Source: a virus
Lineage: Duplodnaviria > Caudoviricetes
IMG/VR virus record: IMGVR_UViG_2690315746_000001
Span: 1-64,000 of that record
DNA: 64,000 bases
Reading direction: 5' to 3' (one strand)
Shown one piece after another: positions 1-64,000 of the stretch. The translations under genes were made by a program, and so were the position numbers. How positions within the stretch are numbered: position 1 is the first letter of the stretch; each line of letters opens with the position of its first letter. Below the pieces are notes generated by a model. It was not told the origin of the DNA and did not search any database. It saw nothing but the letters and a program-made list of their open reading frames with translations.

Positions 1-22
1 TCCCCACAGGAGCATATCCAAT

Positions 23-406
23 ATGGCCGCCAAGACCCCGACGACGTTGCAGATCCCGGTGCCCGGCGTCAGCAATCCCTACAGCGGCTCGCCGCTGTTC
101 GTCTTCACCGCCGGCATCGAGAACTACGAGAAGGTCCGGCTGAACCAGCAGATCGAGCTGGTGCTCGACGACGGCACGGTCCGCAAGGCCGCCGTCCATG
201 GCAAGACCGTCGCGCCGGTGATCGACCTCATCGTCGCCAGCGGCTCGCAGTCGATCCAGGCGGTCGGCCGCGTCTACTCGGCCTCGAGCCTGGTGCAGGT
301 CCTCACCGACCAGATCCCCGAGGAGGTCCTCGACGTGACCAAGCTCTACACCGCCCTCCAGGTGGTGCTGCAGGCCGAGACCCTGCCGTCGACCCCGACG
401 GTCTGA
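23..406 (+). CDS. Hypothetical protein
   Basis: AGGAG RBS at 8-12, GC3-rich codons; ATG lies inside a motif-A copy. Confidence 0.75.
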   Translation: MAAKTPTTLQIPVPGVSNPYSGSPLFVFTAGIENYEKVRLNQQIELVLDDGTVRKAAVHGKTVAPVIDLIVASGSQSIQAVGRVYSASSLVQVLTDQIPEEVLDVTKLYTALQVVLQAETLPSTPTV

Positions 407-435
407 TCTCCCCGCGAAAAATCGCCTGAAAAGAG

Positions 436-467
436 GGCCGCCAGTGCTTGCCGCTGGCGGCCTTTCT
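436..467 (+). terminator. Putative intrinsic terminator
   Basis: GGCCGCCAG/CTGGCGGCC stem followed by TTTCT. Confidence 0.55.
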
Positions 468-484
468 ATGTACGAAACGTACAC

Positions 485-943
485 ATGAGGAACACCGGCA
501 AGCCAACCGAGCGCATGTTCGAGGGCTCTATCGATGCTCTCGGCAAGCAAGGCTACTACTACCGCATCAAAGACGCAGCAGCGATCAAAGGACTGACGGG
601 TCGGGTTGGCACAGGCGTAGATGCGACGCCGTCCGACTACATCTGCGCGGTGAAGGGAACGACCTTCTTCTGCGAGGTGAAGTCGACCCAGCACGCAACC
701 CTGTTCGAGTTCAAGATGCTCCAGAAGGGGCAGAACGCGCACGGCAAGCGCATCATCGCAGCCGGCGGCAATTACCTGGTGATGATCCACCGGATGCTCA
801 CCGACGAGTGGTTCCTGGTCGCCAAGAAGACCCTCGTCGATCACGAGACCGCCACCGGCCGCAAGTCGATTACCTGGGAAGAGCTGGGGACGTTCAGATG
901 TACAGTGGAAAAGACCCCCGCGGGGACACGCCCACGGTGGTGA
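485..943 (+). CDS. RecU-like Holliday junction resolvase (PD-(D/E)XK nuclease)
   Basis: PSDY...FCEVKST catalytic motif, 152 aa. Confidence 0.7.
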   Translation: MRNTGKPTERMFEGSIDALGKQGYYYRIKDAAAIKGLTGRVGTGVDATPSDYICAVKGTTFFCEVKSTQHATLFEFKMLQKGQNAHGKRIIAAGGNYLVMIHRMLTDEWFLVAKKTLVDHETATGRKSITWEELGTFRCTVEKTPAGTRPRW

Positions 944-1554
944 AGGAGGAGATCGTCCAGATCGGCGCCTACGAGGTGCCTATGGACGTCGTCCACCGCA
1001 CCGCCTTCGCACCCCAACCGGGCGCGCCGATGTTCGACTACATGATCGACGTCGAGACCACCGGGACCAACCCGGAGGAGTGCGCGATCATCCAGATCGC
1101 CGCGGTGCGCTTCAACCGGCTCACCAAGGAGATCGACCACAAGATGTTCGATCGGTGCCTCGCGGTGCCGGACGGCCGCTACTGGTCGGAGAGCACTCGG
1201 GACTGGTGGATGGGCCAGCCGCACGTACTCGAGGGCATCATGCGGCGCATGGAGGACCCGGCGATCGTCATGCGGGCCTTCTTCGACTGGGTCTGCGAGG
1301 GCTCGAGCATCTGCCCGCGGGCGTTCTGGGGCAAGCCCACCACCTTCGACTTCAACTTCCTGAACAGCTACTTCCGCCAGTTCGGGCTGATGCAGCCGTT
1401 CCACTACCGCGAGGCGGTGGACCTCAACAGCTACCTGCTCGGCCGCGGCCACGAGAACCGGCGCGAGTTCTGGAACACCATCGAGCCAGTGGGCGACGCC
1501 CACAACGCGCTCCACGACTGCCTCTACCAGATCCGGGCGGTCTTCAATGCGTAG
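940..1554 (+). CDS. DEDDh 3'-5' exonuclease
   Basis: MIDVETTG, FD and HNALHDC motifs; start placed at the GTGA overlap with the upstream stop (listed ORF starts 448). Confidence 0.85.
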   Translation: MKEEIVQIGAYEVPMDVVHRTAFAPQPGAPMFDYMIDVETTGTNPEECAIIQIAAVRFNRLTKEIDHKMFDRCLAVPDGRYWSESTRDWWMGQPHVLEGIMRRMEDPAIVMRAFFDWVCEGSSICPRAFWGKPTTFDFNFLNSYFRQFGLMQPFHYREAVDLNSYLLGRGHENRREFWNTIEPVGDAHNALHDCLYQIRAVFNA

Positions 1555-1795
1555 GCGCGCCTTCCTGGGCCTGCTGGGCGGCCTGGCGGCGACGCCGGTG
1601 GTCGCCCGGCTGCCGGAGCTGCCGGCGCCCCCGCCGGCCGGCCCCCGGATCACCGCCGGCTGGATCTCGGCCGAGGACATCGTCCGCAACAGCATCTGCG
1701 CCCCGAAGCTCCGCGTCTCGGTGCCGAACCCCCTCAACGGCCCTCCCACCATCCTCGAGGACCTGCCTCATGAACCGTCCCCGTCTTCTCGGTGA
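1547..1795 (+). CDS. Small protein with twin-arginine-like N-terminal signal
   Basis: MRRRAFLGLLGGLAATPVVA; overlaps both neighbouring genes. Confidence 0.55.
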   Translation: MRRRAFLGLLGGLAATPVVARLPELPAPPPAGPRITAGWISAEDIVRNSICAPKLRVSVPNPLNGPPTILEDLPHEPSPSSR

Positions 1796-2768
1796 CCCCC
1801 ACCTGGGGCGCCGCTTCAACAAGGGCATCCCGGTCGAGCGCCGCGGCGAGCGCGAGCTGCTGGTGCTCCAGCAGTTCAAGGCCGAGCTGACCGCGGCGGC
1901 GGCCGACCGCGTCGAAACGCACATCTGCCTGGGCGATCTCTTCGACAAGCCGCAGGTCGACTACGCGACCCTGATCCACGCGGCCTGCATCTACCGGGAC
2001 GCTGCCTCGAACTCGCCGGGCACCACCTTCTACATCATCCAGGGCAACCACGACGACAGCCGCGACCTCGCCGAGGTCACGGCCTGGGACGTGTTCCAGG
2101 GCCTGATCGTCACCAGCCCCAACATCGTCTGCGTGACCGAGCCGATGATCGTGCCGGACCTCGGCGCAGCTCTCTTCCCCTGGAAGCCGGACGAGACTGC
2201 AGTCGAGATGGTGGGGCGGGTAGCCATGGGCGGCCTTTACGGGGTCAAGCTGACCACGGCCTACGGCCATTGGGACGTCGATCCCCGGTCGGCCTCCCAC
2301 AACCTGATCCCGACCAAGGAGCTGGCGGCGCTCGGCATCACCAAGGCCTACACCGGGCACGTCCATCTTCCCTCAATATTGAAACGAGATGGTATCGAGG
2401 TGGAAGTAATAGGCTCGATGCAGCCCTACGCCCAAGGCGAGGACGGCGGCCAGGGCCCGGTGCGGTACGTCACCCTCTCAGCCGACGACCAGCTCCTCTA
2501 CTCGGCCGGCGCCATGCTCAAGGACTGCTGCGTCCGGGTGATCCTCAAGCCGGGCGAGAGCTGGGAGGGGCCGATCCCCGAGTGCCGGTCCTGGGACATC
2601 CAGCGAGCCCGCCCGGTCGACGCCGAGGCGCCGGCCGACGTCTCGATGGAGGGCTTCGACACCATGGCGGTGACCCTCCGAGCGCTCGACGACCACGAGA
2701 TCACCCCGACCGTCCGACAGCAGATCGACGGCAAGATCGCGGAGACCTTCGGCCGTGAGCACGTCTGA
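1770..2768 (+). CDS. Mre11/SbcD-like metallophosphoesterase nuclease
   Basis: GDPHLG, LGDLFD, GNHD and GHVH motifs; next to a Rad50-like ATPase. Confidence 0.9.
   Translation: MNRPRLLGDPHLGRRFNKGIPVERRGERELLVLQQFKAELTAAAADRVETHICLGDLFDKPQVDYATLIHAACIYRDAASNSPGTTFYIIQGNHDDSRDLAEVTAWDVFQGLIVTSPNIVCVTEPMIVPDLGAALFPWKPDETAVEMVGRVAMGGLYGVKLTTAYGHWDVDPRSASHNLIPTKELAALGITKAYTGHVHLPSILKRDGIEVEVIGSMQPYAQGEDGGQGPVRYVTLSADDQLLYSAGAMLKDCCVRVILKPGESWEGPIPECRSWDIQRARPVDAEAPADVSMEGFDTMAVTLRALDDHEITPTVRQQIDGKIAETFGREHV
2370..2407. repeat. 11-bp-period array (par-type motif D) inside the Mre11-like CDS
   Basis: CCCTC AATATT GAAAC GAGATG GTATC GAGGTG GAAGT; forces rare codons ATA, TTG, CGA, GTA. Confidence 0.65.
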
Positions 2769-3042
2769 GAAGGGCAAGTTCTACCTCACCGGGCTCGGGC
2801 TCCTGATGCGGGGCGTGACGTTCACGCCCCAGGAGCGCGCCATCCTCAACTACCTCTGCGCCGAGGCGGCGAAGAGCGACGCGGCCTACTGGGACGCGGT
2901 GACCGGCATCAAGCCAGGAAGCGACCTCTGGCACGCCATCGAGGGTCTGAAGAAGACCCTCCGCAGTCTCGGCAGACAGAACATCTTGCAGGCCCACTAT
3001 GATCGAGCAGCTGACGTTCACGGTCCGGTTCCCGCCCACTGA
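2755..3042 (+). CDS. Hypothetical protein
   Basis: Fills the gap between nuclease and ATPase genes; typical codon usage. Confidence 0.6.
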   Translation: MSTSEKGKFYLTGLGLLMRGVTFTPQERAILNYLCAEAAKSDAAYWDAVTGIKPGSDLWHAIEGLKKTLRSLGRQNILQAHYDRAADVHGPVPAH

Positions 3043-4924
3043 TCACTACCCGCTGGGGCGCGCCTTCGACCGCACCCTTGACTTCTCCGCCGGCATGACG
3101 GCGATCACCGGCGCCAACGAGGCCGGCAAGACGCTCGTCCTCGAGATGATCGAGTTCCTGCTCTTCGGCTCGGCCGCGCTGCGCGGCAAGGCCGAGGACT
3201 ACAAGGCCATGAAGGCCTCCGGCATCGTGCTCATCCGGGGCCAGCGCTACCGGATCGAGCGCACCACGCGCAACGCGGCGTTGCAGCTCGAGGGCGAGAC
3301 CCTGGCGGTCGGCACCAAGCCGGTCAACGCGCGCATCCTCCAGATCCTCGGCTACGGCCTCGACGTCTTCCGGGTCGCCAACGTCGCCAACCAGGGCGAC
3401 GCCGAGCGGCTGTCGAAGATGAAGCCGACCGAGCGCAAGGCGATGGTCGACAAGCTGATCGGCGCCGACCAGCTCGAGGCGGTCGCGAACTGGTGCGGCG
3501 ACCAGGCGCTCGGGGTCACCCGGGAGATCGCCGGTCTCGAGACCGGGCTCGCCGAGCCCCGGGAGCCGGCGGAGCCGGCCGATTACGGCCCGGCGAACGA
3601 GCTGCAGGATCTGGTGCGCGAGCTGCGCGCCGCGCGCGACCGCGCCGTCGAACTGCGGGCCTTCCTCGCCAACCCGCCGACCGTGCCGGTGCTCGGCGAG
3701 GCGCCCACCAGCCTCACCCTCGAGGCCCTGGACCGGGCCGATCAGGTGCTCGGCCTGCGCACCTACGACTTCGACCTCGAGGTCGTGACGGCGCAGCACG
3801 ACGCCTACGACCTGTGGAAGGAGCGGCAGGCCTTCGTCCACCGCGCCTTCCCGCAGCCGACGCTCACCCAGGAGCAGGTCGACGCCGAGCGCCGCCGGCA
3901 GGGGCTCAACGACGACCTCAAGCGCCTGCGCAAGAGCCCGGTGCTGACGTGCCCGTGTGGGAAGCCGTTCACCACGGCCGACGCGGAGATCGCCCGCATC
4001 GAGACCGAGCTGGCCGAGATCCCGGTGCCGGAGGGGCTCTTCGACCTCGACATCGAGGCCCGGGCGCTGCGCACCTGGTCGAAGCCGGAGGTACAGGCCG
4101 AGTGGCAGCGGCTGGCCGCCGTGCCGCAGACCGACGCACCGGAGCACAGCCCGAGCGAGGCCAAGGGCGCCGTCCACGTCAACGAGGTCCGGGAGGCCTT
4201 GGCGGCGCTCGGCCTCGCCGGCTGCTCCCGGGCCGAGATCCGCACGCTGGCGGCCGGTGTGCGGGCCCACCAGGCCACGGCGGCGGCGGTTGCCAGCGCC
4301 CAGGCGCGCCGCGACGAGTGGGACCAGCGTGCCGCGGTCGCCCGCACCCAGCTCGAGGAGCTGGAGGACTTCGAGCAGCTGCCGGCGCTCGAGGCCCGGC
4401 TCGGCCAGGCGCAGGTCTACGAGGCGCAGCTCGAGGCCTACACCGCGGCCCGGGCCGAGTGGGACGCCAAGCAGGCGCGCCTCGCCGAACTGCGCGACGA
4501 GCAGACCTCCTGGCGGAACGGCAAGGCCGCCATGAACGAGGTCCGCCAGGACACCAAGACCTACCTCGCGCCCGCGCTCTCGCGCGTCGCCTCGCACATG
4601 CTGGCCGAGATGACCGGCGGCCAGCGCGGGCGGATCGTGGTCGACGAGGACTTCGAGATCCAGGTCGACGGCCAGCCGCTCAACACCCTGTCGGGCTCCG
4701 GCAAGGTGTGCGCGAACCTCGCCGTCCGCCTGGGACTGGGGCGCATCCTGACCAACGGCGTCTTCCCCGTCTTCATGGGGGACGAGATGGATGCGTCCAT
4801 GGACGCGGACCGGGCCGGGCACCTCCACGACGCGCTGTGCGCGCTCGAGGGCAAGCTCCGCCAGATCCTCATCATCACCCACAAGACCCCCGCCTGCCCG
4901 CGGGTCATCAAGCTGGAGCACTGA
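2999..4924 (+). CDS. Rad50/SbcC-like ABC ATPase
   Basis: Walker A GANEAGKT, coiled coil with central CPCG hook, LSGSG signature, Walker B FMGDEMD, ITH switch. Confidence 0.9.
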   Translation: MIEQLTFTVRFPPTDHYPLGRAFDRTLDFSAGMTAITGANEAGKTLVLEMIEFLLFGSAALRGKAEDYKAMKASGIVLIRGQRYRIERTTRNAALQLEGETLAVGTKPVNARILQILGYGLDVFRVANVANQGDAERLSKMKPTERKAMVDKLIGADQLEAVANWCGDQALGVTREIAGLETGLAEPREPAEPADYGPANELQDLVRELRAARDRAVELRAFLANPPTVPVLGEAPTSLTLEALDRADQVLGLRTYDFDLEVVTAQHDAYDLWKERQAFVHRAFPQPTLTQEQVDAERRRQGLNDDLKRLRKSPVLTCPCGKPFTTADAEIARIETELAEIPVPEGLFDLDIEARALRTWSKPEVQAEWQRLAAVPQTDAPEHSPSEAKGAVHVNEVREALAALGLAGCSRAEIRTLAAGVRAHQATAAAVASAQARRDEWDQRAAVARTQLEELEDFEQLPALEARLGQAQVYEAQLEAYTAARAEWDAKQARLAELRDEQTSWRNGKAAMNEVRQDTKTYLAPALSRVASHMLAEMTGGQRGRIVVDEDFEIQVDGQPLNTLSGSGKVCANLAVRLGLGRILTNGVFPVFMGDEMDASMDADRAGHLHDALCALEGKLRQILIITHKTPACPRVIKLEH

Positions 4925-4925
4925 G

Positions 4926-5252
4926 GTGGTCGAGAAGCAGCTGCGCAGCCTCGGGCTGCGCTTCCCCGCGGCGGCGCCGCCGCCATCGCCGGACCAGATC
5001 CGGCACCCGATCGGCCGCCCACCGGCGGCCCGGCCCGGCTGGGAGGAGTTCCTGGTCGCCCAGAAGCGGGCGAGTGATGCCTGGCCGGCCGAGGCCGCCG
5101 GGCGGATCACCGCCGCCCGCCGGTGCTACGACGCCGGCACCCACGAGATGGTGAGCCTCACCACTCGCGAGGGCTGGACGCAGCTCTACTGCCGGCCGCG
5201 GCGCGTCCCGGCTGGTGCCCGGTCCTTCTTCGCCAGCGTCGGGGCTGCCTGA
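4926..5252 (+). CDS. Hypothetical protein
   Basis: GTG just after the upstream stop; TGATG coupling to the next gene. Confidence 0.55.
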   Translation: MVEKQLRSLGLRFPAAAPPPSPDQIRHPIGRPPAARPGWEEFLVAQKRASDAWPAEAAGRITAARRCYDAGTHEMVSLTTREGWTQLYCRPRRVPAGARSFFASVGAA

Positions 5253-5803
5253 TGGCCGGTCCCCTCGTCTACTTCGGCCGCGGCCGGCGCATCGACGTCT
5301 ACAACTTCACCGCCGCCGACCTTCCGCCGACCGAGATGGCCGCCGGCCAGGCCCGCCTCCACCGCTTCGGCGGCGCCGGCATCCCCGGCCGCGGGATGAC
5401 CGTCGCGCAGCACGCCTTCAACCTCTCCCACGTCGTCGGGGATTGCCCGGACCGGCAGCGCGCCGCGCTGATCCACGACGCCCCGGAAATGTTCACCGGC
5501 GAGGTCCCGCGCCCGATCAAGTCGGTCTGCCCGGACTTCGTCGCGGTCGACGACCGCATCATGCTCCGGCTCGGCGAGGTGTTCGGCGTCCCCGCCTGGG
5601 CCTTCGAGGCGATCAAGGAGGCCGACACGCGCATCGCCTCCGACGAGCGCCTCTTCATGTTCGATGACCTGGACCCCGAGGATGAGCAGCGCTGCCGCGA
5701 GCGGCAGCTCGGCATCACCATCACCCCGGTCACCGAGACCGTCGCGGCCAATGCCTGGCTGCGCCGCTTCTACCAGCTGTTCGGAGAGCCTACCCATGTC
5801 TGA
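5252..5803 (+). CDS. HD-domain phosphohydrolase (YfbR-like deoxynucleotidase)
   Basis: TVAQH...LIHDAPE...GEVPRPIK...EAD pattern. Confidence 0.8.
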   Translation: MAGPLVYFGRGRRIDVYNFTAADLPPTEMAAGQARLHRFGGAGIPGRGMTVAQHAFNLSHVVGDCPDRQRAALIHDAPEMFTGEVPRPIKSVCPDFVAVDDRIMLRLGEVFGVPAWAFEAIKEADTRIASDERLFMFDDLDPEDEQRCRERQLGITITPVTETVAANAWLRRFYQLFGEPTHV

Positions 5804-6293
5804 GAGCCCAACCACCGACTGGCACCTTCGCGACGCGCCTGTGCCGACACAGGAGCAGATCGACGCGCTCACGAAGGGTAAAGTCGTGCCTGGTGCAGGG
5901 AGTACGGAACGTACAGACGGCATGCTCCGCTACAATAGCGGCAAGCACCGGCTGACGTTGATCCCGGCGAGCCTGAACCGCTACACCAGCGCCGTGCTCG
6001 AATACGGGGCGATCAAGTACAGCGCCAACAACTGGCGCAAGGGCGGCAGCTGGACATCGGCGATCGACAGCCTCCAGCGCCATCTCGACGCCTTCCGGGA
6101 GGGCGAGGACTTCGACGCCGAGAGCGCTCTGCCGCACCTGGCGCACCTGGCCTTCAACGTGATGATCCTGATCGAATTCTTCGACAAGGGCTTCGGCACG
6201 GATGACCGCTTCCGCTACCCGGGCCAGCCGGTGGGCGAGCAGCTGCCCGGCCGCACCCTGATCTTCAACCAGCCGCCCGCCCGCGCCGCCTAA
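5796..6293 (+). CDS. dATP/dGTP diphosphohydrolase-domain protein (DUF5664-like)
   Basis: RYNSGK...LIP...YGAIKYSANNWRKG...SLQRHL...DAESALPHLAH. Confidence 0.8.
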   Translation: MSESPTTDWHLRDAPVPTQEQIDALTKGKVVPGAGSTERTDGMLRYNSGKHRLTLIPASLNRYTSAVLEYGAIKYSANNWRKGGSWTSAIDSLQRHLDAFREGEDFDAESALPHLAHLAFNVMILIEFFDKGFGTDDRFRYPGQPVGEQLPGRTLIFNQPPARAA

Positions 6294-6305
6294 GGAGCCA
6301 CCCTT

Positions 6306-6758
6306 ATGTCCGTCGTCCAGATCAAGCGCCTCACCGCGACCGCGAAGCTCCCGACCTACGGCTCCGAGCACGCCGCCGGTATGGACCTCCACGCCGACAT
6401 CCCCTTCCCGCTCACGATCGCACCGGGCCAGCGCGCCCTGATCCCCACCGGCATCGCCATGGCGATCGAGCCCGGCTTCGCGCTCCTGATCTGCCCGCGT
6501 TCGGGGCTGTCGTTGAAGAGCGGCATCACGGTCCACAACGGTCCGGGGGTGATCGACGCCGACTACCGCGGCCCCATCGGGGTGATCCTCCACAACACGA
6601 CCGAGGACAGCTTCTTCGAGGTCGTGCCCGGCGACCGGATCGCCCAGGGCGTCCTGACGCCGGTGTTCCGGGCCATCTTCGAGGAGGCCGACGCGCTCGA
6701 GGAGACGGTGCGCGGCACCGGTGGCTTCGGCTCGACCGGCGTGGGGAAGGCGGCATGA
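6306..6758 (+). CDS. dut: dUTPase
   Basis: All five motifs present: AGMDL, PRSG, GVIDADYRG, DRIAQ, RGTGGFGSTG. Confidence 0.96.
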   Translation: MSVVQIKRLTATAKLPTYGSEHAAGMDLHADIPFPLTIAPGQRALIPTGIAMAIEPGFALLICPRSGLSLKSGITVHNGPGVIDADYRGPIGVILHNTTEDSFFEVVPGDRIAQGVLTPVFRAIFEEADALEETVRGTGGFGSTGVGKAA

Positions 6759-7090
6759 GCGAGCCCGTCGACCCGACCCTGCCGCTGGTGCTCTTCGGCT
6801 TGCTCGTGGTGGGGCTGGTGTGGTTGCTGTTGCGACCCCGCCAGCCGCGACAGGCCGCCATGCCGAAGACCCCGCCGCCCCCGAAGCCGCTGCCGCCGGA
6901 GCTGCGGCCCAAGCCCAGCGGAACGGCGCCCGTCGCCGACAACGACCCGCTGCGGCCCCACCTCTTCGAGCTGGTCGCCGCGGCGATCAACGAGAATGCC
7001 GAGGTGAAGTGGTGGGACCTGCGGGACCTCAACTACGAGGGCCGGCCGCTCCCGAACTTCCGCATCACCATCGAGCGGATCAACGACTGA
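6755..7090 (+). CDS. Membrane-anchored hypothetical protein
   Basis: N-terminal TM helix and Pro-rich linker; ATGA overlap. Confidence 0.7.
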   Translation: MSEPVDPTLPLVLFGLLVVGLVWLLLRPRQPRQAAMPKTPPPPKPLPPELRPKPSGTAPVADNDPLRPHLFELVAAAINENAEVKWWDLRDLNYEGRPLPNFRITIERIND

Positions 7091-7098
7091 CCGACGAG

Positions 7099-7128
7099 GC
7101 CCGCCATATCGGATATGGCGGGCTTTCT
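7099..7128 (+). terminator. Hairpin terminator whose stem contains motif A
   Basis: GCCCGCCATAT-CGG-ATATGGCGGGC followed by TTTCT. Confidence 0.65.
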
Positions 7129-7170
7129 CGTTCTTGACCCCGGGCCGCGGGTCGGTGATCTTCCCGCGCC

Positions 7171-7419
7171 ATGAGCGATCAGACCAACGTCCCAACCGAC
7201 ACCCCAACCGACACCCGCGAAGCCTGGCTCGAGTATTTCGAGCCGCTGTTCGATCATGTGCGCGAAGAAGCCGCCCGCACCGGCGAGCCGCCAGAAGCTG
7301 TTGTTGGTCGGGTGGCTGCCGAGACCCTGGCAGATGCCGCCAAGCCCCTGGCCTTCCTTGTTGGCCTGGTCCGGCTCGAGATGATCCCGATCAAGCTGCC
7401 CCCGGAGTTCAAGCCCTGA
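7171..7419 (+). CDS. Hypothetical protein
   Basis: ORF with TGATG coupling to the next gene. Confidence 0.55.
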   Translation: MSDQTNVPTDTPTDTREAWLEYFEPLFDHVREEAARTGEPPEAVVGRVAAETLADAAKPLAFLVGLVRLEMIPIKLPPEFKP

Positions 7420-7637
7420 TGTCGGCTGACGTCATCCCATTCCGGGGCAACAAGCCCAAGCCCGTCCTGCCCTGGGAGGCGCCGCACCCACTGCCGTGGA
7501 CCTACGGCAACGGGTTCATCTGGGACGCCAACCGGCGCGTGGTCGGCTCGACGATCGAGAAGGCCAGCGCCGAGTGGATCGTCCGGTGCGTGAACGCCCA
7601 GCACGGCCTCCCAACCGAGGAGGCCGAGCCCGCTTAG
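7419..7637 (+). CDS. Hypothetical protein (MSADVIPFRG...)
   Basis: TGATG coupling; typical phage PLPW...IWDA small protein. Confidence 0.6.
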   Translation: MSADVIPFRGNKPKPVLPWEAPHPLPWTYGNGFIWDANRRVVGSTIEKASAEWIVRCVNAQHGLPTEEAEPA

Positions 7638-8143
7638 GGGCCGGCGTGCATCCGCGCCGCGTACTCGGCCATCTTCTCGAACCCGGGCGGCAGCGGCTTC
7701 TCGACCGTCTTCTCGCCGATCATGAAGCGGTCGACCATGACGTCGCTCGGCGTCGCCATGCCGGGCAGCCACTCGATCGGGTTGCACATCGAGTAGCCGC
7801 GCGACCAGACGTAGGCCGGCCCGTGCGGTGCCGTGGCCGAGGTCGGGATGCGCAGCAGGTAGCGGTCGCCCCCGAGCGGCCCGAAGCCGGTCTCGTAGTC
7901 CTGCGTCATCGGCGTGCGCGTGCCGTCCGAGTAGGCCAGGTAGCGCTGGACGCGCAGCGGGCACTGCTCGCGGCGGTCCACATGGAGCGCCACCTTCGCC
8001 GGCTCGCCCGGCCGGACCTGCTCGGTGAGCATCGTGCGCTCGAGCACGCTCACCGGGTAGCGGCTCTTCGAGATCCAGGTCCCGACGAGCCCGCCCATGC
8101 AGCAGAAGAAGAAGGCGCTCGTGGCGAACGCGACCTTCCGCAT
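7634..8143 (-). CDS. Membrane-anchored protein at the end of the lysis cassette
   Basis: N-terminal TM segment; TGATG coupling with upstream gene. Confidence 0.65.
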   Translation of the reverse strand: MRKVAFATSAFFFCCMGGLVGTWISKSRYPVSVLERTMLTEQVRPGEPAKVALHVDRREQCPLRVQRYLAYSDGTRTPMTQDYETGFGPLGGDRYLLRIPTSATAPHGPAYVWSRGYSMCNPIEWLPGMATPSDVMVDRFMIGEKTVEKPLPPGFEKMAEYAARMHAGP

Positions 8144-8574
8144 CAGCCGGGCAACCGGATGGCGCTGCTGATGATCTTCGATACCCAGCCCCAGATCTTC
8201 AGGAGCTGATCCCCGGCCAGCGAGACTGCGGCCAGGCCCCCCAGAAACGACGCCACTGACCATTTGATGACCCTCCAGATGCCGACGAGCACGCCGACCA
8301 GTTTGAGGATTGCCTTCACCCGGGCGATCTCGACCTTCTCCAGTCGGGTCAGGATCGCGAGGGCATCCTTGAGGTTCGCGACCTCCTCCTCGTCCATGCG
8401 GACCAGGATGTCCTGGAGGTCAGGGTGCATCTGACCCCAGCTCGGAACGTTGGGCCGGTCCTTTACGAAGGGACCCAGCTCACCGCAGCCGAGGAGAGCC
8501 CGATCGGGCTCCCGGTCGCGAGTGGGGACGTGGGGCAGCTCGCGCTGCCGCCCGCCAGGGCTACGCTGTGACAC
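8143..8574 (-). CDS. Holin-like membrane protein (start uncertain)
   Basis: C-terminal hydrophobic helices; lies in lysis cluster. Confidence 0.55.
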   Translation of the reverse strand: MSQRSPGGRQRELPHVPTRDREPDRALLGCGELGPFVKDRPNVPSWGQMHPDLQDILVRMDEEEVANLKDALAILTRLEKVEIARVKAILKLVGVLVGIWRVIKWSVASFLGGLAAVSLAGDQLLKIWGWVSKIISSAIRLPG

Positions 8575-8584
8575 ACGGGGACCC

Positions 8585-9193
8585 TCACTTGCGCTTGGCC
8601 GGCTTGCCCGGCACCAGGCCGGCCGGCGGCGGGCGCTGAACCACCCCGGCCAGGTTCTCCTTGGTCTGCTGCCAGGCGGTCACACCGGCGACGGCACCGC
8701 ACGGCACGAGCACGGTCACCAGCGTGGCGCCGAGCGCCACCAGGTGCGTGAGCGCGGTCGGGTCCTTGGTGGCCATCGTGACGATCGCCGCGGCGACGCA
8801 GCAGAAGCCGTAGGACCCGGTCACGGCGCCGAGCACCCACATGTTGAACGGGCGCGCCCAGCGCTGGAAGCGGTCGCCCGCCGTGATCTCGGCGCGCAGC
8901 GAGACGTTGGCCTGCTCGATCTGCACGCGCTTGGTGCGCTCGATCTCGATCTCGAGCCGCTCGCGGTTGTCGGCCTCGAAGTCCCGGGCGGCCTGCGCCG
9001 CGCCGGGATCGTTCTGGAGCTTGTCGGAGATGCTCTCCGGGGTCGGGTCGGCACCGATCGCCGTGGCGAGCGAGCCGATCACCGAGGCCGCGACCGCCCC
9101 CGGCACGCCGCCGATCAGCGTGCCGAGCAGCGGCGCACCGAGCCGCATCAGCTGGCCGGCGACCGGCCCCCAGTCGACGGAGGACAGGTTCAT
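8585..9193 (-). CDS. Holin (3TM-like)
   Basis: APLLGTLIGG N-terminus, ARP + two TM helices; directly follows endolysin. Confidence 0.7.
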   Translation of the reverse strand: MNLSSVDWGPVAGQLMRLGAPLLGTLIGGVPGAVAASVIGSLATAIGADPTPESISDKLQNDPGAAQAARDFEADNRERLEIEIERTKRVQIEQANVSLRAEITAGDRFQRWARPFNMWVLGAVTGSYGFCCVAAAIVTMATKDPTALTHLVALGATLVTVLVPCGAVAGVTAWQQTKENLAGVVQRPPPAGLVPGKPAKRK

Positions 9194-9196
9194 GGC

Positions 9197-9949
9197 TCAG
9201 ACCTTCAGGGCTTCGGCCCGGAACGCCATGGCGCGCTCCTGGTGGGCTCGGATGAAGTGGATCGCGACGACGATCGCGACGGCGATCACCGCGACGGCCA
9301 GGCCGACCTGCAGCCAGTCGGTTGCCTGCGTCGCACCGGCGACCGCGGCGGTGCTGGTGCCGCCCGCGGCGGTGGTGCCCTGCTTGACCTTCTTGTCCGA
9401 GAGGCCGGCCTCGGCCTGCAGCTGCTTAGCGACGAGGACCGGGCTCGCGCCGCCGGCTGCGAGCGCCATCTTGATCGCCGCGGCCTCGATGGTCGCGACC
9501 CGGCTCATCCAGCCCTTGCCGAAGGTCTTGAACGTCGACAGGCCCTGGTAGAAGGCGCGCCGCTTCGCCGAGATGGCCTTGATCCGGGCGACGCCGTCCT
9601 TGATCGCCTCGGTCGCCCGGCGGAACACGTTCGCCCGGCCCGGGCCCGAGTTCACCGACACGTCGAGGATCGGCAGGTCCGGCCCGGCCGGCAGCTCGTG
9701 GCAGCCCGCCTGGTCCCAGTAGTCACGCCGGTAGATCGCCGCGGCCTGGTCGCGGGTGAGGTTCTTGATGTCGAGGGTCGGGTAGCTCGCGGCCGAGATG
9801 CCGTACTTGGTGCCCTTGAGCTGGCCCTTCCCCACCTTGCCCCCGGTCCAGTTGCCGGGGTCCTTGGCGTTGGCGGTGTAGCCGCCCTCGCCGTGGAAGA
9901 TGAAGGGCAGGCAGGCCTCGAGGCGCTTAGCGCTGGTCAGGTTCGGCAT
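9197..9949 (-). CDS. Endolysin, glycoside hydrolase family 108, with C-terminal TM helix
   Basis: EGGY...DPGNWTGG...GTKYGIS...YW...VNSG...FGKGW. Confidence 0.9.
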   Translation of the reverse strand: MPNLTSAKRLEACLPFIFHGEGGYTANAKDPGNWTGGKVGKGQLKGTKYGISAASYPTLDIKNLTRDQAAAIYRRDYWDQAGCHELPAGPDLPILDVSVNSGPGRANVFRRATEAIKDGVARIKAISAKRRAFYQGLSTFKTFGKGWMSRVATIEAAAIKMALAAGGASPVLVAKQLQAEAGLSDKKVKQGTTAAGGTSTAAVAGATQATDWLQVGLAVAVIAVAIVVAIHFIRAHQERAMAFRAEALKV

Positions 9950-10112
9950 TGAGCTTCTCCGGGGGCGTGTCGCCGTAGACGGCGCGGTACTCGTCCCGGA
10001 TCACCTTCAGCAGCCACCCGCTCACGGTGAGCTTGTGGAGCTTCGCCACAGCAGCAGCGCGCAGGCGATCCTGCGCGGTGCCATAGGTCATGATGGCTTT
10101 CTCGCGGGGCAT
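9927..10112 (-). CDS. Hypothetical small protein
   Basis: 61-aa ORF overlapping the endolysin start. Confidence 0.45.
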   Translation of the reverse strand: MPREKAIMTYGTAQDRLRAAAVAKLHKLTVSGWLLKVIRDEYRAVYGDTPPEKLNAEPDQR

Positions 10113-10175
10113 GCCCTCAGATAGGCATTCCTGCTAGTAGAAGTTAACGGCTATCCCTGAAAGTCAGGGACATTT

Positions 10176-10547
10176 CTACCGCTCGACCCTCATGCTCAAA
10201 GCGAGGCCGAAGCTCTCAAGGATCTCGACAACCTCGGCCTCGTTCTTTGCCTCCTCAATCTGGATGTTGACCTTCATCCGAGCGATCTCCAGCTCGCGGC
10301 TCTGCTCCGCCATATTGGATATGACGGTTGCCATCTCGCGAGGCGTGAGGCCGCGCAGCTCGGCCTCCTGCTCGATCATCAGCGAGGGCTCGTCGGCCAG
10401 GACGCGCTTGGCCTCCTGGAGCTTGAGCACGTACATGGCGCGCAGCGTCGGCTGCGTGCCGTCGCTCTCGGCGATCCCGACGAAGTGGGCCTGAACGGTC
10501 CGCTTCGCGACCTCGCGGACCTGGGCAAGCGGGGGGCCGAAGATCAT
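10176..10547 (-). CDS. Putative tail fibre assembly chaperone
   Basis: YxxKxxEA...EAELRG...IE pattern; downstream of tail tip gene; ATGA overlap. Confidence 0.6.
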   Translation of the reverse strand: MIFGPPLAQVREVAKRTVQAHFVGIAESDGTQPTLRAMYVLKLQEAKRVLADEPSLMIEQEAELRGLTPREMATVISNMAEQSRELEIARMKVNIQIEEAKNEAEVVEILESFGLALSMRVER

Positions 10548-10996
10548 GCCGTCACCGTGAGCGTGAGGGTGAAGGCCTGGGCTGGGAACGCCTCGCCCTT
10601 GATGGTGTAGGTGCCCGGGATCGTGAAGCCGACACTGAACGGGCCGCCCGGATGCTCGTACTCGACGCTGACCGGACCGTCGAAGCGCAGGGTGCAGGCC
10701 GGCAGCTCGAAGGCGGGAGCCTCCCCGCCGACCGGCGCCTCGAGCGCCGCCGGCAGGTCCAGCACCGGTCGTGGGACGATCACCGTGCCGTCGAACCACT
10801 CCGTGTCGCGGTCCGGTAGGACGTTGATCAGGATGCGCTCACCGGCGCGCTGCTGCGCCTCGATGATGGCGAGACCCATCTTTCCATCTTCCGTGAACCT
10901 GCCGCCCTGGTCGTACTTCATGAAGGGCACGATCTGGAAGAGCCGCGGATCGGGCTCCGCGGCTGCAGGCATAGGTAGGTCGATGATCTCGCTCAC
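10544..10996 (-). CDS. Tail-associated hypothetical protein
   Basis: Coupled to the giant tail gene. Confidence 0.65.
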   Translation of the reverse strand: MSEIIDLPMPAAAEPDPRLFQIVPFMKYDQGGRFTEDGKMGLAIIEAQQRAGERILINVLPDRDTEWFDGTVIVPRPVLDLPAALEAPVGGEAPAFELPACTLRFDGPVSVEYEHPGGPFSVGFTIPGTYTIKGEAFPAQAFTLTLTVTA

Positions 10997-13900
10997 TTCG
11001 CCAGCTCCGTCACTTCGATGTAGACGCCGTTCACGCCCACGCTGCTGTCGTCGGTCACGGTGTAGGTGTGGTTGCCCTCACCCACGTTGTTGTCGACCCA
11101 GCTGACATAGTGACCGAGTAGCACCTTTTGAGAGGCGTTTGCACCGGGGACCCAGTTCAGCATGTAGTTGGCCGGGATCGCGAAGATGTCGGGGCCGCCG
11201 TCACGGCTGATCTTCAGCGCCCCGGTATTGGTGTTCGAGGGCCAGAACGCCGACCCGTCGCCGTTGCGCTGGACCGAGATGCGGACCTTCGCCCCTGCCC
11301 GGACGTAGAGGGTGACCGAGGCGGTCTTGCCGTTGGGGTTGTACGAGGAGACGAGCTGCGAGGTCGCGTTGTTCTGGATGTTCCCGTTGCCGACGACCAG
11401 CGACCCGATCTGCGCCGAGCGCACGATAAGACCGTCGAACTGAGCGACCGTGGCTTTGAGCTGGTCGGCCTTGATCGCGCCAGCGCTGATCGAGCCGGCC
11501 CAGATGGCATCGCCGTTGATGCCCGAAGGAGCGAAGATGACCCGGTTCGAGTTGTCCCAGATCACCAGGCCCCAGTCACCGCCGTTGGGAGAGTAGCCGC
11601 TGGTCTGACCCAGCAGGACCCGCAGGTTGCCGGCGCTGTCACGGCAGATGATCCGAGGCTGACCAGCCTGGGCCTCGATCACCAGGCGATCGTCGTTCAG
11701 CTTGATCGTGCCGGCCTGGATCGTGCCGCCGGAGATCTTATCGGCGGTCACCTGGCCCGTGCCGATCTTGTCGGCCGTGATGGCGCCGGCCGCGATCTTG
11801 TCGGCCTGGATCGCACCCGCTGCGATCTGGGCCGCCTGGATCGAGTTCGTGATGATGCGCGCACCGTCAATGATCGTGCTGCCATAGTTGACAGCAAGAC
11901 CAGAGCCGTTGTCGTAGGTCGCCAGGGTCACCCAATTCGGGTCGGTGTTCGCGAGGTTGATATCGCCCGACCAGTCGATATTATTCCGTCCCTTGTACCA
12001 AAGGATCGAATACCAGCTGCCGCCGGACACGGTGAAGCCGTTGGCGCCGAAGGAGGCGCCGGACATGCCACCGTCCTCGTTAGGCCAGTAGATGTTGCCT
12101 CCGTCCCATTCGATCCGACGAGTTGCGGTGTTGTATCGAATGTTGAACCCGGTGATGTTCAGGCCGCGCAGGCCCACGTAGAGCTGGTTGGCCTTGATCG
12201 TGTTCGCGGCGATCATGCCACCATTGATCTGCGTCGCGTTGGGTCCACCCATCCACGAGGTCAGAGACTGGCCGCCGCCGATCTGGATCTTGTCGGCGTA
12301 GATCGAGTTCACCGCGATCTTGTCGCCGGTGATCGTGCCGGCCTGGATCCGATCGCCGATGATCGACCCCGACTTGATCTCGTCCGAGGTGATCGAGCCG
12401 GCCACGATCTTTTCGGCCGTAAGGGTGCGGGTCGCGATGGCCCCGCCTGAAATCACCGTCGAGATCCCCGGAGACCAATCGCTGTACTGGCTCTGGTTCG
12501 GCTGCGCCGGAGCGAAGTAGATGCCGGTCCAGAAGTTGTAGGGGCTGTCGCCTCCATTGAAGCCCATCCGCAGCGTCACGTCCGCATAGGCGGCGTTGCC
12601 CGGGGTGGTGTGCATGCCGGCGCAGCGCGCCCAGGCACTGAGCGGCCCGCTCGACTGGACGCCGTTCACAACGTTGGTCGCGCCGAAGCCGGCGATGGGG
12701 TTCCCGCCCGCGTCGTACCAGTAGAGGATAATCTGGGCTGTGCAGCGGTGTGCGCTGACGTAGCCCGAGATCTCGTACCGGCGGTTCGCGATGACCGGGA
12801 TCCGGCGCGTGAAGCCGCCACCCACCGCCGGGATGGCGAGGTAGGCGTCCATGATGGTGCCGTTCGGGGTCCCCGGCGACGACATCTGGAGGGAGCGCAT
12901 TCCGGGCGGCTCCCAGCCGGGGCCCGACTGGTTGATGCCGCAGTAGGCGCCCGCAGGACCCTGAGACACGGCGCCCGAGATGTTCGGGACCGAGCTGCCG
13001 GACCCCGCCATGAAATCGGAGTTCCACAGCAGGTTGGTCGAGTTGACGCCCACGCCGATCTTCTCGGCAGTGATGGCCCCGGCCGCGAGCTGGTCTACGC
13101 CGATCGCGCCGGCCTGGACGTGCCCGGCCGTGATCTGGTTGCTGCCGATCTTGTCGGCCGAGATGGTGCCGGCGATGATCCGGTTGGCGTGCAGCGTATT
13201 CGTGATAATACGGTCGCCGTCGAGCAGCGTCGAACCATAGTTCACGTAGAATTGGCTGCCCCCCGAGTAGATACCGATGGTAACCCAATTGCCGTTATTA
13301 GTGTTTGCGGCGTAATTAACATCGCCAGAGAAGTCTAGGTTGCCGTTACCCTTGTACCAGACAACCGCAATCCAGTTCCCGCCCGGCGTCCAGCTTCCTC
13401 CATTGATGTTGACGCTACGCATCCCACCGTCATCATCACGGTAGAAGATCGAACCGATATCCCACTCAATCCGGCTCGTGATCGTGTTGTAACGGAAGTT
13501 GAACCCGACAAGGTTCAACTCGCGGTTCGCGACCGTGAGCTTGTTCGTGGTGATGGCTCCCGCCGCGATCTCCCGCGCCGTGATCGTGCCGGCCTTGATG
13601 TTGACTGCATCGATCGTGTTGCTAGCGATGTTCCAGCCGACGATGGTCTGCCCAGCAATCTGGTCCGCCGTGATCGCGTTGGCCTGGATCTTCTCGGCCG
13701 TGATGGTACGCGCGATGATCTTGTTCGCGTGTAGCGTCCCGGTCGTGATGCTATCGCCGTTCAGCGTCGTGATGGCCGGCGGGATGTAGGGCGAGCATTC
13801 CGTGGCGCCGGCCGGGGCCGCCGCGTACATCATCCCGAAGGGGAAGATGTACGGATCATTCCCAGAGACCGCGCCGCCACGGAGAAGCACGTAGAAGGAG

Positions 13901-16900
13901 ACCGCGTCACCCGGGGCGTTCACGAGGATGGTCGCGCGCGGATAGTCCCGCATCGCCCCGCCGGCCTTGGCCTGCTCGCCGGGACCGACGTAGCCGTTGT
14001 GGCCGATCGTGCTGCCATCAGCACGCACCCACGCGACATACAGCTCAAACCGGCAGCGGTGGCAGGTATAATAGGTCGAGAACTCGTATAGCTGCCCGCC
14101 ATTACATGGGAAGTTGCTGAGGTTCCCATCCTTGTCTACGCGCCGGTGGGTGACGTCCCAATAGCCGTTGGTGCCTCCGCCACCCGGTGCGCCCGAGGAG
14201 AGGTTGCGCATACCAGAGGCGACCCATACGGTGCCCACCTCTATTGTTGCCTGGGTGCCCCAAGTCGAGTTGCCTACAGTGAAGCCCTGTGTCCCCGACG
14301 ACATGTCGCCGTTTTGGGCGATGTTGCCTGTGGTGATGCTGAGCTTCGAGGTGACGATCGACCCCGCCGCGATCTCGCGCGCGGTGATGGCGCCCGCATC
14401 GACCTTGCCGGCCGTGACCGAGTTGGCGCCCATCTCGGTCGCCGTGATGGTGCCGGCGACCAGCTTGTCGGCTGTCAGGGTCCGCGTGGCGATCTCGGTA
14501 GCCGTCAGGGTCCCGGCAACCAGCTTGTCGGCCGAGATGGTCCGGCCCGAGATATGGCCGCCCTGGATCGTGCCGCCGACGATCCTGTCGCCGTTCAGGG
14601 TGCCCGCGGTGATGCGGTCGCCGGTGAGCGAGCCCACCGCGATGTGGACCGCCGTGATCGTGCCGTCCACGATCATCTGGGCGTTGGCTGCACGACGGGC
14701 CTGGACCTTCCCCCAATAGGTCCCGGACCCATAGGTCTGGGTCTTATCGGTCTGGAGCAGGATCTGCATCCGCTGGCAATTGCTGGGAGCAGTGACCTTG
14801 CCTTCAACCCGGGTCCAGGAGTTCTTTACGTCAGTGTATGCGAAGGTTCGGAACTGAAGATTACCCCCGGCCCCGTCCATGAACAGCGCCATGAGATTAG
14901 CGCGCTCGCCGTTCTCATTGTACACCATCGCGGACGCATAGATCACGTCGCCAGGCGTGACGCTGATATTGTGCGAATAGGCGTTGTCCCGGCCGGTGGA
15001 CCGAATGCGGTACTGGCCCCCGGGGTCGGTAGCTGATCCTGAGTTCTGGACGACCGTGCCATCCCCGAGCCCCCAGCCATCGGACGTACCGTTGGTGAAG
15101 TCCCCGTTCATGATCATGTTGGACGGGTCGGTCAGCGTCAGCTTCGACGCCGTGATGGCGCCGGCCGCGATCTCGCGCGCCGTGAGGGTGCCGGCCTGGA
15201 GGTTGGCCGCCACGATCGTGTTGCCGGCGATACGGTCGCCGGTGATGGTCCCTCCCGCGATCTCGGTGGCCGTCAGGGTGCCGACGGCGATGAGGCCGGC
15301 CGTGATGGTGCGCCCGATGATCCGATCCGCGTTCAGGGTGCCAGTGCGGACCGTGGCGCCGTTGAGGATCGTGGCGCCGCCCGGAGAGAAGGGCGAGAAG
15401 TCGCCCGCCGCGGCCTGCGCCGACGAGATCGGCGCTACCATGAGGCCCGAGGCGAAGAACCAGCAGTCCGCCGGGTTGTTCGGGTTCGGCGCATTCCAGC
15501 GCATGTACACCCGAACCGCTGTCGTGCCGCTGGGGGCCGGCTTCATCACCTTGGCCCGGCCGCCGAGCGCATCCCAAGTCTTCTCGTCGGAACCGTTCAA
15601 GCCGATGGTCACCGCGTTCGAGTAGTGGGTCTCGATCGCGGCCCCGGAGGAGTTCAGGAACTGAAGGATGACCTGCGCGGCACCAGCATTGAGCACGGAG
15701 AAGTAGGCCGAAGCCTCATACCACTGCGCCGCGACGGCCGGGTAGCTGTGGGTGAAGTTGCCTGCGGCGTCGTGCGAGCCGCAGTAGAAGTCGAACACGC
15801 CGCCGGTCGGCTTCGAGGCAATACGCACGTTGATGGCGCGCAGACCCGAGGGGCAATAGTCCGACCGGACCGTGACCGGATCGGTCGTGAAGTTCGCTCC
15901 CCAGGCGTAGCCCGGGACGAAGGGGTTGGACGTTCCAAGAACCGCCTGCGTGTAGAGCGGATCGTTGGCGAGGTTGATCGAGGCGAGCGTCAGCTTGCTC
16001 GCCGTGATGGCGCCGGCCGCGATGTTGCCGGCCTGGATGGTGCCTGCAGCGATCTCCGCGGTGGTGATCGTCCCGGCCTGGAGGTTGGTCGCCGTGATCG
16101 TCCGGCTGGCGATCTCATAGGCCGTGATGGTGCCGGCGGCGAGGTGACCAGCCGACAGGGTCCGGGTCTGGATGTGCCCGCCGACGATCGTGCTGGCGGC
16201 GATGAGCCCGCCGGTGATGGTCGAGGCCGCGATCTCCGTGCCGGTGATGGTGCCCGCCACCAGGTTGCCGGCCGTGATGGTCCGGGCCGCGATCTCGTAG
16301 GCGGTGAGGGTGCCGGCGGCGATCTGGGCAGCCGTCAGCGAGCGGGTGACGATCCGATCTGCCGCGACCGAGTTTGTGAGGATCGAGCCGCCGGAAATCG
16401 TCGTCACCCCGTCGGGGACGTAGGGGGAGACCTCGGTCGCAGCCAACTGGGCCGAGGACGCCTGCGCGACCATCACGCCGGAGACGAACAGCCACGGTGT
16501 CGTGCTCGGGGTCGAGCCTGAGGACTGCCAACGCGCTGTGACCGTGAAGTAGGTCGCCCCGGAGGGCGCCGTCATCACGAGCTTCGAGCGGGCACCGCCG
16601 GTCTCGAACTGGGCGGGGGAGTGCCCATTGTAGGTCGAGCTGGTCGAGTTGCCGCTATTTCCCGCGAGAACGGTCCCACTGCTGTTGTAGAACTGGATGA
16701 GCAGAAGGCCCGACCCGATGCTATTGGGCAGGGAGAGGTAGGCCGAAGCCTCGTAGACCGTGCCAGCCGAGCACGGGAACTTGGGGTTGATGGTCCGGTC
16801 TGCCGCGATCGAGAAGGGCACGTAGAGGTCGGCAACGCCCGTTGCGGACCCTGCCCCCATCTGCATGAAGAAGGCCGTGTAGCCGGCCGGGCAGTAGTCG

Positions 16901-19900
16901 GTCCGCACCCCGGCCGCGACGACGCCTGTGGTGCCGTTGGTCGCGAAGGTCCAACCGCTGGTCCCCTGCCCGAAGTCGCTGTTGTACGCCATGTTGAGCG
17001 AGGCGACGGACAGCTTCGAAGCCAGGATCGACCCCGCTGCCACCTCGCGCGCCGTCACGGCGCTGGCGTCGATCTTGCCGGCCGTAATGGCGTTGGCGGC
17101 GATCAGACCAGCGGTGATCGACCCGGACACGAGGCGGTTGGCGTCGATCGTGCCGGCCGTCATGTGCCCGGTCTGGACCGCGCCCGCCAGGATCTGCGCG
17201 GCGGTGACCGAGTTGGCCCCCAGCTCATTGGCCGTGATCGTGCCCGCGACCAGCTTGCTCGCGTCGATCGTACGCCCGGCGATGCGATCGGCGGTGATCG
17301 AGCCCGCGACGATCGAGGCGGCGGCGATCGAGTTGGTGATGATCCCGGAGCCGTCGATCACGGTCACGCCGGGTGAGACATACGGCGAGCACTCGGCCTG
17401 CCCGGGCTGCGCCGCCGCGTACATCATCCCGTAGACGAAGACGAAGGAATCAGGCGCCGTCTGGTTGATCGCGCGGTAGAGGACCCGCATCCCCACCGCG
17501 TTGCTCGGCGCCGCGCCGATCCACGTAAAGCGCTTGTGGCCGCGCAGTGCTCCGCCGGAGGCACCTCCCTCGGGAAGCACCTGCCCGCTGTCCCACCGCA
17601 GATGGGTGCCGGAGGCGTCCCACCAGCCGATGAAGCACTGCCCCTGGCAGCGGTGGAAATTGCCGTAGGCCGAGATTTCGTAGGTGCTGCCCCCGATGAC
17701 CTCGAAGGCTTTCAGCGAACCGTCCGAGGCCACCCGCTGGTGCGTGATCTCGGCGTAGCCGCCCGAAGGGAAGTTGGCGTCGCGCGGGTGGAGCGCGATA
17801 CCCTTCATCCCCGCCGGCACCCAGTTCCCCTCGATGTAGAGGTCCGCGGCACCGCCCCACGAGGTGCCACCCGTCCAGCCGCGCAGGCCCTGCGCGCCCT
17901 CCGGGTTGTAGGCGAAGTTCGCGCTGGCGATGGCGAGCTTCGACCCGGTGACAGCGCCGGCCGCAATCGAGCCGGCGACCACCGCGCCCGCCAGGATCTT
18001 CGCCGTCGAGACGGCGCCATCGGTGATCTGGGTCCCGGTGATCTGGCCGGCGAGCTTGGCCGCCGCGAGGCTGGCGATCTGGTCCGAGGAAACCGTGCCG
18101 ACGAGCTTGGCGGTGCTGATCGCCGCGAGCTGCGCGTCCGAGAGCTGGCCCGAGACCTTGGTGGCGCTGATCGTGGAGAGCTGAGCGTCCAGCAGCTGGC
18201 CGGCGACCTTGTTGGCGGCGAGCGAGGCCACCTGATCCGAGGTGATCTGGCCGGACAGCTTCGTCGAGACGAGCGAGGCAATCTGGTCCGAGGACACGGT
18301 GCCGATGAGCTTCGTCGTCGAGATGCCGCCGAGCTGCGTGTCCGCCAGGGTGCCCGAGAGGTTGGCCGCGGCGAGGGTCGCGTTGACGAGCGCCCCCGAG
18401 ACCTTCGCGGCGCCGATCGAGGCGATCTGTCCGTCCGACAGCTGGCCGGCAACCACGGCCGCGTTGACCGAGGCGATCTGGCTGGCGGTGAGCTGGCCGG
18501 TGACCTTCGAAGCGGCAATCGCGGCGATCTTGGCGTCGGTCACGGCGCCGGCCGCGATCTGCGTCTCGGTGATTGTCCCGGTGAGGGCCGTGGTGGCGAG
18601 GGTCGCGTTGACCAGCGCACCAACAGCCTTCGAGGCCGTGATGCTGGCGATCTGCCCGTCGTTGAGCTGGCCGGCAATCTGCGCCGCGTTGAGGCTGGCG
18701 ATCTGTCCGGCGGTGATCTGACCCGTGATGTCGGTCGAACCGACGCCGGCCGTCCAGGCCCCGTTGACCAGGCGCCACACCTTGCCGTCGAACAGCACGA
18801 CCTTGGAGCCCGTCCAGCCGGACGGGTTCGGCAGCGCCGTGACGATGCCGACCGCCGACAGGTCGCTGGCAAGCTTCGCCTGCGTGACCGCATTGTCGGC
18901 GAGCTGGGTGTCGCGGATCTGGCCGACGAGCTTGATCGTGTCCAGGCTCGCGATCTGCGAGCTGGACAGAGTGCCGGCGATCTTCGTCGCCGCGATGCCC
19001 CGGATCTGGCTGTCGTCGAGCTGGCCGGCGATCTGAGCCGCGTTCAGCTCCTTGATCTGGCTGGCGACCACCTGGCCGACGAGCTTCGCCGCGTTCATGC
19101 CGGCGATCTGGCCGTCCGAGAGCGTGCCGGCGATCTGAGCCGCGTTCAGGCTCTTGATCTGCTCGGCCGTCACGAAGCCCTTGATGTCGGGGGCCTGGAC
19201 GCCCTTGGTCCACTCGCCGTTCTGCCAGCGGTACAGCTCGCCGTTGAGCACGACCAGGCCAGTGCCGGCCGTCGCCGGCAGCGACGTGACGTTCTGCGGC
19301 ACCGCGAGCGACGCCGCGATCTTGGTGGCGTCGATGATCCCGGCAGCGAGCGCCGCGCGCTGCAGCTCCGGGCTCTGGGCGCTGACCGGGCCGGCCCAGT
19401 CGCCCGGGGTGCCGGAGGTGTTCACCGGCCGGGCCCAGTAGGTCCGGGTGACGTTCACCTTCAGGGTCGGGTCGATCCAGAACGCGGCCGGCGCCGGCAC
19501 GTCGGCGAGCTTCGCCGTGGGCGCCTGGCTGGTGCCCTCCCAGATCTCGGTGCCGCCGAGATCGAGGTCGGCCGGGTTCTTCCACGACAGGAACGCCGTC
19601 TCGAACGAGGCGTCGACCCGGAGCCCGGTGAGCGCGCCCGGCTTCGCCAGGTTCTTCGCCGCCGTGATCGTGACGATGTCCGACCATGCCGACCAGAAGC
19701 CGAAGCCGTTGAGCGCGCGGACGCGCGCGGCGTAGAGCTTGCCCGGCTGGAGGTTGAGCCAGCGGGCCTTCGGCTGGCCCTTGTCGACGCCGACCCGCAT
19801 CCACGAGGTCAGCGGGTCGGTGCCGGCGCCTTCGGCCAGCTCGAACTCGTAGGTGCCGAGGTTCTCGGACCCGACCGGCTTCCAGGCCGCGTCGATGCGC

Positions 19901-22900
19901 GCCATCGAGACGCCGGTCGCCGACGTCGTCAGCTCGGTCGTCAGGGTCAGACCCTCGGGCCGGTCCGGCGCCTGGGTGTCGATGATCCGGTTGGTGACCT
20001 TGACCAGCTGCTCGGGGCCGACGTTGAGCTGGCCGACGTCCTTGCCGTAGCTGTCGTAGGCCGCCATGCGGCAGTACCAGGTCGTCTCCGGCTCGACCTT
20101 GTACCAGAGCGGGTTGGCGAGGCCGTCGAAGCTCGGCGGCGTCGTCACCGGGTTGAAGCCCGGGGTCTTCGAGGCCCAGAACAGGATGCCGGCGAAGTCG
20201 CCGCGCGGTGAGGCGTACTCGGCGACGATGCTCTCGGTCGTGGTCGTGTAGTTCGGGTTGATCTGGGCCGGCGCCGGGTGGGTGACGGCCAGCGTGATCG
20301 GGTTCGAGAACGCGCCGGTGCTGTCGATCGCGCGCACGCGCACCGTGAAGGAGCGCAGCGCAGCGCCGCCGGTGACCGCGATGTTCGTGGCGAGCGGGAA
20401 CGAGAAGAGCAGCTGCCCCTTCGCGCGCTCGCTGTAGAGCGTCTGGCCCGAGGCGTTGAGCACGTCGACCACGTACTCGCCGACGAGCGGGTCCTCGGCC
20501 GCGTCCCAGGTGAAGCGGGGATCGCGGGCGCGGAAGATCGGGCTCTCGGGCTCGTCGACCAGGCGCAGGTTCGACGGCATGCCGACCGAGCGGATCGAGG
20601 TGCCGTCCGAGACGATGTAGCTGACGGTGACCGGCGCGCTCTCGGTCGTGCCGTCGAGGCCGACCGCCACGACCGACACGACGTGCGTGCCCATCTTGAC
20701 GCCCGCGATCCGGTAGAAGGTCTCGGTCGGCTCGGCGACCAGGTCCATCGGCCCCTTGTTGAAGGAGTAGTAGACCCGGTGGCCGCGGGTGAGCTTCGTC
20801 TCCGAGGGGTTCCAGGTGACGGCCAGGTTGAAGGTGCCGTCCGGGGTGACCTCGGGCGTGATCTTGGCGTTGGTGACCGGGTAGACGAACTTCGAGAGCG
20901 CGCCGGTCTGGAGCGGGATGAGGTCGCGCAGCTCGACCTTGCCGTCCACGAAGGCCCACTTGAGCCGGTTGACCTCGATCGCCGTGATCTCGATCTGGTC
21001 GGGCTCGTCCTCGGCCTCGGTGATCGAGGTGATGCGGAAGGGCTTCGGCGCGCCGATCGAGAAGACGGCGTATTCCGGCAGCTCCTCCTCGAGCGGCCGG
21101 TCGAGCGTCAGGCGGCTCTGCAGCCCGGGCTGGGCGACGGCGAGCGGGTAGCTCACCACCTTCAGGCCGCCCTGCCCGTCCGAGCATGTGAACTGGACGC
21201 TGTAGTCGATCCCGGCCTCGAGGTAGATCTGGTCGCGCAGCGGCAGCGACACCGCGCCGATCGGCAGCGGCACCCGGTTCTTCACCCGGCCGGTGATCAC
21301 GTTCGTCGACTGGTCGTCCGCGATCAGGATCACCTGGAACGGCAGCAGGTAGCGGCCGATCCGGTTGGTGCGGAAGTTGACGATGATCTTCTCGGTCAGC
21401 GACGTCGCCAGCCGCAGCCGGCCGCGGCGCACCGCCTCGTCGGCATCACGGCAGCCGACCGCCACGAACTCCTCGGCGTTGCGGCCGGAGTTGTCGATCG
21501 TGTTCTGGTCCCAGACCCGGAGCCGGTCCTCGCGGTAGTTGAGCTGGGGGTTCTTGAAGCTGACCTTGAAGTCGTTCTTGCGCTCGGCGACGTCGGTGAA
21601 GCTGTAGGTGAAGTTGCCCTCGATCGTGTTCTCGGGCGCGAAGATTGCCTGCGCGACCTGGTCGTCGGCGTCCCAGATGACGGTCGAGAAGCCGTCGCCG
21701 CGGTCGACGTAGCGACCGCCGGCCGTGCCGACGATGTAGTTGATCAGCTCGGAGATCGAGCGCGGCTCCTGGATGTACTCGTTGAAGCGAATACCGTGCG
21801 CGGAGCAGTGCTTGCCGAACTCGTAGAAGTCCCACATGTCGGGGACCTCCGGGAAGTAGGCGTTCTTCCCGTAGCGGCTGTTCTTGATGAAGTTGTAGGC
21901 GTGCCAGGCCGGGTTGTTGGTGTAGGCGATCTTGAACGTGCCGTCCCACAGCCCCGGGAACTCGGAGAGGTTGGTCTCCTCGTTGAAGACGTGGTTCGAC
22001 GGCACCGGCACCAGGATGCCGCGGTAGACGCCGGTGAACTCGGGGACCTGCGTGAAGGTGTCGGTTGCCTTGATCGTCAGCCAGGCGATGGCGAGATCCG
22101 GGAACGACACGGCGTCCCGGTTGACCTCCTGGATGCTCTCGAAGACGACGTCGGCGAAGATGTCCTTGGTGCTCGCGGCCGAGAGCCGGGTGACGCGCAC
22201 GTCATAGGGCTCGTTGATCCGCGCGACCGGGATGCGGAATTCCTTGGGGTAGGTCGAGCGCGCGAGACCCGTGATGGTCAGGTGGCCGGGCGCGGCCGGC
22301 GTGGGCGTCGCGAAGGCCTGCGCGCCGACCCAGGTGGTCTCGTTGTAGGAGTAGACCTCCTCGCCGCTCTGGGGCGTGAGGAGGTAGTCGCCGCCGCCGA
22401 TCGTACCGAGCGGGGGCGTGGTGCCGGCCGGCGAGTACCAGGCCGTGCGGACGGCGCCGTCGAGGTCGACGAAGGTCCAGATGTCGTAGCCGGAGGCGAA
22501 GCCGCGCGCGAGGTTCGTCGGGCGCTGCCAGGCGCCGCCCGTCCAGATCAGCGGCTCCCAGACCTCGCGGTCGGTCTGGAACCACATGGCGCCGTCCGCC
22601 TGCACGGCGGTCGGCGGCGTGGAGGACGGGGCGAGGTAGGTCTCGCGATAGGCGCCGTTGACGATCGTGCCGGGCGAGGTGGCGCCCGGGCGGTAGTTCG
22701 AGGCGCCGGCCGTGTTCTCGACGGGCGGCGGCGGCTCGTTCGTGAACGGGACCTGCCACACGCCGGACGAGCGCGGCTTGACCTCGATCTTGAAGTCGAG
22801 GCTGCTCGGGAACTCGCCGCCCTCCTTCGAGACGGCGAGCAGCCGCTGCACCACGAGGCGCACGTCGATGTAGTCGATCTGGGTCTTGTCGCCCTGGACG

Positions 22901-23232
22901 ACGATCGACTGGTTGGCGGTGCGCAGCTCGAGCCCGACGTTCTTCGGCGAGGCGAGGCCGCCGAGGTTCAAACGGATCGTGTCGGCCGGGTTGGTGCCCT
23001 TGAGGAGCCGCAGCTCGAAGTTCGAGATGTTCGGGGTGTTGCTGCCCTTGTCGAGCAGCGGCACGTCGCCGACGCGGAACGAGGCCGCGCCGTCCTTCAG
23101 GCCGGAGATTGGGCCCTCGGAGATCGCGAGCAGGACCTCGACGGTGTCCTGACCGAACAGGCTGTCGTCGTGGCGCGTGGCCTTACGGCTCGTCGACGAG
23201 GACGACTTGCGGCCCTTCAGAGCGGCGACCAT
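10993..23232 (-). CDS. Giant TipJ-like central tail tip / host-specificity protein (4079 aa)
   Basis: LAISEGPI and YTNNPAW gpJ motifs, FN3 domains, 17-aa and 10-aa repeats separating CBM-like domains. Confidence 0.9.
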   Translation of the reverse strand: MVAALKGRKSSSSTSRKATRHDDSLFGQDTVEVLLAISEGPISGLKDGAASFRVGDVPLLDKGSNTPNISNFELRLLKGTNPADTIRLNLGGLASPKNVGLELRTANQSIVVQGDKTQIDYIDVRLVVQRLLAVSKEGGEFPSSLDFKIEVKPRSSGVWQVPFTNEPPPPVENTAGASNYRPGATSPGTIVNGAYRETYLAPSSTPPTAVQADGAMWFQTDREVWEPLIWTGGAWQRPTNLARGFASGYDIWTFVDLDGAVRTAWYSPAGTTPPLGTIGGGDYLLTPQSGEEVYSYNETTWVGAQAFATPTPAAPGHLTITGLARSTYPKEFRIPVARINEPYDVRVTRLSAASTKDIFADVVFESIQEVNRDAVSFPDLAIAWLTIKATDTFTQVPEFTGVYRGILVPVPSNHVFNEETNLSEFPGLWDGTFKIAYTNNPAWHAYNFIKNSRYGKNAYFPEVPDMWDFYEFGKHCSAHGIRFNEYIQEPRSISELINYIVGTAGGRYVDRGDGFSTVIWDADDQVAQAIFAPENTIEGNFTYSFTDVAERKNDFKVSFKNPQLNYREDRLRVWDQNTIDNSGRNAEEFVAVGCRDADEAVRRGRLRLATSLTEKIIVNFRTNRIGRYLLPFQVILIADDQSTNVITGRVKNRVPLPIGAVSLPLRDQIYLEAGIDYSVQFTCSDGQGGLKVVSYPLAVAQPGLQSRLTLDRPLEEELPEYAVFSIGAPKPFRITSITEAEDEPDQIEITAIEVNRLKWAFVDGKVELRDLIPLQTGALSKFVYPVTNAKITPEVTPDGTFNLAVTWNPSETKLTRGHRVYYSFNKGPMDLVAEPTETFYRIAGVKMGTHVVSVVAVGLDGTTESAPVTVSYIVSDGTSIRSVGMPSNLRLVDEPESPIFRARDPRFTWDAAEDPLVGEYVVDVLNASGQTLYSERAKGQLLFSFPLATNIAVTGGAALRSFTVRVRAIDSTGAFSNPITLAVTHPAPAQINPNYTTTTESIVAEYASPRGDFAGILFWASKTPGFNPVTTPPSFDGLANPLWYKVEPETTWYCRMAAYDSYGKDVGQLNVGPEQLVKVTNRIIDTQAPDRPEGLTLTTELTTSATGVSMARIDAAWKPVGSENLGTYEFELAEGAGTDPLTSWMRVGVDKGQPKARWLNLQPGKLYAARVRALNGFGFWSAWSDIVTITAAKNLAKPGALTGLRVDASFETAFLSWKNPADLDLGGTEIWEGTSQAPTAKLADVPAPAAFWIDPTLKVNVTRTYWARPVNTSGTPGDWAGPVSAQSPELQRAALAAGIIDATKIAASLAVPQNVTSLPATAGTGLVVLNGELYRWQNGEWTKGVQAPDIKGFVTAEQIKSLNAAQIAGTLSDGQIAGMNAAKLVGQVVASQIKELNAAQIAGQLDDSQIRGIAATKIAGTLSSSQIASLDTIKLVGQIRDTQLADNAVTQAKLASDLSAVGIVTALPNPSGWTGSKVVLFDGKVWRLVNGAWTAGVGSTDITGQITAGQIASLNAAQIAGQLNDGQIASITASKAVGALVNATLATTALTGTITETQIAAGAVTDAKIAAIAASKVTGQLTASQIASVNAAVVAGQLSDGQIASIGAAKVSGALVNATLAAANLSGTLADTQLGGISTTKLIGTVSSDQIASLVSTKLSGQITSDQVASLAANKVAGQLLDAQLSTISATKVSGQLSDAQLAAISTAKLVGTVSSDQIASLAAAKLAGQITGTQITDGAVSTAKILAGAVVAGSIAAGAVTGSKLAIASANFAYNPEGAQGLRGWTGGTSWGGAADLYIEGNWVPAGMKGIALHPRDANFPSGGYAEITHQRVASDGSLKAFEVIGGSTYEISAYGNFHRCQGQCFIGWWDASGTHLRWDSGQVLPEGGASGGALRGHKRFTWIGAAPSNAVGMRVLYRAINQTAPDSFVFVYGMMYAAAQPGQAECSPYVSPGVTVIDGSGIITNSIAAASIVAGSITADRIAGRTIDASKLVAGTITANELGANSVTAAQILAGAVQTGHMTAGTIDANRLVSGSITAGLIAANAITAGKIDASAVTAREVAAGSILASKLSVASLNMAYNSDFGQGTSGWTFATNGTTGVVAAGVRTDYCPAGYTAFFMQMGAGSATGVADLYVPFSIAADRTINPKFPCSAGTVYEASAYLSLPNSIGSGLLLIQFYNSSGTVLAGNSGNSTSSTYNGHSPAQFETGGARSKLVMTAPSGATYFTVTARWQSSGSTPSTTPWLFVSGVMVAQASSAQLAATEVSPYVPDGVTTISGGSILTNSVAADRIVTRSLTAAQIAAGTLTAYEIAARTITAGNLVAGTITGTEIAASTITGGLIAASTIVGGHIQTRTLSAGHLAAGTITAYEIASRTITATNLQAGTITTAEIAAGTIQAGNIAAGAITASKLTLASINLANDPLYTQAVLGTSNPFVPGYAWGANFTTDPVTVRSDYCPSGLRAINVRIASKPTGGVFDFYCGSHDAAGNFTHSYPAVAAQWYEASAYFSVLNAGAAQVILQFLNSSGAAIETHYSNAVTIGLNGSDEKTWDALGGRAKVMKPAPSGTTAVRVYMRWNAPNPNNPADCWFFASGLMVAPISSAQAAAGDFSPFSPGGATILNGATVRTGTLNADRIIGRTITAGLIAVGTLTATEIAGGTITGDRIAGNTIVAANLQAGTLTAREIAAGAITASKLTLTDPSNMIMNGDFTNGTSDGWGLGDGTVVQNSGSATDPGGQYRIRSTGRDNAYSHNISVTPGDVIYASAMVYNENGERANLMALFMDGAGGNLQFRTFAYTDVKNSWTRVEGKVTAPSNCQRMQILLQTDKTQTYGSGTYWGKVQARRAANAQMIVDGTITAVHIAVGSLTGDRITAGTLNGDRIVGGTIQGGHISGRTISADKLVAGTLTATEIATRTLTADKLVAGTITATEMGANSVTAGKVDAGAITAREIAAGSIVTSKLSITTGNIAQNGDMSSGTQGFTVGNSTWGTQATIEVGTVWVASGMRNLSSGAPGGGGTNGYWDVTHRRVDKDGNLSNFPCNGGQLYEFSTYYTCHRCRFELYVAWVRADGSTIGHNGYVGPGEQAKAGGAMRDYPRATILVNAPGDAVSFYVLLRGGAVSGNDPYIFPFGMMYAAAPAGATECSPYIPPAITTLNGDSITTGTLHANKIIARTITAEKIQANAITADQIAGQTIVGWNIASNTIDAVNIKAGTITAREIAAGAITTNKLTVANRELNLVGFNFRYNTITSRIEWDIGSIFYRDDDGGMRSVNINGGSWTPGGNWIAVVWYKGNGNLDFSGDVNYAANTNNGNWVTIGIYSGGSQFYVNYGSTLLDGDRIITNTLHANRIIAGTISADKIGSNQITAGHVQAGAIGVDQLAAGAITAEKIGVGVNSTNLLWNSDFMAGSGSSVPNISGAVSQGPAGAYCGINQSGPGWEPPGMRSLQMSSPGTPNGTIMDAYLAIPAVGGGFTRRIPVIANRRYEISGYVSAHRCTAQIILYWYDAGGNPIAGFGATNVVNGVQSSGPLSAWARCAGMHTTPGNAAYADVTLRMGFNGGDSPYNFWTGIYFAPAQPNQSQYSDWSPGISTVISGGAIATRTLTAEKIVAGSITSDEIKSGSIIGDRIQAGTITGDKIAVNSIYADKIQIGGGQSLTSWMGGPNATQINGGMIAANTIKANQLYVGLRGLNITGFNIRYNTATRRIEWDGGNIYWPNEDGGMSGASFGANGFTVSGGSWYSILWYKGRNNIDWSGDINLANTDPNWVTLATYDNGSGLAVNYGSTIIDGARIITNSIQAAQIAAGAIQADKIAAGAITADKIGTGQVTADKISGGTIQAGTIKLNDDRLVIEAQAGQPRIICRDSAGNLRVLLGQTSGYSPNGGDWGLVIWDNSNRVIFAPSGINGDAIWAGSISAGAIKADQLKATVAQFDGLIVRSAQIGSLVVGNGNIQNNATSQLVSSYNPNGKTASVTLYVRAGAKVRISVQRNGDGSAFWPSNTNTGALKISRDGGPDIFAIPANYMLNWVPGANASQKVLLGHYVSWVDNNVGEGNHTYTVTDDSSVGVNGVYIEVTELAK

Positions 23233-23780
23233 TAAACGACCCCAGTATCGACGGCATCAATATTGAACGAGAGATAGTGACCACCCACCAGATCCTCGCC
23301 GCAGAGGATCGGAATACGGGTGCCGATCTCGACCGTATTCTTAGGAGCCCCAAGATAATGGGACTTCTTCTCTTCTTTGTCTTTGTTGTCGCGCTTGGGC
23401 GTGTTGAACAGCTGCAGGATGCCGCCGAGGATCATCACGATGCCGATCTTCAGCAGGATCGGCCCGATCAGGGGGCCCGCGATGAAGGAGGCGGCCACCA
23501 GCACCGCGCCGATCAGGATCTGGAAGAAGCCACCGTTCTTGCCGCCGTTGAGCTGCGGGAAGAGGTGCAGGTCCCGGGCGCCGCCCACGGCGATGAGATC
23601 TTCGATGGTCTCGTGGCCGAGCACCTTCACGCGCAGCGGCCCGGTCACAGCATTCCCGCCGAAGCCCTTCACCTGGCGCGTGATCGCCTTCAGTGCTTCG
23701 GCGGGCGATGCGGCGTGAACTTCAATCGGCCCGGAGTGGATGCTCTTCAGCGTGCCGTGAAGATGAATACGTCGCAGCAC
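23232..23780 (-). CDS. Tail assembly protein, lambda gpI-like
   Basis: IHLHG...AEALKAI...GGKNGGFFQILIGAVLVAAS...NTVEIGTRIPILCG. Confidence 0.85.
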   Translation of the reverse strand: MLRRIHLHGTLKSIHSGPIEVHAASPAEALKAITRQVKGFGGNAVTGPLRVKVLGHETIEDLIAVGGARDLHLFPQLNGGKNGGFFQILIGAVLVAASFIAGPLIGPILLKIGIVMILGGILQLFNTPKRDNKDKEEKKSHYLGAPKNTVEIGTRIPILCGEDLVGGHYLSFNIDAVDTGVV

Positions 23781-24108
23781 GAACAACCCGCCCTTGCTCA
23801 ACAGCGTAACAAGCGACGCCGTCCGAGCCCACGATATAGTGATGCAGGTGCGGATAATTCAAGAAAGACGCAAGATCATCACGGGTCAAGTTGCAGTCGG
23901 TCCCGGTATGGGTGTGCCACGATGCAATGGCGTTGTCTTCGTATTTGAGCAAATCCTCTGCCGCGATGTCGAAGCCATCTGCTGGCTCGTGACAGATGTT
24001 CTGCACCTCCACGACCGAACCATCAGGCAGAACGAAGCCACAGCGCTCGGGAGCAGCCAGGTCGTGCTCGTAGCGCGACGCCAGATCGGATATGGTCACC
24101 TCAGACAT
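23722..24108 (-). CDS. JAB/MPN-domain tail assembly protein (gpK N-terminal half)
   Basis: ERCG...WHTHT...D JAMM-like motif. Confidence 0.8.
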   Translation of the reverse strand: MSEVTISDLASRYEHDLAAPERCGFVLPDGSVVEVQNICHEPADGFDIAAEDLLKYEDNAIASWHTHTGTDCNLTRDDLASFLNYPHLHHYIVGSDGVACYAVEQGRVVRAATYSSSRHAEEHPLRAD

Positions 24109-24616
24109 CGAGCCGCCCCTGCCGCGCTTCCTCGAGCTTCTCGCGCACCCGCTGCGGGATCAGGTCCCAGGCGTCGATCTCGGTCTCATCGACGAGCTTC
24201 GAGCCGTCGACCTCCGGGTGCCGGAGGATCGCCACGGTGGTGTCGCGCCAGATCGGCCGGCTGTAGGGCTCGATCTGCGAGAGCGAGCCGGCGAAGTGGT
24301 GGATGATCTTGCCGTCCGGCAGCAGGATCGCGCCGTGGTTCGCGACCTCGGAGCGGATCGCCATCAGCAGCACGTCGCCCGGCAGCCAGTCGCTCGGCTG
24401 CATCGAGGTCACGAGCCCGAACCCGGCCCACTGGTAGTGGTCCAGGTAGAGGTTCAGGTGGCGGCCCTCGGCGTCCGGCTCCCACCAGCTGTCGGGGCGC
24501 GCGAGGTCGGGCACCTCGATGCCGAAGTTGAGGCGGTAGAAGTCGCGCATCAGGGAGTAGCAGTCGCTCTCCCCGTGCTTGAACTCGCGCCCGAGCAGGC
24601 CGTCCGTCTTGATCAT
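24101..24616 (-). CDS. NlpC/P60 peptidase tail assembly protein (gpK C-terminal half)
   Basis: DCYSLMRDFY...PGDVLL...NHGAI...IHH. Confidence 0.85.
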   Translation of the reverse strand: MIKTDGLLGREFKHGESDCYSLMRDFYRLNFGIEVPDLARPDSWWEPDAEGRHLNLYLDHYQWAGFGLVTSMQPSDWLPGDVLLMAIRSEVANHGAILLPDGKIIHHFAGSLSQIEPYSRPIWRDTTVAILRHPEVDGSKLVDETEIDAWDLIPQRVREKLEEARQGRLDV

Positions 24617-24646
24617 GACCCTCAGATATGTACGAAACGTACGGCC

Positions 24647-25153
24647 TCACAGGGTCACGAACGGGAATTCCGGGGGCGTGAACATGCGTGCCGGCACCAT
24701 CTGCTCCGGCACGTCGGAGAGGGCGCGCAGCTCGAACGAGATGCTCTGGCCGGCGATCAGGTCCTTCACCCGGCCGATGAACCAGAACTCGGTGTTCGAG
24801 ATGATGAGCCCGCGCTCGAGGTGGTCACGCAGCACGATGAAGCGCTGGAGCACGACGCTGTCGAAGCGGCCGGCGAAGGCCGCCTCGTTGAACACGCCCA
24901 TCGGGTTCATGAGCCGCAGGGTCGGGCGGTTCTTCTCCTCCTCGCTCGAGCGGGAGACCTCCGACATCTTGCAGGCCAGGTGGTCCCAGACCTTGCCGTT
25001 CCAGCGGGTGACGGAGCCCATGGGCCCGTCCCGGAAGCGCAGGATCGGCGTGCCGCCGTCCGGGACGTTGCGCAGGGCGACCTCGAAGAGGCTCACCTCG
25101 CTGTCCGCAGTGAGCTTCAGGCCTTCATCGACGTGGGAAGCGGGGACGCTCAT
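24647..25153 (-). CDS. Minor tail protein, gpL-like (lacks Cys-rich C-terminus)
   Basis: LFEV...RPTLRLMN...ISFEL...PAR; position between gpM-like and gpK-like genes. Confidence 0.7.
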   Translation of the reverse strand: MSVPASHVDEGLKLTADSEVSLFEVALRNVPDGGTPILRFRDGPMGSVTRWNGKVWDHLACKMSEVSRSSEEEKNRPTLRLMNPMGVFNEAAFAGRFDSVVLQRFIVLRDHLERGLIISNTEFWFIGRVKDLIAGQSISFELRALSDVPEQMVPARMFTPPEFPFVTL

Positions 25154-25581
25154 GGCTGGATCAGAAGCTCGATGTCGAAGGGATCGACCTGGTGGACGCG
25201 GTAGGCGGTGCCGTCCGGTGCGCGATAGCCGCCGACCTCGCCCGGGCTGCTGCCCGACTTCTTGGGCATGATGAGCGGCTTGTTGAACCGGACGATCACG
25301 GTGCCCAGGATCGGGTGCGGATAGTTGAATGGCTCGAACATCCGGTGGCGCTTGTAGAACTCGTCGAGCGCGCGGATGTTGAGCTGCGGCACCACGTCGG
25401 CGAGCATCGGCTCGCCGGCATAGCGCTGGAAGAAGAACATGGTCGGGAAGTTGAGGTGGACGATGACCTCGTCCGGGCCGAGCGGGCGGGCGGCGAAGCG
25501 GTAGCCCCGGCCGAACTTGATCGTCGAGCCGCCGGGGTATTCGTCATTCGGGCTGTGGTACGGGAAGTCGAAGGTCTCCAC
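25150..25581 (-). CDS. Distal tail protein, gpM-like
   Basis: Follows tape measure; KFGRGY and FYKRH...PF motifs. Confidence 0.65.
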   Translation of the reverse strand: METFDFPYHSPNDEYPGGSTIKFGRGYRFAARPLGPDEVIVHLNFPTMFFFQRYAGEPMLADVVPQLNIRALDEFYKRHRMFEPFNYPHPILGTVIVRFNKPLIMPKKSGSSPGEVGGYRAPDGTAYRVHQVDPFDIELLIQP

Positions 25582-25582
25582 T

Positions 25583-28500
25583 CTATCCTCCCGCAGCCAC
25601 GCGCTTGATCAGCTGCTTGATGGTGCCGCCGCGCTGAATGTTCTCGCCGATCGCGAAGACGAAGTCGGAGGCGCCCGGCACCGGCACCTGATCGCGGTCG
25701 ACGACGTAGACGTTGGCGCTCGCCGAGGCGCCGCCGGCCATGCGCTTGGCGTCGACCTTCGGGGCCCGGTTCACCATCGTGTTGCCGAGCGCGTTGACCT
25801 GGTCGAGCGTGTCCCGGCCGACCGCGTCGACCGCGGAGCGGCGCAGCAGGTACTCGCCGGGCTGGGCCAGGATGAGCTTGCTGTCGCGCTGCGCGAGCGC
25901 CGCGTCGCTGCCCGGCACGCCGCCGCCGCCCGCCATGCGGATCGGGCCGCCGGAGGCCATGCCGCCGCCGAAGATCGACGAGAAGAACTTCCCGATGCCG
26001 TCGAACAGCCCGCCGCCAGCGCCCGCGCCGCCCTCGAGCCCGCCGAAGATCGACTTGAAGATCGAGTTGGTCAGGCTGCGCGAGATCTGCTGCATGAGCC
26101 CGCCGAGGATGTCGGTGGCGAACTTCTTCAGAGCGTCGCCGGCCTTCATCGAGCCGTTGAACAGGTTCACGAACAGATTGTCGAAGGCGTTGCCGATGAC
26201 GTTCAGCTCGCCGGCCAGCAGCTTACGAGCCTCCTGGGTCTCGTCGACCAGCTTGCCCATCGGATCGCGGATACCGCGGGCCTTCTCGAAGTCGACGATC
26301 GCGCCCGACACCGCGTTGGACATCGACGGCCCCTTGGCGTCGAGGTCCCTCTTGGTGTTGACTGAGACGTCCGAGAGCGCCTGCTTGCGCTTCAGCTCGA
26401 GGAGCTTCTCCTGGATCAGGACCTGCTTCTCGGCCGGGCCGAGGCCGGCCGTCGCGGCGTCGGCGAGCGCCTTCTCGAGGACCGCGATCTGCTCGCGGAT
26501 CGACGCGCTCTCGCCCTCGAGCGCACGGCGCTCCTTGAGCTTGACCAGCTCCTGGTCGAGCTTGTCGATCTCGGCCTGCGGGACCTTGTTCTCGTTCTCG
26601 TCGAGCTTCAGGCTCTTGAGCTGCGCCTCGCGCCGGGCGATCTCCTGGTCGAGCACGCGCGTCGAGACCTTGCCGGCGGCGTCGGCCGCGGCGATGGCCT
26701 CCTTCTCGGCGAGCGCCCGGAACCGCTCGGTGATGGCGGTCCGGCCCTCCTCCTTCTGCTCGGGCGTGCGCGACTTGCTGTTCGCGTCCAGCTCGTCGGC
26801 CTTGAGCGCGCTCGCGTTCAGCCTGCCGTAGGCCGCAATGGCGCCGCTCGAGGCCTCCTTGACGGTGGCGACCTCGTTGGCCTTCGAGATCCGCGCCATC
26901 GCCGCGGCGATGCCGGCGGTCTCGGTCTTGTCCTGGAGGCGCAGCGAGGCGAGCAGCGCCTGATCGGCCTTCTGCTGCTCGATGGCGCCGACCCGGCGCT
27001 TGTCCTCCGCGTTCTCCTTGTCCAGCTTCCCCTTGTCCGCTTCCTCCTTGTCCTTCAGGACCTTAGCGGTGGTGGTGGTCAGCTTCTCCGAGGCCCTGGA
27101 CGCCGTGGCGTACATGCCCTTCAGGATCTCGGTGAACTCGCCCGCCGTGATCGAGCCGGAGCGGCCCTTGGCGCCGTTGTTCTCGATCGCCGCGGCCGAG
27201 ACGAAGTCCCGGGCCGGCGAGTTCGGGTTGCGCAGCAGCCGGGTGCCGCCGGCCGCGCCCTGGTTGTGCAGGACGAACAGCTCGGCGTCGGTCGGGTCGC
27301 GGCCGAGCCGGTCCCGGAAGATCTTCGCGTTGTCGCGCGTGAAGTCGATCGCCGCCGGGACCTGGTTCTCGACGCTGAAGATGTCTCCCTTGCCGTACTT
27401 GCCCCAGGTGTTGACCCCACCCGGGTAGTCGTTGTTCATGAACTGGAAGAGGCCCTTGGCCCCGGAGGCGTTCTTCGCCCCCGGGTTCATGCTACTCTCC
27501 AGCTGGCCGAGGCCGAGCAGGTAGTTCACCATGCTGCCGGCGCCGGCCGCCCGGGCAGTCGTGATGACGCGCTCCGCGACCGAGCCGGCCGGCGCGGTGC
27601 GGCTGTCGGCCAGGATCTCGTTCGGGCTCGCCGCGACCTCGCGCTGCGCGTCGGTGGCGACCCGGCCCTTGGCGATGGTCGTCGCCTCGTCGAGCAGCTT
27701 GTTGATCTGCTCGACCAGCTCGCGCGCCTTCTCCGGCGTGGTCTGGGCGTCCTTGGCGATCTTCTCCAGCCGGGAGGCCTCGGCGCGCAGCTCCTGCTCG
27801 CGCGCCTTGTCGGCGTTCGCTGAGATGCGCAGGACCGCGTCCTCGATCCGGCGGCGTCGCTGGATGTAGTCCTCCTGCAGCTTCTCGAGCTTCGCCTTCG
27901 TCTCCCGGTCCAGCTCGTCGAGCTGGGTCTGGAGCCCGCTGTCGTTGGCGATCTGCTCGGGGGTCTTGCCGAAGGTCAGGATTTCGCGGCTGATGACGGC
28001 GTTCGCCTCCGTCAGCTCCTTGATCCGGTTCGTGACGCGCTCGAGGTCGGCCTGGCTGGTCGCCGTCTGGGCCTGCTTCGTCAGGGTCGCGATCTCGGCG
28101 TCGTTGCCCCGGCGCTCCGCCTGCGAGACCCTGACCGCCTCGGGGTTGAGGCTCTCGATCAGCTCGCGCAGCTCCTTGCTGGCGTTCTTCGCGATGGCGT
28201 CGAGCTTGCCGCGGACCGCCGCCAGTGCGGCTGCGATGTTCTCCTTCGTCTCGCCGCGCGCCAACATGGCGTCGCGCACGCCGTCCAGCTCGGCGAGCTG
28301 GCCCTTGGCCTCGTCGCCGGTGACGCGCAGCGTCGCCAGGAGCTGCTTGACGCGGACGTCGGGGCTGAGCCCCGGGGCACGCAGCACCGCCTCCTGATCG
28401 CTGGCGCGCTGAACCTTGAGGGCGTCGGCCCGGCGGTCGAGCGCGACCACCTCGGGGGAGGCCTCGAGCTTCTGGCGCCGGACCTCGTCCTGCCGGCGCT

Positions 28501-31500
28501 CCAGCTCCATGCCGGCGGCCTGGCGCTCGATGGCGACGTCCGCCGTCTGCGCGAAGCGCTGCAGGGCCTCGGTGGCGAGCTTGACCTTCGCCTCCAGCTC
28601 CTTGACCCGCCCCGGGTCCTGGTCGGCGGTCGCCTTCAGCTTCTCGTCGAGGAGCTGCTGAGACCAGACGCCCTGGGCCTCGAGCATCTGGGCGCGCAGC
28701 CCGCGCGTCGAGCCGAGCGGGTCGGTCCGCGAGATCAGGCTCGGGTTCTCGACGACGTCCATCGCCCGATCGAACGGGCCACCCAGCGCGCGGAAGGGCG
28801 CCGTGGGCTCGAACTTGTCGCCGCCCGCAATCACCCGGCCGAAGCCGTCGACCGCCGTCACCGGCGCGGTCTGGGTGCGGTTCTGCTCCGCCAGCGCCTT
28901 CTGCTTCTCGGCGAGCTGGATCAGCTTTTCCTGGGTCGCCAGGATCTGCTGCATGCCGAGGTCGGGCAGCTTGCCCTGCATCTCGGCGCGCAGGCGCTGG
29001 TAGGCGGCGATCAGGCCGTCCGCCGACTTCGACACGCCATCCATCGAGAACCCGACGTCGCCGAAGCCTTTCTGGGCCTCAATGACTGCGTTCTGCAGCT
29101 GGAGCGGGTCCTCGTTCAGCTTGTCGCGCTTGGCGATCAGGCCGTCGATCTGCCGGTCGATGTCCGTCAGCGTGAGGGTCACGCTGTCGCGCTTCGAGGA
29201 CAGCTCGTTCTCGACGCCCTTGATCTGGTCGAGGCGCTTGGTGACGCGCTCGAGCGCGGTCTCCATGTTGACCAGCTGGGCCACCATGTAGGCGATGCCG
29301 GCCGCAGCGCCGACGCCGAGCACGGGCAGGCCGATGAAGCCGCTGGTGAGGAGCCCGAGCGCCAAGCCGCCGACCTTGAGGAGCGCCAGGGTGCCGACGA
29401 TCGCCGTCAGGCCAGCGCCGACCGCCGGGAGGATCGGGCCAAGCTTCTCGAAGTTGCCGACGAGCCCGATCAGGCCCTCGGTGCCGAGCTTCAGGGCATC
29501 GACTAGGGGCTTGAAGGCTGTGTCGACCACCGCGAAGGTGGTGTTGCCGAGCCGCTGCAGCGTCGCCGTCAGGCTCTCGTTGGCCTTGGCCGCGCCCTCG
29601 CTCGCCGCCGAGGAGAGCAGCATCTGGGTGCGCAGCTTCTCGATCAGGTCGCCCTGGCCGCCGATCGCCGAGAACGCCGCGGCGGCGCGCAGGTCGAGCG
29701 AGCGCAGCGCGTCGGCGGTGGTGAAGCCGGCGCTGGTCAGGTTCTTGAGGACACCCGACAGGCCGTTGGCGCGCAGGTCGACGTCGGCCAGGGAAATCCC
29801 CAGCTCCTTGAGCACGTCCCGGAACTTCTGCGAGGGCGAGGTCAGCTCGGTGATGAGCTGCCGGATGCCGGTGCCGATGGTCGAGCCCGACTTGACGCCG
29901 GCCTGCGAGATGGCGCCGATCGTTGCCGTCAGCTCCGAGAAGCTCACGCCGCTGTCGCGCGCGATGTTGGCCGCATACTGGATGCCCAGCTGCAGCTGCT
30001 CCATCGTGAGCTTGGTGGCGTTGAGCGCCCCGACCAGGATGTCGGAGACCTCGGCTGCGCGGCCGGCCGCCATGCCGTAGGCGCCGAGCACGCCGGTGAT
30101 CGCCTCGACCGACTGCTGCAGGGTCGAGCCCGAGGCCGCGGCGAGGTCGGCGACGGGCTTAAGGGCCTTCGCCACGTCGGAGGCCGACAGGCCGGTCTGG
30201 CCGAGCGTGATGGCGACCTGGGCCAGCTCGTTGACCGAGAAGCGGCTGTCCTTCGCGATGCCGAGCAGCTCGGCCCGGAAGCCGCCCATCTCGGAGGTCG
30301 CGGCGCCGGTGATCGCCTGGAAGCGCGACAGGACGTCGTCGAATTCCTTGATGGCGCCCACGGCGCCGGTGATCATCCCGGTGACGGCGCCGAACAGCGC
30401 GTAGTTCGTGGCGAGCTGCGCCTGGAAGGCGAACTGGTCGGCGCCGCCGTTGAGGTTGAAGGCGGCGTTGCGCGCCTTGAAGCCGCGCTCGGCCGCGGCG
30501 TCGTAGTCGGGGCCGGCGGCGCGGCGCGCCTCGCGCTGCTCGCCCTTCGCGACCTTGTCCCGGCGGGCGTTCTCCGCCTGCGCCGCCGCGTAGGCGTCGC
30601 GGTCCCGGCGCTTGTTCTCCTCCCAGGCCTGGGCCTCGATCTTGTCCCGGCGGGCGTTCTCGGCCTTGGCCGCGGCACGCGCATCCGCGTCGACCCCGCG
30701 GTTGTCGCGGTAGGCCTCGTTGGTCTGCCGGTCCCGGCGGGCGTTCTCGGCCCGGGCGGCGGCGCGAGCATCGCGCTCGATCCGCTGGTTCTCGGCATCG
30801 GCCTCAGTGCGCAGCTTGTCGCGGCGCCGGTTCTCCGCCTCGGCAGCTGCCCGGGTCTCCCGGGTGAGCCGCGCGTTCTCGGCCTCGGCCTCGCTGCGCT
30901 GCCTGTCCCGCCGGCGGTTCTCCGCCTCGGCCGCGGCGCGCGAGTTCGCGTCGATGCGCCGGTTCTCTGCGTCGGCCTGGCCGGCGATCTTGTCGCGGCG
31001 CTTGTTCTCCGCTTCCGCCGCAGCCCGGCTATCGCGGTCGACGCCGCGGTTGTCCCGGACGGCGTCGGCCATCTGCCGGTCGCGCCGGGTATTCTCGGCC
31101 TTCGCCGACGCGACGGTGTCGCTCCAGGCCCGGTTGTTGGCCTGGTCGAATTCCCGGTTGAGCCGGTAGGCCTCATTGAGGTCGCGCACGCCGGCATCGA
31201 CCGTGGCGCGCTGCTGGTCGAGCCAGGCCGTGCGCTCGGGGCGCGACATGCCCGCGGTGCTGCTGGTGTAGGTGTCGTAATCGACGCCGTGCTGGCGCCG
31301 GAAGCTCCGGTTGCGGTTGGCCTCACGCAGCGCCGTGTTCGGGTCAGCCTCGCGGGCGGCCTGGCGCGCCTCGTCCGCCATGTAGCTCTGGCGGAGCTTC
31401 TGGTAGTCGCGCTCCTGGCGCTCGGCCTCTTTGCGGTCGACCTCGAGCTGCGCGACGCGGGCGGCCCGCGCCCGGCGCTCCTCGAGGGTGCCGCCCTGCT

Positions 31501-32149
31501 GGGCGCGCTCGACGGCGAGCTGCGCCGACACCCGGTCGTTGGTGACCCGGGCCTCGAGGTAGCCGGGCACGGACAGCTGCGCGGCGCGGCTCGCCTGGCG
31601 CTGCTGCGCGACCAGGAACGAGTTCTCGATCGCCGTCGTGGTCGACGTGAGCAGCCGCTCCATCGCCTTGCCGGTGGCGGCGGCCAGGCGGGCGGAGAGC
31701 TGATCGGCGGTGGTGTTGATGCCGGTGATGGCCGAGCGCAGCGCGCCCTCGGCGGACTGGGCCTGGCCGGCGGTGCGGCCATCGGTGAGCGTCGCCGTCT
31801 CAGAGGTGCGTCGCACCGCGCCGCGCGCGAGGTTCGCGTCGCGCTGGAGCTGGATCTCCTCGCGGATGGCGGCGTTGTGCTTTTCCTGCTGCTCGGTGCG
31901 GGCCTTGATCGCGTCGAAGGCGGCCTTCTCGGCGGCGGAGCCGGCCGGCGCCAGCGCGGCGGCGGCCTGGAGCCCGGCGACGTCATCCTTGAAGCGGCGC
32001 GCGGCATCGGCCGAGCGGTCCATCGCCTGGCGGAGGCCCTCGGCTCGCTGGAGGCCGACCTGCAGCAGGTCGAACGTGCGCCGGAGGTGGGCCTCGAGAT
32101 CGTTCGAGCCCACGTCCAGGTCGACGTTCAGATGGTCATCATCCGCCAT
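25583..32149 (-). CDS. Tape measure protein with lytic transglycosylase domain
   Basis: 2188 aa, TP901-type core, ESS...AKGLFQF...HNQG SLT motif, lambda-like C-terminus. Confidence 0.92.
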   Translation of the reverse strand: MADDDHLNVDLDVGSNDLEAHLRRTFDLLQVGLQRAEGLRQAMDRSADAARRFKDDVAGLQAAAALAPAGSAAEKAAFDAIKARTEQQEKHNAAIREEIQLQRDANLARGAVRRTSETATLTDGRTAGQAQSAEGALRSAITGINTTADQLSARLAAATGKAMERLLTSTTTAIENSFLVAQQRQASRAAQLSVPGYLEARVTNDRVSAQLAVERAQQGGTLEERRARAARVAQLEVDRKEAERQERDYQKLRQSYMADEARQAAREADPNTALREANRNRSFRRQHGVDYDTYTSSTAGMSRPERTAWLDQQRATVDAGVRDLNEAYRLNREFDQANNRAWSDTVASAKAENTRRDRQMADAVRDNRGVDRDSRAAAEAENKRRDKIAGQADAENRRIDANSRAAAEAENRRRDRQRSEAEAENARLTRETRAAAEAENRRRDKLRTEADAENQRIERDARAAARAENARRDRQTNEAYRDNRGVDADARAAAKAENARRDKIEAQAWEENKRRDRDAYAAAQAENARRDKVAKGEQREARRAAGPDYDAAAERGFKARNAAFNLNGGADQFAFQAQLATNYALFGAVTGMITGAVGAIKEFDDVLSRFQAITGAATSEMGGFRAELLGIAKDSRFSVNELAQVAITLGQTGLSASDVAKALKPVADLAAASGSTLQQSVEAITGVLGAYGMAAGRAAEVSDILVGALNATKLTMEQLQLGIQYAANIARDSGVSFSELTATIGAISQAGVKSGSTIGTGIRQLITELTSPSQKFRDVLKELGISLADVDLRANGLSGVLKNLTSAGFTTADALRSLDLRAAAAFSAIGGQGDLIEKLRTQMLLSSAASEGAAKANESLTATLQRLGNTTFAVVDTAFKPLVDALKLGTEGLIGLVGNFEKLGPILPAVGAGLTAIVGTLALLKVGGLALGLLTSGFIGLPVLGVGAAAGIAYMVAQLVNMETALERVTKRLDQIKGVENELSSKRDSVTLTLTDIDRQIDGLIAKRDKLNEDPLQLQNAVIEAQKGFGDVGFSMDGVSKSADGLIAAYQRLRAEMQGKLPDLGMQQILATQEKLIQLAEKQKALAEQNRTQTAPVTAVDGFGRVIAGGDKFEPTAPFRALGGPFDRAMDVVENPSLISRTDPLGSTRGLRAQMLEAQGVWSQQLLDEKLKATADQDPGRVKELEAKVKLATEALQRFAQTADVAIERQAAGMELERRQDEVRRQKLEASPEVVALDRRADALKVQRASDQEAVLRAPGLSPDVRVKQLLATLRVTGDEAKGQLAELDGVRDAMLARGETKENIAAALAAVRGKLDAIAKNASKELRELIESLNPEAVRVSQAERRGNDAEIATLTKQAQTATSQADLERVTNRIKELTEANAVISREILTFGKTPEQIANDSGLQTQLDELDRETKAKLEKLQEDYIQRRRRIEDAVLRISANADKAREQELRAEASRLEKIAKDAQTTPEKARELVEQINKLLDEATTIAKGRVATDAQREVAASPNEILADSRTAPAGSVAERVITTARAAGAGSMVNYLLGLGQLESSMNPGAKNASGAKGLFQFMNNDYPGGVNTWGKYGKGDIFSVENQVPAAIDFTRDNAKIFRDRLGRDPTDAELFVLHNQGAAGGTRLLRNPNSPARDFVSAAAIENNGAKGRSGSITAGEFTEILKGMYATASRASEKLTTTTAKVLKDKEEADKGKLDKENAEDKRRVGAIEQQKADQALLASLRLQDKTETAGIAAAMARISKANEVATVKEASSGAIAAYGRLNASALKADELDANSKSRTPEQKEEGRTAITERFRALAEKEAIAAADAAGKVSTRVLDQEIARREAQLKSLKLDENENKVPQAEIDKLDQELVKLKERRALEGESASIREQIAVLEKALADAATAGLGPAEKQVLIQEKLLELKRKQALSDVSVNTKRDLDAKGPSMSNAVSGAIVDFEKARGIRDPMGKLVDETQEARKLLAGELNVIGNAFDNLFVNLFNGSMKAGDALKKFATDILGGLMQQISRSLTNSIFKSIFGGLEGGAGAGGGLFDGIGKFFSSIFGGGMASGGPIRMAGGGGVPGSDAALAQRDSKLILAQPGEYLLRRSAVDAVGRDTLDQVNALGNTMVNRAPKVDAKRMAGGASASANVYVVDRDQVPVPGASDFVFAIGENIQRGGTIKQLIKRVAAGG

Positions 32150-32495
32150 TGATCATCCGTCCAAACGCCAGCATGCCGGAGAGGTCGTCCAGCTCCTCGG
32201 TCTCAGGCTCCGCCTCGCCGAACAGCTGCCCGACGACGAAGAGCAGGCTCTCCGTGGTCGACATGGCCTTCACCATCTCGTAGCGGATGAACAAACCCGT
32301 CATCCGCCGTAGGTCTTCGAGCGTCCGCTTCCAGTAGAGCTTCGGGAGATCACTGGGGGCGCAGTCGAAGGCCAGGATCAGGCTGTCTTCCCAGGTGAGT
32401 TCACCGAAGAAGTCAGAGATGATCCGACTGCCGCTAGATTTTCCGCCTGCGTCGCGAACAGCTGCGCGCTCTTCTTGAACCGGCGGATGAAAAAA
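32139..32495 (-). CDS. Tail chaperone T segment (reached by -1 frameshift)
   Basis: Open -1 frame (...ISDFFGELTWEDSLILAF...RMINGG*) from slippery T TTT TTC at 32489-32495 to the stop overlapping the TMP start. Confidence 0.75.
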   Translation of the reverse strand, partial: FFHPPVQEERAAVRDAGGKSSGSRIISDFFGELTWEDSLILAFDCAPSDLPKLYWKRTLEDLRRMTGLFIRYEMVKAMSTTESLLFVVGQLFGEAEPETEELDDLSGMLAFGRMINGG

Positions 32496-32809
32496 TCCAG
32501 CACATGGGCTCCGGCCCAGTCGATGATGGTCTCGCCTACGTCCGGGTCGAGGTCGTGCGGGACGATCGGCTCCTCGTCGTCGCGCAGGATGTTGCCGCGC
32601 TTGTCGCGCTTGGCGAGGACCAGCTCGAGCAGGGCGTGGGCGGTCGGCGGATTGAAGCTCAAGGTCGGCACGCCCTCGGGCGACCCGACGAGGCTCGCGA
32701 CCTCGTTCAGGAGCCCGAAGCTCATGAACAGATCACGGTCTTCACCGCTGATGTTGACCCGGAGCCGGCTGGGGGCCTTCTGCTCGGTGGAAGTTGAAGA
32801 GGTCGGCAT
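32378..32809 (-). CDS. Tail assembly chaperone G
   Basis: Between tail tube and tape measure genes; contains in-frame slippery heptamer at LDFF. Confidence 0.8.
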   Translation of the reverse strand: MPTSSTSTEQKAPSRLRVNISGEDRDLFMSFGLLNEVASLVGSPEGVPTLSFNPPTAHALLELVLAKRDKRGNILRDDEEPIVPHDLDPDVGETIIDWAGAHVLDFFIRRFKKSAQLFATQAENLAAVGSSLTSSVNSPGKTA

Positions 32810-32855
32810 CTTCGCCCCTGATTTCGGCTGGGCCTGATGTGGTATCTTCACGGCC

Positions 32856-32886
32856 AAAAGAAAAGGCCCCGGTTCTCCCGGGGCCT
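32856..32886 (-). terminator. Intrinsic terminator after major tail gene
   Basis: AGGCCCCGG/CCGGGGCCT stem with TTTCTTTT tail on the minus strand. Confidence 0.75.
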
Positions 32887-32910
32887 GATCTGCACGCAGT
32901 TGCCGTGAAC

Positions 32911-33687
32911 TTACCGGGAGAAGATCGACATCTTCTCGCGGAAGTCGCTGTCGTAGCCCGGGTCGGTGGGGACCGGGGTCATCGGCGTCCACTCGAACGG
33001 CATGTTGGCGAAGTTCTCGGAGCTGAAGCCCATCGAGAAGCCGCGGGTGATCCGTGCCTTGGGGAAGTGCAAGGTGATCGGCGTCGACTTGTCGAGCGCG
33101 ATGCCGATGATGCGGACGGCGTAGTTGTTGTTCGCCTTCGAGGCGTCGGCATCGATCTTGTTGAGCAGGCCGACACGGGCGCCACCCGAGAACGACATGC
33201 CGGTCGGGACCGGGTAGCCGGCGAAGTCGAGCTTGCCGGCGTCGGCGCCCGAGAGCTTCGCGATGTGGATCTGGTCGTCCAGGTTCTCCTGGATGTAGAT
33301 CCACTTCCCGGGCGCGGCGCCGACGAGGCCGGCGACGGTGACCGAGGTGGCGCCGGAGGCGACCGGGCCGGAGACCGCCGAGGGCTCGCCCATGTCGACG
33401 AGACCGGCCGGGTCCTGGGACAGGCCGTAGGCGAAGTTCTTCGCCGTGTACTCGTAGACCTCGCCGGAGCCGGTGATCGGCATGCCGTTGGTCACGGACG
33501 CGACCACGTCGTTCTGGATGCCCTGGGTCAGGTCGACCTTCGAGGGCGTGACCTCGACGCGGACGTTCTTCACCAGGCCGACCGAGTGGGTCAGCGGGTT
33601 GATGGCCTTCTGCTCCAGCATCGGCGCGATGCAGAGGGTCGCGGTCGAGAAGTGGAAGCGACCCGTCTTGGCGGTGCCCGGGTTCAT
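32911..33687 (-). CDS. Major tail (tube) protein
   Basis: Synteny, GGAGA RBS, beta-rich ~258 aa, followed by terminator. Confidence 0.75.
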   Translation of the reverse strand: MNPGTAKTGRFHFSTATLCIAPMLEQKAINPLTHSVGLVKNVRVEVTPSKVDLTQGIQNDVVASVTNGMPITGSGEVYEYTAKNFAYGLSQDPAGLVDMGEPSAVSGPVASGATSVTVAGLVGAAPGKWIYIQENLDDQIHIAKLSGADAGKLDFAGYPVPTGMSFSGGARVGLLNKIDADASKANNNYAVRIIGIALDKSTPITLHFPKARITRGFSMGFSSENFANMPFEWTPMTPVPTDPGYDSDFREKMSIFSR

Positions 33688-33797
33688 GTGCAAAGTCTCC
33701 GTTTACGGGTCACTGAACTATCCGTTGCAATATGATGATTGCCCCCCATTTGTCCAAAGACGGTTCCCTGAAAATCAGGGACAATGGGGAAGTCAAG

Positions 33798-34034
33798 ATG
33801 CCGTACCGTGCTAAGCGTGAACGGAACCCGGCCGTGACAGTTGCTGTCAGCCATGAACTCGACGAGATCCTGCGGGCTAGAGCAGCTGCCAACCACCGCA
33901 GCGTTACAAAGGAAGTCGTGTTCCTGATCGAGACCGCACTTGGTTGCTCTTCGGAGCAGGTGCGGGAAGCAATCCACCTGCTCTACAAGGCCGGCATCGA
34001 GGTCACTGAGCCGGGTACTGCCCAGCCCGCGTGA
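33798..34034 (+). CDS. Arc-family ribbon-helix-helix regulator
   Basis: VTVAVSHELDEILRARAAANHRSVTKEVVFLIETAL. Confidence 0.75.
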   Translation: MPYRAKRERNPAVTVAVSHELDEILRARAAANHRSVTKEVVFLIETALGCSSEQVREAIHLLYKAGIEVTEPGTAQPA

Positions 34035-34440
34035 CCCGGGCGCTGCACTGGATCTCCAGGGTCGGCCGCATGTCGACCCGGCTCATCGGCGAGGCCGAGG
34101 TGCCGTCGAAGACCACCGCCTCGAAGCCGGTGTTGCTGCCGTCCGGGTTGAACATCGGGAAGCGGCTCTGCGCCGCCAGGCGCCGGTAGAAGGCGTCGGT
34201 GTAGTCGACCGCCCGGATCAGGTTCGGGTCGTCGATCACCATGATGCCGATGCCGAAAGTCAGGTCGTGGAACTGGTCGTTCTCGGTACAGCTGAAGCCG
34301 ATGAGCCCGATCAAGTCGGTGTTCGGCAACACGAAGCCCTCGGCGTGCGCGTCCCACTCGTAATACTGGGCCTCGGCGCTCAGCGCCTTGAACGTGTCGA
34401 TGACCATCCGCACGGTCGAGTGGCGGGCGACCTTGTACAT
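34003..34440 (-). CDS. Putative tail terminator protein
   Basis: Synteny and size. Confidence 0.55.
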   Translation of the reverse strand: MYKVARHSTVRMVIDTFKALSAEAQYYEWDAHAEGFVLPNTDLIGLIGFSCTENDQFHDLTFGIGIMVIDDPNLIRAVDYTDAFYRRLAAQSRFPMFNPDGSNTGFEAVVFDGTSASPMSRVDMRPTLEIQCSARVTRAGQYPAQ

Positions 34441-35316
34441 CTACTTCCCCTTCTTGACCCGGCGCGAGAGCGCGGTGCGGAGCGACTTCTCGAGGACCAG
34501 GGGCAGCCGGTTGCTGATCCAGAACACGAGGGTGTTCTGCAGGAAGGGCCGATGGGCGCCGCGCGGGTTCTCGAGCTTGTAGGCGAGCGGGTGCAGCGGA
34601 TCGCGGTCGGGTGCGCCGGCCTTCTTCAGGTAGCGCACGAAAAGGCTCTCCTCCCGCGCGGTCCCGCCCCCGTAAATTCCCGGGATTGCCGCGGCGGTGA
34701 CGCCGGCCTTCTCCTTGCCGGAGGCCTGCGCCATCAGGCTCAAGGAGACGGTGACCTTGCGGGGCCCGCGACGCACGGTGACCTTCGGGTCGACGAGGAG
34801 CGCCATGGCCGGCCCGAGGAAGCTCGTGAGCACGGAGCGCAGCTCGCCGCTGTCGACGAAGAAGGTCGTGGCCTCGCCGGCCGTCCGCCGGCCGCCGCCG
34901 CGGCGCGCCGCGCGCAGCCGGCGGCGCTTGTTCTCGAGCGTGCCCTTGGTGAGCGCGGCCCACTCGACGGTGGTCTTGCCCTTCAGGCGCGCCGACATCC
35001 GGTTGGTCGACGAGACCGCGGCGGCCCGGCTGATGCCGTCGAGCGCGGTCGAGACCATGCCCTCGGTCGGCGACTTGATCCGGGTGAAGACCCGGGCCGC
35101 CTGCGAGCCGAAGCGCGCGGCGTCCTGGGCGACGTCCTGGACGATCTCGTTCTGGGCGGCGAGCACCGCCTCGGCGACGCGCTCGACGCCCTTCGCCTCC
35201 GCCTGCCGACGCAGCAGCTCGACCGCCTTGGCGGCGACGAAGCTCGGGTCCGGCGGCTCGCCCGCGCCGGCCCGCCGGGCGCCGAGGCGGAAGTTGAGGG
35301 CGAAGTCGGGCATCAC
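34441..35316 (-). CDS. Putative neck / tail completion protein
   Basis: Basic protein with WAAL...DSGELR...HRPFL; synteny. Confidence 0.6.
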   Translation of the reverse strand: MMPDFALNFRLGARRAGAGEPPDPSFVAAKAVELLRRQAEAKGVERVAEAVLAAQNEIVQDVAQDAARFGSQAARVFTRIKSPTEGMVSTALDGISRAAAVSSTNRMSARLKGKTTVEWAALTKGTLENKRRRLRAARRGGGRRTAGEATTFFVDSGELRSVLTSFLGPAMALLVDPKVTVRRGPRKVTVSLSLMAQASGKEKAGVTAAAIPGIYGGGTAREESLFVRYLKKAGAPDRDPLHPLAYKLENPRGAHRPFLQNTLVFWISNRLPLVLEKSLRTALSRRVKKGK

Positions 35317-35870
35317 TCGATCTCGGCGATGGTCACGCCCAGGGTCGGGTTGATGCGCTTCACGGTCTGGCCGTGAACGACGTCGCCGAGCTGCAGCGGC
35401 GCGGCGGTGATGCAGCGTAGCCGGTCGGTCGGGACGCGCACGCCCGGATCGTTGTTGCCGTGGGTGTAGCTCTCGATCGAGACCCAGATCGGGCCGTGCT
35501 CGACCAGCTCGCCGGCCGCCATCGGCAGCCCGGTGACCGGGTGCTTCCCGCCGGCCGCGCGCCGCTGCCAGGAGACCTGGCCGGTCATCTGGAACAGCAC
35601 GAAGCAGCGCGAGACCACGTCGTCGAGCGCGAGCGGCAGCTCCCAGTTGCCGACCAGCATGACCCGGCCGGCCGGGTCCCGGAACAGGTCCTTGGCCCGC
35701 ACGGGCTCGCGCGGCCGGGTACGCAGTCCGAGGCGCGGCAGGACGAAGACCGAGGTCGGGAGCGCGGTCGGGTTGACCGGGAAGATGACGCCCCGGAAGC
35801 GGGTCGCCTTGTCGAGCTTCTGCAGCCAGACCTCGTTCTGGGCCTGGATGCGCGAGAGGAGCATCGGCAT
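35313..35870 (-). CDS. Putative head closure protein
   Basis: Synteny in the head-tail joining block. Confidence 0.55.
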   Translation of the reverse strand: MPMLLSRIQAQNEVWLQKLDKATRFRGVIFPVNPTALPTSVFVLPRLGLRTRPREPVRAKDLFRDPAGRVMLVGNWELPLALDDVVSRCFVLFQMTGQVSWQRRAAGGKHPVTGLPMAAGELVEHGPIWVSIESYTHGNNDPGVRVPTDRLRCITAAPLQLGDVVHGQTVKRINPTLGVTIAEIE

Positions 35871-35874
35871 GGGC

Positions 35875-36627
35875 TTAGCCTCCGACGCGGTCGGCCGGCG
35901 CGTTTCCGGTGATCGGATCGGTGGTGATGGTGCCGAGCAGGATCAGCGGCGGCGGGCCGACATCGGGCGCGACGTAGCCCAGCTCGCCAGTGATGCGGAC
36001 CAGCTCGTCCATGGTCGCGGCGACCAGGCCCTCGAAAGCGGTGGTGTCCTTCAGTCGCTCGAACTTCAGGGTGCCGTCCGACTTCGCCTGGGCGATGCGG
36101 AAACGCAGCGAGGGGAAGAGCAGCTGGGCAGCCGACAGCACGATCGCGCGCGTGGCGCGGATCTCGAGCAGGGTGCCGGAGGTGAGTGCGGCCTCGAAGC
36201 GCTCGCGGCCGAGCGCGCCCTGGAGCATCAGGGTCGCGGCGAACAGGTCGACCTCGTCGTCACGCAGCTCGTCCTCGTTGATCCCGAGGTAGGTGCGGAC
36301 GTCGGCCGGGGTGACGGTGTGGATCGGCAGCTCGACGACCCGGTAGGCCAGGCGCTTCTGGTAGCTGCGGCCGGCGGCGAGCCAGCTCACGACGACCTGG
36401 CGGCGCTCGAAGCTGCGCTCGGGGTCGATGATCTGGTGGATCGCGTGGATCGGGATGGAGACCCCGGTGGCTTCCGCCTCCGGGGTCAGTTCCTGCGCGA
36501 CGAGCAGTGGGGCACCCGTGCCGTCAAACAGGCTGTAGGTCACAGAGCCGACGTCTGGGATCACCAGCCCCTGTGGCGCCTCGAAGTCGGCCCAGAGCGT
36601 CACGGGGGATGATGATAGGACGTCCAC
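35875..36627 (-). CDS. Putative head-tail adaptor
   Basis: TPADVRTYLG...EL.D motif; synteny. Confidence 0.6.
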   Translation of the reverse strand: MDVLSSSPVTLWADFEAPQGLVIPDVGSVTYSLFDGTGAPLLVAQELTPEAEATGVSIPIHAIHQIIDPERSFERRQVVVSWLAAGRSYQKRLAYRVVELPIHTVTPADVRTYLGINEDELRDDEVDLFAATLMLQGALGRERFEAALTSGTLLEIRATRAIVLSAAQLLFPSLRFRIAQAKSDGTLKFERLKDTTAFEGLVAATMDELVRITGELGYVAPDVGPPPLILLGTITTDPITGNAPADRVGG

Positions 36628-36636
36628 GGTTCGGGC

Positions 36637-37011
36637 CTACTTCGCGTCGGAGGTCGGGGCCGGGGCCGAAGCCCGGCGGCCCCGCGGTGCGTTGTGCTCG
36701 ACCTGCTTGGTCGAAGGCGGGATCGGCGCGGGCTCGGGTCGGCGAGCGCTCGCCTCGTCGACGGGGTATCGATCGAGGAAGCTCGCGAGAGCGAGATCCT
36801 GATCACCATCGCTCGCTCGGAGCGTCTCGCGCCATTCAGCATCGGTGGCCTCGTCGTTGACCTGGGCATGAACCACGACAGTTCCGAGCGCGATGTACTC
36901 GGACCAGTAGAGGCTCTTGTGGACGACGGTGAGGCCCTTCGCGCGCACAAGCTCGTGCTGCGAGGAATTCATCAGCTGGAAGGCGCCAGTGGTACTGACG
37001 AGGATCTTCAT
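36637..37011 (-). CDS. Hypothetical virion-associated protein
   Basis: GGAGA RBS; immediately after capsid gene. Confidence 0.65.
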   Translation of the reverse strand: MKILVSTTGAFQLMNSSQHELVRAKGLTVVHKSLYWSEYIALGTVVVHAQVNDEATDAEWRETLRASDGDQDLALASFLDRYPVDEASARRPEPAPIPPSTKQVEHNAPRGRRASAPAPTSDAK

Positions 37012-37075
37012 GTTCGGCGGGTCTCCGGCAGCGGGGCGCCCGCTGTACTCAGCGTACAGCGGGCATGAGACACGA

Positions 37076-38293
37076 CTACTCGGTGTAGTCGTAGATCTCG
37101 CGGGTGTCGCCGAAGACCAGACGGAAGCCGGTGACCTCCGACTTGACGTAGGTGATCGCCTGCGTCTGGACCGCGCGCTCGCTCTCGTTGATGAGCGAGC
37201 CCGCCTCGGTCAGCTGCTCCAGGGTCTCCCCCTTGCGCATGCCGATCAGCTGGCCCTCGGGCGCCGTGGTCGACAGCACGAAGTTGATCTGCCCGTTCAG
37301 GATCGGCACGCCGCCGATCTTGAAGCCGGTGGCGGCGAGCGCCTCGGCGGCGGTGCGGTCCTGGCCCGAGTTGCCCTGGAGGGGCACCGCGAACATGAAC
37401 AGCCACTGGATGTAGCTGTCCCAGTTGCCGACCACCGTGTCGATCGGCACGCCGGCCTTGGCCCGCGCGACGAACCACTGCATCAGGTTGCCGTAGCTGA
37501 TGCGGCCCGGGGTGGCGTTCGGCAGGCCGGCGATCCGCCCGTCGAAGGTCGACTGGCCGACCACGCGGGCGCCCGGGTTCACGGTGTCACCGTTGACCAG
37601 CAGCTCGGTGGCGAGGCCGACCTTGGACAGCTCCAGCTCGCGCATCATGCGCGCCGCGTAGGGGGTGAGCAGGTCGAGGCGGGAGCGGCGCTGGAACTCG
37701 TAGGAGGTCCGGTAACCGCCGCCGATCTTGTACATCTTGACCCGCTTCTCGCTGGTCGAGATGGACCCGATGCGGAACCGGCCGAACTCGGTGACCGGCT
37801 GCATCACCTTGAAGTCGTCGGCGTCCTCGTCGTTGATGACCGTCGAGATCATCTCCACGCCGTTGATCGTCCGCGAGGACGCCACGAGCGAGGGCAGGGT
37901 CTCGAAGTCGACCTGGCGCGAGGTCGAGCGGATCAGGTCGTCGACCACCTCCGGGAACAGCGCGCGGGTGCCCGGGCTGTACTGGAAGGTGTCCGAGGCG
38001 AGGTCGAGCACGACGCCGCTGTCGAAGTCGTCGCCGATCGGCAGGTTGAGGAACTTCAGCGAGGCCTCGTAGCCGTTCAGGCCGTCGTAGGTCTCGCGGT
38101 TCTCCGACAGGGTCGGGTCGACCGCCAGGCGGAGGAAGTCGCGCATCTCGAGCCCGTAGGAGCGGGCGCGGTGGATGAGCTGGCGGCCGGCCTTGGCCGA
38201 GCCCTCGGCGTCGTCGCGGATGGCGAGCGACGCGAGCAGGCCCTCGGGGGCGACCCGGGCGGTGGCCAGTTCGTGCAGGGGGCGGAGGTCCAT
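37076..38293 (-). CDS. Major capsid protein
   Basis: 405 aa, GAGGAG RBS, HK97-like KIGGGYRTSYE pattern; synteny. Confidence 0.8.
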   Translation of the reverse strand: MDLRPLHELATARVAPEGLLASLAIRDDAEGSAKAGRQLIHRARSYGLEMRDFLRLAVDPTLSENRETYDGLNGYEASLKFLNLPIGDDFDSGVVLDLASDTFQYSPGTRALFPEVVDDLIRSTSRQVDFETLPSLVASSRTINGVEMISTVINDEDADDFKVMQPVTEFGRFRIGSISTSEKRVKMYKIGGGYRTSYEFQRRSRLDLLTPYAARMMRELELSKVGLATELLVNGDTVNPGARVVGQSTFDGRIAGLPNATPGRISYGNLMQWFVARAKAGVPIDTVVGNWDSYIQWLFMFAVPLQGNSGQDRTAAEALAATGFKIGGVPILNGQINFVLSTTAPEGQLIGMRKGETLEQLTEAGSLINESERAVQTQAITYVKSEVTGFRLVFGDTREIYDYTE

Positions 38294-38410
38294 GGGTCCC
38301 GTACTCCTCGGGGATGTGCTGGCGGTACGGAACGTACCTTCAGGATTAGACGCAGTTCAGGCTTCGGTTCGGGGCAAAATGTACTATTCGTACACTTTGC
38401 CCCGGGCGAA

Positions 38411-38827
38411 TTAGAGCTTCACGAGCGCGGCGTACTTGACGCCCTTGCGCGTGACGATCTCGGCGACGAAGGCCTCGGCCTCGTCGGTGGCGAGGCCCTT
38501 CTTGACGAAGCCGTTGCCGGCGCCGACCGGGACATCGCCGACCGCGAGCGGATCGTCCTTGAGGATCGGGACCAGGTCCGAGAACCGGAACTGGGCCGTG
38601 ATCATCTGGCGGTCCTCGTAGACCTCCAGGCGGGCGACCTTCGCGGTGATCTTCGCGCCGTCCGAGAGGAGCTTCATCGTGACCGGGCTGGTCGGATCGG
38701 GCTCGACCAGCCGGCTCTCCACGTCGGCCTTGGTGAGGCCGTTCGGGAGGCGGAAGTTCATCGAGCGGTTGAACAGCTCGTTCTTGATGCCGTGGACGTG
38801 AAGCTGGGTGTGGAAGGGCGTGGACAT
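38411..38827 (-). CDS. Capsid decoration protein (putative)
   Basis: Position between protease and capsid genes; beta-tulip-like size. Confidence 0.55.
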   Translation of the reverse strand: MSTPFHTQLHVHGIKNELFNRSMNFRLPNGLTKADVESRLVEPDPTSPVTMKLLSDGAKITAKVARLEVYEDRQMITAQFRFSDLVPILKDDPLAVGDVPVGAGNGFVKKGLATDEAEAFVAEIVTRKGVKYAALVKL

Positions 38828-38867
38828 CGCCGGTGGCTCCTGTGTTCTGGCTTACGGGTGCCAGCGA

Positions 38868-40085
38868 TTAGCGGCGCTTGAAGGCGCCGTTGCCGGTCGA
38901 CGGGGACGGAGCCGCCGAGCCGAGCGACAGGCCGCCGGAGAGCCGGGCGCCGAGCGCCTTGAGGCTGTCGAGCGCGCCGGCCACCTGGGTGGTCGCCTTG
39001 GCCTCGTCGGCCTCGAGCTGCGCGGTCGGCTGGCCGATCATCGCGAAGAGCGGCTGCAGCAGCTTGCCGGGCAGCGCCGTCGCGGCGGCGAGCTTGGTCG
39101 TGAGGTCGGCCACCTGGGCCTCGGCGTCGGTGAGCTTCTTCGCCTGGTCGGACCCCTTGAGGCCGGTCAGCTCGGTGCTCAGCTCGGCCACCCGGGCCTC
39201 GGCGGCGTCGGCGCGGGCCTTCTCGGTGTCACGGTCGCGCTCCGCGTTGGCGAGCTTGGTGGCACCCTCGGTGATGAGGCCGGCGAACTCCTTGGCGTCC
39301 ATGTCGAACGTGTCCTGCTTCTTGCCCGGCTCGGGCGTGGGGTCGGGCTTCGGCGGCGCCGAGCCGGTGGAAAGCTCCAGGGTGAGGTTCGGGACCTCGG
39401 TGCCGGAGGCGAGCTGCAGCTGCCGGCCCTTGATGCGGGCGCCCTGCGCGCCGCCCTGGCCGACGAGGCTCATCTCGAACCAGCTGTCGAGGTCGTCCAC
39501 GATGACGTGGACCCCGTTCTCCCCCATGCGGTTGCCCTTGTCGTCGAGGCCGAGCCATACGTTCTCGGCCGTGACGTCGGGGCCCATGAAGTCGAAGCCG
39601 GTCGCCGATGACTTCGCGCTCTTGCCGAGGATCGCGACGCTCACCTGGTCGACCGTGCCGGAATTGACCTTGGCGATCAGGTCCGGGTGGGCGTTGTCGA
39701 TCCAGAACAGGGTCAGCAGCTCGGTGGCGCCGTCGACCCCGGTCCCTTCGGAGAGGTGGCCGTCGAACACCCGCCCGATGGGCAGCTGATCGCCGTCCGA
39801 CGACCCGTGCATGATCTGCAGGGGCCGGCTCTCCTTCTTCACCTCGGCCATCATCTGGGCGAGGAAGTTGGTCGTATGCACCGCGCCGTTGTAGATCGGG
39901 TGCTTCTTGCGGACCGGCGCCGTCGACAGAGCTGCCGCCACGAAGATCGAGATCTTCTCCGCATCGACGTCGGGCGCCACGGCCTTGAGCCGTGCCTTCA
40001 GTTCGTCGGTGAGGGGAAGCTGCTTCACTGCGAGTTGTCCGGTCTGACCTTGCTGCGAGATAGGAATGACGCCGTGTTGCTTCAA
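38868..40085 (-). CDS. Prohead protease-scaffold fusion (start may be GTG 40028)
   Basis: H...PIGR...VSV...EMSLV protease motifs plus C-terminal coiled coil. Confidence 0.8.
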   Translation of the reverse strand: MKQHGVIPISQQGQTGQLAVKQLPLTDELKARLKAVAPDVDAEKISIFVAAALSTAPVRKKHPIYNGAVHTTNFLAQMMAEVKKESRPLQIMHGSSDGDQLPIGRVFDGHLSEGTGVDGATELLTLFWIDNAHPDLIAKVNSGTVDQVSVAILGKSAKSSATGFDFMGPDVTAENVWLGLDDKGNRMGENGVHVIVDDLDSWFEMSLVGQGGAQGARIKGRQLQLASGTEVPNLTLELSTGSAPPKPDPTPEPGKKQDTFDMDAKEFAGLITEGATKLANAERDRDTEKARADAAEARVAELSTELTGLKGSDQAKKLTDAEAQVADLTTKLAAATALPGKLLQPLFAMIGQPTAQLEADEAKATTQVAGALDSLKALGARLSGGLSLGSAAPSPSTGNGAFKRR

Positions 40086-40113
40086 CGCGCCGTCAACTTC
40101 TTGTCCCTGACTT

Positions 40114-41679
40114 TCAGGGATTAGCGCGCCGCTGGTCGAGCATCGCGTGGGCCCGGCCGGACAGGTTCATGGCGGCGAGCCGCCGGGTCTGCTTCCGGTT
40201 CGTCGCGGTCGCGCGGGTGCGGTCCGGGCTCGCGGCGCGGCCGACGCTGTCCGTTTTCGGGGAGACGTCCTCGGGCTTCGCCTTGCCGTCCCCGCCGGCC
40301 GCCGCGGGCTCGACCGGAGTGAGGAAGCCGGTGCCCGAGAGCTTCGGGGCGCCGGGCGGCGGCAGGCGCTTGTAGACCTGGAGGTGGTACTCCACGTCGG
40401 TGATGAGCCCGTCCGAGAGGTCCTGGCGCAGACGCTGCGACCGGAGGGTGAGCTGGGGCTCCAGCTCGGTCCAGGGGCGCAGCTCGGCCGGATCGAACTC
40501 GACCCGGGCAAAGCCGGCGAAGCCCGACTGGTGCAGGATGAACGAGAACATCCGGGAGAGGAGGTCGGCCAGGGGCTCGTTGAGCTGGTCGGCGTAGAGC
40601 GCGGCGAGCCGCGCCTCGACCGAGCCCGTGTTCACGCCCGAGGAGCCGCGGCCGAGGATCGTGCTCATGGTCTTGAGCGCGGCCTGGTTCTGCGCGTTCA
40701 GCACGTCGATGATCGGCGTGATGTTGAGCGCGGTCCCGGGCGCCTTGTCGTTGAGCATGCTGATCTCGACCGCGTCCGAGTGGACGAGGCTCTGATCGAC
40801 CGCGATGTTGTCGAAGGCGGTCTGGATCTCGGCGAAGCGGGCGTTGATCCAGTCCTGGCGCGCCTGCTCCTGGCCCGGCTGCTTGAGGCTCGCCGGCATG
40901 TTCTTGAGGAGGATCTCCTCGAGCACCTTGATCTCGATACGCGGGTAGCCGGTCGCGCGCATGATCCGGTAGAGGTCGTTGATGACCTGCTGCCGGGCGG
41001 CAATCGTATTGATCGCCGAGACGAAGGGGCTGTAGGTGTAGATCGCGGTCGGGTCGCGCCGGTAGAACGCCACCATGAAGGCCGGCGTGTCGATCGGCAC
41101 CGGATCGGACTGGCCGGCCACGATCTGGCCCGGCTTGTACTCGCCCGGCTTCTTCTCGGTCCAGCGCAGCGACGCGACGTCCACGTTGCGCAGGTAGTCG
41201 GGCGTGCCGGCCTTGTCGAAGATCAGCTCGGCGCCGATGGCGCCGCGCATCAGCAGCATGTACCGCAGGTCCTGGCACTGCTGGTAGAAACCCTGCTTGA
41301 GCTGGAAGCCCATCGTGTAGTCGGTCTGGAACGAGAGCTTCGTCACCAGCTGCTGCAGCTCGCGGCTCTTCTCCTCGTCGACCTCGCCCTCGATCGTCTC
41401 GGCGTAGACGATCATCTGGGTGTCGGCGAGGGTGAGGTAGCCGTTCACGGTCCCGGACATGTCCGGGTCCTGCTGCATCATCGTGCGGATGATCGTCCGG
41501 CTGTCGTCGGCCAGGCGCGACTGGAAGATGTCGTCTTGGTGCTCCCGGTACTGGGGCACCGTCAGGACCTGGTCGGTCTGCTGGGGATTGAAGGTCGCCG
41601 TGTTCGACGTCCCGCCCGCCTTCGGCTTCTTCTTGAAGGGGACGATCGCCAGCAGCTTCGAGGTGATGTTGTCGGCCAC
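40114..41679 (-). CDS. Portal protein
   Basis: 521 aa directly after terminase; helical portal-like composition. Confidence 0.75.
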   Translation of the reverse strand: MADNITSKLLAIVPFKKKPKAGGTSNTATFNPQQTDQVLTVPQYREHQDDIFQSRLADDSRTIIRTMMQQDPDMSGTVNGYLTLADTQMIVYAETIEGEVDEEKSRELQQLVTKLSFQTDYTMGFQLKQGFYQQCQDLRYMLLMRGAIGAELIFDKAGTPDYLRNVDVASLRWTEKKPGEYKPGQIVAGQSDPVPIDTPAFMVAFYRRDPTAIYTYSPFVSAINTIAARQQVINDLYRIMRATGYPRIEIKVLEEILLKNMPASLKQPGQEQARQDWINARFAEIQTAFDNIAVDQSLVHSDAVEISMLNDKAPGTALNITPIIDVLNAQNQAALKTMSTILGRGSSGVNTGSVEARLAALYADQLNEPLADLLSRMFSFILHQSGFAGFARVEFDPAELRPWTELEPQLTLRSQRLRQDLSDGLITDVEYHLQVYKRLPPPGAPKLSGTGFLTPVEPAAAGGDGKAKPEDVSPKTDSVGRAASPDRTRATATNRKQTRRLAAMNLSGRAHAMLDQRRANP

Positions 41680-43391
41680 TAGCGAAGAACTCCGGCAAGG
41701 TCAGCGCCTCGAAATATGGGACGCCCGACCGGCTGGAACAACCTAGTTCCGCCTCCAATAAATACAGTTGATCTTTGTTCGGCCGAATACTCGATACCTG
41801 CTTTCAAACGAACGGCACTCTGCTGGAGCGCTGCGGCGTGCAGGAAGTGGTCGTCGCCGTTGATCTTGTTCCAGACCGGGGGCTCGTCCGGCGCCTCGAT
41901 GCGGATCATGTCGCGGAAGTGGGTCTTCACCAGGGAGGCGAAGGGGCCGTAGCCGGCGATCTGCCAGCTCCGGTTCCGGCACTGCTTGGCGACGAGGTCG
42001 AGGGCCTGGGTCCGGTTGATGGTGTAGTGGGTGATGACCTCGAACTCGTTCACCGCCTCCTTGATCGCGGGAGCGGTCTTCGAGGTCGAGTAGGCCATCG
42101 GCATGACGATGCCGTTCGTGGCGTCGCGGATCGCCTCGGCGGTCGGGGTGTAGGGGTACATGTCGATCGCCCCCTGCACGATGCCGAGGCTCTCGACCCG
42201 GCCCTTGATGAACTCCACGATCTCGGCCTGCGGGACCTGGTGGAATTCGAGCAGCGCGTTGGGCTTGCCGATGATGACGTGGCAGGTCTGGCCGACGTCG
42301 CAGCCGAGGAACAGGTCGTTCATCTGCAGCTCGCCCGGCTCGACCCGGCGCGGGTCCATGATCGCGACCAGATCCTCCTCCGAGATCCGGGCGTTGCTGT
42401 CGTTGAAGGCCTCCCCGATGACGGTGTTGTGCCACCCCTTCATGTTGTCCTTGCGCTGGTACTCCAGCAGCATGCGGAAGATGTAGGGGATGGTGATCGT
42501 CGCGATCGAGAACGGCCGGACCCGGTAACCGCGGGCGCGCCGGCTCGGGTATTCGGCGATCCACTCGCGATGGCCGCCGGCCAGGTCGAGCGGGCGCGAG
42601 CACTTCTCGCAGCGCACGTAGACCCCGTCCATGTCGATGGCGTCGACCTCCTCCTGGCCGAGCTTCGACAGGTCCTCGTGATCGCCCCTCAGCCCGGGCA
42701 GGCACATGAAGCGGGGGTGGAAGATCGGGACCTGGCGGTGCCCGCAGCCGCAGCGGATGAACCACTCGTGCTTGTCGGAGGCCTGGTAGGCCGCGTCGAT
42801 GCCGTAGCCGAGGTAGGTGGGCGTCGAGAAGCGCTGCGTGATCTTCCAGATCGAGCCCTGGAGGCGCGACTGGAAGAGCGAGCGCATGCTCTGGTCGGCG
42901 AGATCGACCTCGTCCTCGAACAGGATGTCGGCCGAGATCGAGGTCGCCTCGCCCTCGGTGGTGCCGGTGATGTAGCCGTAGCTCTCGTCGACCTGGTAGA
43001 GGCCCTTGTGCCGGACCGGCTTTGCCACGAGCGGGCCGTTGAAGATGGCCTCACCCTCGATCATGGTCTTGATGCGGGTCTGGGACAGACGATCGCGCAT
43101 CGGCAGCGTCGGCATCGAGAAGATGCCGGCCGTGCCGACGTTCCTCTTCAAGAAGCCGAAGAATTTGCGCATCTGAACTTCGGTCAGACCGATCTGCGAC
43201 AGCTTCATGCACGTCAGATCGGGGTGCATGTCGTCGACGATCTGGCGCTGGAACTCGAACCCCTTGAAGGAGAAGGGCCGCTGCCGGAGCTTGGTGTTGC
43301 GGATGATCCACTCCGACATCGCCATCAACGTGCTGTCGTCCGGGAAGCGCTCGTCGAGCCCCGCGAGGAAGTCGGTCAGGTGCGGGTTCAT
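41679..43391 (-). CDS. terL: Terminase large subunit (lambda GpA-like)
   Basis: KLSQIGLTE Walker A variant, LFEDEVD Walker B, FSTPT, Cys pairs, GCDVG nuclease Asp, DHFLHA. Confidence 0.9.
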   Translation of the reverse strand: MNPHLTDFLAGLDERFPDDSTLMAMSEWIIRNTKLRQRPFSFKGFEFQRQIVDDMHPDLTCMKLSQIGLTEVQMRKFFGFLKRNVGTAGIFSMPTLPMRDRLSQTRIKTMIEGEAIFNGPLVAKPVRHKGLYQVDESYGYITGTTEGEATSISADILFEDEVDLADQSMRSLFQSRLQGSIWKITQRFSTPTYLGYGIDAAYQASDKHEWFIRCGCGHRQVPIFHPRFMCLPGLRGDHEDLSKLGQEEVDAIDMDGVYVRCEKCSRPLDLAGGHREWIAEYPSRRARGYRVRPFSIATITIPYIFRMLLEYQRKDNMKGWHNTVIGEAFNDSNARISEEDLVAIMDPRRVEPGELQMNDLFLGCDVGQTCHVIIGKPNALLEFHQVPQAEIVEFIKGRVESLGIVQGAIDMYPYTPTAEAIRDATNGIVMPMAYSTSKTAPAIKEAVNEFEVITHYTINRTQALDLVAKQCRNRSWQIAGYGPFASLVKTHFRDMIRIEAPDEPPVWNKINGDDHFLHAAALQQSAVRLKAGIEYSAEQRSTVFIGGGTRLFQPVGRPIFRGADLAGVLR

Positions 43392-43642
43392 GGCGTCTGT
43401 CCCACTACGTGGCGGGCCCGGCGCCCGGGCGCGGACATCCCGGGGATGTCCGGTCCCTGCTCACGCATGTACGTTTCGTACATGCTGATTTCGGCAGCAT
43501 AATCAGGCATTTAGGTCCGCCAGTATTCGTCAGTCTTCCGGTATGTGGGGTCTCGGAGGGGTCCAGAAAAGCGGGATCAACTTCCGTACATCCCCGGGAT
43601 GTACGGCTTTCACCCGTCTGGAAAGTGAGGTAAGCCCCCACT
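43392..43642. promoter_or_regulatory. Divergent control region between late operon and replication operon
   Basis: Contains motif C (43433-43451, 43586-43604) and extended motif B palindrome (43465-43485). Confidence 0.65.
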
Positions 43643-44179
43643 ATGTACGGAGACCGCAGCCTTCCGAGCACGAAAATGAGAGATCGTACCTACCCTGCTC
43701 TTCCGCAATCCCTTGGCCTCATGCTCGAGGCCGTCCGGCAGCAGCTGGAGAGCGATCCGGGCTACCTCGTCGACCCCGCGTGCCCCTACCCGGAGCAGCT
43801 GCGCGACCTCCTGCGGCGCCTGGTCACCCGGCCGGAGCCCGGCGAGCCGGGTATGGAGGACCTGATCTTCCGCGCCGGGCAGACGGAAGGCGAGCAGGCT
43901 GATAGCCTGATCGAGGAGGTGCAGAACGCCATCAACTCCATGAAGCGGCTGCAGCGGGACATTGACGCGAGCGATGATGTCGGCGACCGCCTCGCATTCC
44001 TCAAGAATTACGGCGCCCTGATGGATCGCTTCCTCAGTCTCAAGGAGAAAGCCAACGGCATCAAGCAGATGTATGACTTCCAGCGACTTGTGATCGGGGT
44101 AATGGAGCAGGTTCTGGACAAGGACGGGCGTCTCGATTTCAAAGAACGGCTGAAAGCCGCGAATATCGCAGTCGATTAA
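43643..44179 (+). CDS. Hypothetical helical protein (possible terminase small subunit or regulator)
   Basis: Good ORF divergent from terL; function is a guess. Confidence 0.6.
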   Translation: MYGDRSLPSTKMRDRTYPALPQSLGLMLEAVRQQLESDPGYLVDPACPYPEQLRDLLRRLVTRPEPGEPGMEDLIFRAGQTEGEQADSLIEEVQNAINSMKRLQRDIDASDDVGDRLAFLKNYGALMDRFLSLKEKANGIKQMYDFQRLVIGVMEQVLDKDGRLDFKERLKAANIAVD

Positions 44180-44210
44180 TTTTGCCCTCCTCACGGTGTA
44201 CGAAACGTAC

Positions 44211-44300
44211 ATGTCCCACCAGCTCCGACAGCTCATCTGGCTGACGATGGCCTTCCTGACGGCCTCCCTCATCCAGGACGTGATCAAGCTCGCATTCTAG
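44211..44300 (+). CDS. 29-aa hydrophobic peptide MSHQLRQLIWLTMAFLTASLIQDVIKLAF
   Basis: Fills intergenic gap; ATG directly after motif B; GC3-rich codons. Confidence 0.45.
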   Translation: MSHQLRQLIWLTMAFLTASLIQDVIKLAF

Positions 44301-44320
44301 AAGACCAAGGGGTGTACTAA

Positions 44321-46831
44321 GTGTCCGACACTACGTCCGAAACAATCTTCGCTGACCACTGCGACCGATACTGGGAGGCCGGCCTCCCAGTCATGCCGCT
44401 GCAGCCGAAGGACAAGAAGCCGGTCGTGCTGCAGTGGCAGCAGCTGCAGTCGCGCATGCCGAACGAGGCGGAGCGGATGTCCTGGCGGGTGTTCCACCGC
44501 CACGGCAACATCGGCCTGCCGCTCGGGCCCCAGTCCGGGCTCGTCGCGATCGACATCGACACGGATGACCCGAAGATCCTGGGCATCCTCGACCGCATCC
44601 TCCCGCCCTCGCCGTGGAAGCGCATCGGCCAGAAGGGCAAGGTGCTGGTCTACCGCTACGACGGCCAGCCGATCGTCCGCATCAAGTACCGCGACGGGGA
44701 GGGCAAGATGCAGTCCCTCGTCGAGATGCTCGGCGCGGGCTCGCAGATCGTGCTGCCGCCCTCGATCCACCCGAAGACCGGCAAGCCCTACTACGCCAAC
44801 TGCGAGCTGCTCGACGTCGTCGACCGGGTGCATCCGCTGCCCCCGAACATCGACCAGATGTTGCGGGACGCGCTCACGCAGGCCGGCTACCAGCTCGGCT
44901 CGAACAACTTCGGCGCCGTCACCGACTACGTCTCGACCGGCAACCGCGACAACACCGTGGTGTCGATGGCCGGCCTGTTCGCCCGCGACGTGCTGCGCGG
45001 CGAGAAGACCCTGCTCGAGGCCTGCCAGCAGATCGAGGTCGCGATCGGCCAGTTCATGGCCAAGACCTACGGCGACAACATCGACCCGGCGAAGGGCCCC
45101 CAGAAGCTCATCGAGTTCCTGATCCGCGATGTGACGGGCCCGAAGGCCCGCGCGCTGCCGAAGGGCTGGGACGAGGGCATCTCCGCCGAGCAGCGCGAGG
45201 CCTGGGGCCTCGAGGCGTTCTCGTCCGACAACGAGACCTGGGACGCCAAGCAGATCCGGGAATACTTCAACGCCCACATCGAGAAGGCCGGCGTCAAGGA
45301 CAGCCCCGACGCCTTCACCGGCGTGGTGAAGCAGGCGCTCCAGAAGATCGCCTCGAACCCGAACCTCGAGCCGATCGAGGAGGACCAGCTCCTCAACTAC
45401 ATGGCGTCGGTCTCGGGCAAGAAGATGACCGTGGCGTCGGTGCGCCGCCAGCTCGTGCAGCTGCGCGCCGGCCCGATCGCCGGCGCCAACCACGCGGAGA
45501 TCGCCGAGGCCGCGGCCCGGGACCTCGTCGAGCTGGGCGGCGAGATCCGCTACCACCAGGAGGCCCTGTGGCAGTGGCGCGGCTCGTCCTGGGTCCGCAT
45601 GGACGAGGGCGACGTCCTCAAGCACATCATCGAGGAGTACGGGGCCTACAAGGCCGCGACCCGGGCGAGCGATCACCAGGGCATCCTGAAGACGATCCGC
45701 GGGCTGAAGAAGGCCCCGCTGCAGCAGCGCGCCCAGGCCGGCATCAACTTCGTCAACGGGTTCCTGACCGAGGACCTCGAGCTGCTCGACCACCATCCCG
45801 ATTTCGGGATGACCTACACCCTGCCCTACCCCTACAAGCCCGAGCTGGCCGGCAAATGCGTGCGCTGGCAGCGCATGCTGCTCGACTACTGGGGCGACGA
45901 CCCGGATTACGGCGAGAAGGTCGCGGCGCTCGGCCAGGTGATGGCGCTCACGCTGTTCGGCAAGATGACCGAGGCCCAGACGGCGGTGTGCCTCTACGGG
46001 GTCGGCCACTCGGGCAAGAGCCGGGTGATGGAGATCGTCCAGGCCCTGATGCCGGCCGAGGCCTCCACCTCGCTCCCGCCGACCATGTGGGGCGACAAGT
46101 TCGGGCCGGCGCAGCTCGTCGGCAAGCTCCTGAACTTCGCGGGCGAGCTGTCCGAGCATCAGCTCATCGACAGCGCGAAGTTCAAGCAGATCATCGCGGG
46201 CGAGGTGATCGACGCGCAGGAGAAGAACAAGCCGCTCTTCACGTTCCGGCCCAAGGCCGCGCACTGGTTCGCGAGCAACCACACCCCGAAGACCCGGGAC
46301 AGCTCGGACGGCTTCACGCGCCGCTGGCTCTTCCTCTGCTTCACGAAGGCGTTCCCGAAGGACGAGCGCCGGGTCCACGAGTACCACAAGATCGTCATCT
46401 CGGAGGAGCGCGAGGCCATCGCCGCCTGGGCGGTGCATCACATGGTGCAGCTGCGCAGCCAGAACTTCAGCATCACCGAGCCGGTCTCGTCGATCGAGAC
46501 CAAGGAGATGCTCGAGAACGAGCTGAACACCGTCCGGGATTTTTTGGTGGCCTTCAGGGATCGGGGCTGGCTGAACCTGGGGGTCGAGGCGCATGCGAAC
46601 CAGTCCGACCAAGACAACTACACCACTTTCACCATCCTCTGGACCGAGTACAAGAATTTCTGTCTCGGTCAGAGTGCCTCGCCTGTTGGATCGAAGGTGC
46701 TCGCAAAGCGTATGCAGCACCTCCAGGGGCAGTTCGGGTTCAAGGTGGACAAGATTTCTGGACCTGCGGGCCATCCGATCCAGGTTTTCAGGTACATCAC
46801 ACTTGCAGCGAGCAGAAGGGCTGCTGCGTAA
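44321..46831 (+). CDS. Bifunctional Prim-Pol primase / D5-like SF3 helicase
   Basis: GLPVMPL...KKP...NIGL...IDID...PPSIHP; Walker A GVGHSGKS; FASNH...RRW. Confidence 0.92.
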   Translation: MSDTTSETIFADHCDRYWEAGLPVMPLQPKDKKPVVLQWQQLQSRMPNEAERMSWRVFHRHGNIGLPLGPQSGLVAIDIDTDDPKILGILDRILPPSPWKRIGQKGKVLVYRYDGQPIVRIKYRDGEGKMQSLVEMLGAGSQIVLPPSIHPKTGKPYYANCELLDVVDRVHPLPPNIDQMLRDALTQAGYQLGSNNFGAVTDYVSTGNRDNTVVSMAGLFARDVLRGEKTLLEACQQIEVAIGQFMAKTYGDNIDPAKGPQKLIEFLIRDVTGPKARALPKGWDEGISAEQREAWGLEAFSSDNETWDAKQIREYFNAHIEKAGVKDSPDAFTGVVKQALQKIASNPNLEPIEEDQLLNYMASVSGKKMTVASVRRQLVQLRAGPIAGANHAEIAEAAARDLVELGGEIRYHQEALWQWRGSSWVRMDEGDVLKHIIEEYGAYKAATRASDHQGILKTIRGLKKAPLQQRAQAGINFVNGFLTEDLELLDHHPDFGMTYTLPYPYKPELAGKCVRWQRMLLDYWGDDPDYGEKVAALGQVMALTLFGKMTEAQTAVCLYGVGHSGKSRVMEIVQALMPAEASTSLPPTMWGDKFGPAQLVGKLLNFAGELSEHQLIDSAKFKQIIAGEVIDAQEKNKPLFTFRPKAAHWFASNHTPKTRDSSDGFTRRWLFLCFTKAFPKDERRVHEYHKIVISEEREAIAAWAVHHMVQLRSQNFSITEPVSSIETKEMLENELNTVRDFLVAFRDRGWLNLGVEAHANQSDQDNYTTFTILWTEYKNFCLGQSASPVGSKVLAKRMQHLQGQFGFKVDKISGPAGHPIQVFRYITLAASRRAAA

Positions 46832-46904
46832 CTATCCCTAAACACATCTGGGAGCGGATCTACGCTACCCGACAACTGGCGCGCTGGAAGAGGAAAACGG
46901 GCTG

Positions 46905-47195
46905 ATGCTTACCGAAAGAGACCTGTACGGTTCGGACAACCCAACGATGCTGCTCTCGAGCCGATGCCGGACGCTGCCGGTGCCGGGCGCGACGATGACC
47001 TGCACGGTCGCCGAGCCGGCGGAGCCGGTCACCCTCGAGACGGTGGCCGCCGCGCTCGACGCGCTGACCGAGCAGCTGCCCCCGAACCCCCCTCCCCTCT
47101 TCGACCCGGACCGGGTGCTGATCTACGTGCCGCCCGGCGAGGACGCGGCCGAGGCCGCGCGGCGCTACCTGCGCTGGACCTGGGGCGCCCGCTGA
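46905..47195 (+). CDS. Hypothetical protein
   Basis: ORF in coupled series. Confidence 0.5.
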   Translation: MLTERDLYGSDNPTMLLSSRCRTLPVPGATMTCTVAEPAEPVTLETVAAALDALTEQLPPNPPPLFDPDRVLIYVPPGEDAAEAARRYLRWTWGAR

Positions 47196-47428
47196 TGCCC
47201 GTCTTCGAGATCCAGGCCCGCCTGTCGCGCCGCTCCCTCCGCAACCGCTCCCGGCGCCGCCTGGTCGAGCTGAGCGACATGCTCCACTACGAGGAGGGGC
47301 TGCTGCGCCAGGGCCTCCACGCCCGATCGGTGAAGGACCAGCCGAAGGACCAGCTGATCGACCGCGTCATGGACCAGCTCGAGCGGAACGCCCGGCTGCG
47401 CGACCGCCTGGAGGCCGCCCGTGGGTGA
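47195..47428 (+). CDS. Hypothetical protein (MPVFEIQARL...)
   Basis: TGATG coupling. Confidence 0.55.
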   Translation: MPVFEIQARLSRRSLRNRSRRRLVELSDMLHYEEGLLRQGLHARSVKDQPKDQLIDRVMDQLERNARLRDRLEAARG

Positions 47429-47876
47429 GCACCAGATCCCTCCCCGCTTCGATCACGGCGCCGCCTACGCGCAAGGCGTGCGCTCCCTGGCCACCTGGCG
47501 CCAGATCCAGGAGATCGCCGCCCGGTGCCTTGCGGCTCACATGCGCGGCGAGCGCGTTGTCCTGACGGCCAACGGCCAAGTGCTGGCCGAGATCGACCCT
47601 CCGCAGGTCGACGGATTGATGCAACATGGAAGCAATACCAAATCAATATTGAAAAAGGATGGAGACGAGATGGAAAAGCGCATGGACGACTTCGGCAGCC
47701 GGCTGCTCGGCGCCTCGGTCGGCGATGTCGACCGCCGGCAGGGAGGCATCCTCGAGACCCGGGCCCGGGTGACCGACGAGATGGTGCAGCGGGCGCTCCG
47801 CGAAGGCGAGCGGTGGGGCAACCCCTTGGGCGGGGCCGCCATCCGCGCCATGTTAGAGGCGGCTCTTCGCGGCTGA
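47421..47876 (+). CDS. Hypothetical protein
   Basis: Overlapping start; carries an internal 11-bp array. Confidence 0.5.
   Translation: MGEHQIPPRFDHGAAYAQGVRSLATWRQIQEIAARCLAAHMRGERVVLTANGQVLAEIDPPQVDGLMQHGSNTKSILKKDGDEMEKRMDDFGSRLLGASVGDVDRRQGGILETRARVTDEMVQRALREGERWGNPLGGAAIRAMLEAALRG
47618..47677. repeat. 11-bp-period array (motif D)
   Basis: GATGC AACATG GAAGC AATACC AAATC AATATT GAAAA AGGATG GAGAC GAGATG GAAAA. Confidence 0.65.
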
Positions 47877-47910
47877 CGCGGATTGTACGAAACGGACAGG
47901 ACACGGACCC

Positions 47911-48228
47911 ATGGCACGACACGCACACGAGCTGGCCGCGGCCGGCGAGCCCCGCTGGGAGGCGCGGCTGGACAAGGACCTGGTGATGGTCAAGGACCTC
48001 GCCTCCGGCGAGGAGGTCCAGGCGACCGCCTACACCACGGACGGCGACACGCTGAGCTTCGCGCTCCCCGGTGAGGGCCTGCGCCACCTCCGGCTCGGCG
48101 AGCCCGGCTACGACGCCTTCCGCGCGGTGCTCGACAAGAGCGCGCTCAAGGCCGAGAGCGAGGCTCCGGCGGTGAAGCCGGCCCCGAAGGGCTCCTCGAA
48201 GCCGGCGACCGAGAAGCCGGCGGCCTGA
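47911..48228 (+). CDS. Hypothetical protein
   Basis: AGGA RBS, followed by terminator. Confidence 0.65.
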   Translation: MARHAHELAAAGEPRWEARLDKDLVMVKDLASGEEVQATAYTTDGDTLSFALPGEGLRHLRLGEPGYDAFRAVLDKSALKAESEAPAVKPAPKGSSKPATEKPAA

Positions 48229-48251
48229 TCGGGCCGAAAATCGAGACGGAG

Positions 48252-48274
48252 AAGGGCCCTGCGGGGCCCTTTTT
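48252..48274 (+). terminator. Intrinsic terminator
   Basis: AAGGGCCC-TGCG-GGGCCCTT followed by TTT. Confidence 0.75.
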
Positions 48275-48340
48275 CATATTGAAATCACGTTGTTTCGGAG
48301 TGGAAACGATGTGATTTCGAGGTGGAAACCACCTCGAATG
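48275..48340. repeat. 11-bp-period array (motif D), candidate centromere
   Basis: CATATTGAAAT CACGTTGTTTC GGAGTGGAAAC GATGTGATTTC GAGGTGGAAAC CACCTCGAATG, between two convergent terminators. Confidence 0.7.
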
Positions 48341-48375
48341 AGCCATTTTAGCCCAAAATCAGCCGTTCTGGCACG

Positions 48376-48415
48376 AAAAAGCCCTCCGAGCCGGGGGTGC
48401 GACGGCTCGGAGGGC
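48376..48415 (-). terminator. Intrinsic terminator
   Basis: 14-bp stem AGCCCTCCGAGCCG/CGGCTCGGAGGGCT with T-tract on the minus strand. Confidence 0.75.
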
Positions 48416-48463
48416 TCAGGGAGATCGTGTTGGACCGATACTACTCCCAGTAGGTGGGGTCGG

Positions 48464-48724
48464 TCAGACCGGCGTGCAATGGGCCGGGCGGCACGAGCGC
48501 TTGATCGGCTTCAGGCCCTCGCCGCGGGCCTCCTCGGTGTCGATGAAGATCGAGTGGCCCTTCGAGCCGGCGACGCCGCCGTAGCGGACCCCGACCACCT
48601 TCGCCTTCACGGGCCCGGCGGCGCGCGGGTTGTCGATGGTGACCTCGCGGCCCTCGGGGAAGCGGGCCTTCAGGTCCTCGAAGTTCAGCGGGCGGGGGCG
48701 GGGATTGGTGCTGGCGGCGGGCAA
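48464..48724 (-). CDS. Hypothetical small beta-rich protein
   Basis: GGAGA RBS plus TTG start, typical codon usage, downstream terminator. Confidence 0.55.
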   Translation of the reverse strand: MPAASTNPRPRPLNFEDLKARFPEGREVTIDNPRAAGPVKAKVVGVRYGGVAGSKGHSIFIDTEEARGEGLKPIKRSCRPAHCTPV

Positions 48725-48869
48725 GGGTCGTCTCCGGGGACGAGGGGAGGGGAGGGAAACTACTAGCAGTTTGCCCCCTGAAGATGGTACGGATCGTACA
48801 GCATGCAAGAGCCTCGGACGCGAAAGTTCCCCTTGACTTCCGTGCGCAGTTCCCGGCAACTTCCGTCCG

Positions 48870-48929
48870 AGATCCACGTTGTATCAATATTGAAACGACG
48901 TTGTAACAACCCCGACACCAGATGGACGA
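48870..48929. promoter_or_regulatory. 11-bp-period array over the parA upstream region (operator/centromere)
   Basis: AGATC CACGTT GTATC AATATT GAAAC GACGTT GTAAC AACCCC GACAC CAGATG GACGA, ending just before the ATG at 48942. Confidence 0.7.
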
Positions 48930-48941
48930 GGGCAGGGTGCG

Positions 48942-49604
48942 ATGATCGTGCTGTTCGGGCACACGAAGGGCGGGGTCGGCAAGACGACCTGCGCCGTACA
49001 GACAGCCATCGCCCGCGCGCGGGCCGGGCGCAAGGTGTGGCTGGTCGACGGGGACCCGCAGGGCTCCTCCATGGCGGCGATCCAGCTGCGCGCCGATGCC
49101 GGGGTGGTCCCGGAGATCGCCTGCTCGCTGTTCTCGGACAGCAAGCAGTTCAAGCAGCAGGTCCGGCTGCAGAAGGACGCCTTCGAGGACGTGATCCTCG
49201 ACGTCGGCGGCCGGGACACCGACACGCTACGCTTCGGGCTGATGATGGCCGACGTGGCCGTGGTGCCGTTCGCGCCGATGAGCCTCGACCTGTGGGCGAT
49301 GCACGACATGGCGAAGGCCGTGGAGAGCGTGACCGACGTGCGCGACGGCCTGGTCACCCTGGCGGTCATGAACCGGGCCGAGCCGCGCGAGCGGTCGGCG
49401 GACAATGCCGAGGCCGCGGAGGCGGTGCGCGGGATCTCGACGTTCCGCTACCTCGAGGCGCCGCTGGTGAGCCGGAAGGCCTTCAGCGCCGCCACCGGCG
49501 CGGGGCTCGGCGTGATGGAGATGCCGAACCCGGACAAGAAGGCGGTAGCCGAGCTGGACCGGCTGATCGCGTCCGTGTTTGCTGCCCATACCGTGGAGGC
49601 GTGA
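48942..49604 (+). CDS. parA: ParA family partition ATPase (short type Ib)
   Basis: KGGVGKTT, LVDGDPQGS, VILDVGG; no N-terminal HTH. Confidence 0.93.
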   Translation: MIVLFGHTKGGVGKTTCAVQTAIARARAGRKVWLVDGDPQGSSMAAIQLRADAGVVPEIACSLFSDSKQFKQQVRLQKDAFEDVILDVGGRDTDTLRFGLMMADVAVVPFAPMSLDLWAMHDMAKAVESVTDVRDGLVTLAVMNRAEPRERSADNAEAAEAVRGISTFRYLEAPLVSRKAFSAATGAGLGVMEMPNPDKKAVAELDRLIASVFAAHTVEA

Positions 49605-49605
49605 G

Positions 49606-49941
49606 ATGGCGCTGACGACCAAGAAGCCGATGATCCAGGACAGCGCGGCGGCGCCCCGGAAGAAGCTGCCGCACGAGCTGACCGACGAGGACTTCGAGAA
49701 GGTCACCGTCGCCGGCCGCGGCGGCGGCCCGGCTGCGGCGCCGGCTCAGCCGGCGGTCGAGGAGAAGCCGAAGGGCGTGAAGATGGGCAACAAGCGCCAG
49801 ATCAGCCACACGATCACGGCCGAGGACCTCGCCGAGGCCGATCGGTGGGCCAAGCGCCTCGGGCTCGGCCGGGCCGGCTTCATCAACATGGCCATCGCCG
49901 AGAAGACAGCGCGCCTGCGGGCCGAGATCGAGCCCAAATAG
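49606..49941 (+). CDS. Ribbon-helix-helix centromere-binding partner of ParA
   Basis: Disordered N-terminus, then QISHTI beta strand and helix-GLGRAGFINMAI; adjacent to parA. Confidence 0.75.
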   Translation: MALTTKKPMIQDSAAAPRKKLPHELTDEDFEKVTVAGRGGGPAAAPAQPAVEEKPKGVKMGNKRQISHTITAEDLAEADRWAKRLGLGRAGFINMAIAEKTARLRAEIEPK

Positions 49942-49942
49942 T

Positions 49943-49980
49943 GTTTCAATCTCGCATCAATATTGATGCGAGATTGCTTC
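49943..49980. repeat. 11-bp-period array containing a perfect 30-bp palindrome (49947-49976)
   Basis: GTTTC AATCTC GCATC AATATT GATGC GAGATT GCTTC immediately after the RHH gene stop. Confidence 0.75.
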
Positions 49981-49981
49981 C

Positions 49982-50347
49982 CTATCGAATGGACGCCAGC
50001 TCGGGGAAGGGTCGCATGACGATCCCGGGCTGGTGGCAGGTCCCGGCGTCGACCCGGCTGCTGGGCGTGACCAGCGTCTCGCCCCGGACCTCGAACGGCT
50101 TGCGGTAGACCCCCACGTAGCCGCCGTAGGCGTTCTTCGCGTTGAACGCGACGCACACCACCTCCACGCCCTTCACCACGGCCCGGTCCGAGATCTCGGT
50201 CGAGCGCAACGAGTAGGGGTCGGAGAAGAAGTTCTTCGCCCATGCCAGCACCTGAGCCTTGTCGGCGCGGCTGGCCGGCTGCGCGGAAGCGGGGGAGGGG
50301 AGGGCGGTCAGCCCGGCGAGGAGGGCGAGGGTCAGGATCGAGCGCAT
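49982..50347 (-). CDS. Secreted/periplasmic protein
   Basis: Signal peptide ...PASA; DPYS...CVAFNAKNAYGGYVG. Confidence 0.75.
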   Translation of the reverse strand: MRSILTLALLAGLTALPSPASAQPASRADKAQVLAWAKNFFSDPYSLRSTEISDRAVVKGVEVVCVAFNAKNAYGGYVGVYRKPFEVRGETLVTPSSRVDAGTCHQPGIVMRPFPELASIR

Positions 50348-50439
50348 CCTCGAGACCTACCTCAGGGCTGCACTTCACCTCAAGAGGTTGCGCGCCTGGT
50401 GCGAGCGCAAGATCAGCGATTGGTGCGGCAAGTATAGAG

Positions 50440-50700
50440 TGCTAGTACCCGAAATCCAAAAATTTTAGAAAGAGTATTTCGAGCATAGTGTTATCCACAG
50501 GCGCAATTTTTCACAGAAAAAAGGGGGGCGGATGACAGATTTCGCTTGCGGCGGGGGCCGGGCCGCGCTAGATTACTTGAGTAGAAAGGAGGTTAGGTTG
50601 GACTAGGGGTTCGGGCAGGGGGCGATAGTCCCCACTATGCCCGGACTATGCCTTAGGTCTGACCTGCCTCTGACTACCCCACCATATACGAATATGGTGC
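50440..50700. promoter_or_regulatory. AT-rich non-coding region with two DnaA-box matches
   Basis: TTATCCACA at 50491-50499 and TTTTTCACA at 50507-50515 next to an AT tract. Confidence 0.5.
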
Positions 50701-50711
50701 CAACCTAAGGG

Positions 50712-51551
50712 ATGAAGACAATGGCCGTTCGCACCGCTAACCCTGCCCTGACCTCTGACGCTGTTGCTAAGATCGGGTTCGACGCCCTGGTGGGCGCTGA
50801 GAACTACAAAATCCACGCCTACAGCGCCTTTACCCTGCTATTCATGATGAATAGTGGTGTGGACCCGAAGCGGCTTCGGGCTAACCTCGCGGTGCGCGCC
50901 GCAGAGACGGGCGTTATCGCCGAAAATACCTGGCAGTCCTACGTCAAGGGCGTGGAGACGGCAGCCGACAAGTTCTCGACGCACCTGGCGTCGGACCCCG
51001 AGTTCCTGACCATACGGGATATGGGGCCGGAGGATGCGGTCGAGGCGGTGCGCCGGCTGTATGAGGCGGTCAACGTGGTGTCCGGGTCGGACATCCGGGA
51101 GTGGTCCAAGCTCGAAGGTTTCGAGCCCCTGGACAAGGCCGGGCTCAAGGCCAAGCGGGCGGCGGAAGCCAAGGCGCGCAAGCTCGCCGCTCAGAAGGCG
51201 GAAGCCGATGCGTTCTTCGCCAAGGCCCCTTGGGCCGGTGCGGAGGCGGAAGCCGGTGCGGGCGAGGCGGCCCCGGCGGACCCGATGGCGGCCCTGGCTG
51301 CCCTCCTCTCCACCCTGGACGAGGCATCCACCCTCAAGGCACTAGAGGCGGTCAACGCCCGGCTCGCGACCATGGCGAAGGCCAAGGCGGCGGCCCCGGC
51401 CCCCACCGTCGCCCCGGTCCTGGCGGACGACGCCACGCCGCACCCGCTTTCGGCCCTTGGCCGGGTCGTGCCGGCGAAGCTCAAGGGCGATGCCCTGGAC
51501 AGCGCCGCGATGGCGGCCAAGCCCCCGGTGCGCCCGAACAAGGCGGCCTAG
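50712..51551 (+). CDS. Hypothetical early protein, Ala-rich C-terminus
   Basis: 279-aa ORF bracketed by motif-A copies. Confidence 0.7.
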   Translation: MKTMAVRTANPALTSDAVAKIGFDALVGAENYKIHAYSAFTLLFMMNSGVDPKRLRANLAVRAAETGVIAENTWQSYVKGVETAADKFSTHLASDPEFLTIRDMGPEDAVEAVRRLYEAVNVVSGSDIREWSKLEGFEPLDKAGLKAKRAAEAKARKLAAQKAEADAFFAKAPWAGAEAEAGAGEAAPADPMAALAALLSTLDEASTLKALEAVNARLATMAKAKAAAPAPTVAPVLADDATPHPLSALGRVVPAKLKGDALDSAAMAAKPPVRPNKAA

Positions 51552-51754
51552 GGCCCCGCACCGGGCGCCATATTCGAATATGGCGCCCAACCCCGCCAGG
51601 GCCCGCCAGGGCCGGCCCTGGCCCCCGTCCAGCCCCTCGCGCCTACCGGCGCGCCCATCGCCGCCCACGGGCCGCCTGGGCGCCCCTGTATGCGTGCCCG
51701 GTGCGCGTACCTGCGCCGGTCCCCTCCACCATATCCGAATATGGGAGCCACGAG

Positions 51755-52129
51755 ATGGCCCACGCCAATCCCGAGTTCGCGCTCGCCTGCCGCGCGCACC
51801 GTGATCCGCCGCTGCGCCACCAGACGCCGCCGCCCGCGACCCTGGGCCAGCTTCGCGCCCGGATGCGCCAGATCGGCGAGCTGATCGACATCGGCTATCC
51901 GGTCGCGCCCGATGAACGCGAGGCATATCGGATATGGCTCCAGGTGCGGCGCCAGGATCGCCGGCAGGCCGCGCGCGAGGCTCAGATCCGCGACGCCACC
52001 GCCGAGCCACGCGGCGGGATGCACGGCGCCGATAAGCGCGGTGAGCGGTTCGCCGAGCCCAAGCGCCGGCTGCCGGCCGACGTGCAGGCCGGCCGCGTGA
52101 AGCTCCGGCGCGGCACGCTCACGCGATGA
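51755..52129 (+). CDS. Hypothetical protein (MAHANPEFA...)
   Basis: GGAG RBS next to motif A. Confidence 0.5.
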   Translation: MAHANPEFALACRAHRDPPLRHQTPPPATLGQLRARMRQIGELIDIGYPVAPDEREAYRIWLQVRRQDRRQAAREAQIRDATAEPRGGMHGADKRGERFAEPKRRLPADVQAGRVKLRRGTLTR

Positions 52130-52413
52130 TCGTGGGTCGAACGCGGAGGCGGCCGACGCCGCCACCACACTGGTTCTGGGCGATCGGCCCACCATGACCC
52201 GCACCGGCTTTGCGGTCCCGGTGCGGGGCCACGATCCGTGGTGGGCCGGGCTTTGGGTCCCGGCCGCCATATCGAATATGGGAGACGCGCGATGCAGTTC
52301 TGGTTCTGGTTCATGGCCTGGTTGGGCGCCTGGTGCGCGCTCGCGGAGTGGCTGCTTCCGGCCGTGCCGGGGTCGTTCTGAGCCCGGGGCCCTCTGTACG
52401 TTTCGTGCATGAA

Positions 52414-52675
52414 CCACTACACTCGCGTAGTGGGAGGCCGTAGTGGGTTGCGCCAGGCTGGTAGTGGGATTTCGTAGTGGGTCGCGTGATGTCGGCCGGT
52501 GTGAATTGCCGCGCGCCGCCGCTAAGTACCTCTCTTTCTTCTTCTTTCTCCTCCCTAGCTGGGATTGGGATAGAAAGTAGTGGTCAACAACCTCAAATCG
52601 CTGTTAGGGGGAACTCGTACATTCCGGGAATGTACAAGTTATATTAAGGAGAAATGGGGGGTTGTTGACCACTAC
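52414..52675. repeat. GTAGTGG(G) iteron-like repeats and 99-bp concentric inverted-repeat element (candidate origin)
   Basis: GTAGTGGG at 52427, 52440, 52461, 52474; 16-bp IR at 52577-52592 and 52660-52675, centred on palindrome 52617-52635. Confidence 0.7.
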
Positions 52676-52735
52676 CCTCATCCCCGCCGCGCCTGCCCGC
52701 CTTCTGTTGTCCGTTTCGTACCGACTGAGGAGACC

Positions 52736-53341
52736 ATGAAACGCCTCGACGACCTGCCCCGCCACCTCCGGTCCAAGATCCGCCTGGAGCCGGCCGACGC
52801 ACCGGAGACCGAAGCGTGCTGGATCTGGACGGGCTCGGCCCAGAAGCCGCGCCGGCGCCTGCGCCCGTATGCGCCGATCGAGAACGAGAACCCCCGCGTG
52901 CGCCCGCGCCACTTCGCCGGGAGCTTCGTGAACGACCGCGAGACGCCCATGGTGCGCGATCCCAGCCTCGGCTACGCCGTCGCCGCGCACCGGGTGACGT
53001 ATGCGGCTGCGACCGACCGCACGACCGCGAGCCTGCCGCGCCTGTCGCGCTGCTCCTGCGATCGGTGCGTGAGCCCGCACCACGTCCACGAGCTTGACGA
53101 GGTGTCGCCCCGTTCGCGTGGCCGCACCCGCGGAGGCATCGTCGCCCCCGAGCCCGAGGTCAACGGCGCCCCGGTGCCCAGTGCCAAGACCTGGGATCTC
53201 CTCACCGCCGAGGACGGGCCCATGATCGAGGTGGGCGTGGATGCCGCCTGTGCTGAAGTGGGCCTGCCTCCGGGCTCGATCACGCCCGCGATGTGGGACC
53301 GCTTCGTGAAGTGGTCGCTCGCGCGCGACGGGGCCGGCTGA
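52736..53341 (+). CDS. Degenerate HNH-fold protein
   Basis: CWIWTG...AHRVTY...CSCDRCVSPHH; GAGGAG RBS. Confidence 0.65.
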   Translation: MKRLDDLPRHLRSKIRLEPADAPETEACWIWTGSAQKPRRRLRPYAPIENENPRVRPRHFAGSFVNDRETPMVRDPSLGYAVAAHRVTYAAATDRTTASLPRLSRCSCDRCVSPHHVHELDEVSPRSRGRTRGGIVAPEPEVNGAPVPSAKTWDLLTAEDGPMIEVGVDAACAEVGLPPGSITPAMWDRFVKWSLARDGAG

Positions 53342-53728
53342 CCCGGCCATATCCGATATGGCTTGGCCGCGTAACGCTGCGGTAATCTTCAACCACGGCG
53401 TGAGCCGCCCGCCCGGTACGAAGCGGACACCAACCCCGATCGCGGGTGTCCGCCTCCTGACCCAAACGATGAATGATTGGTGAATGGGCAGGCCGAAAAC
53501 GGCCGCAGGTCTGGTGAATAAGTGTTCATGGGACTGTGCATGTGTCCCACAAAGGCACACATATCTCCGAACGACCGCGGGCTGCCGCGCACACCGGCCC
53601 CTGGTATCCGTACAGCCGCGGATGTACGGTTCGTGCAGAAAGTTGCGCTGAACCACTACGTTCGGGTTGCGTACCCATCCAGATATGGGTATGTCCGCCA
53701 CCTCCCCAGCAAGCAGAGGAGCAATCGA

Positions 53729-54145
53729 ATGGCGGACAGCCATGTCGACCGCCTGCGCGCCATCTACGATGCGCTCGCGACCGCGGCGCCCGGGATCTCC
53801 CACGACGAGTACCGGGCGTTCCTGCACGTCGCCGACCACCCGGGCGCGAGCCAGCGCGAGGTGCAGGACGCCCTCGGCATCCCGCAGTCGAGCGCGAGCC
53901 GGCACCTGGCCAACCTCAACGGATCGGGCTTCGGCCTGGTCGATGCGGAAGCCTGCCTCGGCAAGCGCACCAATCTCCGGCTGTCGCCCAAGGGCCGGCA
54001 GCTGCTCGCCCAGCTGGCGCTGATCCTGGGGTGCTTCGTGGCCGCCCACTGCAGCTTGCTCGACGACATCGACTGCAGCACGCCGTCGCCCCCGGGCTAC
54101 GACCGCTGCGCCGACCCGGCGACCTTCTCCTGCGACCTGAGCTGA
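53729..54145 (+). CDS. MarR-like winged-helix regulator
   Basis: FLHVADHPGASQREVQDALGIPQSSASRHL...RLSPKGR; GAGGAG RBS. Confidence 0.8.
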   Translation: MADSHVDRLRAIYDALATAAPGISHDEYRAFLHVADHPGASQREVQDALGIPQSSASRHLANLNGSGFGLVDAEACLGKRTNLRLSPKGRQLLAQLALILGCFVAAHCSLLDDIDCSTPSPPGYDRCADPATFSCDLS

Positions 54146-54320
54146 GCCAGGTCATCCACAACCGCGACGCAACCCAGGGTGCCCTCGCCCCGTCGTTGAC
54201 GTAAACCAGAACGAAATGAGAACATCCGCGGCAACAACCCGTTGTCGGCCCGGGTGTGTCGCAACCAGGCGCCCGGCCCTCGCTGGCCGGCGGCCATATC
54301 CAATATGATGGGGTCTCGAG

Positions 54321-54692
54321 ATGACGACGCCGAGCGTGAACAGCATCCTCACCGGCATGGCCGACACGCTCGGCGTCCCAGCGCGGTGGACGAAGGGCTT
54401 CATGGCTCGCGACGCCGAGGGCCACCAGGTCGAGCCAACGAGCCCGCAGGCCGCCTGCTGGTGCATCTACGGCTCGATGGAGCTGGAGCTGGTCCGCCAG
54501 GGCGCCCCAGACGGCCTGCGGGTCACGGTCGAGGACGTGCTGCTCGACGTGGCGCGCGAGGAGCTGGATCGGCCGGCCCTGATGGAAGGCGGGCTCAGCC
54601 TCATCAACGACAGCCGCTACACCACGCACGAGGAGATGTGCGACCTGATCCAGCGCGGCATCCGCCGCGCTGCCACCGGCACTCCGAGCTAG
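54321..54692 (+). CDS. Phage hypothetical protein (WTKG...CWCIYG family)
   Basis: Recurrent phage motif W.KG..AR...A.CWC..G. Confidence 0.7.
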   Translation: MTTPSVNSILTGMADTLGVPARWTKGFMARDAEGHQVEPTSPQAACWCIYGSMELELVRQGAPDGLRVTVEDVLLDVAREELDRPALMEGGLSLINDSRYTTHEEMCDLIQRGIRRAATGTPS

Positions 54693-55432
54693 ACCTCGGC
54701 CATGGCCGACTTGAACGCCTTCCGGCGCACCAGCATCGCCGGCCAGATGTGCTCCAGGTGCTCGAGCAGGGCCTCGGGGTTGATCACGTCGACCCGCGCG
54801 ACGTCGCGCCGGATGAGGCCGCGGGTCTCGAGCCTGGCGAGCATCTCGGTGATGGAAGGCCGCCGCGCGCCCATGCGCTTGGCGATGAACGGCTGCGAGA
54901 AGGGCAGGGTCTTCTCGTTCGACACGTACCAGGCCCGCGTCAGGAACGAGATCAGCCTGTCCTCGGTCGCGAGGGCAACCGAGCCGCCCATCACCTCCCA
55001 GGCCTCCGTGAGCGCCAGGTCCGCGTACCGGCCGATGATCGCCCGCGACTTCGGGCACTCGTCCAGCAGCCGGCGCGCCGCCTGCGTGCTGCACTGGAAG
55101 GCCGGCGCGTCCAGCTCGACGACCGCCTGGTAGTTGCTCGGCACCTCGGAGAGCAGGGCAGGGAAGCCCACGATGTCCTCATCCCCGCACATCGCCGACT
55201 GGATCGCCTGCTTCTTCCAGTCCGAGACGGGGGACACCAGGATGGACACCAAGCCGTCGACCGGGAAGTAGATCAGCGACGGGCGAACGCCCGCATGTAT
55301 AATAAGCTGACCGGACTTTAGATGTACGCGCTCAATAAGATCAGCCCAGTCTTTGTTGACGCTTATCAGGGCCTGTAGAATAATATTGGTCCGGCCAGAT
55401 ATGTTGTACTTCTGTGCAAATTTGGTCATCAT
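54689..55432 (-). CDS. Crp/Fnr-family transcriptional regulator
   Basis: IYFPVDGLVS cNMP-fold; SQPFIAKRMGARRPSITEML..LE..GLI HTH; start approximate. Confidence 0.85.
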   Translation of the reverse strand: MMTKFAQKYNISGRTNIILQALISVNKDWADLIERVHLKSGQLIIHAGVRPSLIYFPVDGLVSILVSPVSDWKKQAIQSAMCGDEDIVGFPALLSEVPSNYQAVVELDAPAFQCSTQAARRLLDECPKSRAIIGRYADLALTEAWEVMGGSVALATEDRLISFLTRAWYVSNEKTLPFSQPFIAKRMGARRPSITEMLARLETRGLIRRDVARVDVINPEALLEHLEHIWPAMLVRRKAFKSAMAEV

Positions 55433-55837
55433 CTTGAGCCCCAGTGTAGGCTGCCTGCGCACCACCCCAGGGGCCGCGCTAGACAGTCATTCAAATCCTC
55501 GGTGTAGTTGCATTCGTCATATCCAATATGGCCGAGACGGGTGGTGGTTCAGACGCGGGGCGCATTCTGGGTCCCTGATCTTTGTCCGACACGGTGCGTT
55601 CGCACTCTGCCGAGTATCGCTAGTACGAGCCGTACACAACCCCAGTTGTCAAGCGGCTGTGCCGTCGAACTAGGGTGATTCGCTGAAAAATCATTCAGGC
55701 ACCTACTGCAAAGAGGCGCCTGTGCCAACACACCAGGCCATGTGCCTGGGCTGTGCCTGGGCATCATTGGATGTCCGATCCGTACAACTTTTCCACTAGC
55801 GTCGTTGTAACCAAAGGGTTAAATGGAGCCCTACCAC

Positions 55838-55960
55838 ATGCGCCAGTCACCGGTGACGCCACAGCAAGAGGCCAATCTGCTCCTGATCGCCGACCAGGAA
55901 CGCCGTCGAAAGGAGCGGGAGGCCCAGGCCGCCCAGCCCTTTCGCCGTGTCCGTGCCTGA
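55838..55960 (+). CDS. 40-aa hypothetical peptide MRQSPVTPQQEANLL...
   Basis: GGAG RBS 9 nt upstream. Confidence 0.4.
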   Translation: MRQSPVTPQQEANLLLIADQERRRKEREAQAAQPFRRVRA

Positions 55961-55990
55961 TTGTCCGAACCGTACCGAGGAGGCGACATC

Positions 55991-56275
55991 ATGTTCCAGC
56001 TCAGCGCCACGCCGGCCATCTACCGCCCGGACGGGTTCGAGTTTCAGCCGCTCGACCCGGACAAGATCGTGAAGCGCACCAGCGCCACGACCATGCACGA
56101 GATGCGCGAGGCCCTCGACGCCTTCGTCGAGGAGCTGCCCGGCACCAAGAGCTTCATCGTGTTCGGCCACTGGCCGCGCGTCGCCGGCAAGCCGCCGCGC
56201 GGGTTCAAGGCCGCGTGCGACCGCAACGAGTTCACCCGCCATGTGAAGCGCGAGCACACGCGGACCGGGGACTGA
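55991..56275 (+). CDS. Hypothetical protein
   Basis: GAGGAGG RBS preceded by motif B. Confidence 0.7.
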   Translation: MFQLSATPAIYRPDGFEFQPLDPDKIVKRTSATTMHEMREALDAFVEELPGTKSFIVFGHWPRVAGKPPRGFKAACDRNEFTRHVKREHTRTGD

Positions 56276-56301
56276 CCAGGGGTCGACCTCACAGCCGCCA
56301 G

Positions 56302-56353
56302 CCGTATTCGATATGGCTTCACGCTTGTTTCAATATTGAAGCGGGATTGAAAC
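56302..56353. promoter_or_regulatory. Composite site: motif A followed by 11-bp array
   Basis: CCGTATTCGATATGG then GCTTC ACGCTT GTTTC AATATT GAAGC GGGATT GAAAC, abutting ATG 56355. Confidence 0.7.
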
Positions 56354-56354
56354 G

Positions 56355-56555
56355 ATGTCCCAGCCCGACCCCAAGCTTCTCACCACCGCGATCGACGTGA
56401 TCGAGCGCTGGCACCGGACCTGCCGCCGCTACGACCTCGGCAACGCCAGCGGCGCCGACATGAGCCTCGCCCGCGAGGATGCCGACCGCGCGCTGAAGCG
56501 CGCCGCCGACGCGGGCCACGACATCACCGACCTGCGCAAGGAGAACGACCTGTGA
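56355..56555 (+). CDS. Hypothetical protein
   Basis: Coupled early ORF. Confidence 0.6.
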   Translation: MSQPDPKLLTTAIDVIERWHRTCRRYDLGNASGADMSLAREDADRALKRAADAGHDITDLRKENDL

Positions 56556-56758
56556 GCGCTGAGCACATCACCGTCAGCTTCAGCACCGGCAGCGCGGCCT
56601 TCGCCGACAGCCCGACCACCGAGATCGCCCGCATCCTGCGGGAGATCGCAGACCGCTTCGAGCAGGACGGCCTCTCCGGGGTCGCGATCTACGACCTCAA
56701 CGGCAACTTCGTCGGCGAGGTCAGGGTCGCTGAGATCGAGGAGGAGAACGTCGAATGA
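56552..56758 (+). CDS. Phage hypothetical protein (AAF...EIARILR...DLNGN)
   Basis: Recurrent small phage protein pattern; GTGA overlap. Confidence 0.7.
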   Translation: MSAEHITVSFSTGSAAFADSPTTEIARILREIADRFEQDGLSGVAIYDLNGNFVGEVRVAEIEEENVE

Positions 56759-56934
56759 GCCTCATCACCGGGACCTACCGCGGGGTGCGCAAGCGCCTCC
56801 GGGGCGAGACCGCGATGCTCGAGCCGCGCCCGGGCGGCTGGGCCGCCCAGTTCGATCGCCTCCACCACCGCGAAGCCCATGGCTGGTGGTTCTTCCCCGC
56901 CGACGACTTCGAGGTCCACGTCCGCCAGCCATAA
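56755..56934 (+). CDS. 59-aa hypothetical protein MSLITGTYRG...HGWWFFPADDF
   Basis: ATGA overlap and GGAG RBS; below the ORF-track cutoff. Confidence 0.6.
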   Translation: MSLITGTYRGVRKRLRGETAMLEPRPGGWAAQFDRLHHREAHGWWFFPADDFEVHVRQP

Positions 56935-56980
56935 CCAATATGGCTGCCACGTTGTTTCAATATTGATACGAGGTTGAAAT
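56929..56980. promoter_or_regulatory. Composite site: motif A followed by 11-bp array
   Basis: CCATAACCAATATGG then GCTGC CACGTT GTTTC AATATT GATAC GAGGTT GAAAT, overlapping ATG 56979. Confidence 0.7.
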
Positions 56981-57659
56981 GACCACTGCTCTCGCCATCC
57001 GCCCGATGCCGCCCGCCCAGGCCTGGGGCTACGCCGCGACCTGGGGCAGCTTCATGAAGAGCGGCGACCCGGGCGCCTGCATGTACGGGTTCGACGAGAC
57101 CTTCGCCGTCCAGCACGAGGACCACCGCCAGGCCTGCCTGACCTGGGTCGAGGGCTGCCGCGCCGACGTGCGCCGCAACCCGACCGCGTTCGAGCACCGC
57201 GAGCTGGACCAGCTGACCGCCCTCGAGGGTGCGCTCCGCTCCGCGCCGACCGACGAGGAGGTCCGCGCCCGGCTCGCCAGCCTCGACGAGTTCACCACGG
57301 CCTACGCCCAGGCCGCGCTGTTCTTCGAGAACGACAACAGCGACGAAGAGACCGGCGGCGAGCCCTTCGACCGCAATTACGGGCTGGCCCACATCCACCC
57401 CACCACCCTGGCGCGCATGGTCGACGACTGCCAGCGCTTCCAGCGCGACCACGCCGCGACCCTGGCGCGCTGCACCGGCGGTGGGCTCTCCCAGGCCGGC
57501 CACGACTTCTGGCTCACCCGCAACCGGCACGGCACCGGGTTCTGGGACCGCGACGATCGCGTCTGGGACAAGGCCGCCCGCGACGAGCTGACCGCCAGCT
57601 CGCACCGCTGGGGCGAGATCGACCTCTACCTGGGCGACGACGGCAAGATCCACTCCTGA
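56979..57659 (+). CDS. Conserved phage early protein (GHDFWLTRN.HG.GFWD)
   Basis: Motif recurrent in phage early regions; function unknown. Confidence 0.75.
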   Translation: MTTALAIRPMPPAQAWGYAATWGSFMKSGDPGACMYGFDETFAVQHEDHRQACLTWVEGCRADVRRNPTAFEHRELDQLTALEGALRSAPTDEEVRARLASLDEFTTAYAQAALFFENDNSDEETGGEPFDRNYGLAHIHPTTLARMVDDCQRFQRDHAATLARCTGGGLSQAGHDFWLTRNRHGTGFWDRDDRVWDKAARDELTASSHRWGEIDLYLGDDGKIHS

Positions 57660-57673
57660 GAGGCATATCCGAT

Positions 57674-58132
57674 ATGGACAACTTCCTTCTCCCAGCTCAG
57701 CTGCAGATCTCGCTCGCTGAGCACGAGGCCCTCATCACGCTGCGCGACGCGCTGCGCGAGGAGCGACTGCCCAACGACTTCAAGTTCGACATGTCCTACG
57801 GCGCGTGCGGCGGTGACGGCTGCGGGACGGTCGGCTGCATCGGCGGCGCGGTGCGGCTCATGTGCCTGACCGGCAGCCAGCACGACATCGAGGGGCTCCA
57901 TGAGCCTTATCGCCACGACGTCCGCGCGGCCTTCAGCTACGTCGAGCGGTCCGAGCTTCACCCGACCCTCGCCCCGCTCTACTACCCGCACCCGGAGGGC
58001 AGCTACCCCCGGCCGCCCTTCAACATCTACACGCAGGCCGACGCGGCCCGGGCGATCACCAACTACCTGACCACCGGCAAGCCGGATTGGCTCAACGCCG
58101 CCAGCGAGACGCTGAAGCCCTACCTGCAGTAA
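57674..58132 (+). CDS. Hypothetical protein (F.M...CGTVGCIGG)
   Basis: ATG inside motif A, GAGG RBS. Confidence 0.7.
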   Translation: MDNFLLPAQLQISLAEHEALITLRDALREERLPNDFKFDMSYGACGGDGCGTVGCIGGAVRLMCLTGSQHDIEGLHEPYRHDVRAAFSYVERSELHPTLAPLYYPHPEGSYPRPPFNIYTQADAARAITNYLTTGKPDWLNAASETLKPYLQ

Positions 58133-58202
58133 CGACCCCGCACCGGGCGCTTTCGCGCGCCCGGATCACAGTGTTCGCTTCGTACATGAAAGCATATCCG
58201 AT

Positions 58203-58844
58203 ATGGCACGCACCCGCATCCTGGAGCGCGACGGCTTCCGCATGGGTCAGCGCGTCTTCCTCAAGCAGCCGACCATGGGCGGCACCGACGAGGACGACGA
58301 GGTCGTCTACCCGGCCGGCTCGCCGGGCCTGATCGCCGACATCGAGGACCTCGGCGGCAAGCAGGGCGTCAGCTTCACGGTCAGCATCGGGGAGATCACC
58401 AACAACTTCGACCAGGGCGACGGCCCGATCGGCAACTTCCTGTCGGCCACGCCCGTGCTGCCGGCGTTCGCCACCCTGATCGGCCTGACCCCGAAGCAGG
58501 TCGCCGACACGATCTGCACCGCGGTCGAGGGCGGCATCAGCTACTGGGCCCGGGGCTTCCACCTCGTCTCGCCCAACGAGGCCGCGCTCAAGGAGCGGCC
58601 CTGGTACGCGAGCGCCGCGCTCTACGACGGCCCGTTCACCATCAAGGTCGTGCAGGTGGACGAGCACAAGGAGGGCGCCGGCTGCGACGTCTTCCTGACA
58701 CCGGACAGCATCCGCCGCGGGCTCGCCTGGCTCGCCGCGAACAAGCCCGAGCGAATCGGCGAGATCATCGGTGAGACGGGCGACGCCTGCACCGCCGACG
58801 ACTTCATCCAGGCCTGCGTGTTCGGGGAGCTGATCTATGGCTGA
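58203..58844 (+). CDS. Hypothetical protein (EGGISYWA...Q..VFGELIYG)
   Basis: Recurrent phage C-terminal motif; ATG inside motif A. Confidence 0.75.
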   Translation: MARTRILERDGFRMGQRVFLKQPTMGGTDEDDEVVYPAGSPGLIADIEDLGGKQGVSFTVSIGEITNNFDQGDGPIGNFLSATPVLPAFATLIGLTPKQVADTICTAVEGGISYWARGFHLVSPNEAALKERPWYASAALYDGPFTIKVVQVDEHKEGAGCDVFLTPDSIRRGLAWLAANKPERIGEIIGETGDACTADDFIQACVFGELIYG

Positions 58845-59337
58845 CCTCACCGATCGCCAGCGGGCTGCGCTCAAGTGGGTCCTCGAGTGTCAGCTCGAGA
58901 TCACCGCGGCCAAGGCACCCAAATACAATGGCGACCAGGCCGCGGAGGAGATCCTGGACCTCGCCGCGCTCGCCGAGCTGACCGGCGACAAGGCGCTGAT
59001 CCGCAGCTGCACCGAGCTACACCGCGAGCACGCCGAGAACCCGATCAGGGTCTTGCGCAAGCTCGTCGGCATGATCGAGCACTGCTGGTCGGACAACGAA
59101 ATCCTCCAGATCGGGGATCTCGATCCGCTCGACGCCGCCCGCGAAATGCTCGCCAAGGCCGACGAGTGGACCTGCCTCCCCACCAAGGACGCGACCCAGA
59201 TGGCGGCCGATACCGTCGAGCTGGACCGCATCCGCACCTGGGCTAGGGACCAAGAGGAAAAGATGAACGCGGAGCCGGACGCCCGCCCGCCGGACGGCGA
59301 CGACTGGAATGACCTCCACGCACAGGTCATGCCGTGA
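58837..59337 (+). CDS. Hypothetical protein
   Basis: Coupled ORF with GGAG RBS. Confidence 0.65.
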   Translation: MADLTDRQRAALKWVLECQLEITAAKAPKYNGDQAAEEILDLAALAELTGDKALIRSCTELHREHAENPIRVLRKLVGMIEHCWSDNEILQIGDLDPLDAAREMLAKADEWTCLPTKDATQMAADTVELDRIRTWARDQEEKMNAEPDARPPDGDDWNDLHAQVMP

Positions 59338-59663
59338 CCCGAGCCCAGCCATATCCAATATGGCTGGGTTCCAGCCACCGCATGTGGATGGAGAGCACCG
59401 TGGCCAGCAAGATGTTCAAAGATGGCATCCGCCGTGACCTCGAAAACGAGGTTCGCCGCCGGTGGCCGGAGCGGGCCGGCGAACTTCGAGAGCAGCTTCG
59501 CCAGCAGCAGGTCGCACCGAAGGTCATTGCCGACAATATCCGGGCAACCGGCGGCACCCCGATTAGCTTCTACAAGGTTCTCGCCGACCTGATCGACTGC
59601 GGTTTCATCCCGGTCGACGCGCACCCCGAGCGGGCCAATCTCGGCGAGCCGGAGGTTTCGTGA
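59334..59663 (+). CDS. Hypothetical protein (start uncertain)
   Basis: Coupled ORF; motif-A hairpin in the 5' part. Confidence 0.5.
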   Translation: MTRAQPYPIWLGSSHRMWMESTVASKMFKDGIRRDLENEVRRRWPERAGELREQLRQQQVAPKVIADNIRATGGTPISFYKVLADLIDCGFIPVDAHPERANLGEPEVS

Positions 59664-60043
59664 GCGCCACCAAGGGCCGGCGCAGCCACGTCACCGTGCG
59701 GCTGCCCCGGGTCCTTCACCGGCGGCTGGCCGCGTGCGCGGCGGCGGCCGGCGTCGATCTCAACACCTGGATGAACCGCTGCCTGGAGGCTCACGCCATG
59801 AAGGATGACCCGCGTTTTCCGCCTACACCGGGCGCCGCCCAGGTGGTCGAGGAGGTGCAGGCGGCCTACGCCGCCGCCCAGCCCAGCCCCGAGCCGACCA
59901 AGGTCGAGCGTCTGGAGGAGACCATCCGTCTCCTGTCAGCATATGGCGAGGCCAAGTTTGGCGACGAGTGGTGGCCCGGGAACGCCCAGCCGCACCTCGG
60001 CGCGGAGCGCGGCGCTCGGCTCGAGCAGTTGCTCGATGAGTAA
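59660..60043 (+). CDS. Protein with HicB-like RHH DNA-binding N-terminus
   Basis: VTVRLPRVLHRRLAACAAAAGVDLNTWM. Confidence 0.7.
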   Translation: MSATKGRRSHVTVRLPRVLHRRLAACAAAAGVDLNTWMNRCLEAHAMKDDPRFPPTPGAAQVVEEVQAAYAAAQPSPEPTKVERLEETIRLLSAYGEAKFGDEWWPGNAQPHLGAERGARLEQLLDE

Positions 60044-60281
60044 CCGCCGCAACGGGCCCGTGAAGCGGGCCGCGATCCGGCTGCTGGCGGAGGAGCGGCG
60101 CCTGCCGCTCGCCGCGGCGGCGCACCGCTACGCGATGATGCCGATCCGGGCAAAAGTGGCGCTGTGCCGGCGCGTCGAGGCGTCCGGTAAAAAGGAAAAT
60201 TCGGCCTCCCGGAAGCCCGCGGCGGCAGCCAGATCAAATATGGCTTCGCCAACTCGTTGGTACGATTCTGGATCTGCATAG
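60036..60281 (+). CDS. Basic hypothetical protein
   Basis: Overlapping start MSNRRNGP. Confidence 0.4.
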   Translation: MSNRRNGPVKRAAIRLLAEERRLPLAAAAHRYAMMPIRAKVALCRRVEASGKKENSASRKPAAAARSNMASPTRWYDSGSA

Positions 60282-60344
60282 ATGTCGCAGGTTCCATAAA
60301 GATAATTATGCGCGGTGAGCGTGGCTTGCCATTTGCCAGGAGAG

Positions 60345-60665
60345 ATGCCCGTGTCCGAACATACCCTCCGCCGCCTCCGTGAGGCGCGCGACAGCGCCGA
60401 GGCCGCCCGCGAGCACGACGGCTTGCAGACAGCGCTGATCGACGTGATCGATGCGCTCATCGCCGATCGACGTCACGAATCGAAGCCGCCGGCTTCGGCG
60501 AGCCCGGCCGCCTACCAGCAGGCCGGCCGGCGCGATGTGCTGCACGAGCTGCGAGCTTGGCACGAATCTCAGGCAGCCGACTGCTACGGCGGTGCCAACG
60601 ACGCGCACACGGCTTCGATCGCCGAGATCGATAGGCTGATGGAGGTCGAGAAGGCGAAGAGCTAG
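60345..60665 (+). CDS. Hypothetical protein
   Basis: AGGAG RBS; start 60345 or 60351. Confidence 0.6.
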   Translation: MPVSEHTLRRLREARDSAEAAREHDGLQTALIDVIDALIADRRHESKPPASASPAAYQQAGRRDVLHELRAWHESQAADCYGGANDAHTASIAEIDRLMEVEKAKS

Positions 60666-61399
60666 ATTCTCATCGCTGCTCCCAGCCGCGCGAGCGCCGC
60701 TTCAAGACTAGAACCTTGATATTCATGGGGCGCTGCGTTCTGCACCCACCCCCTCGGAGGACCTTGATGACCGACATGCCTGCGATCGACGCCGAGCGGG
60801 CCGTGGCCGAGTTGACGGCGCTCGCGACCAACCTCGGGGTCAGCGACGCCGCGTTTCAGACCATTCTCGACGAGGTGATGACCCGGGCGCAGGCCTCGCC
60901 CGACTGGGGCCGGCCGCACGAGGTCGCCGCCGAGGTCCGCCGGCAGCTGCTCGCGGCGGCTACCGCGCCGTAGCCACGACAACCAGCGCCGGCACACGAC
61001 CGTCAGCACGTTCGTGTCCGAGCGCCAGCGCGAGATCCGGCGCTCCTGGCGGTGCAGCAGCCCGACGCGCACCGCGAGCGCCACCGTGACCTGCACCAGG
61101 CGCGTCGACACGCCGGCCCGCGCCGCGATCTCGGCGACCGACATGGTGCAGGCCTTGAGCCCGCCCACGACCCGCAGCACCGCCATCTGCCCGACCGTGA
61201 GCTGATGCTGCCCGGCGATCTCCGGCGGCAGCACGCCCGAGAACGCCATCCGCACCCGGCGCGCGGTGTCCCGCACCTTCGGCCGTACCCGCGCCCCGGG
61301 CCCGCGCAGGCGCGCGTCCGCGGCCTCGGCCTGAGCGAGGCTCAGCCGGCCGTCCGCCACGTCCGCCCATAGGCGGCGCAGCGCATGATCCACATCCAT
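60662..61399 (-). CDS. Winged-HTH protein, possibly replication-initiator-like
   Basis: CTMSVAEIAARAGVSTRLVQ...GLL...ERR...TNVL; GAGG RBS; structured leader. Confidence 0.65.
   Translation of the reverse strand: MDVDHALRRLWADVADGRLSLAQAEAADARLRGPGARVRPKVRDTARRVRMAFSGVLPPEIAGQHQLTVGQMAVLRVVGGLKACTMSVAEIAARAGVSTRLVQVTVALAVRVGLLHRQERRISRWRSDTNVLTVVCRRWLSWLRRGSRREQLPADLGGDLVRPAPVGRGLRPGHHLVENGLKRGVADPEVGRERRQLGHGPLGVDRRHVGHQGPPRGWVQNAAPHEYQGSSLEAALARLGAAMRI
60767..60973 (+). CDS. Hypothetical protein nested antisense in the wHTH ORF
   Basis: GGAGG RBS and protein-like helical sequence. Confidence 0.55.
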   Translation: MTDMPAIDAERAVAELTALATNLGVSDAAFQTILDEVMTRAQASPDWGRPHEVAAEVRRQLLAAATAP

Positions 61400-61487
61400 G
61401 ACCCACCTCTGTGGGCCGTCAGGCTTCAGGCCAAGCGAGGGCGTTCTCGGTCTTGACGACCGAGCCCACTTCATGGCCTAGTGGGGA

Positions 61488-61558
61488 TGTTCAGTTCACC
61501 ACCTAGGCCGCTCTGCGGTCCCAAAGGCCTCCCGACCGCCAAGTCGGGGGGCCTTTTG
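61488..61558 (+). ncRNA. Candidate counter-transcribed antisense RNA
   Basis: TTGACG -35 at 61453, CCTAGT -10-like at 61477, 14-bp terminator hairpin 61523-61557; antisense to the wHTH gene leader; 5' end estimated. Confidence 0.45.
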
Positions 61559-61715
61559 CGTTGTTCCTTAACCCTTCGGCGACGTTCTCCAGTGTCCCGG
61601 AATCGGGACCTGCCACCTTGGCCCTAAGCGCCGTGGTTCGTCAATCGAGGGCCAGCAGCGCCCCACTACGTCCTCTCCGTACCCACTAGAGGCGAAACAC
61701 AGGAGGAACACCCCC

Positions 61716-61750
61716 TTGCGTCCACTCTTATCACAATGTACGAAACGTAC
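61716..61750 (+). promoter_or_regulatory. Sigma70-like promoter overlapped by motif B
   Basis: TTGCGT-17 bp-TACGAA; the -10 lies within GTACGAAACGTAC (61738-61750). Confidence 0.5.
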
Positions 61751-61810
61751 CAGGGAGGCCGCCGCAGGCATCCTCTGCGTCGAGCCACCACCAACACCCG
61801 GAGGGTGATC

Positions 61811-61897
61811 GTGAACCCGATGCAGGCTGCCCTCCTCGCCACGTTCCTCATCGGGACCCTCGTCGCGCTGGGCATCCGCGCGCGAACTCGCGTCTGA
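61811..61897 (+). CDS. 28-aa hydrophobic peptide MNPMQAALLATFLIGTLVALGIRARTRV
   Basis: GGAGG RBS; single TM with basic tail; flanked by two motif-B sites. Confidence 0.5.
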   Translation: MNPMQAALLATFLIGTLVALGIRARTRV

Positions 61898-61919
61898 ACC
61901 AGATTGTACGGAGCGTACC

Positions 61920-62216
61920 GTGCGCAGTCATCACGACATCCTCATCGCTGCCGAGCGCGGGCTCGCCAGCGGCCACACATTTCTCACCTCCCTCATGACC
62001 GAGATCGGCGTCGAGCGCGCCGGCACGCCCGGCTTCCGCGAGCTGGACCAGGTCATGACCGAGCGGGTCAGCGACGCCTTCGCGGAGCTGTACCCGGACC
62101 ACGTCGGCGTCGGGCTCCCCCACGCCGTTCGTCGCGGCATCCGGGCGCTGGGCCTCACCGGCGCCGAGGTCTCTGCCGCCGTCGCCCGCCGGGCCGTCGA
62201 GAATTGCCCGGCATGA
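61920..62216 (+). CDS. Hypothetical protein
   Basis: GGAG RBS inside motif B. Confidence 0.6.
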   Translation: MRSHHDILIAAERGLASGHTFLTSLMTEIGVERAGTPGFRELDQVMTERVSDAFAELYPDHVGVGLPHAVRRGIRALGLTGAEVSAAVARRAVENCPA

Positions 62217-62701
62217 CCGCCCTCAACCCCATCACCGCCCTGCGCCTGAAGCGCACGGCGTCTCGGAGAGCACCGCTCATGCCCGTTTCCCAGAAGCCGC
62301 GGATGAAGAAGCGCGAGGCCACCGGCCCGGCGCCGTACACCCTCGCCGGCACCCTGTTCTACGGCTTCTACGAGCAGGCCGCGCTGCGTAAGGCCGCCGG
62401 CCCGTCCATGGAGGACATGTTCCGCCGCCAGCGCACCGGCATGCCGCGCACCCGCCGCGACCTCTCCGGCCGGACCTACCACCCATGCGCGGGCGCGGAG
62501 AGCCGCGAGGCCAAGCGCCGGGCCCGCCAGGGCGTCCACCACGCCCAGCACCCGACCGTGGTCGCACGGTTCGGCGAGCTGGACGCCCGGGCGCGCGAGG
62601 CCAAGGAGGCCATCGCTCGCGTCGAGGGCGTCGACCGCTCGATGAAGAGCCGGATCGGCGCCGTCGCCGGCAAGCTCCTCGGTCGCAAGGGTGCCGCGTG
62701 A
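62213..62701 (+). CDS. Basic hypothetical protein (MTALNPIT...)
   Basis: ATGA coupling. Confidence 0.6.
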   Translation: MTALNPITALRLKRTASRRAPLMPVSQKPRMKKREATGPAPYTLAGTLFYGFYEQAALRKAAGPSMEDMFRRQRTGMPRTRRDLSGRTYHPCAGAESREAKRRARQGVHHAQHPTVVARFGELDARAREAKEAIARVEGVDRSMKSRIGAVAGKLLGRKGAA

Positions 62702-62862
62702 ACCACGACCAGGAGAAGCTGCTCAAGCGCGCCCAGGACGCGCTCGTCCAGCTCAATCACGGCGCCTGCGATGACGCGGCCGGCGTGATCCACGACCTCA
62801 TGAAGGAGGTCCGCCAGCTCCAGGACAAGCTGGAGCGCCTCGACGCGCCGGAGGTCGCATGA
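62698..62862 (+). CDS. Small hypothetical protein (MNHDQEKLL...)
   Basis: GTGA/ATGA coupling on both sides. Confidence 0.6.
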   Translation: MNHDQEKLLKRAQDALVQLNHGACDDAAGVIHDLMKEVRQLQDKLERLDAPEVA

Positions 62863-63167
62863 AGCTCGCCGATCTCGACGCCGCGACCGCGCTCCAGCGC
62901 GACCTGCAGCGCGCCCAGCACGACCTCGCCGAGCTGCAGAAGCTGGTCTGGTCCGACGAGGCCAAGCGGGCCCGGGCCGACAAGGGCCCGGACGAGGGCG
63001 TCAGCCTGTCGATCACCACCGTCCGGCTCGGCACCCTCTACCTGACGCTCGACCCGGACGACACGATCTTCCAGGCGATCGAGAACCGGCTCGAGATCCG
63101 CATCCGCGAGGCGGCCGAGAAGCTCCGGCGGCTCGGCGTCGAGGTCCCGCAGGACGTCGCGGCATGA
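62859..63167 (+). CDS. Hypothetical protein
   Basis: GGAGG RBS, coupling. Confidence 0.65.
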   Translation: MKLADLDAATALQRDLQRAQHDLAELQKLVWSDEAKRARADKGPDEGVSLSITTVRLGTLYLTLDPDDTIFQAIENRLEIRIREAAEKLRRLGVEVPQDVAA

Positions 63168-63355
63168 ACCAGGTCCTGCCCTGGCTGCCGTGGGTCTCGT
63201 TCGGCACCGCGACCGCCGCCCTGCTCCTGGCGCTCGTCGGGCTCGCATGCGGCGATCGCTCGGTGGCCGGCGAGCGCCTGCTCGCGGCCCTTCTCCTCGT
63301 CAGCGCCTGGCTCGCCGGCCTGGCGCTCATGCTGAACTTCTGCCCCCTCCCCTAA
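63164..63355 (+). CDS. Small two-TM membrane protein
   Basis: Two hydrophobic helices; ATGA coupling. Confidence 0.6.
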   Translation: MNQVLPWLPWVSFGTATAALLLALVGLACGDRSVAGERLLAALLLVSAWLAGLALMLNFCPLP

Positions 63356-63411
63356 CCCACTGCCACCCCGGCCATATCCGCTATGGCCGGGGCAACCCTC
63401 GAGGAACGACG

Positions 63412-63651
63412 ATGGCCTACCGCCTCCGGGTCGCTGACCCGCGCGACATCACCGGCGACCACATGCTCGACGTCGAGTACGGCGCCTATATCGGCCCCTC
63501 CGACATGGCTGTCGGCTGGCCGGGCACGGTCACGATCGACATCTACTCCGCCGTCACCAAGCGCGGCGCCTGCGTGGTCGAGAAGCTCACGCAGCCGGAG
63601 CTGAACAAGCTCGAGGCCAGCATCGATGCCCGCCACGAATTCGACGACTGA
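63412..63651 (+). CDS. Hypothetical protein (MAYRLRVADP...)
   Basis: GAGGA RBS after a motif-A hairpin. Confidence 0.6.
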   Translation: MAYRLRVADPRDITGDHMLDVEYGAYIGPSDMAVGWPGTVTIDIYSAVTKRGACVVEKLTQPELNKLEASIDARHEFDD

Positions 63652-63823
63652 GCTGCCGGCCGTCCGGGTCCGCCTGGACGGCAAGACCCTGCGGGCGAAG
63701 TTCCCGCTCCCCAAGGCGCGCTGGCACGGCAAGTACCCGGGGATCGACGCGGTCGTGAAGGCCGCCTGGGAAGACGGCGTCCCGCAGCATTTCGCCATCC
63801 ACTACGTGCTCGAGGAGGAGTAA
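63626..63823 (+). CDS. Hypothetical protein
   Basis: Overlapping ORF with typical codons. Confidence 0.55.
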   Translation: MPATNSTTELPAVRVRLDGKTLRAKFPLPKARWHGKYPGIDAVVKAAWEDGVPQHFAIHYVLEEE

Positions 63824-63882
63824 GATGACCGTCTGTCCAGCCACCGCGAACCGCAACGCCAGCTACGAACGACGAGGGGGAT

Positions 63883-64000
63883 ATGGGTAAGCGTCGCACA
63901 CCGCTTTGGGTCGACCGCGAGCGCACCCGCGTCGCGGCCGACATCCACGACCCGGCTGAGTGCCAGGCGCTGATCGACCGCCACAACCGGGACCTCGACA
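63883..64000 (+). CDS. Partial hypothetical protein (runs off window)
   Basis: GAGGGGG RBS, open to window end. Confidence 0.45.
   Translation, partial: MGKRRTPLWVDRERTRVAADIHDPAECQALIDRHNRDLD

Follow-up and report, generated by a model that had tools for sequence, protein, structure and literature searches.

A dispersed palindrome in a Methylobacterium phage-plasmid, most likely a set of docking sites for a regulator of the element itself

The DNA studied here (the window) comprises the first 64,000 nucleotides of an 85,702-bp genome whose sequence matches that of the Methylobacterium aquaticum plasmid pMaq22A_3p at 100% identity. The element is a siphovirus phage-plasmid; the plasmid is circular, and encodes ParA, a ribbon-helix-helix partner and a P4-family primase-helicase. 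Its 4079-amino acid protein belongs to the tail and has gpJ-like FNIII-A, Phage-tail_3 and CBM_4_9 domains, and two large proteins of unknown kind are RIIA/RIIB-like. A Pfam scan of 102 proteins of the element revealed no RNA polymerase or sigma family. The early region contains gene 51 (50721-51551, plus strand), encoding an all-alpha protein of 276 amino acids belonging to no known family, gene 52 (51755-52129, plus strand; 124 amino acids, a helical hairpin with a conserved basic tail) and gene 54 (52736-53341, plus strand; 201 amino acids with CWIWTG and C-x-C-x2-C motifs, for which a likeness to HNH_3 is a weak lead). A MarR-family regulator is encoded at 53729-54145 (plus strand), and a Crp/Fnr-family regulator of 247 amino acids, with a cNMP-binding domain and HTH_Crp_2, at 54689-55432 on the minus strand, so that it is transcribed against the early genes.

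A preliminary description of the window listed 20 copies of the palindrome CCATAT-N3/4-ATATGG, here called motif A, seven of them perfect and 13 with one mismatch. Every one was found again at the same position, with a spacer of 3 nt in 17 of the 20 copies and 4 nt in the other three. Such a pattern had been expected to be absent by chance, and 100 dinucleotide-preserving shuffles indeed gave no match. Twenty second-order Markov simulations of the full genome also gave none at up to one mismatch, compared with 21 observed; the 21st copy, with one mismatch, is at genome position 66423, beyond the window. Also beyond it, at 68179, is CCAGAT-CCG-ATCTGG, which has two mismatches yet is perfectly palindromic. 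Sixteen of the 20 copies fall within 50.6-63.4 kb. Motif A sites avoid coding sequence. The centres of 17 of the 21 are non-coding, as against 8.5% of the genome (binomial p = 2.6e-15), and using the PGAP genes the figures are 14 of 17 and 19.7% (p = 4.9e-8). Second and third palindrome families are present in the same genome.

At the left end of the window the one-mismatch copy GCATATCCAATATGG (12-26) provides the ATG of the gene at 23-406. A perfect copy (7104-7118), 13 nt past a stop codon, caps a GC-rich stem (7099-7123), and TTTCTCGTTCTT comes next. This stem and T-tract look like an intrinsic terminator, and the hairpin including its flanks has a calculated stability of -25.7 kcal/mol. 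The one-mismatch copy at 10310-10324 is located within a minus-strand gene (10176-10547); its position is kept in three relatives (G001, G003 and G004) although the central residue encoded there varies. Another one-mismatch copy (24081-24095) is found 5 nt past the stop codon of an NlpC/P60 tail gene (24101-24616, minus strand), and this site is kept in the same three relatives and in G006, with a single-arm mismatch in each.

Around genes 51, 52 and 54 the sites are closely placed. A perfect copy with a 4-nt spacer (50682-50697) lies between divergent genes, 23 nt before gene 51, and a one-mismatch copy within that gene (51010-51024) encodes a conserved A-I-x-D-M. Two more perfect copies with 4-nt spacers follow, one (51568-51583) 16 nt past the gene 51 stop codon in a GC stem (51563-51588), the other (51729-51744) 10 nt before gene 52 begins. 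Within gene 52 there is a one-mismatch copy (51923-51937), with degenerate orthologous copies in G001 and G002. Perfect copies lie between genes 52 and 54 (52267-52281; intergenic by PGAP) and 5 nt past the gene 54 stop codon (53347-53361).

Beyond gene 54, one-mismatch copies lie 12 nt ahead of the gene at 54321 (54294-54308), 85 nt upstream of the Crp/Fnr-like start at 55432 on the minus strand (55517-55531), in the 79-nt gap that precedes the gene at 56355 (56302-56316), and over the stop codon of a gene ending at 56934 (56929-56943), with the next start 35 nt further on. The one-mismatch copy at 57663-57677 fills a 14-nt intergenic gap and contains the start codon at 57674, and that at 58192-58206 contains the start at 58203. 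Motif C, the TTGTTTCAATATTGAA element, is found after the 56302 and 56929 copies, and a copy of motif B (58172-58186) ends 5 nt before the 58192 copy. A perfect copy (59349-59363) stands 11 nt past a stop codon in GC stem 59344-59368, and a one-mismatch copy (63372-63386) 16 nt past a stop codon in GC stem 63366-63392. The remaining one-mismatch copy (60229-60243) is intergenic by our own gene calls; PGAP places it at the 3′ end of a hypothetical gene (60036-60281). Three copies thus lie within coding sequences (10310, 51010 and 51923), or four if the PGAP gene is included, much as had been described. Six sites in this genome are within 12 nt of a start codon. The three said to contain the start codon itself, in the right arm (23, 57674 and 58203), do so by our gene calls and equally by the PGAP annotation that RefSeq gives for the identical plasmid.

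Transcription was viewed through RNA-library contigs from four runs (two samples of one study) that differ from the genome by 0-1 letters. Contigs bridge 53.6-55.66 kb, which includes the regulator genes and sites 54294 and 55517, at a word depth of 126-182, while depth is 0.15-6 over 56.2-59.8 kb, where every gap contains a site; contig depth is a poor measure of expression, and this contrast is no more than a weak hint in favour of the operator proposed below. Gene 51 is covered, and the site-bearing genes at 60.2-64 kb have moderate depth. In three of the four runs a contig starts at 50663, 19 nt upstream of site 50682, preceded in one run by adapter-like letters.

Motif A was present in every relative examined, in agreement with an expectation of conservation in related phages. 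The number of sites is 12 in G001, 7 in G002, 5 each in G003 and G004, 7 in L161, 5 in L162 and 11 in L156. Synteny is seen for the gene 20 site, for the one that follows the NlpC/P60 gene and for the gene 51-52 cluster. Comparison with host chromosomes, proposed earlier as a check for a host factor site, showed that the motif is essentially absent from them. Perfect copies occur in four of 61 genomes of the genus, two having 8 and 9 copies, all in related phage regions, and two having a single copy. Allowing one mismatch, seven of nine matches in the M. jeotgali genome are on a single 21-kb phage contig, and 17 of 18 in M. suomiense on an 84-kb phage contig; the reversed pattern gave one and five matches respectively. 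The preliminary description was right in taking motif A to be a non-random, element-specific feature that is densest in the early region and putatively functional.

In all seven lineages a cluster of 5-7 sites, always the densest, lies around and within genes 51-52, and accompanies the gene 51-52-54 module. The position of this cluster, and the encoding of its in-gene sites by conserved residues, might suggest that the sites bind a protein needed for replication or maintenance as a plasmid. The cluster would then be an origin, or a pairing (handcuffing) centre, and the dispersed copies, in the manner of DnaA boxes, would titrate the initiator or be the targets through which it acts on transcription. 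Such a role could exist on a circular plasmid that encodes ParA together with a ribbon-helix-helix partner and a P4-family primase-helicase, gene 51 is covered by RNA-library contigs, and the lambda origin is located inside gene O, to which the sites within genes 51-52 may be likened. However, the cluster sites are 150-550 bp apart and form no tight iteron array, and most copies are single, in the gaps of a 13-kb gene block where an origin has no need of them. For a centromere the stronger candidate is a different palindrome, TTTCAATATTGAAA, which flanks parA and the gene for the ribbon-helix-helix protein. Comparison of gene 51 with known initiators revealed no similarity (best Foldseek E = 0.3, best VIA Z = 5.2); these scores fall in the chance range for helical proteins. 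We consider a replication role improbable.

The shape of the signal was derived from 63 non-duplicate sites. All the information lies in a symmetric 17-bp palindrome, G-CCATATC-N-GATATGG-C, which includes the C and G flanking the central base and the G and C that border the arms. The 40 nt on either side show no conservation, hence there is neither a -35-like element nor a mobile-element flank. In the sense orientation the central base of 71 sites is C in 35, G in 33, A in two and T in one, so that it has no strand bias, and the mismatched arm also has none relative to transcription. Spacing is almost constant within a lineage, at 3 nt in 18 of the 21 sites here and 2 nt in 10 of 11 in L156, a distant relative, with one 4-nt site in L161; the outer flanking pair is G..C here and A..T in L156. 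Constancy within a lineage together with change between lineages is what would be expected if a protein of fixed geometry had evolved together with its sites. The 2-nt centre in L156 is CA or TG in 10 of 10 sites, never the symmetric CG or TA.

The preliminary description preferred a hairpin of RNA or single-stranded DNA to an operator in duplex DNA, and had proposed stem covariation as a check. Two-mismatch sites number seven in six records, and just one of the seven is compensatory, that at 68179. The site after the NlpC/P60 gene retains a pair-breaking single-arm mismatch in five of five lineages, and the same single-arm mismatches recur at orthologous sites. The arms are conserved as sequence, not as pairing. 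With the symmetric 17-mer and the lack of strand bias, this lack of covariation disfavours the hairpin. On that reading a protein of the element would recognise, in mRNA or transiently single-stranded DNA, an AU-rich stem of 6-7 bp with a loop of 2-4 nt, and so control translation, processing, stability or termination of early transcripts. Some observations do fit. A loop would tolerate spacers of 2, 3 and 4 nt, the change of flanking pair between lineages preserves pairing, six sites here lie close to or over start codons and the gene 52 start codon of L156 is inside a site, and the 7104 copy has its T-tract. The five GC stem extensions named earlier also exist, with 5 (7104), 5 (51568), 3 (56929), 5 (59349) and 6 (63372) extra pairs; at least five extra pairs of unrelated GC-rich sequence occur in only five of 74 sites, mostly in this genome, compared with 0.24% of random positions. 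These five and the compensatory 68179 variant, at the apex of long stems 11-16 nt past stop codons, together with the variable spacer, keep a hairpin component alive. Against this, 58 of the 74 sites have 0-1 extra flanking pair, the relatives mostly lacking GC extensions, and the core RNA hairpin is weak (-3.0 kcal/mol, and -1.1 kcal/mol for the GCAUAU variants over start codons). A loop of 2 nt is too short to close an RNA stem of 6 bp, and the symmetry runs into the supposed loop as C-N-G. The next start codon may lie anywhere from -4 to more than 300 nt away, contigs are unbroken over sites 54294 and 55517, and no Rfam family matches. Recognition as a hairpin is accordingly unlikely, though it has more in its favour than the other alternatives.

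A third alternative would be a promoter, or part of one, for dedicated machinery, either a hairpin promoter of the N4 type or the site of a phage sigma-like factor. N4 virion RNA polymerase promoters have a stem of 5-7 bp and a 3-nt loop and lie upstream of early genes, at three sites. The 6-bp stem and 3-nt loop of motif A have a similar geometry, many early genes are preceded by sites, and the element has a gene for a 4079-amino acid protein. But that protein belongs to the tail, the large unknowns are RIIA/RIIB-like, and neither a virion RNA polymerase nor a sigma family was found in the Pfam scan. Unlike N4 there are some 20 sites, without strand specificity, and the symmetric motif has no directional flank. 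Three sites contain the start codon, so that a transcript starting downstream of the stem would miss the gene, and others are directly past stop codons or within genes. The sole apparent RNA 5′ end lies upstream of a site. A promoter function is thus very improbable.

We conclude that motif A is probably an operator in double-stranded DNA for a dimeric, two-fold symmetric regulator encoded by the phage-plasmid. The data show sites that are non-random, avoid genes, belong to the element, recur in its relatives and are symmetric without strand bias; the duplex form recognised, the repressive effect of binding and the identity of the binder are what we infer. The full operator is predicted to be about 17 bp, corresponding to the complete palindrome. 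The fact that the element encodes suitable regulators, such as the Crp/Fnr-like protein, argues for an operator. The Crp/Fnr-like protein (54689-55432) is one candidate binder. It is found in all four lineages with a complete early region, and the recognition helix, RRPS[IV]TE, does not vary between its orthologues of 33-41% identity. The other candidate is a protein from the gene 51-52-54 module, with gene 51 as possible binder or partner. The MarR-family regulator was rejected as a universal binder; it is missing from a complete relative that has motif A.

Several observations argue against an operator. Rigid dimers are usually intolerant of a variable spacer, and spacers of 2, 3 and 4 nt occur (three 4-nt sites here and one in L161). 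The CA/TG centre of L156 is not explained by simple symmetric contact. GC stems 11-16 nt past stop codons resemble RNA 3′ hairpins, and at several sites the ribosome-binding region or start codon is covered, as expected of a translational operator. L156 lacks the Crp/Fnr-like gene at the syntenic place, and in the relatives no consistent motif A site lies upstream of it. Site 50682 is at about +20 from the apparent RNA 5′ end and not over the -10/-35 region, gene 51 is still covered by RNA-library contigs, and the site-bearing genes at 60.2-64 kb have moderate contig depth.

The character of the distribution has a known counterpart in the stoperators of cluster A mycobacteriophages (L5/Bxb1-type immunity repressor). 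According to PMC9283540, these are more than 20 copies of one short phage-specific motif, in promoter regions and short intergenic spaces, proposed to stop both initiation and elongation; they are asymmetric 13-mers bound by a two-domain monomer, and their orientation follows transcription. Motif A shares the distribution but differs as a symmetric 15-17-mer without orientation bias, its role as a roadblock being putative. The stoperator-like repressor site that was originally the fallback comes nearer to our explanation, except in symmetry. The phages, host phyla and candidate regulators are unrelated.

In site shape and distribution the closest match is to the CIRs of phiC31, a temperate, high-GC phage of Streptomyces; these are highly conserved inverted repeats of about 17 bp, bound by the repressor, with many intergenic copies in the early region. 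The sequence, phage lineage and host differ (Actinomycetota there, Alphaproteobacteria here), and here we have a plasmid-prophage with two further palindrome families and a binder known only as candidates. KorA/KorB of RK2 and C1 of P1 also act from 7-20 dispersed operators, one regulator joining the replication and partition genes and further blocks of a plasmid or phage-plasmid into a single circuit; the sites of KorA/KorB are short palindromes and the P1 operators asymmetric. KorB is the ParB of its plasmid, whereas here a different palindrome flanks parA, and the partner of ParA is a small ribbon-helix-helix protein.

Around the gene 51-52(-54) module stands the cluster of 5-7 sites; elsewhere in the early block single sites occupy almost all the short gaps between genes, overlap start codons or directly follow stop codons. 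If motif A is an operator, a site in a promoter would act by occlusion, and one between co-directional genes as a stoperator-like roadblock to RNA polymerase; those at the apex of GC hairpins past stop codons may be operators sharing tiny intergenic spaces with terminator or stabiliser hairpins. The copies of motif A are most likely docking sites for the element's own regulator, a known type of control with a new sequence and in a new host. The bound protein would hold the early gene block under common control, most likely as repression in the plasmid-prophage state.

A search of plasmid records matched the virus record (85,702 bp, 67.8% GC, the window being its initial 64 kb) at 100% identity to pMaq22A_3p, a circular plasmid of Methylobacterium aquaticum MA-22A (NZ_AP014707.1); window coordinates equal those of NZ_AP014707.1 minus 1676. 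The minus strand between 7.6 and 43.4 kb encodes terminase, portal, major head protein, tape measure (2188 aa with an SLT domain, 25583-32149, minus strand), gpJ-like tail protein, GH108 lysin and holin, while plasmid functions are represented by ParA, a small ribbon-helix-helix partner and a P4-family primase-helicase. Identity to a plasmid record, combined with a complete siphovirus genome carrying ParA and a P4-family primase, means that the element is a phage-plasmid. The excerpted text of the M. aquaticum MA-22A genome announcement mentions pMaq22A_3p only in a list of five plasmids, and nowhere in the paper does the word 'phage' occur; judged by that announcement alone, this phage-plasmid family appears to be so far unstudied.

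A simple GC3-based caller gave 103 genes, matching the RefSeq PGAP table in the two stretches compared. They include a family A DNA polymerase, a ligase, a ribonucleotide reductase, an SbcC/SbcD-like pair (1770-4924) and a RIIA/RIIB-like pair encoding proteins of 711 and 574 aa (genome 64229-68164). Regulators of MarR, Crp/Fnr and Ros/MucR type are encoded, and these together with HTH_3 were the only regulator types named in Pfam and PHROG scans. The Ros/MucR-family zinc-finger regulator lies at genome 81445-81807; proteins of this family bind AT-rich DNA in Alphaproteobacteria.

Motif A, a dispersed palindrome of the form CCATAT-N3/4-ATATGG, had been reported in the preliminary description as seven perfect and thirteen one-mismatch copies, and every one is present where it was placed. 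Their occurrence was also correctly judged not to be due to chance, with no copies at up to one mismatch in 100 dinucleotide shuffles or 20 Markov-2 simulations. Scanning the rest of the genome added a one-mismatch copy at 66423, giving 21 in total. A variant at genome 68179-68193, outside the window, reads CCAGAT-CCG-ATCTGG; it has two mismatches to motif A yet is perfectly palindromic, with both arms changed symmetrically, and it sits within a GC-rich stem 14 nt past the RIIB-like gene. Confined to one arm (CCAGAT or ATCTGG), the same change is found again at several sites here and in relatives. The copies are strongly concentrated between genes. Non-coding sequence makes up 8.5% of the genome but contains the centres of 17 of the 21 (p = 2.6e-15); with PGAP genes the figures are 19.7% and 14 of 17.

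It had been proposed that comparable motif density in the host chromosome would mark a host factor site, and that the motif should be sought in related phages. The terminase has close relatives in the genomes of Methylobacterium jeotgali and Methylorubrum suomiense. At up to one mismatch, seven of nine matches in M. jeotgali fall on one 21-kb phage contig and 17 of 18 in M. suomiense on an 84-kb phage contig, with a reversed-pattern control giving one and five matches, respectively. Perfect copies occur in four of 61 genomes of the genus and in none of the other 57; two of the four have eight and nine copies, all in related phage regions, and the remaining two have one each. Multiple copies are thus confined to phage regions and the motif is essentially absent from host chromosomes, which rules out a host factor site.

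Related phages do keep motif A. The records G001 and G002 contain 12 and seven sites, G003 and G004 five each (both records being incomplete and missing the early region), and the phage records L161 and L162 have seven and five, each in 3.8 kb. Positions are syntenic despite local proteins that are merely 40-60% identical: one site lies in gene 20, another 5 nt past the NlpC/P60 gene, and genes 51 and 52 have five to seven sites clustered in and around them. Among the matches listed for the exact 15-mer in viral contigs, most were single chance ones and G001 alone stood out; a megablast search of the phage collection with 50-64 kb gave no match. In the tail gene block, a 300-nt non-coding gap (23802-24100) opens with a conserved copy of motif A, and its length is conserved in G001, G003, G004 and a further relative, G006.

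We aligned 63 non-duplicate sites, oriented by the local direction of transcription. The information is confined to a two-fold symmetric 17-mer, G-CCATATC-N-GATATGG-C, and no conserved flank was found within 40 nt on either side. The absence of a conserved flank argues against a directional promoter, and also against a mobile repeat, so that a MITE is ruled out. The spacer is itself constrained, being C-N-G in 39 of 71 three-nucleotide sites, with the remainder mostly off on one side only. Within this genome the spacer gave the appearance of a strand bias (CCR at 11-12 sites and YGG at two); this is gone across seven records and is not general, because the central base in the sense orientation is C at 35 and G at 33 of the 71 sites. 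Nor does orientation follow the direction of transcription, with asymmetric spacer variants divided 16 to 11.

The aligned sites indicate that it is the sequence of the arms, rather than their pairing, that is conserved. Only one of seven two-mismatch sites in six records is compensatory, and at the orthologous site past the NlpC/P60 gene a single-arm change that breaks a pair has been retained in five of five lineages. Extra flanking pairs number zero or one at 58 of 74 sites. The five GC-rich stem extensions named in the preliminary description are all present; across the records five sites have five or six extra pairs (compared with 0.24% of random positions), and four of these are in this genome.

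Spacing is nearly uniform within a lineage. It is 3 nt at 18 of the 21 sites here and 4 nt at three, whereas in L156, a distant relative whose gene 52 homologue is 36% identical, ten of 11 sites have the same arms separated by 2 nt, with a centre that is always CA or TG and a flanking pair A..T in place of G..C. Since spacing differs between lineages and hardly within them, it would be better explained by a protein of fixed geometry that has co-evolved with its sites than by an indifferent loop. Fixed geometry does not account for the deviating sites within a genome, or for the CA/TG centre of L156, which is never symmetric.

Variable spacing is one of three observations in favour of a hairpin in RNA or single-stranded DNA, originally preferred over a double-stranded operator. 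The others are the handful of long GC stems just past stop codons and the overlap of motif A with translation starts, the ATG at 23, 57674 and 58203 lying in the right arm as described. However, the conservation of sequence over pairing leads us to regard a hairpin as rather unlikely. The bare RNA hairpin has a folding energy of -3.0 kcal/mol, and as a class motif A lacks the GC-rich stem and T-tract downstream of a gene that characterize an intrinsic terminator; only 7104 here and 77924 in G006 have both a long GC stem and a T-rich tail. A consensus terminator scan of 49.5-64 kb gave eight terminator-like matches, none of them a motif A site, and Rfam 15 covariance models at gathering score gave no match in the 64-kb window. 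The more particular proposal is unlikely: that a protein of the module of genes 51, 52 and 54 reads motif A as a hairpin or cruciform with a 2-4-nt loop, in RNA or single-stranded DNA, and gates translation, processing or termination at about 20 intergenic points, alongside a system based on a second palindrome, motif B. Possible readers of such a hairpin are a small protein with a conserved basic tail, or the gene 54 product, for which an HNH_3-like nature is a weak lead.

A promoter role seems extremely improbable. The 6-bp arms and 3-nt spacer of 18 of the 21 sites do agree with the stem of 5-7 bp and 3-nt loop of an N4-type hairpin promoter, but the strand-specific loop and flank of such promoters are lacking, there being no strand bias and no conserved flank. 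No RNA polymerase family that might include a hairpin-recognising phage enzyme was found by Pfam among 78 + 24 proteins, and a consensus promoter scan of 49.5-64 kb gave three sites against 1.2 expected, none at motif A. The 4079-aa gene (10993-23232, minus strand) had raised the suspicion of an N4-like virion RNA polymerase; this is ruled out by its gpJ-like FNIII-A, Phage-tail_3, fn3 and CBM_4_9 domains, which make it a tail protein. Its homologue in G001 is only 1756 aa.

Because motif A is element-specific, intergenic, symmetric, conserved in sequence and indifferent to strand, the sequence evidence points to a putative double-stranded operator, bound by a dimeric regulator with many sites. 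In shape the motif is close to the conserved inverted repeats of phiC31 and to KorA/KorB operators. In distribution it is close to the stoperators of cluster A mycobacteriophages, a system defined in the relevant passages of PMC9283540 by a single motif repeated many times, at promoters and in short intergenic spaces; the 21 copies here are placed in this way. Stoperators are bound by a monomeric repressor with two domains, an HTH and a Stoperator domain, which is proposed to halt RNA polymerase during elongation. The same passages give asymmetry and orientation as defining features of stoperators, and neither belongs to motif A, whose 63-site logo is a symmetric 17-mer and not an asymmetric 13-mer. 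Lacking both, motif A would be a variant of the stoperator kind rather than a member.

Which protein might bind such an operator? Genes 51, 52 and 54 (50721..51551, 51755..52129 and 52736..53341, plus strand) occur together with the motif A cluster in seven of seven lineages, are restricted to this phage group and belong to no Pfam family. Their products have the accessions WP_145984801.1, WP_060851358.1 and WP_060851359.1, respectively. The AlphaFold model of gene 51 is all-alpha (pLDDT 79), and that of gene 52 is a helical hairpin whose conserved basic tail is disordered (pLDDT 76). No significant structural match was found for either (best Foldseek E = 0.3 and 4.5; best VIA Z = 5.2), and sigma factor rows at E of 1-3 were not counted as evidence. 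The motif A copy within gene 51 encodes A-I-x-D-M, residues that vary little or not at all among 20 homologues; G001 and G006 have a second copy inside the gene, translated I-S-D-M in G001. For gene 54 the ESM Atlas gave a weak HNH_3 lead, which in the second and third clusters roughly 30% of members carry. Pfam at E <= 5 gave no matches for genes 47, 49, 50 and 54 and eight L156 proteins.

The Crp/Fnr-like gene (54689..55432, minus strand, 247 aa) is full-length, encodes WP_145984802.1 and runs opposite to the early genes. All four lineages whose early region is complete have it, and among orthologues 33-41% identical the recognition helix RRPS[IV]TE does not vary; in L156 the syntenic place lacks the gene. 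Motif A can be read as CCATA-N4/5/6-TATGG, to be compared with the two 5-bp half-sites 4-6 bp apart that a Crp/Fnr dimer binds; the second palindrome, read as TGTAC-N5-GTACA, fits equally. The MarR-like gene 55 (53729..54145, plus strand), which encodes WP_060851360.1, and MarR_2-like gene 70 are both missing from G002, a complete relative with seven sites, and neither can be the universal binder. Gene 50 is ruled out by its signal peptide, which marks a secreted protein.

Motif B, TGTACG-N3-CGTACA, has 26 copies genome-wide at up to one mismatch, nine of them perfect. In the window the 15-mers are at 469, 5901, 24629, 37044, 38380, 43468, 44197, 46924, 47884, 48786, 52395, 53623, 55622, 55772, 58172, 61737 and 61905, and nine further copies lie at 64-84 kb in the genome. 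Most stand just 5' of genes that lie outside the motif A block, and several are directly 3' of terminator-like hairpins. Motif B shares the 6-3-6 geometry of motif A and at times stands 1-9 nt ahead of a copy of it, as at 58172/58192 and 66407/66423 and at orthologous or comparable positions in G001 and G006. Its core GTACG-N3-CGTAC is kept in relatives with the outer pair G..C in place of T..A, G006 having 25 copies.

A third palindrome family, TTTCAATATTGAAA / TCAATATTGA, occurs at 48290-48330, 48890-48925, 49945-49980, 56325-56350 and 56955-56975. Elements like TTTCAATATTGAAA flank parA and the ribbon-helix-helix gene 49, and are also found 3' of motif A at 56302 and 56929. The family is a candidate centromere or ParG-type operator, and gene 49, beside ParA, is more likely tied to a palindrome other than motif A. 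An origin or maintenance role for the motif A cluster is very unlikely in our estimation, and motif A is unlikely to be parS or a centromere given that another palindrome flanks parA. From the distributions of motif A, motif B and the TTTCAATATTGAAA family, the genome looks to be divided among three operator-like words.

Four small RNA-seq runs, X1-X4 (two samples from one study), contain the early region with zero or one differing letters. Contigs of 1.8-2.1 kb bridge 53.6-55.66 kb, a stretch with sites 54294 and 55517 as well as gene 56 and the MarR-like and Crp/Fnr-like genes. Although contig depth measures expression poorly, the word depth here was 126-182, compared with 55-101 for 48.9-50.3 kb (parA) and 0.15-6 for 56.2-59.8 kb, where motif A is in every gap. 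These depths give a weak hint of a silent early block with expressed regulators in the plasmid state. Contigs cannot show RNA ends, and in three runs one begins at 50663, which is 19 nt ahead of site 50682, after 15-26 non-fitting letters that in the one case shown we take to be adapter-like. Just upstream of this apparent RNA 5' end lies a direct repeat, ACTATGCC-CGG-ACTATGCC (50634-50651), around which no sigma-70-like -10/-35 is recognisable. Contig breaks next to palindromes (51556/51591 and 52284) were left out as possible assembly artefacts.

One 17-bp word is thus found at nearly every boundary of the early block, a second palindrome at most other gene boundaries and a third at the partition genes. 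Together the three provide a ready regulon map of a phage-plasmid, and a test bed for how plasmid-prophages of Alphaproteobacteria silence their lytic genes. Were the hairpin reading true, it would mean a new class of nucleic-acid hairpin regulator. The identity of the binder would tell whether stoperator-like multi-site silencing arose independently with a symmetric, dimer-type site, and would supply Methylobacterium, a genus employed in biotechnology, with orthogonal operator-repressor parts.
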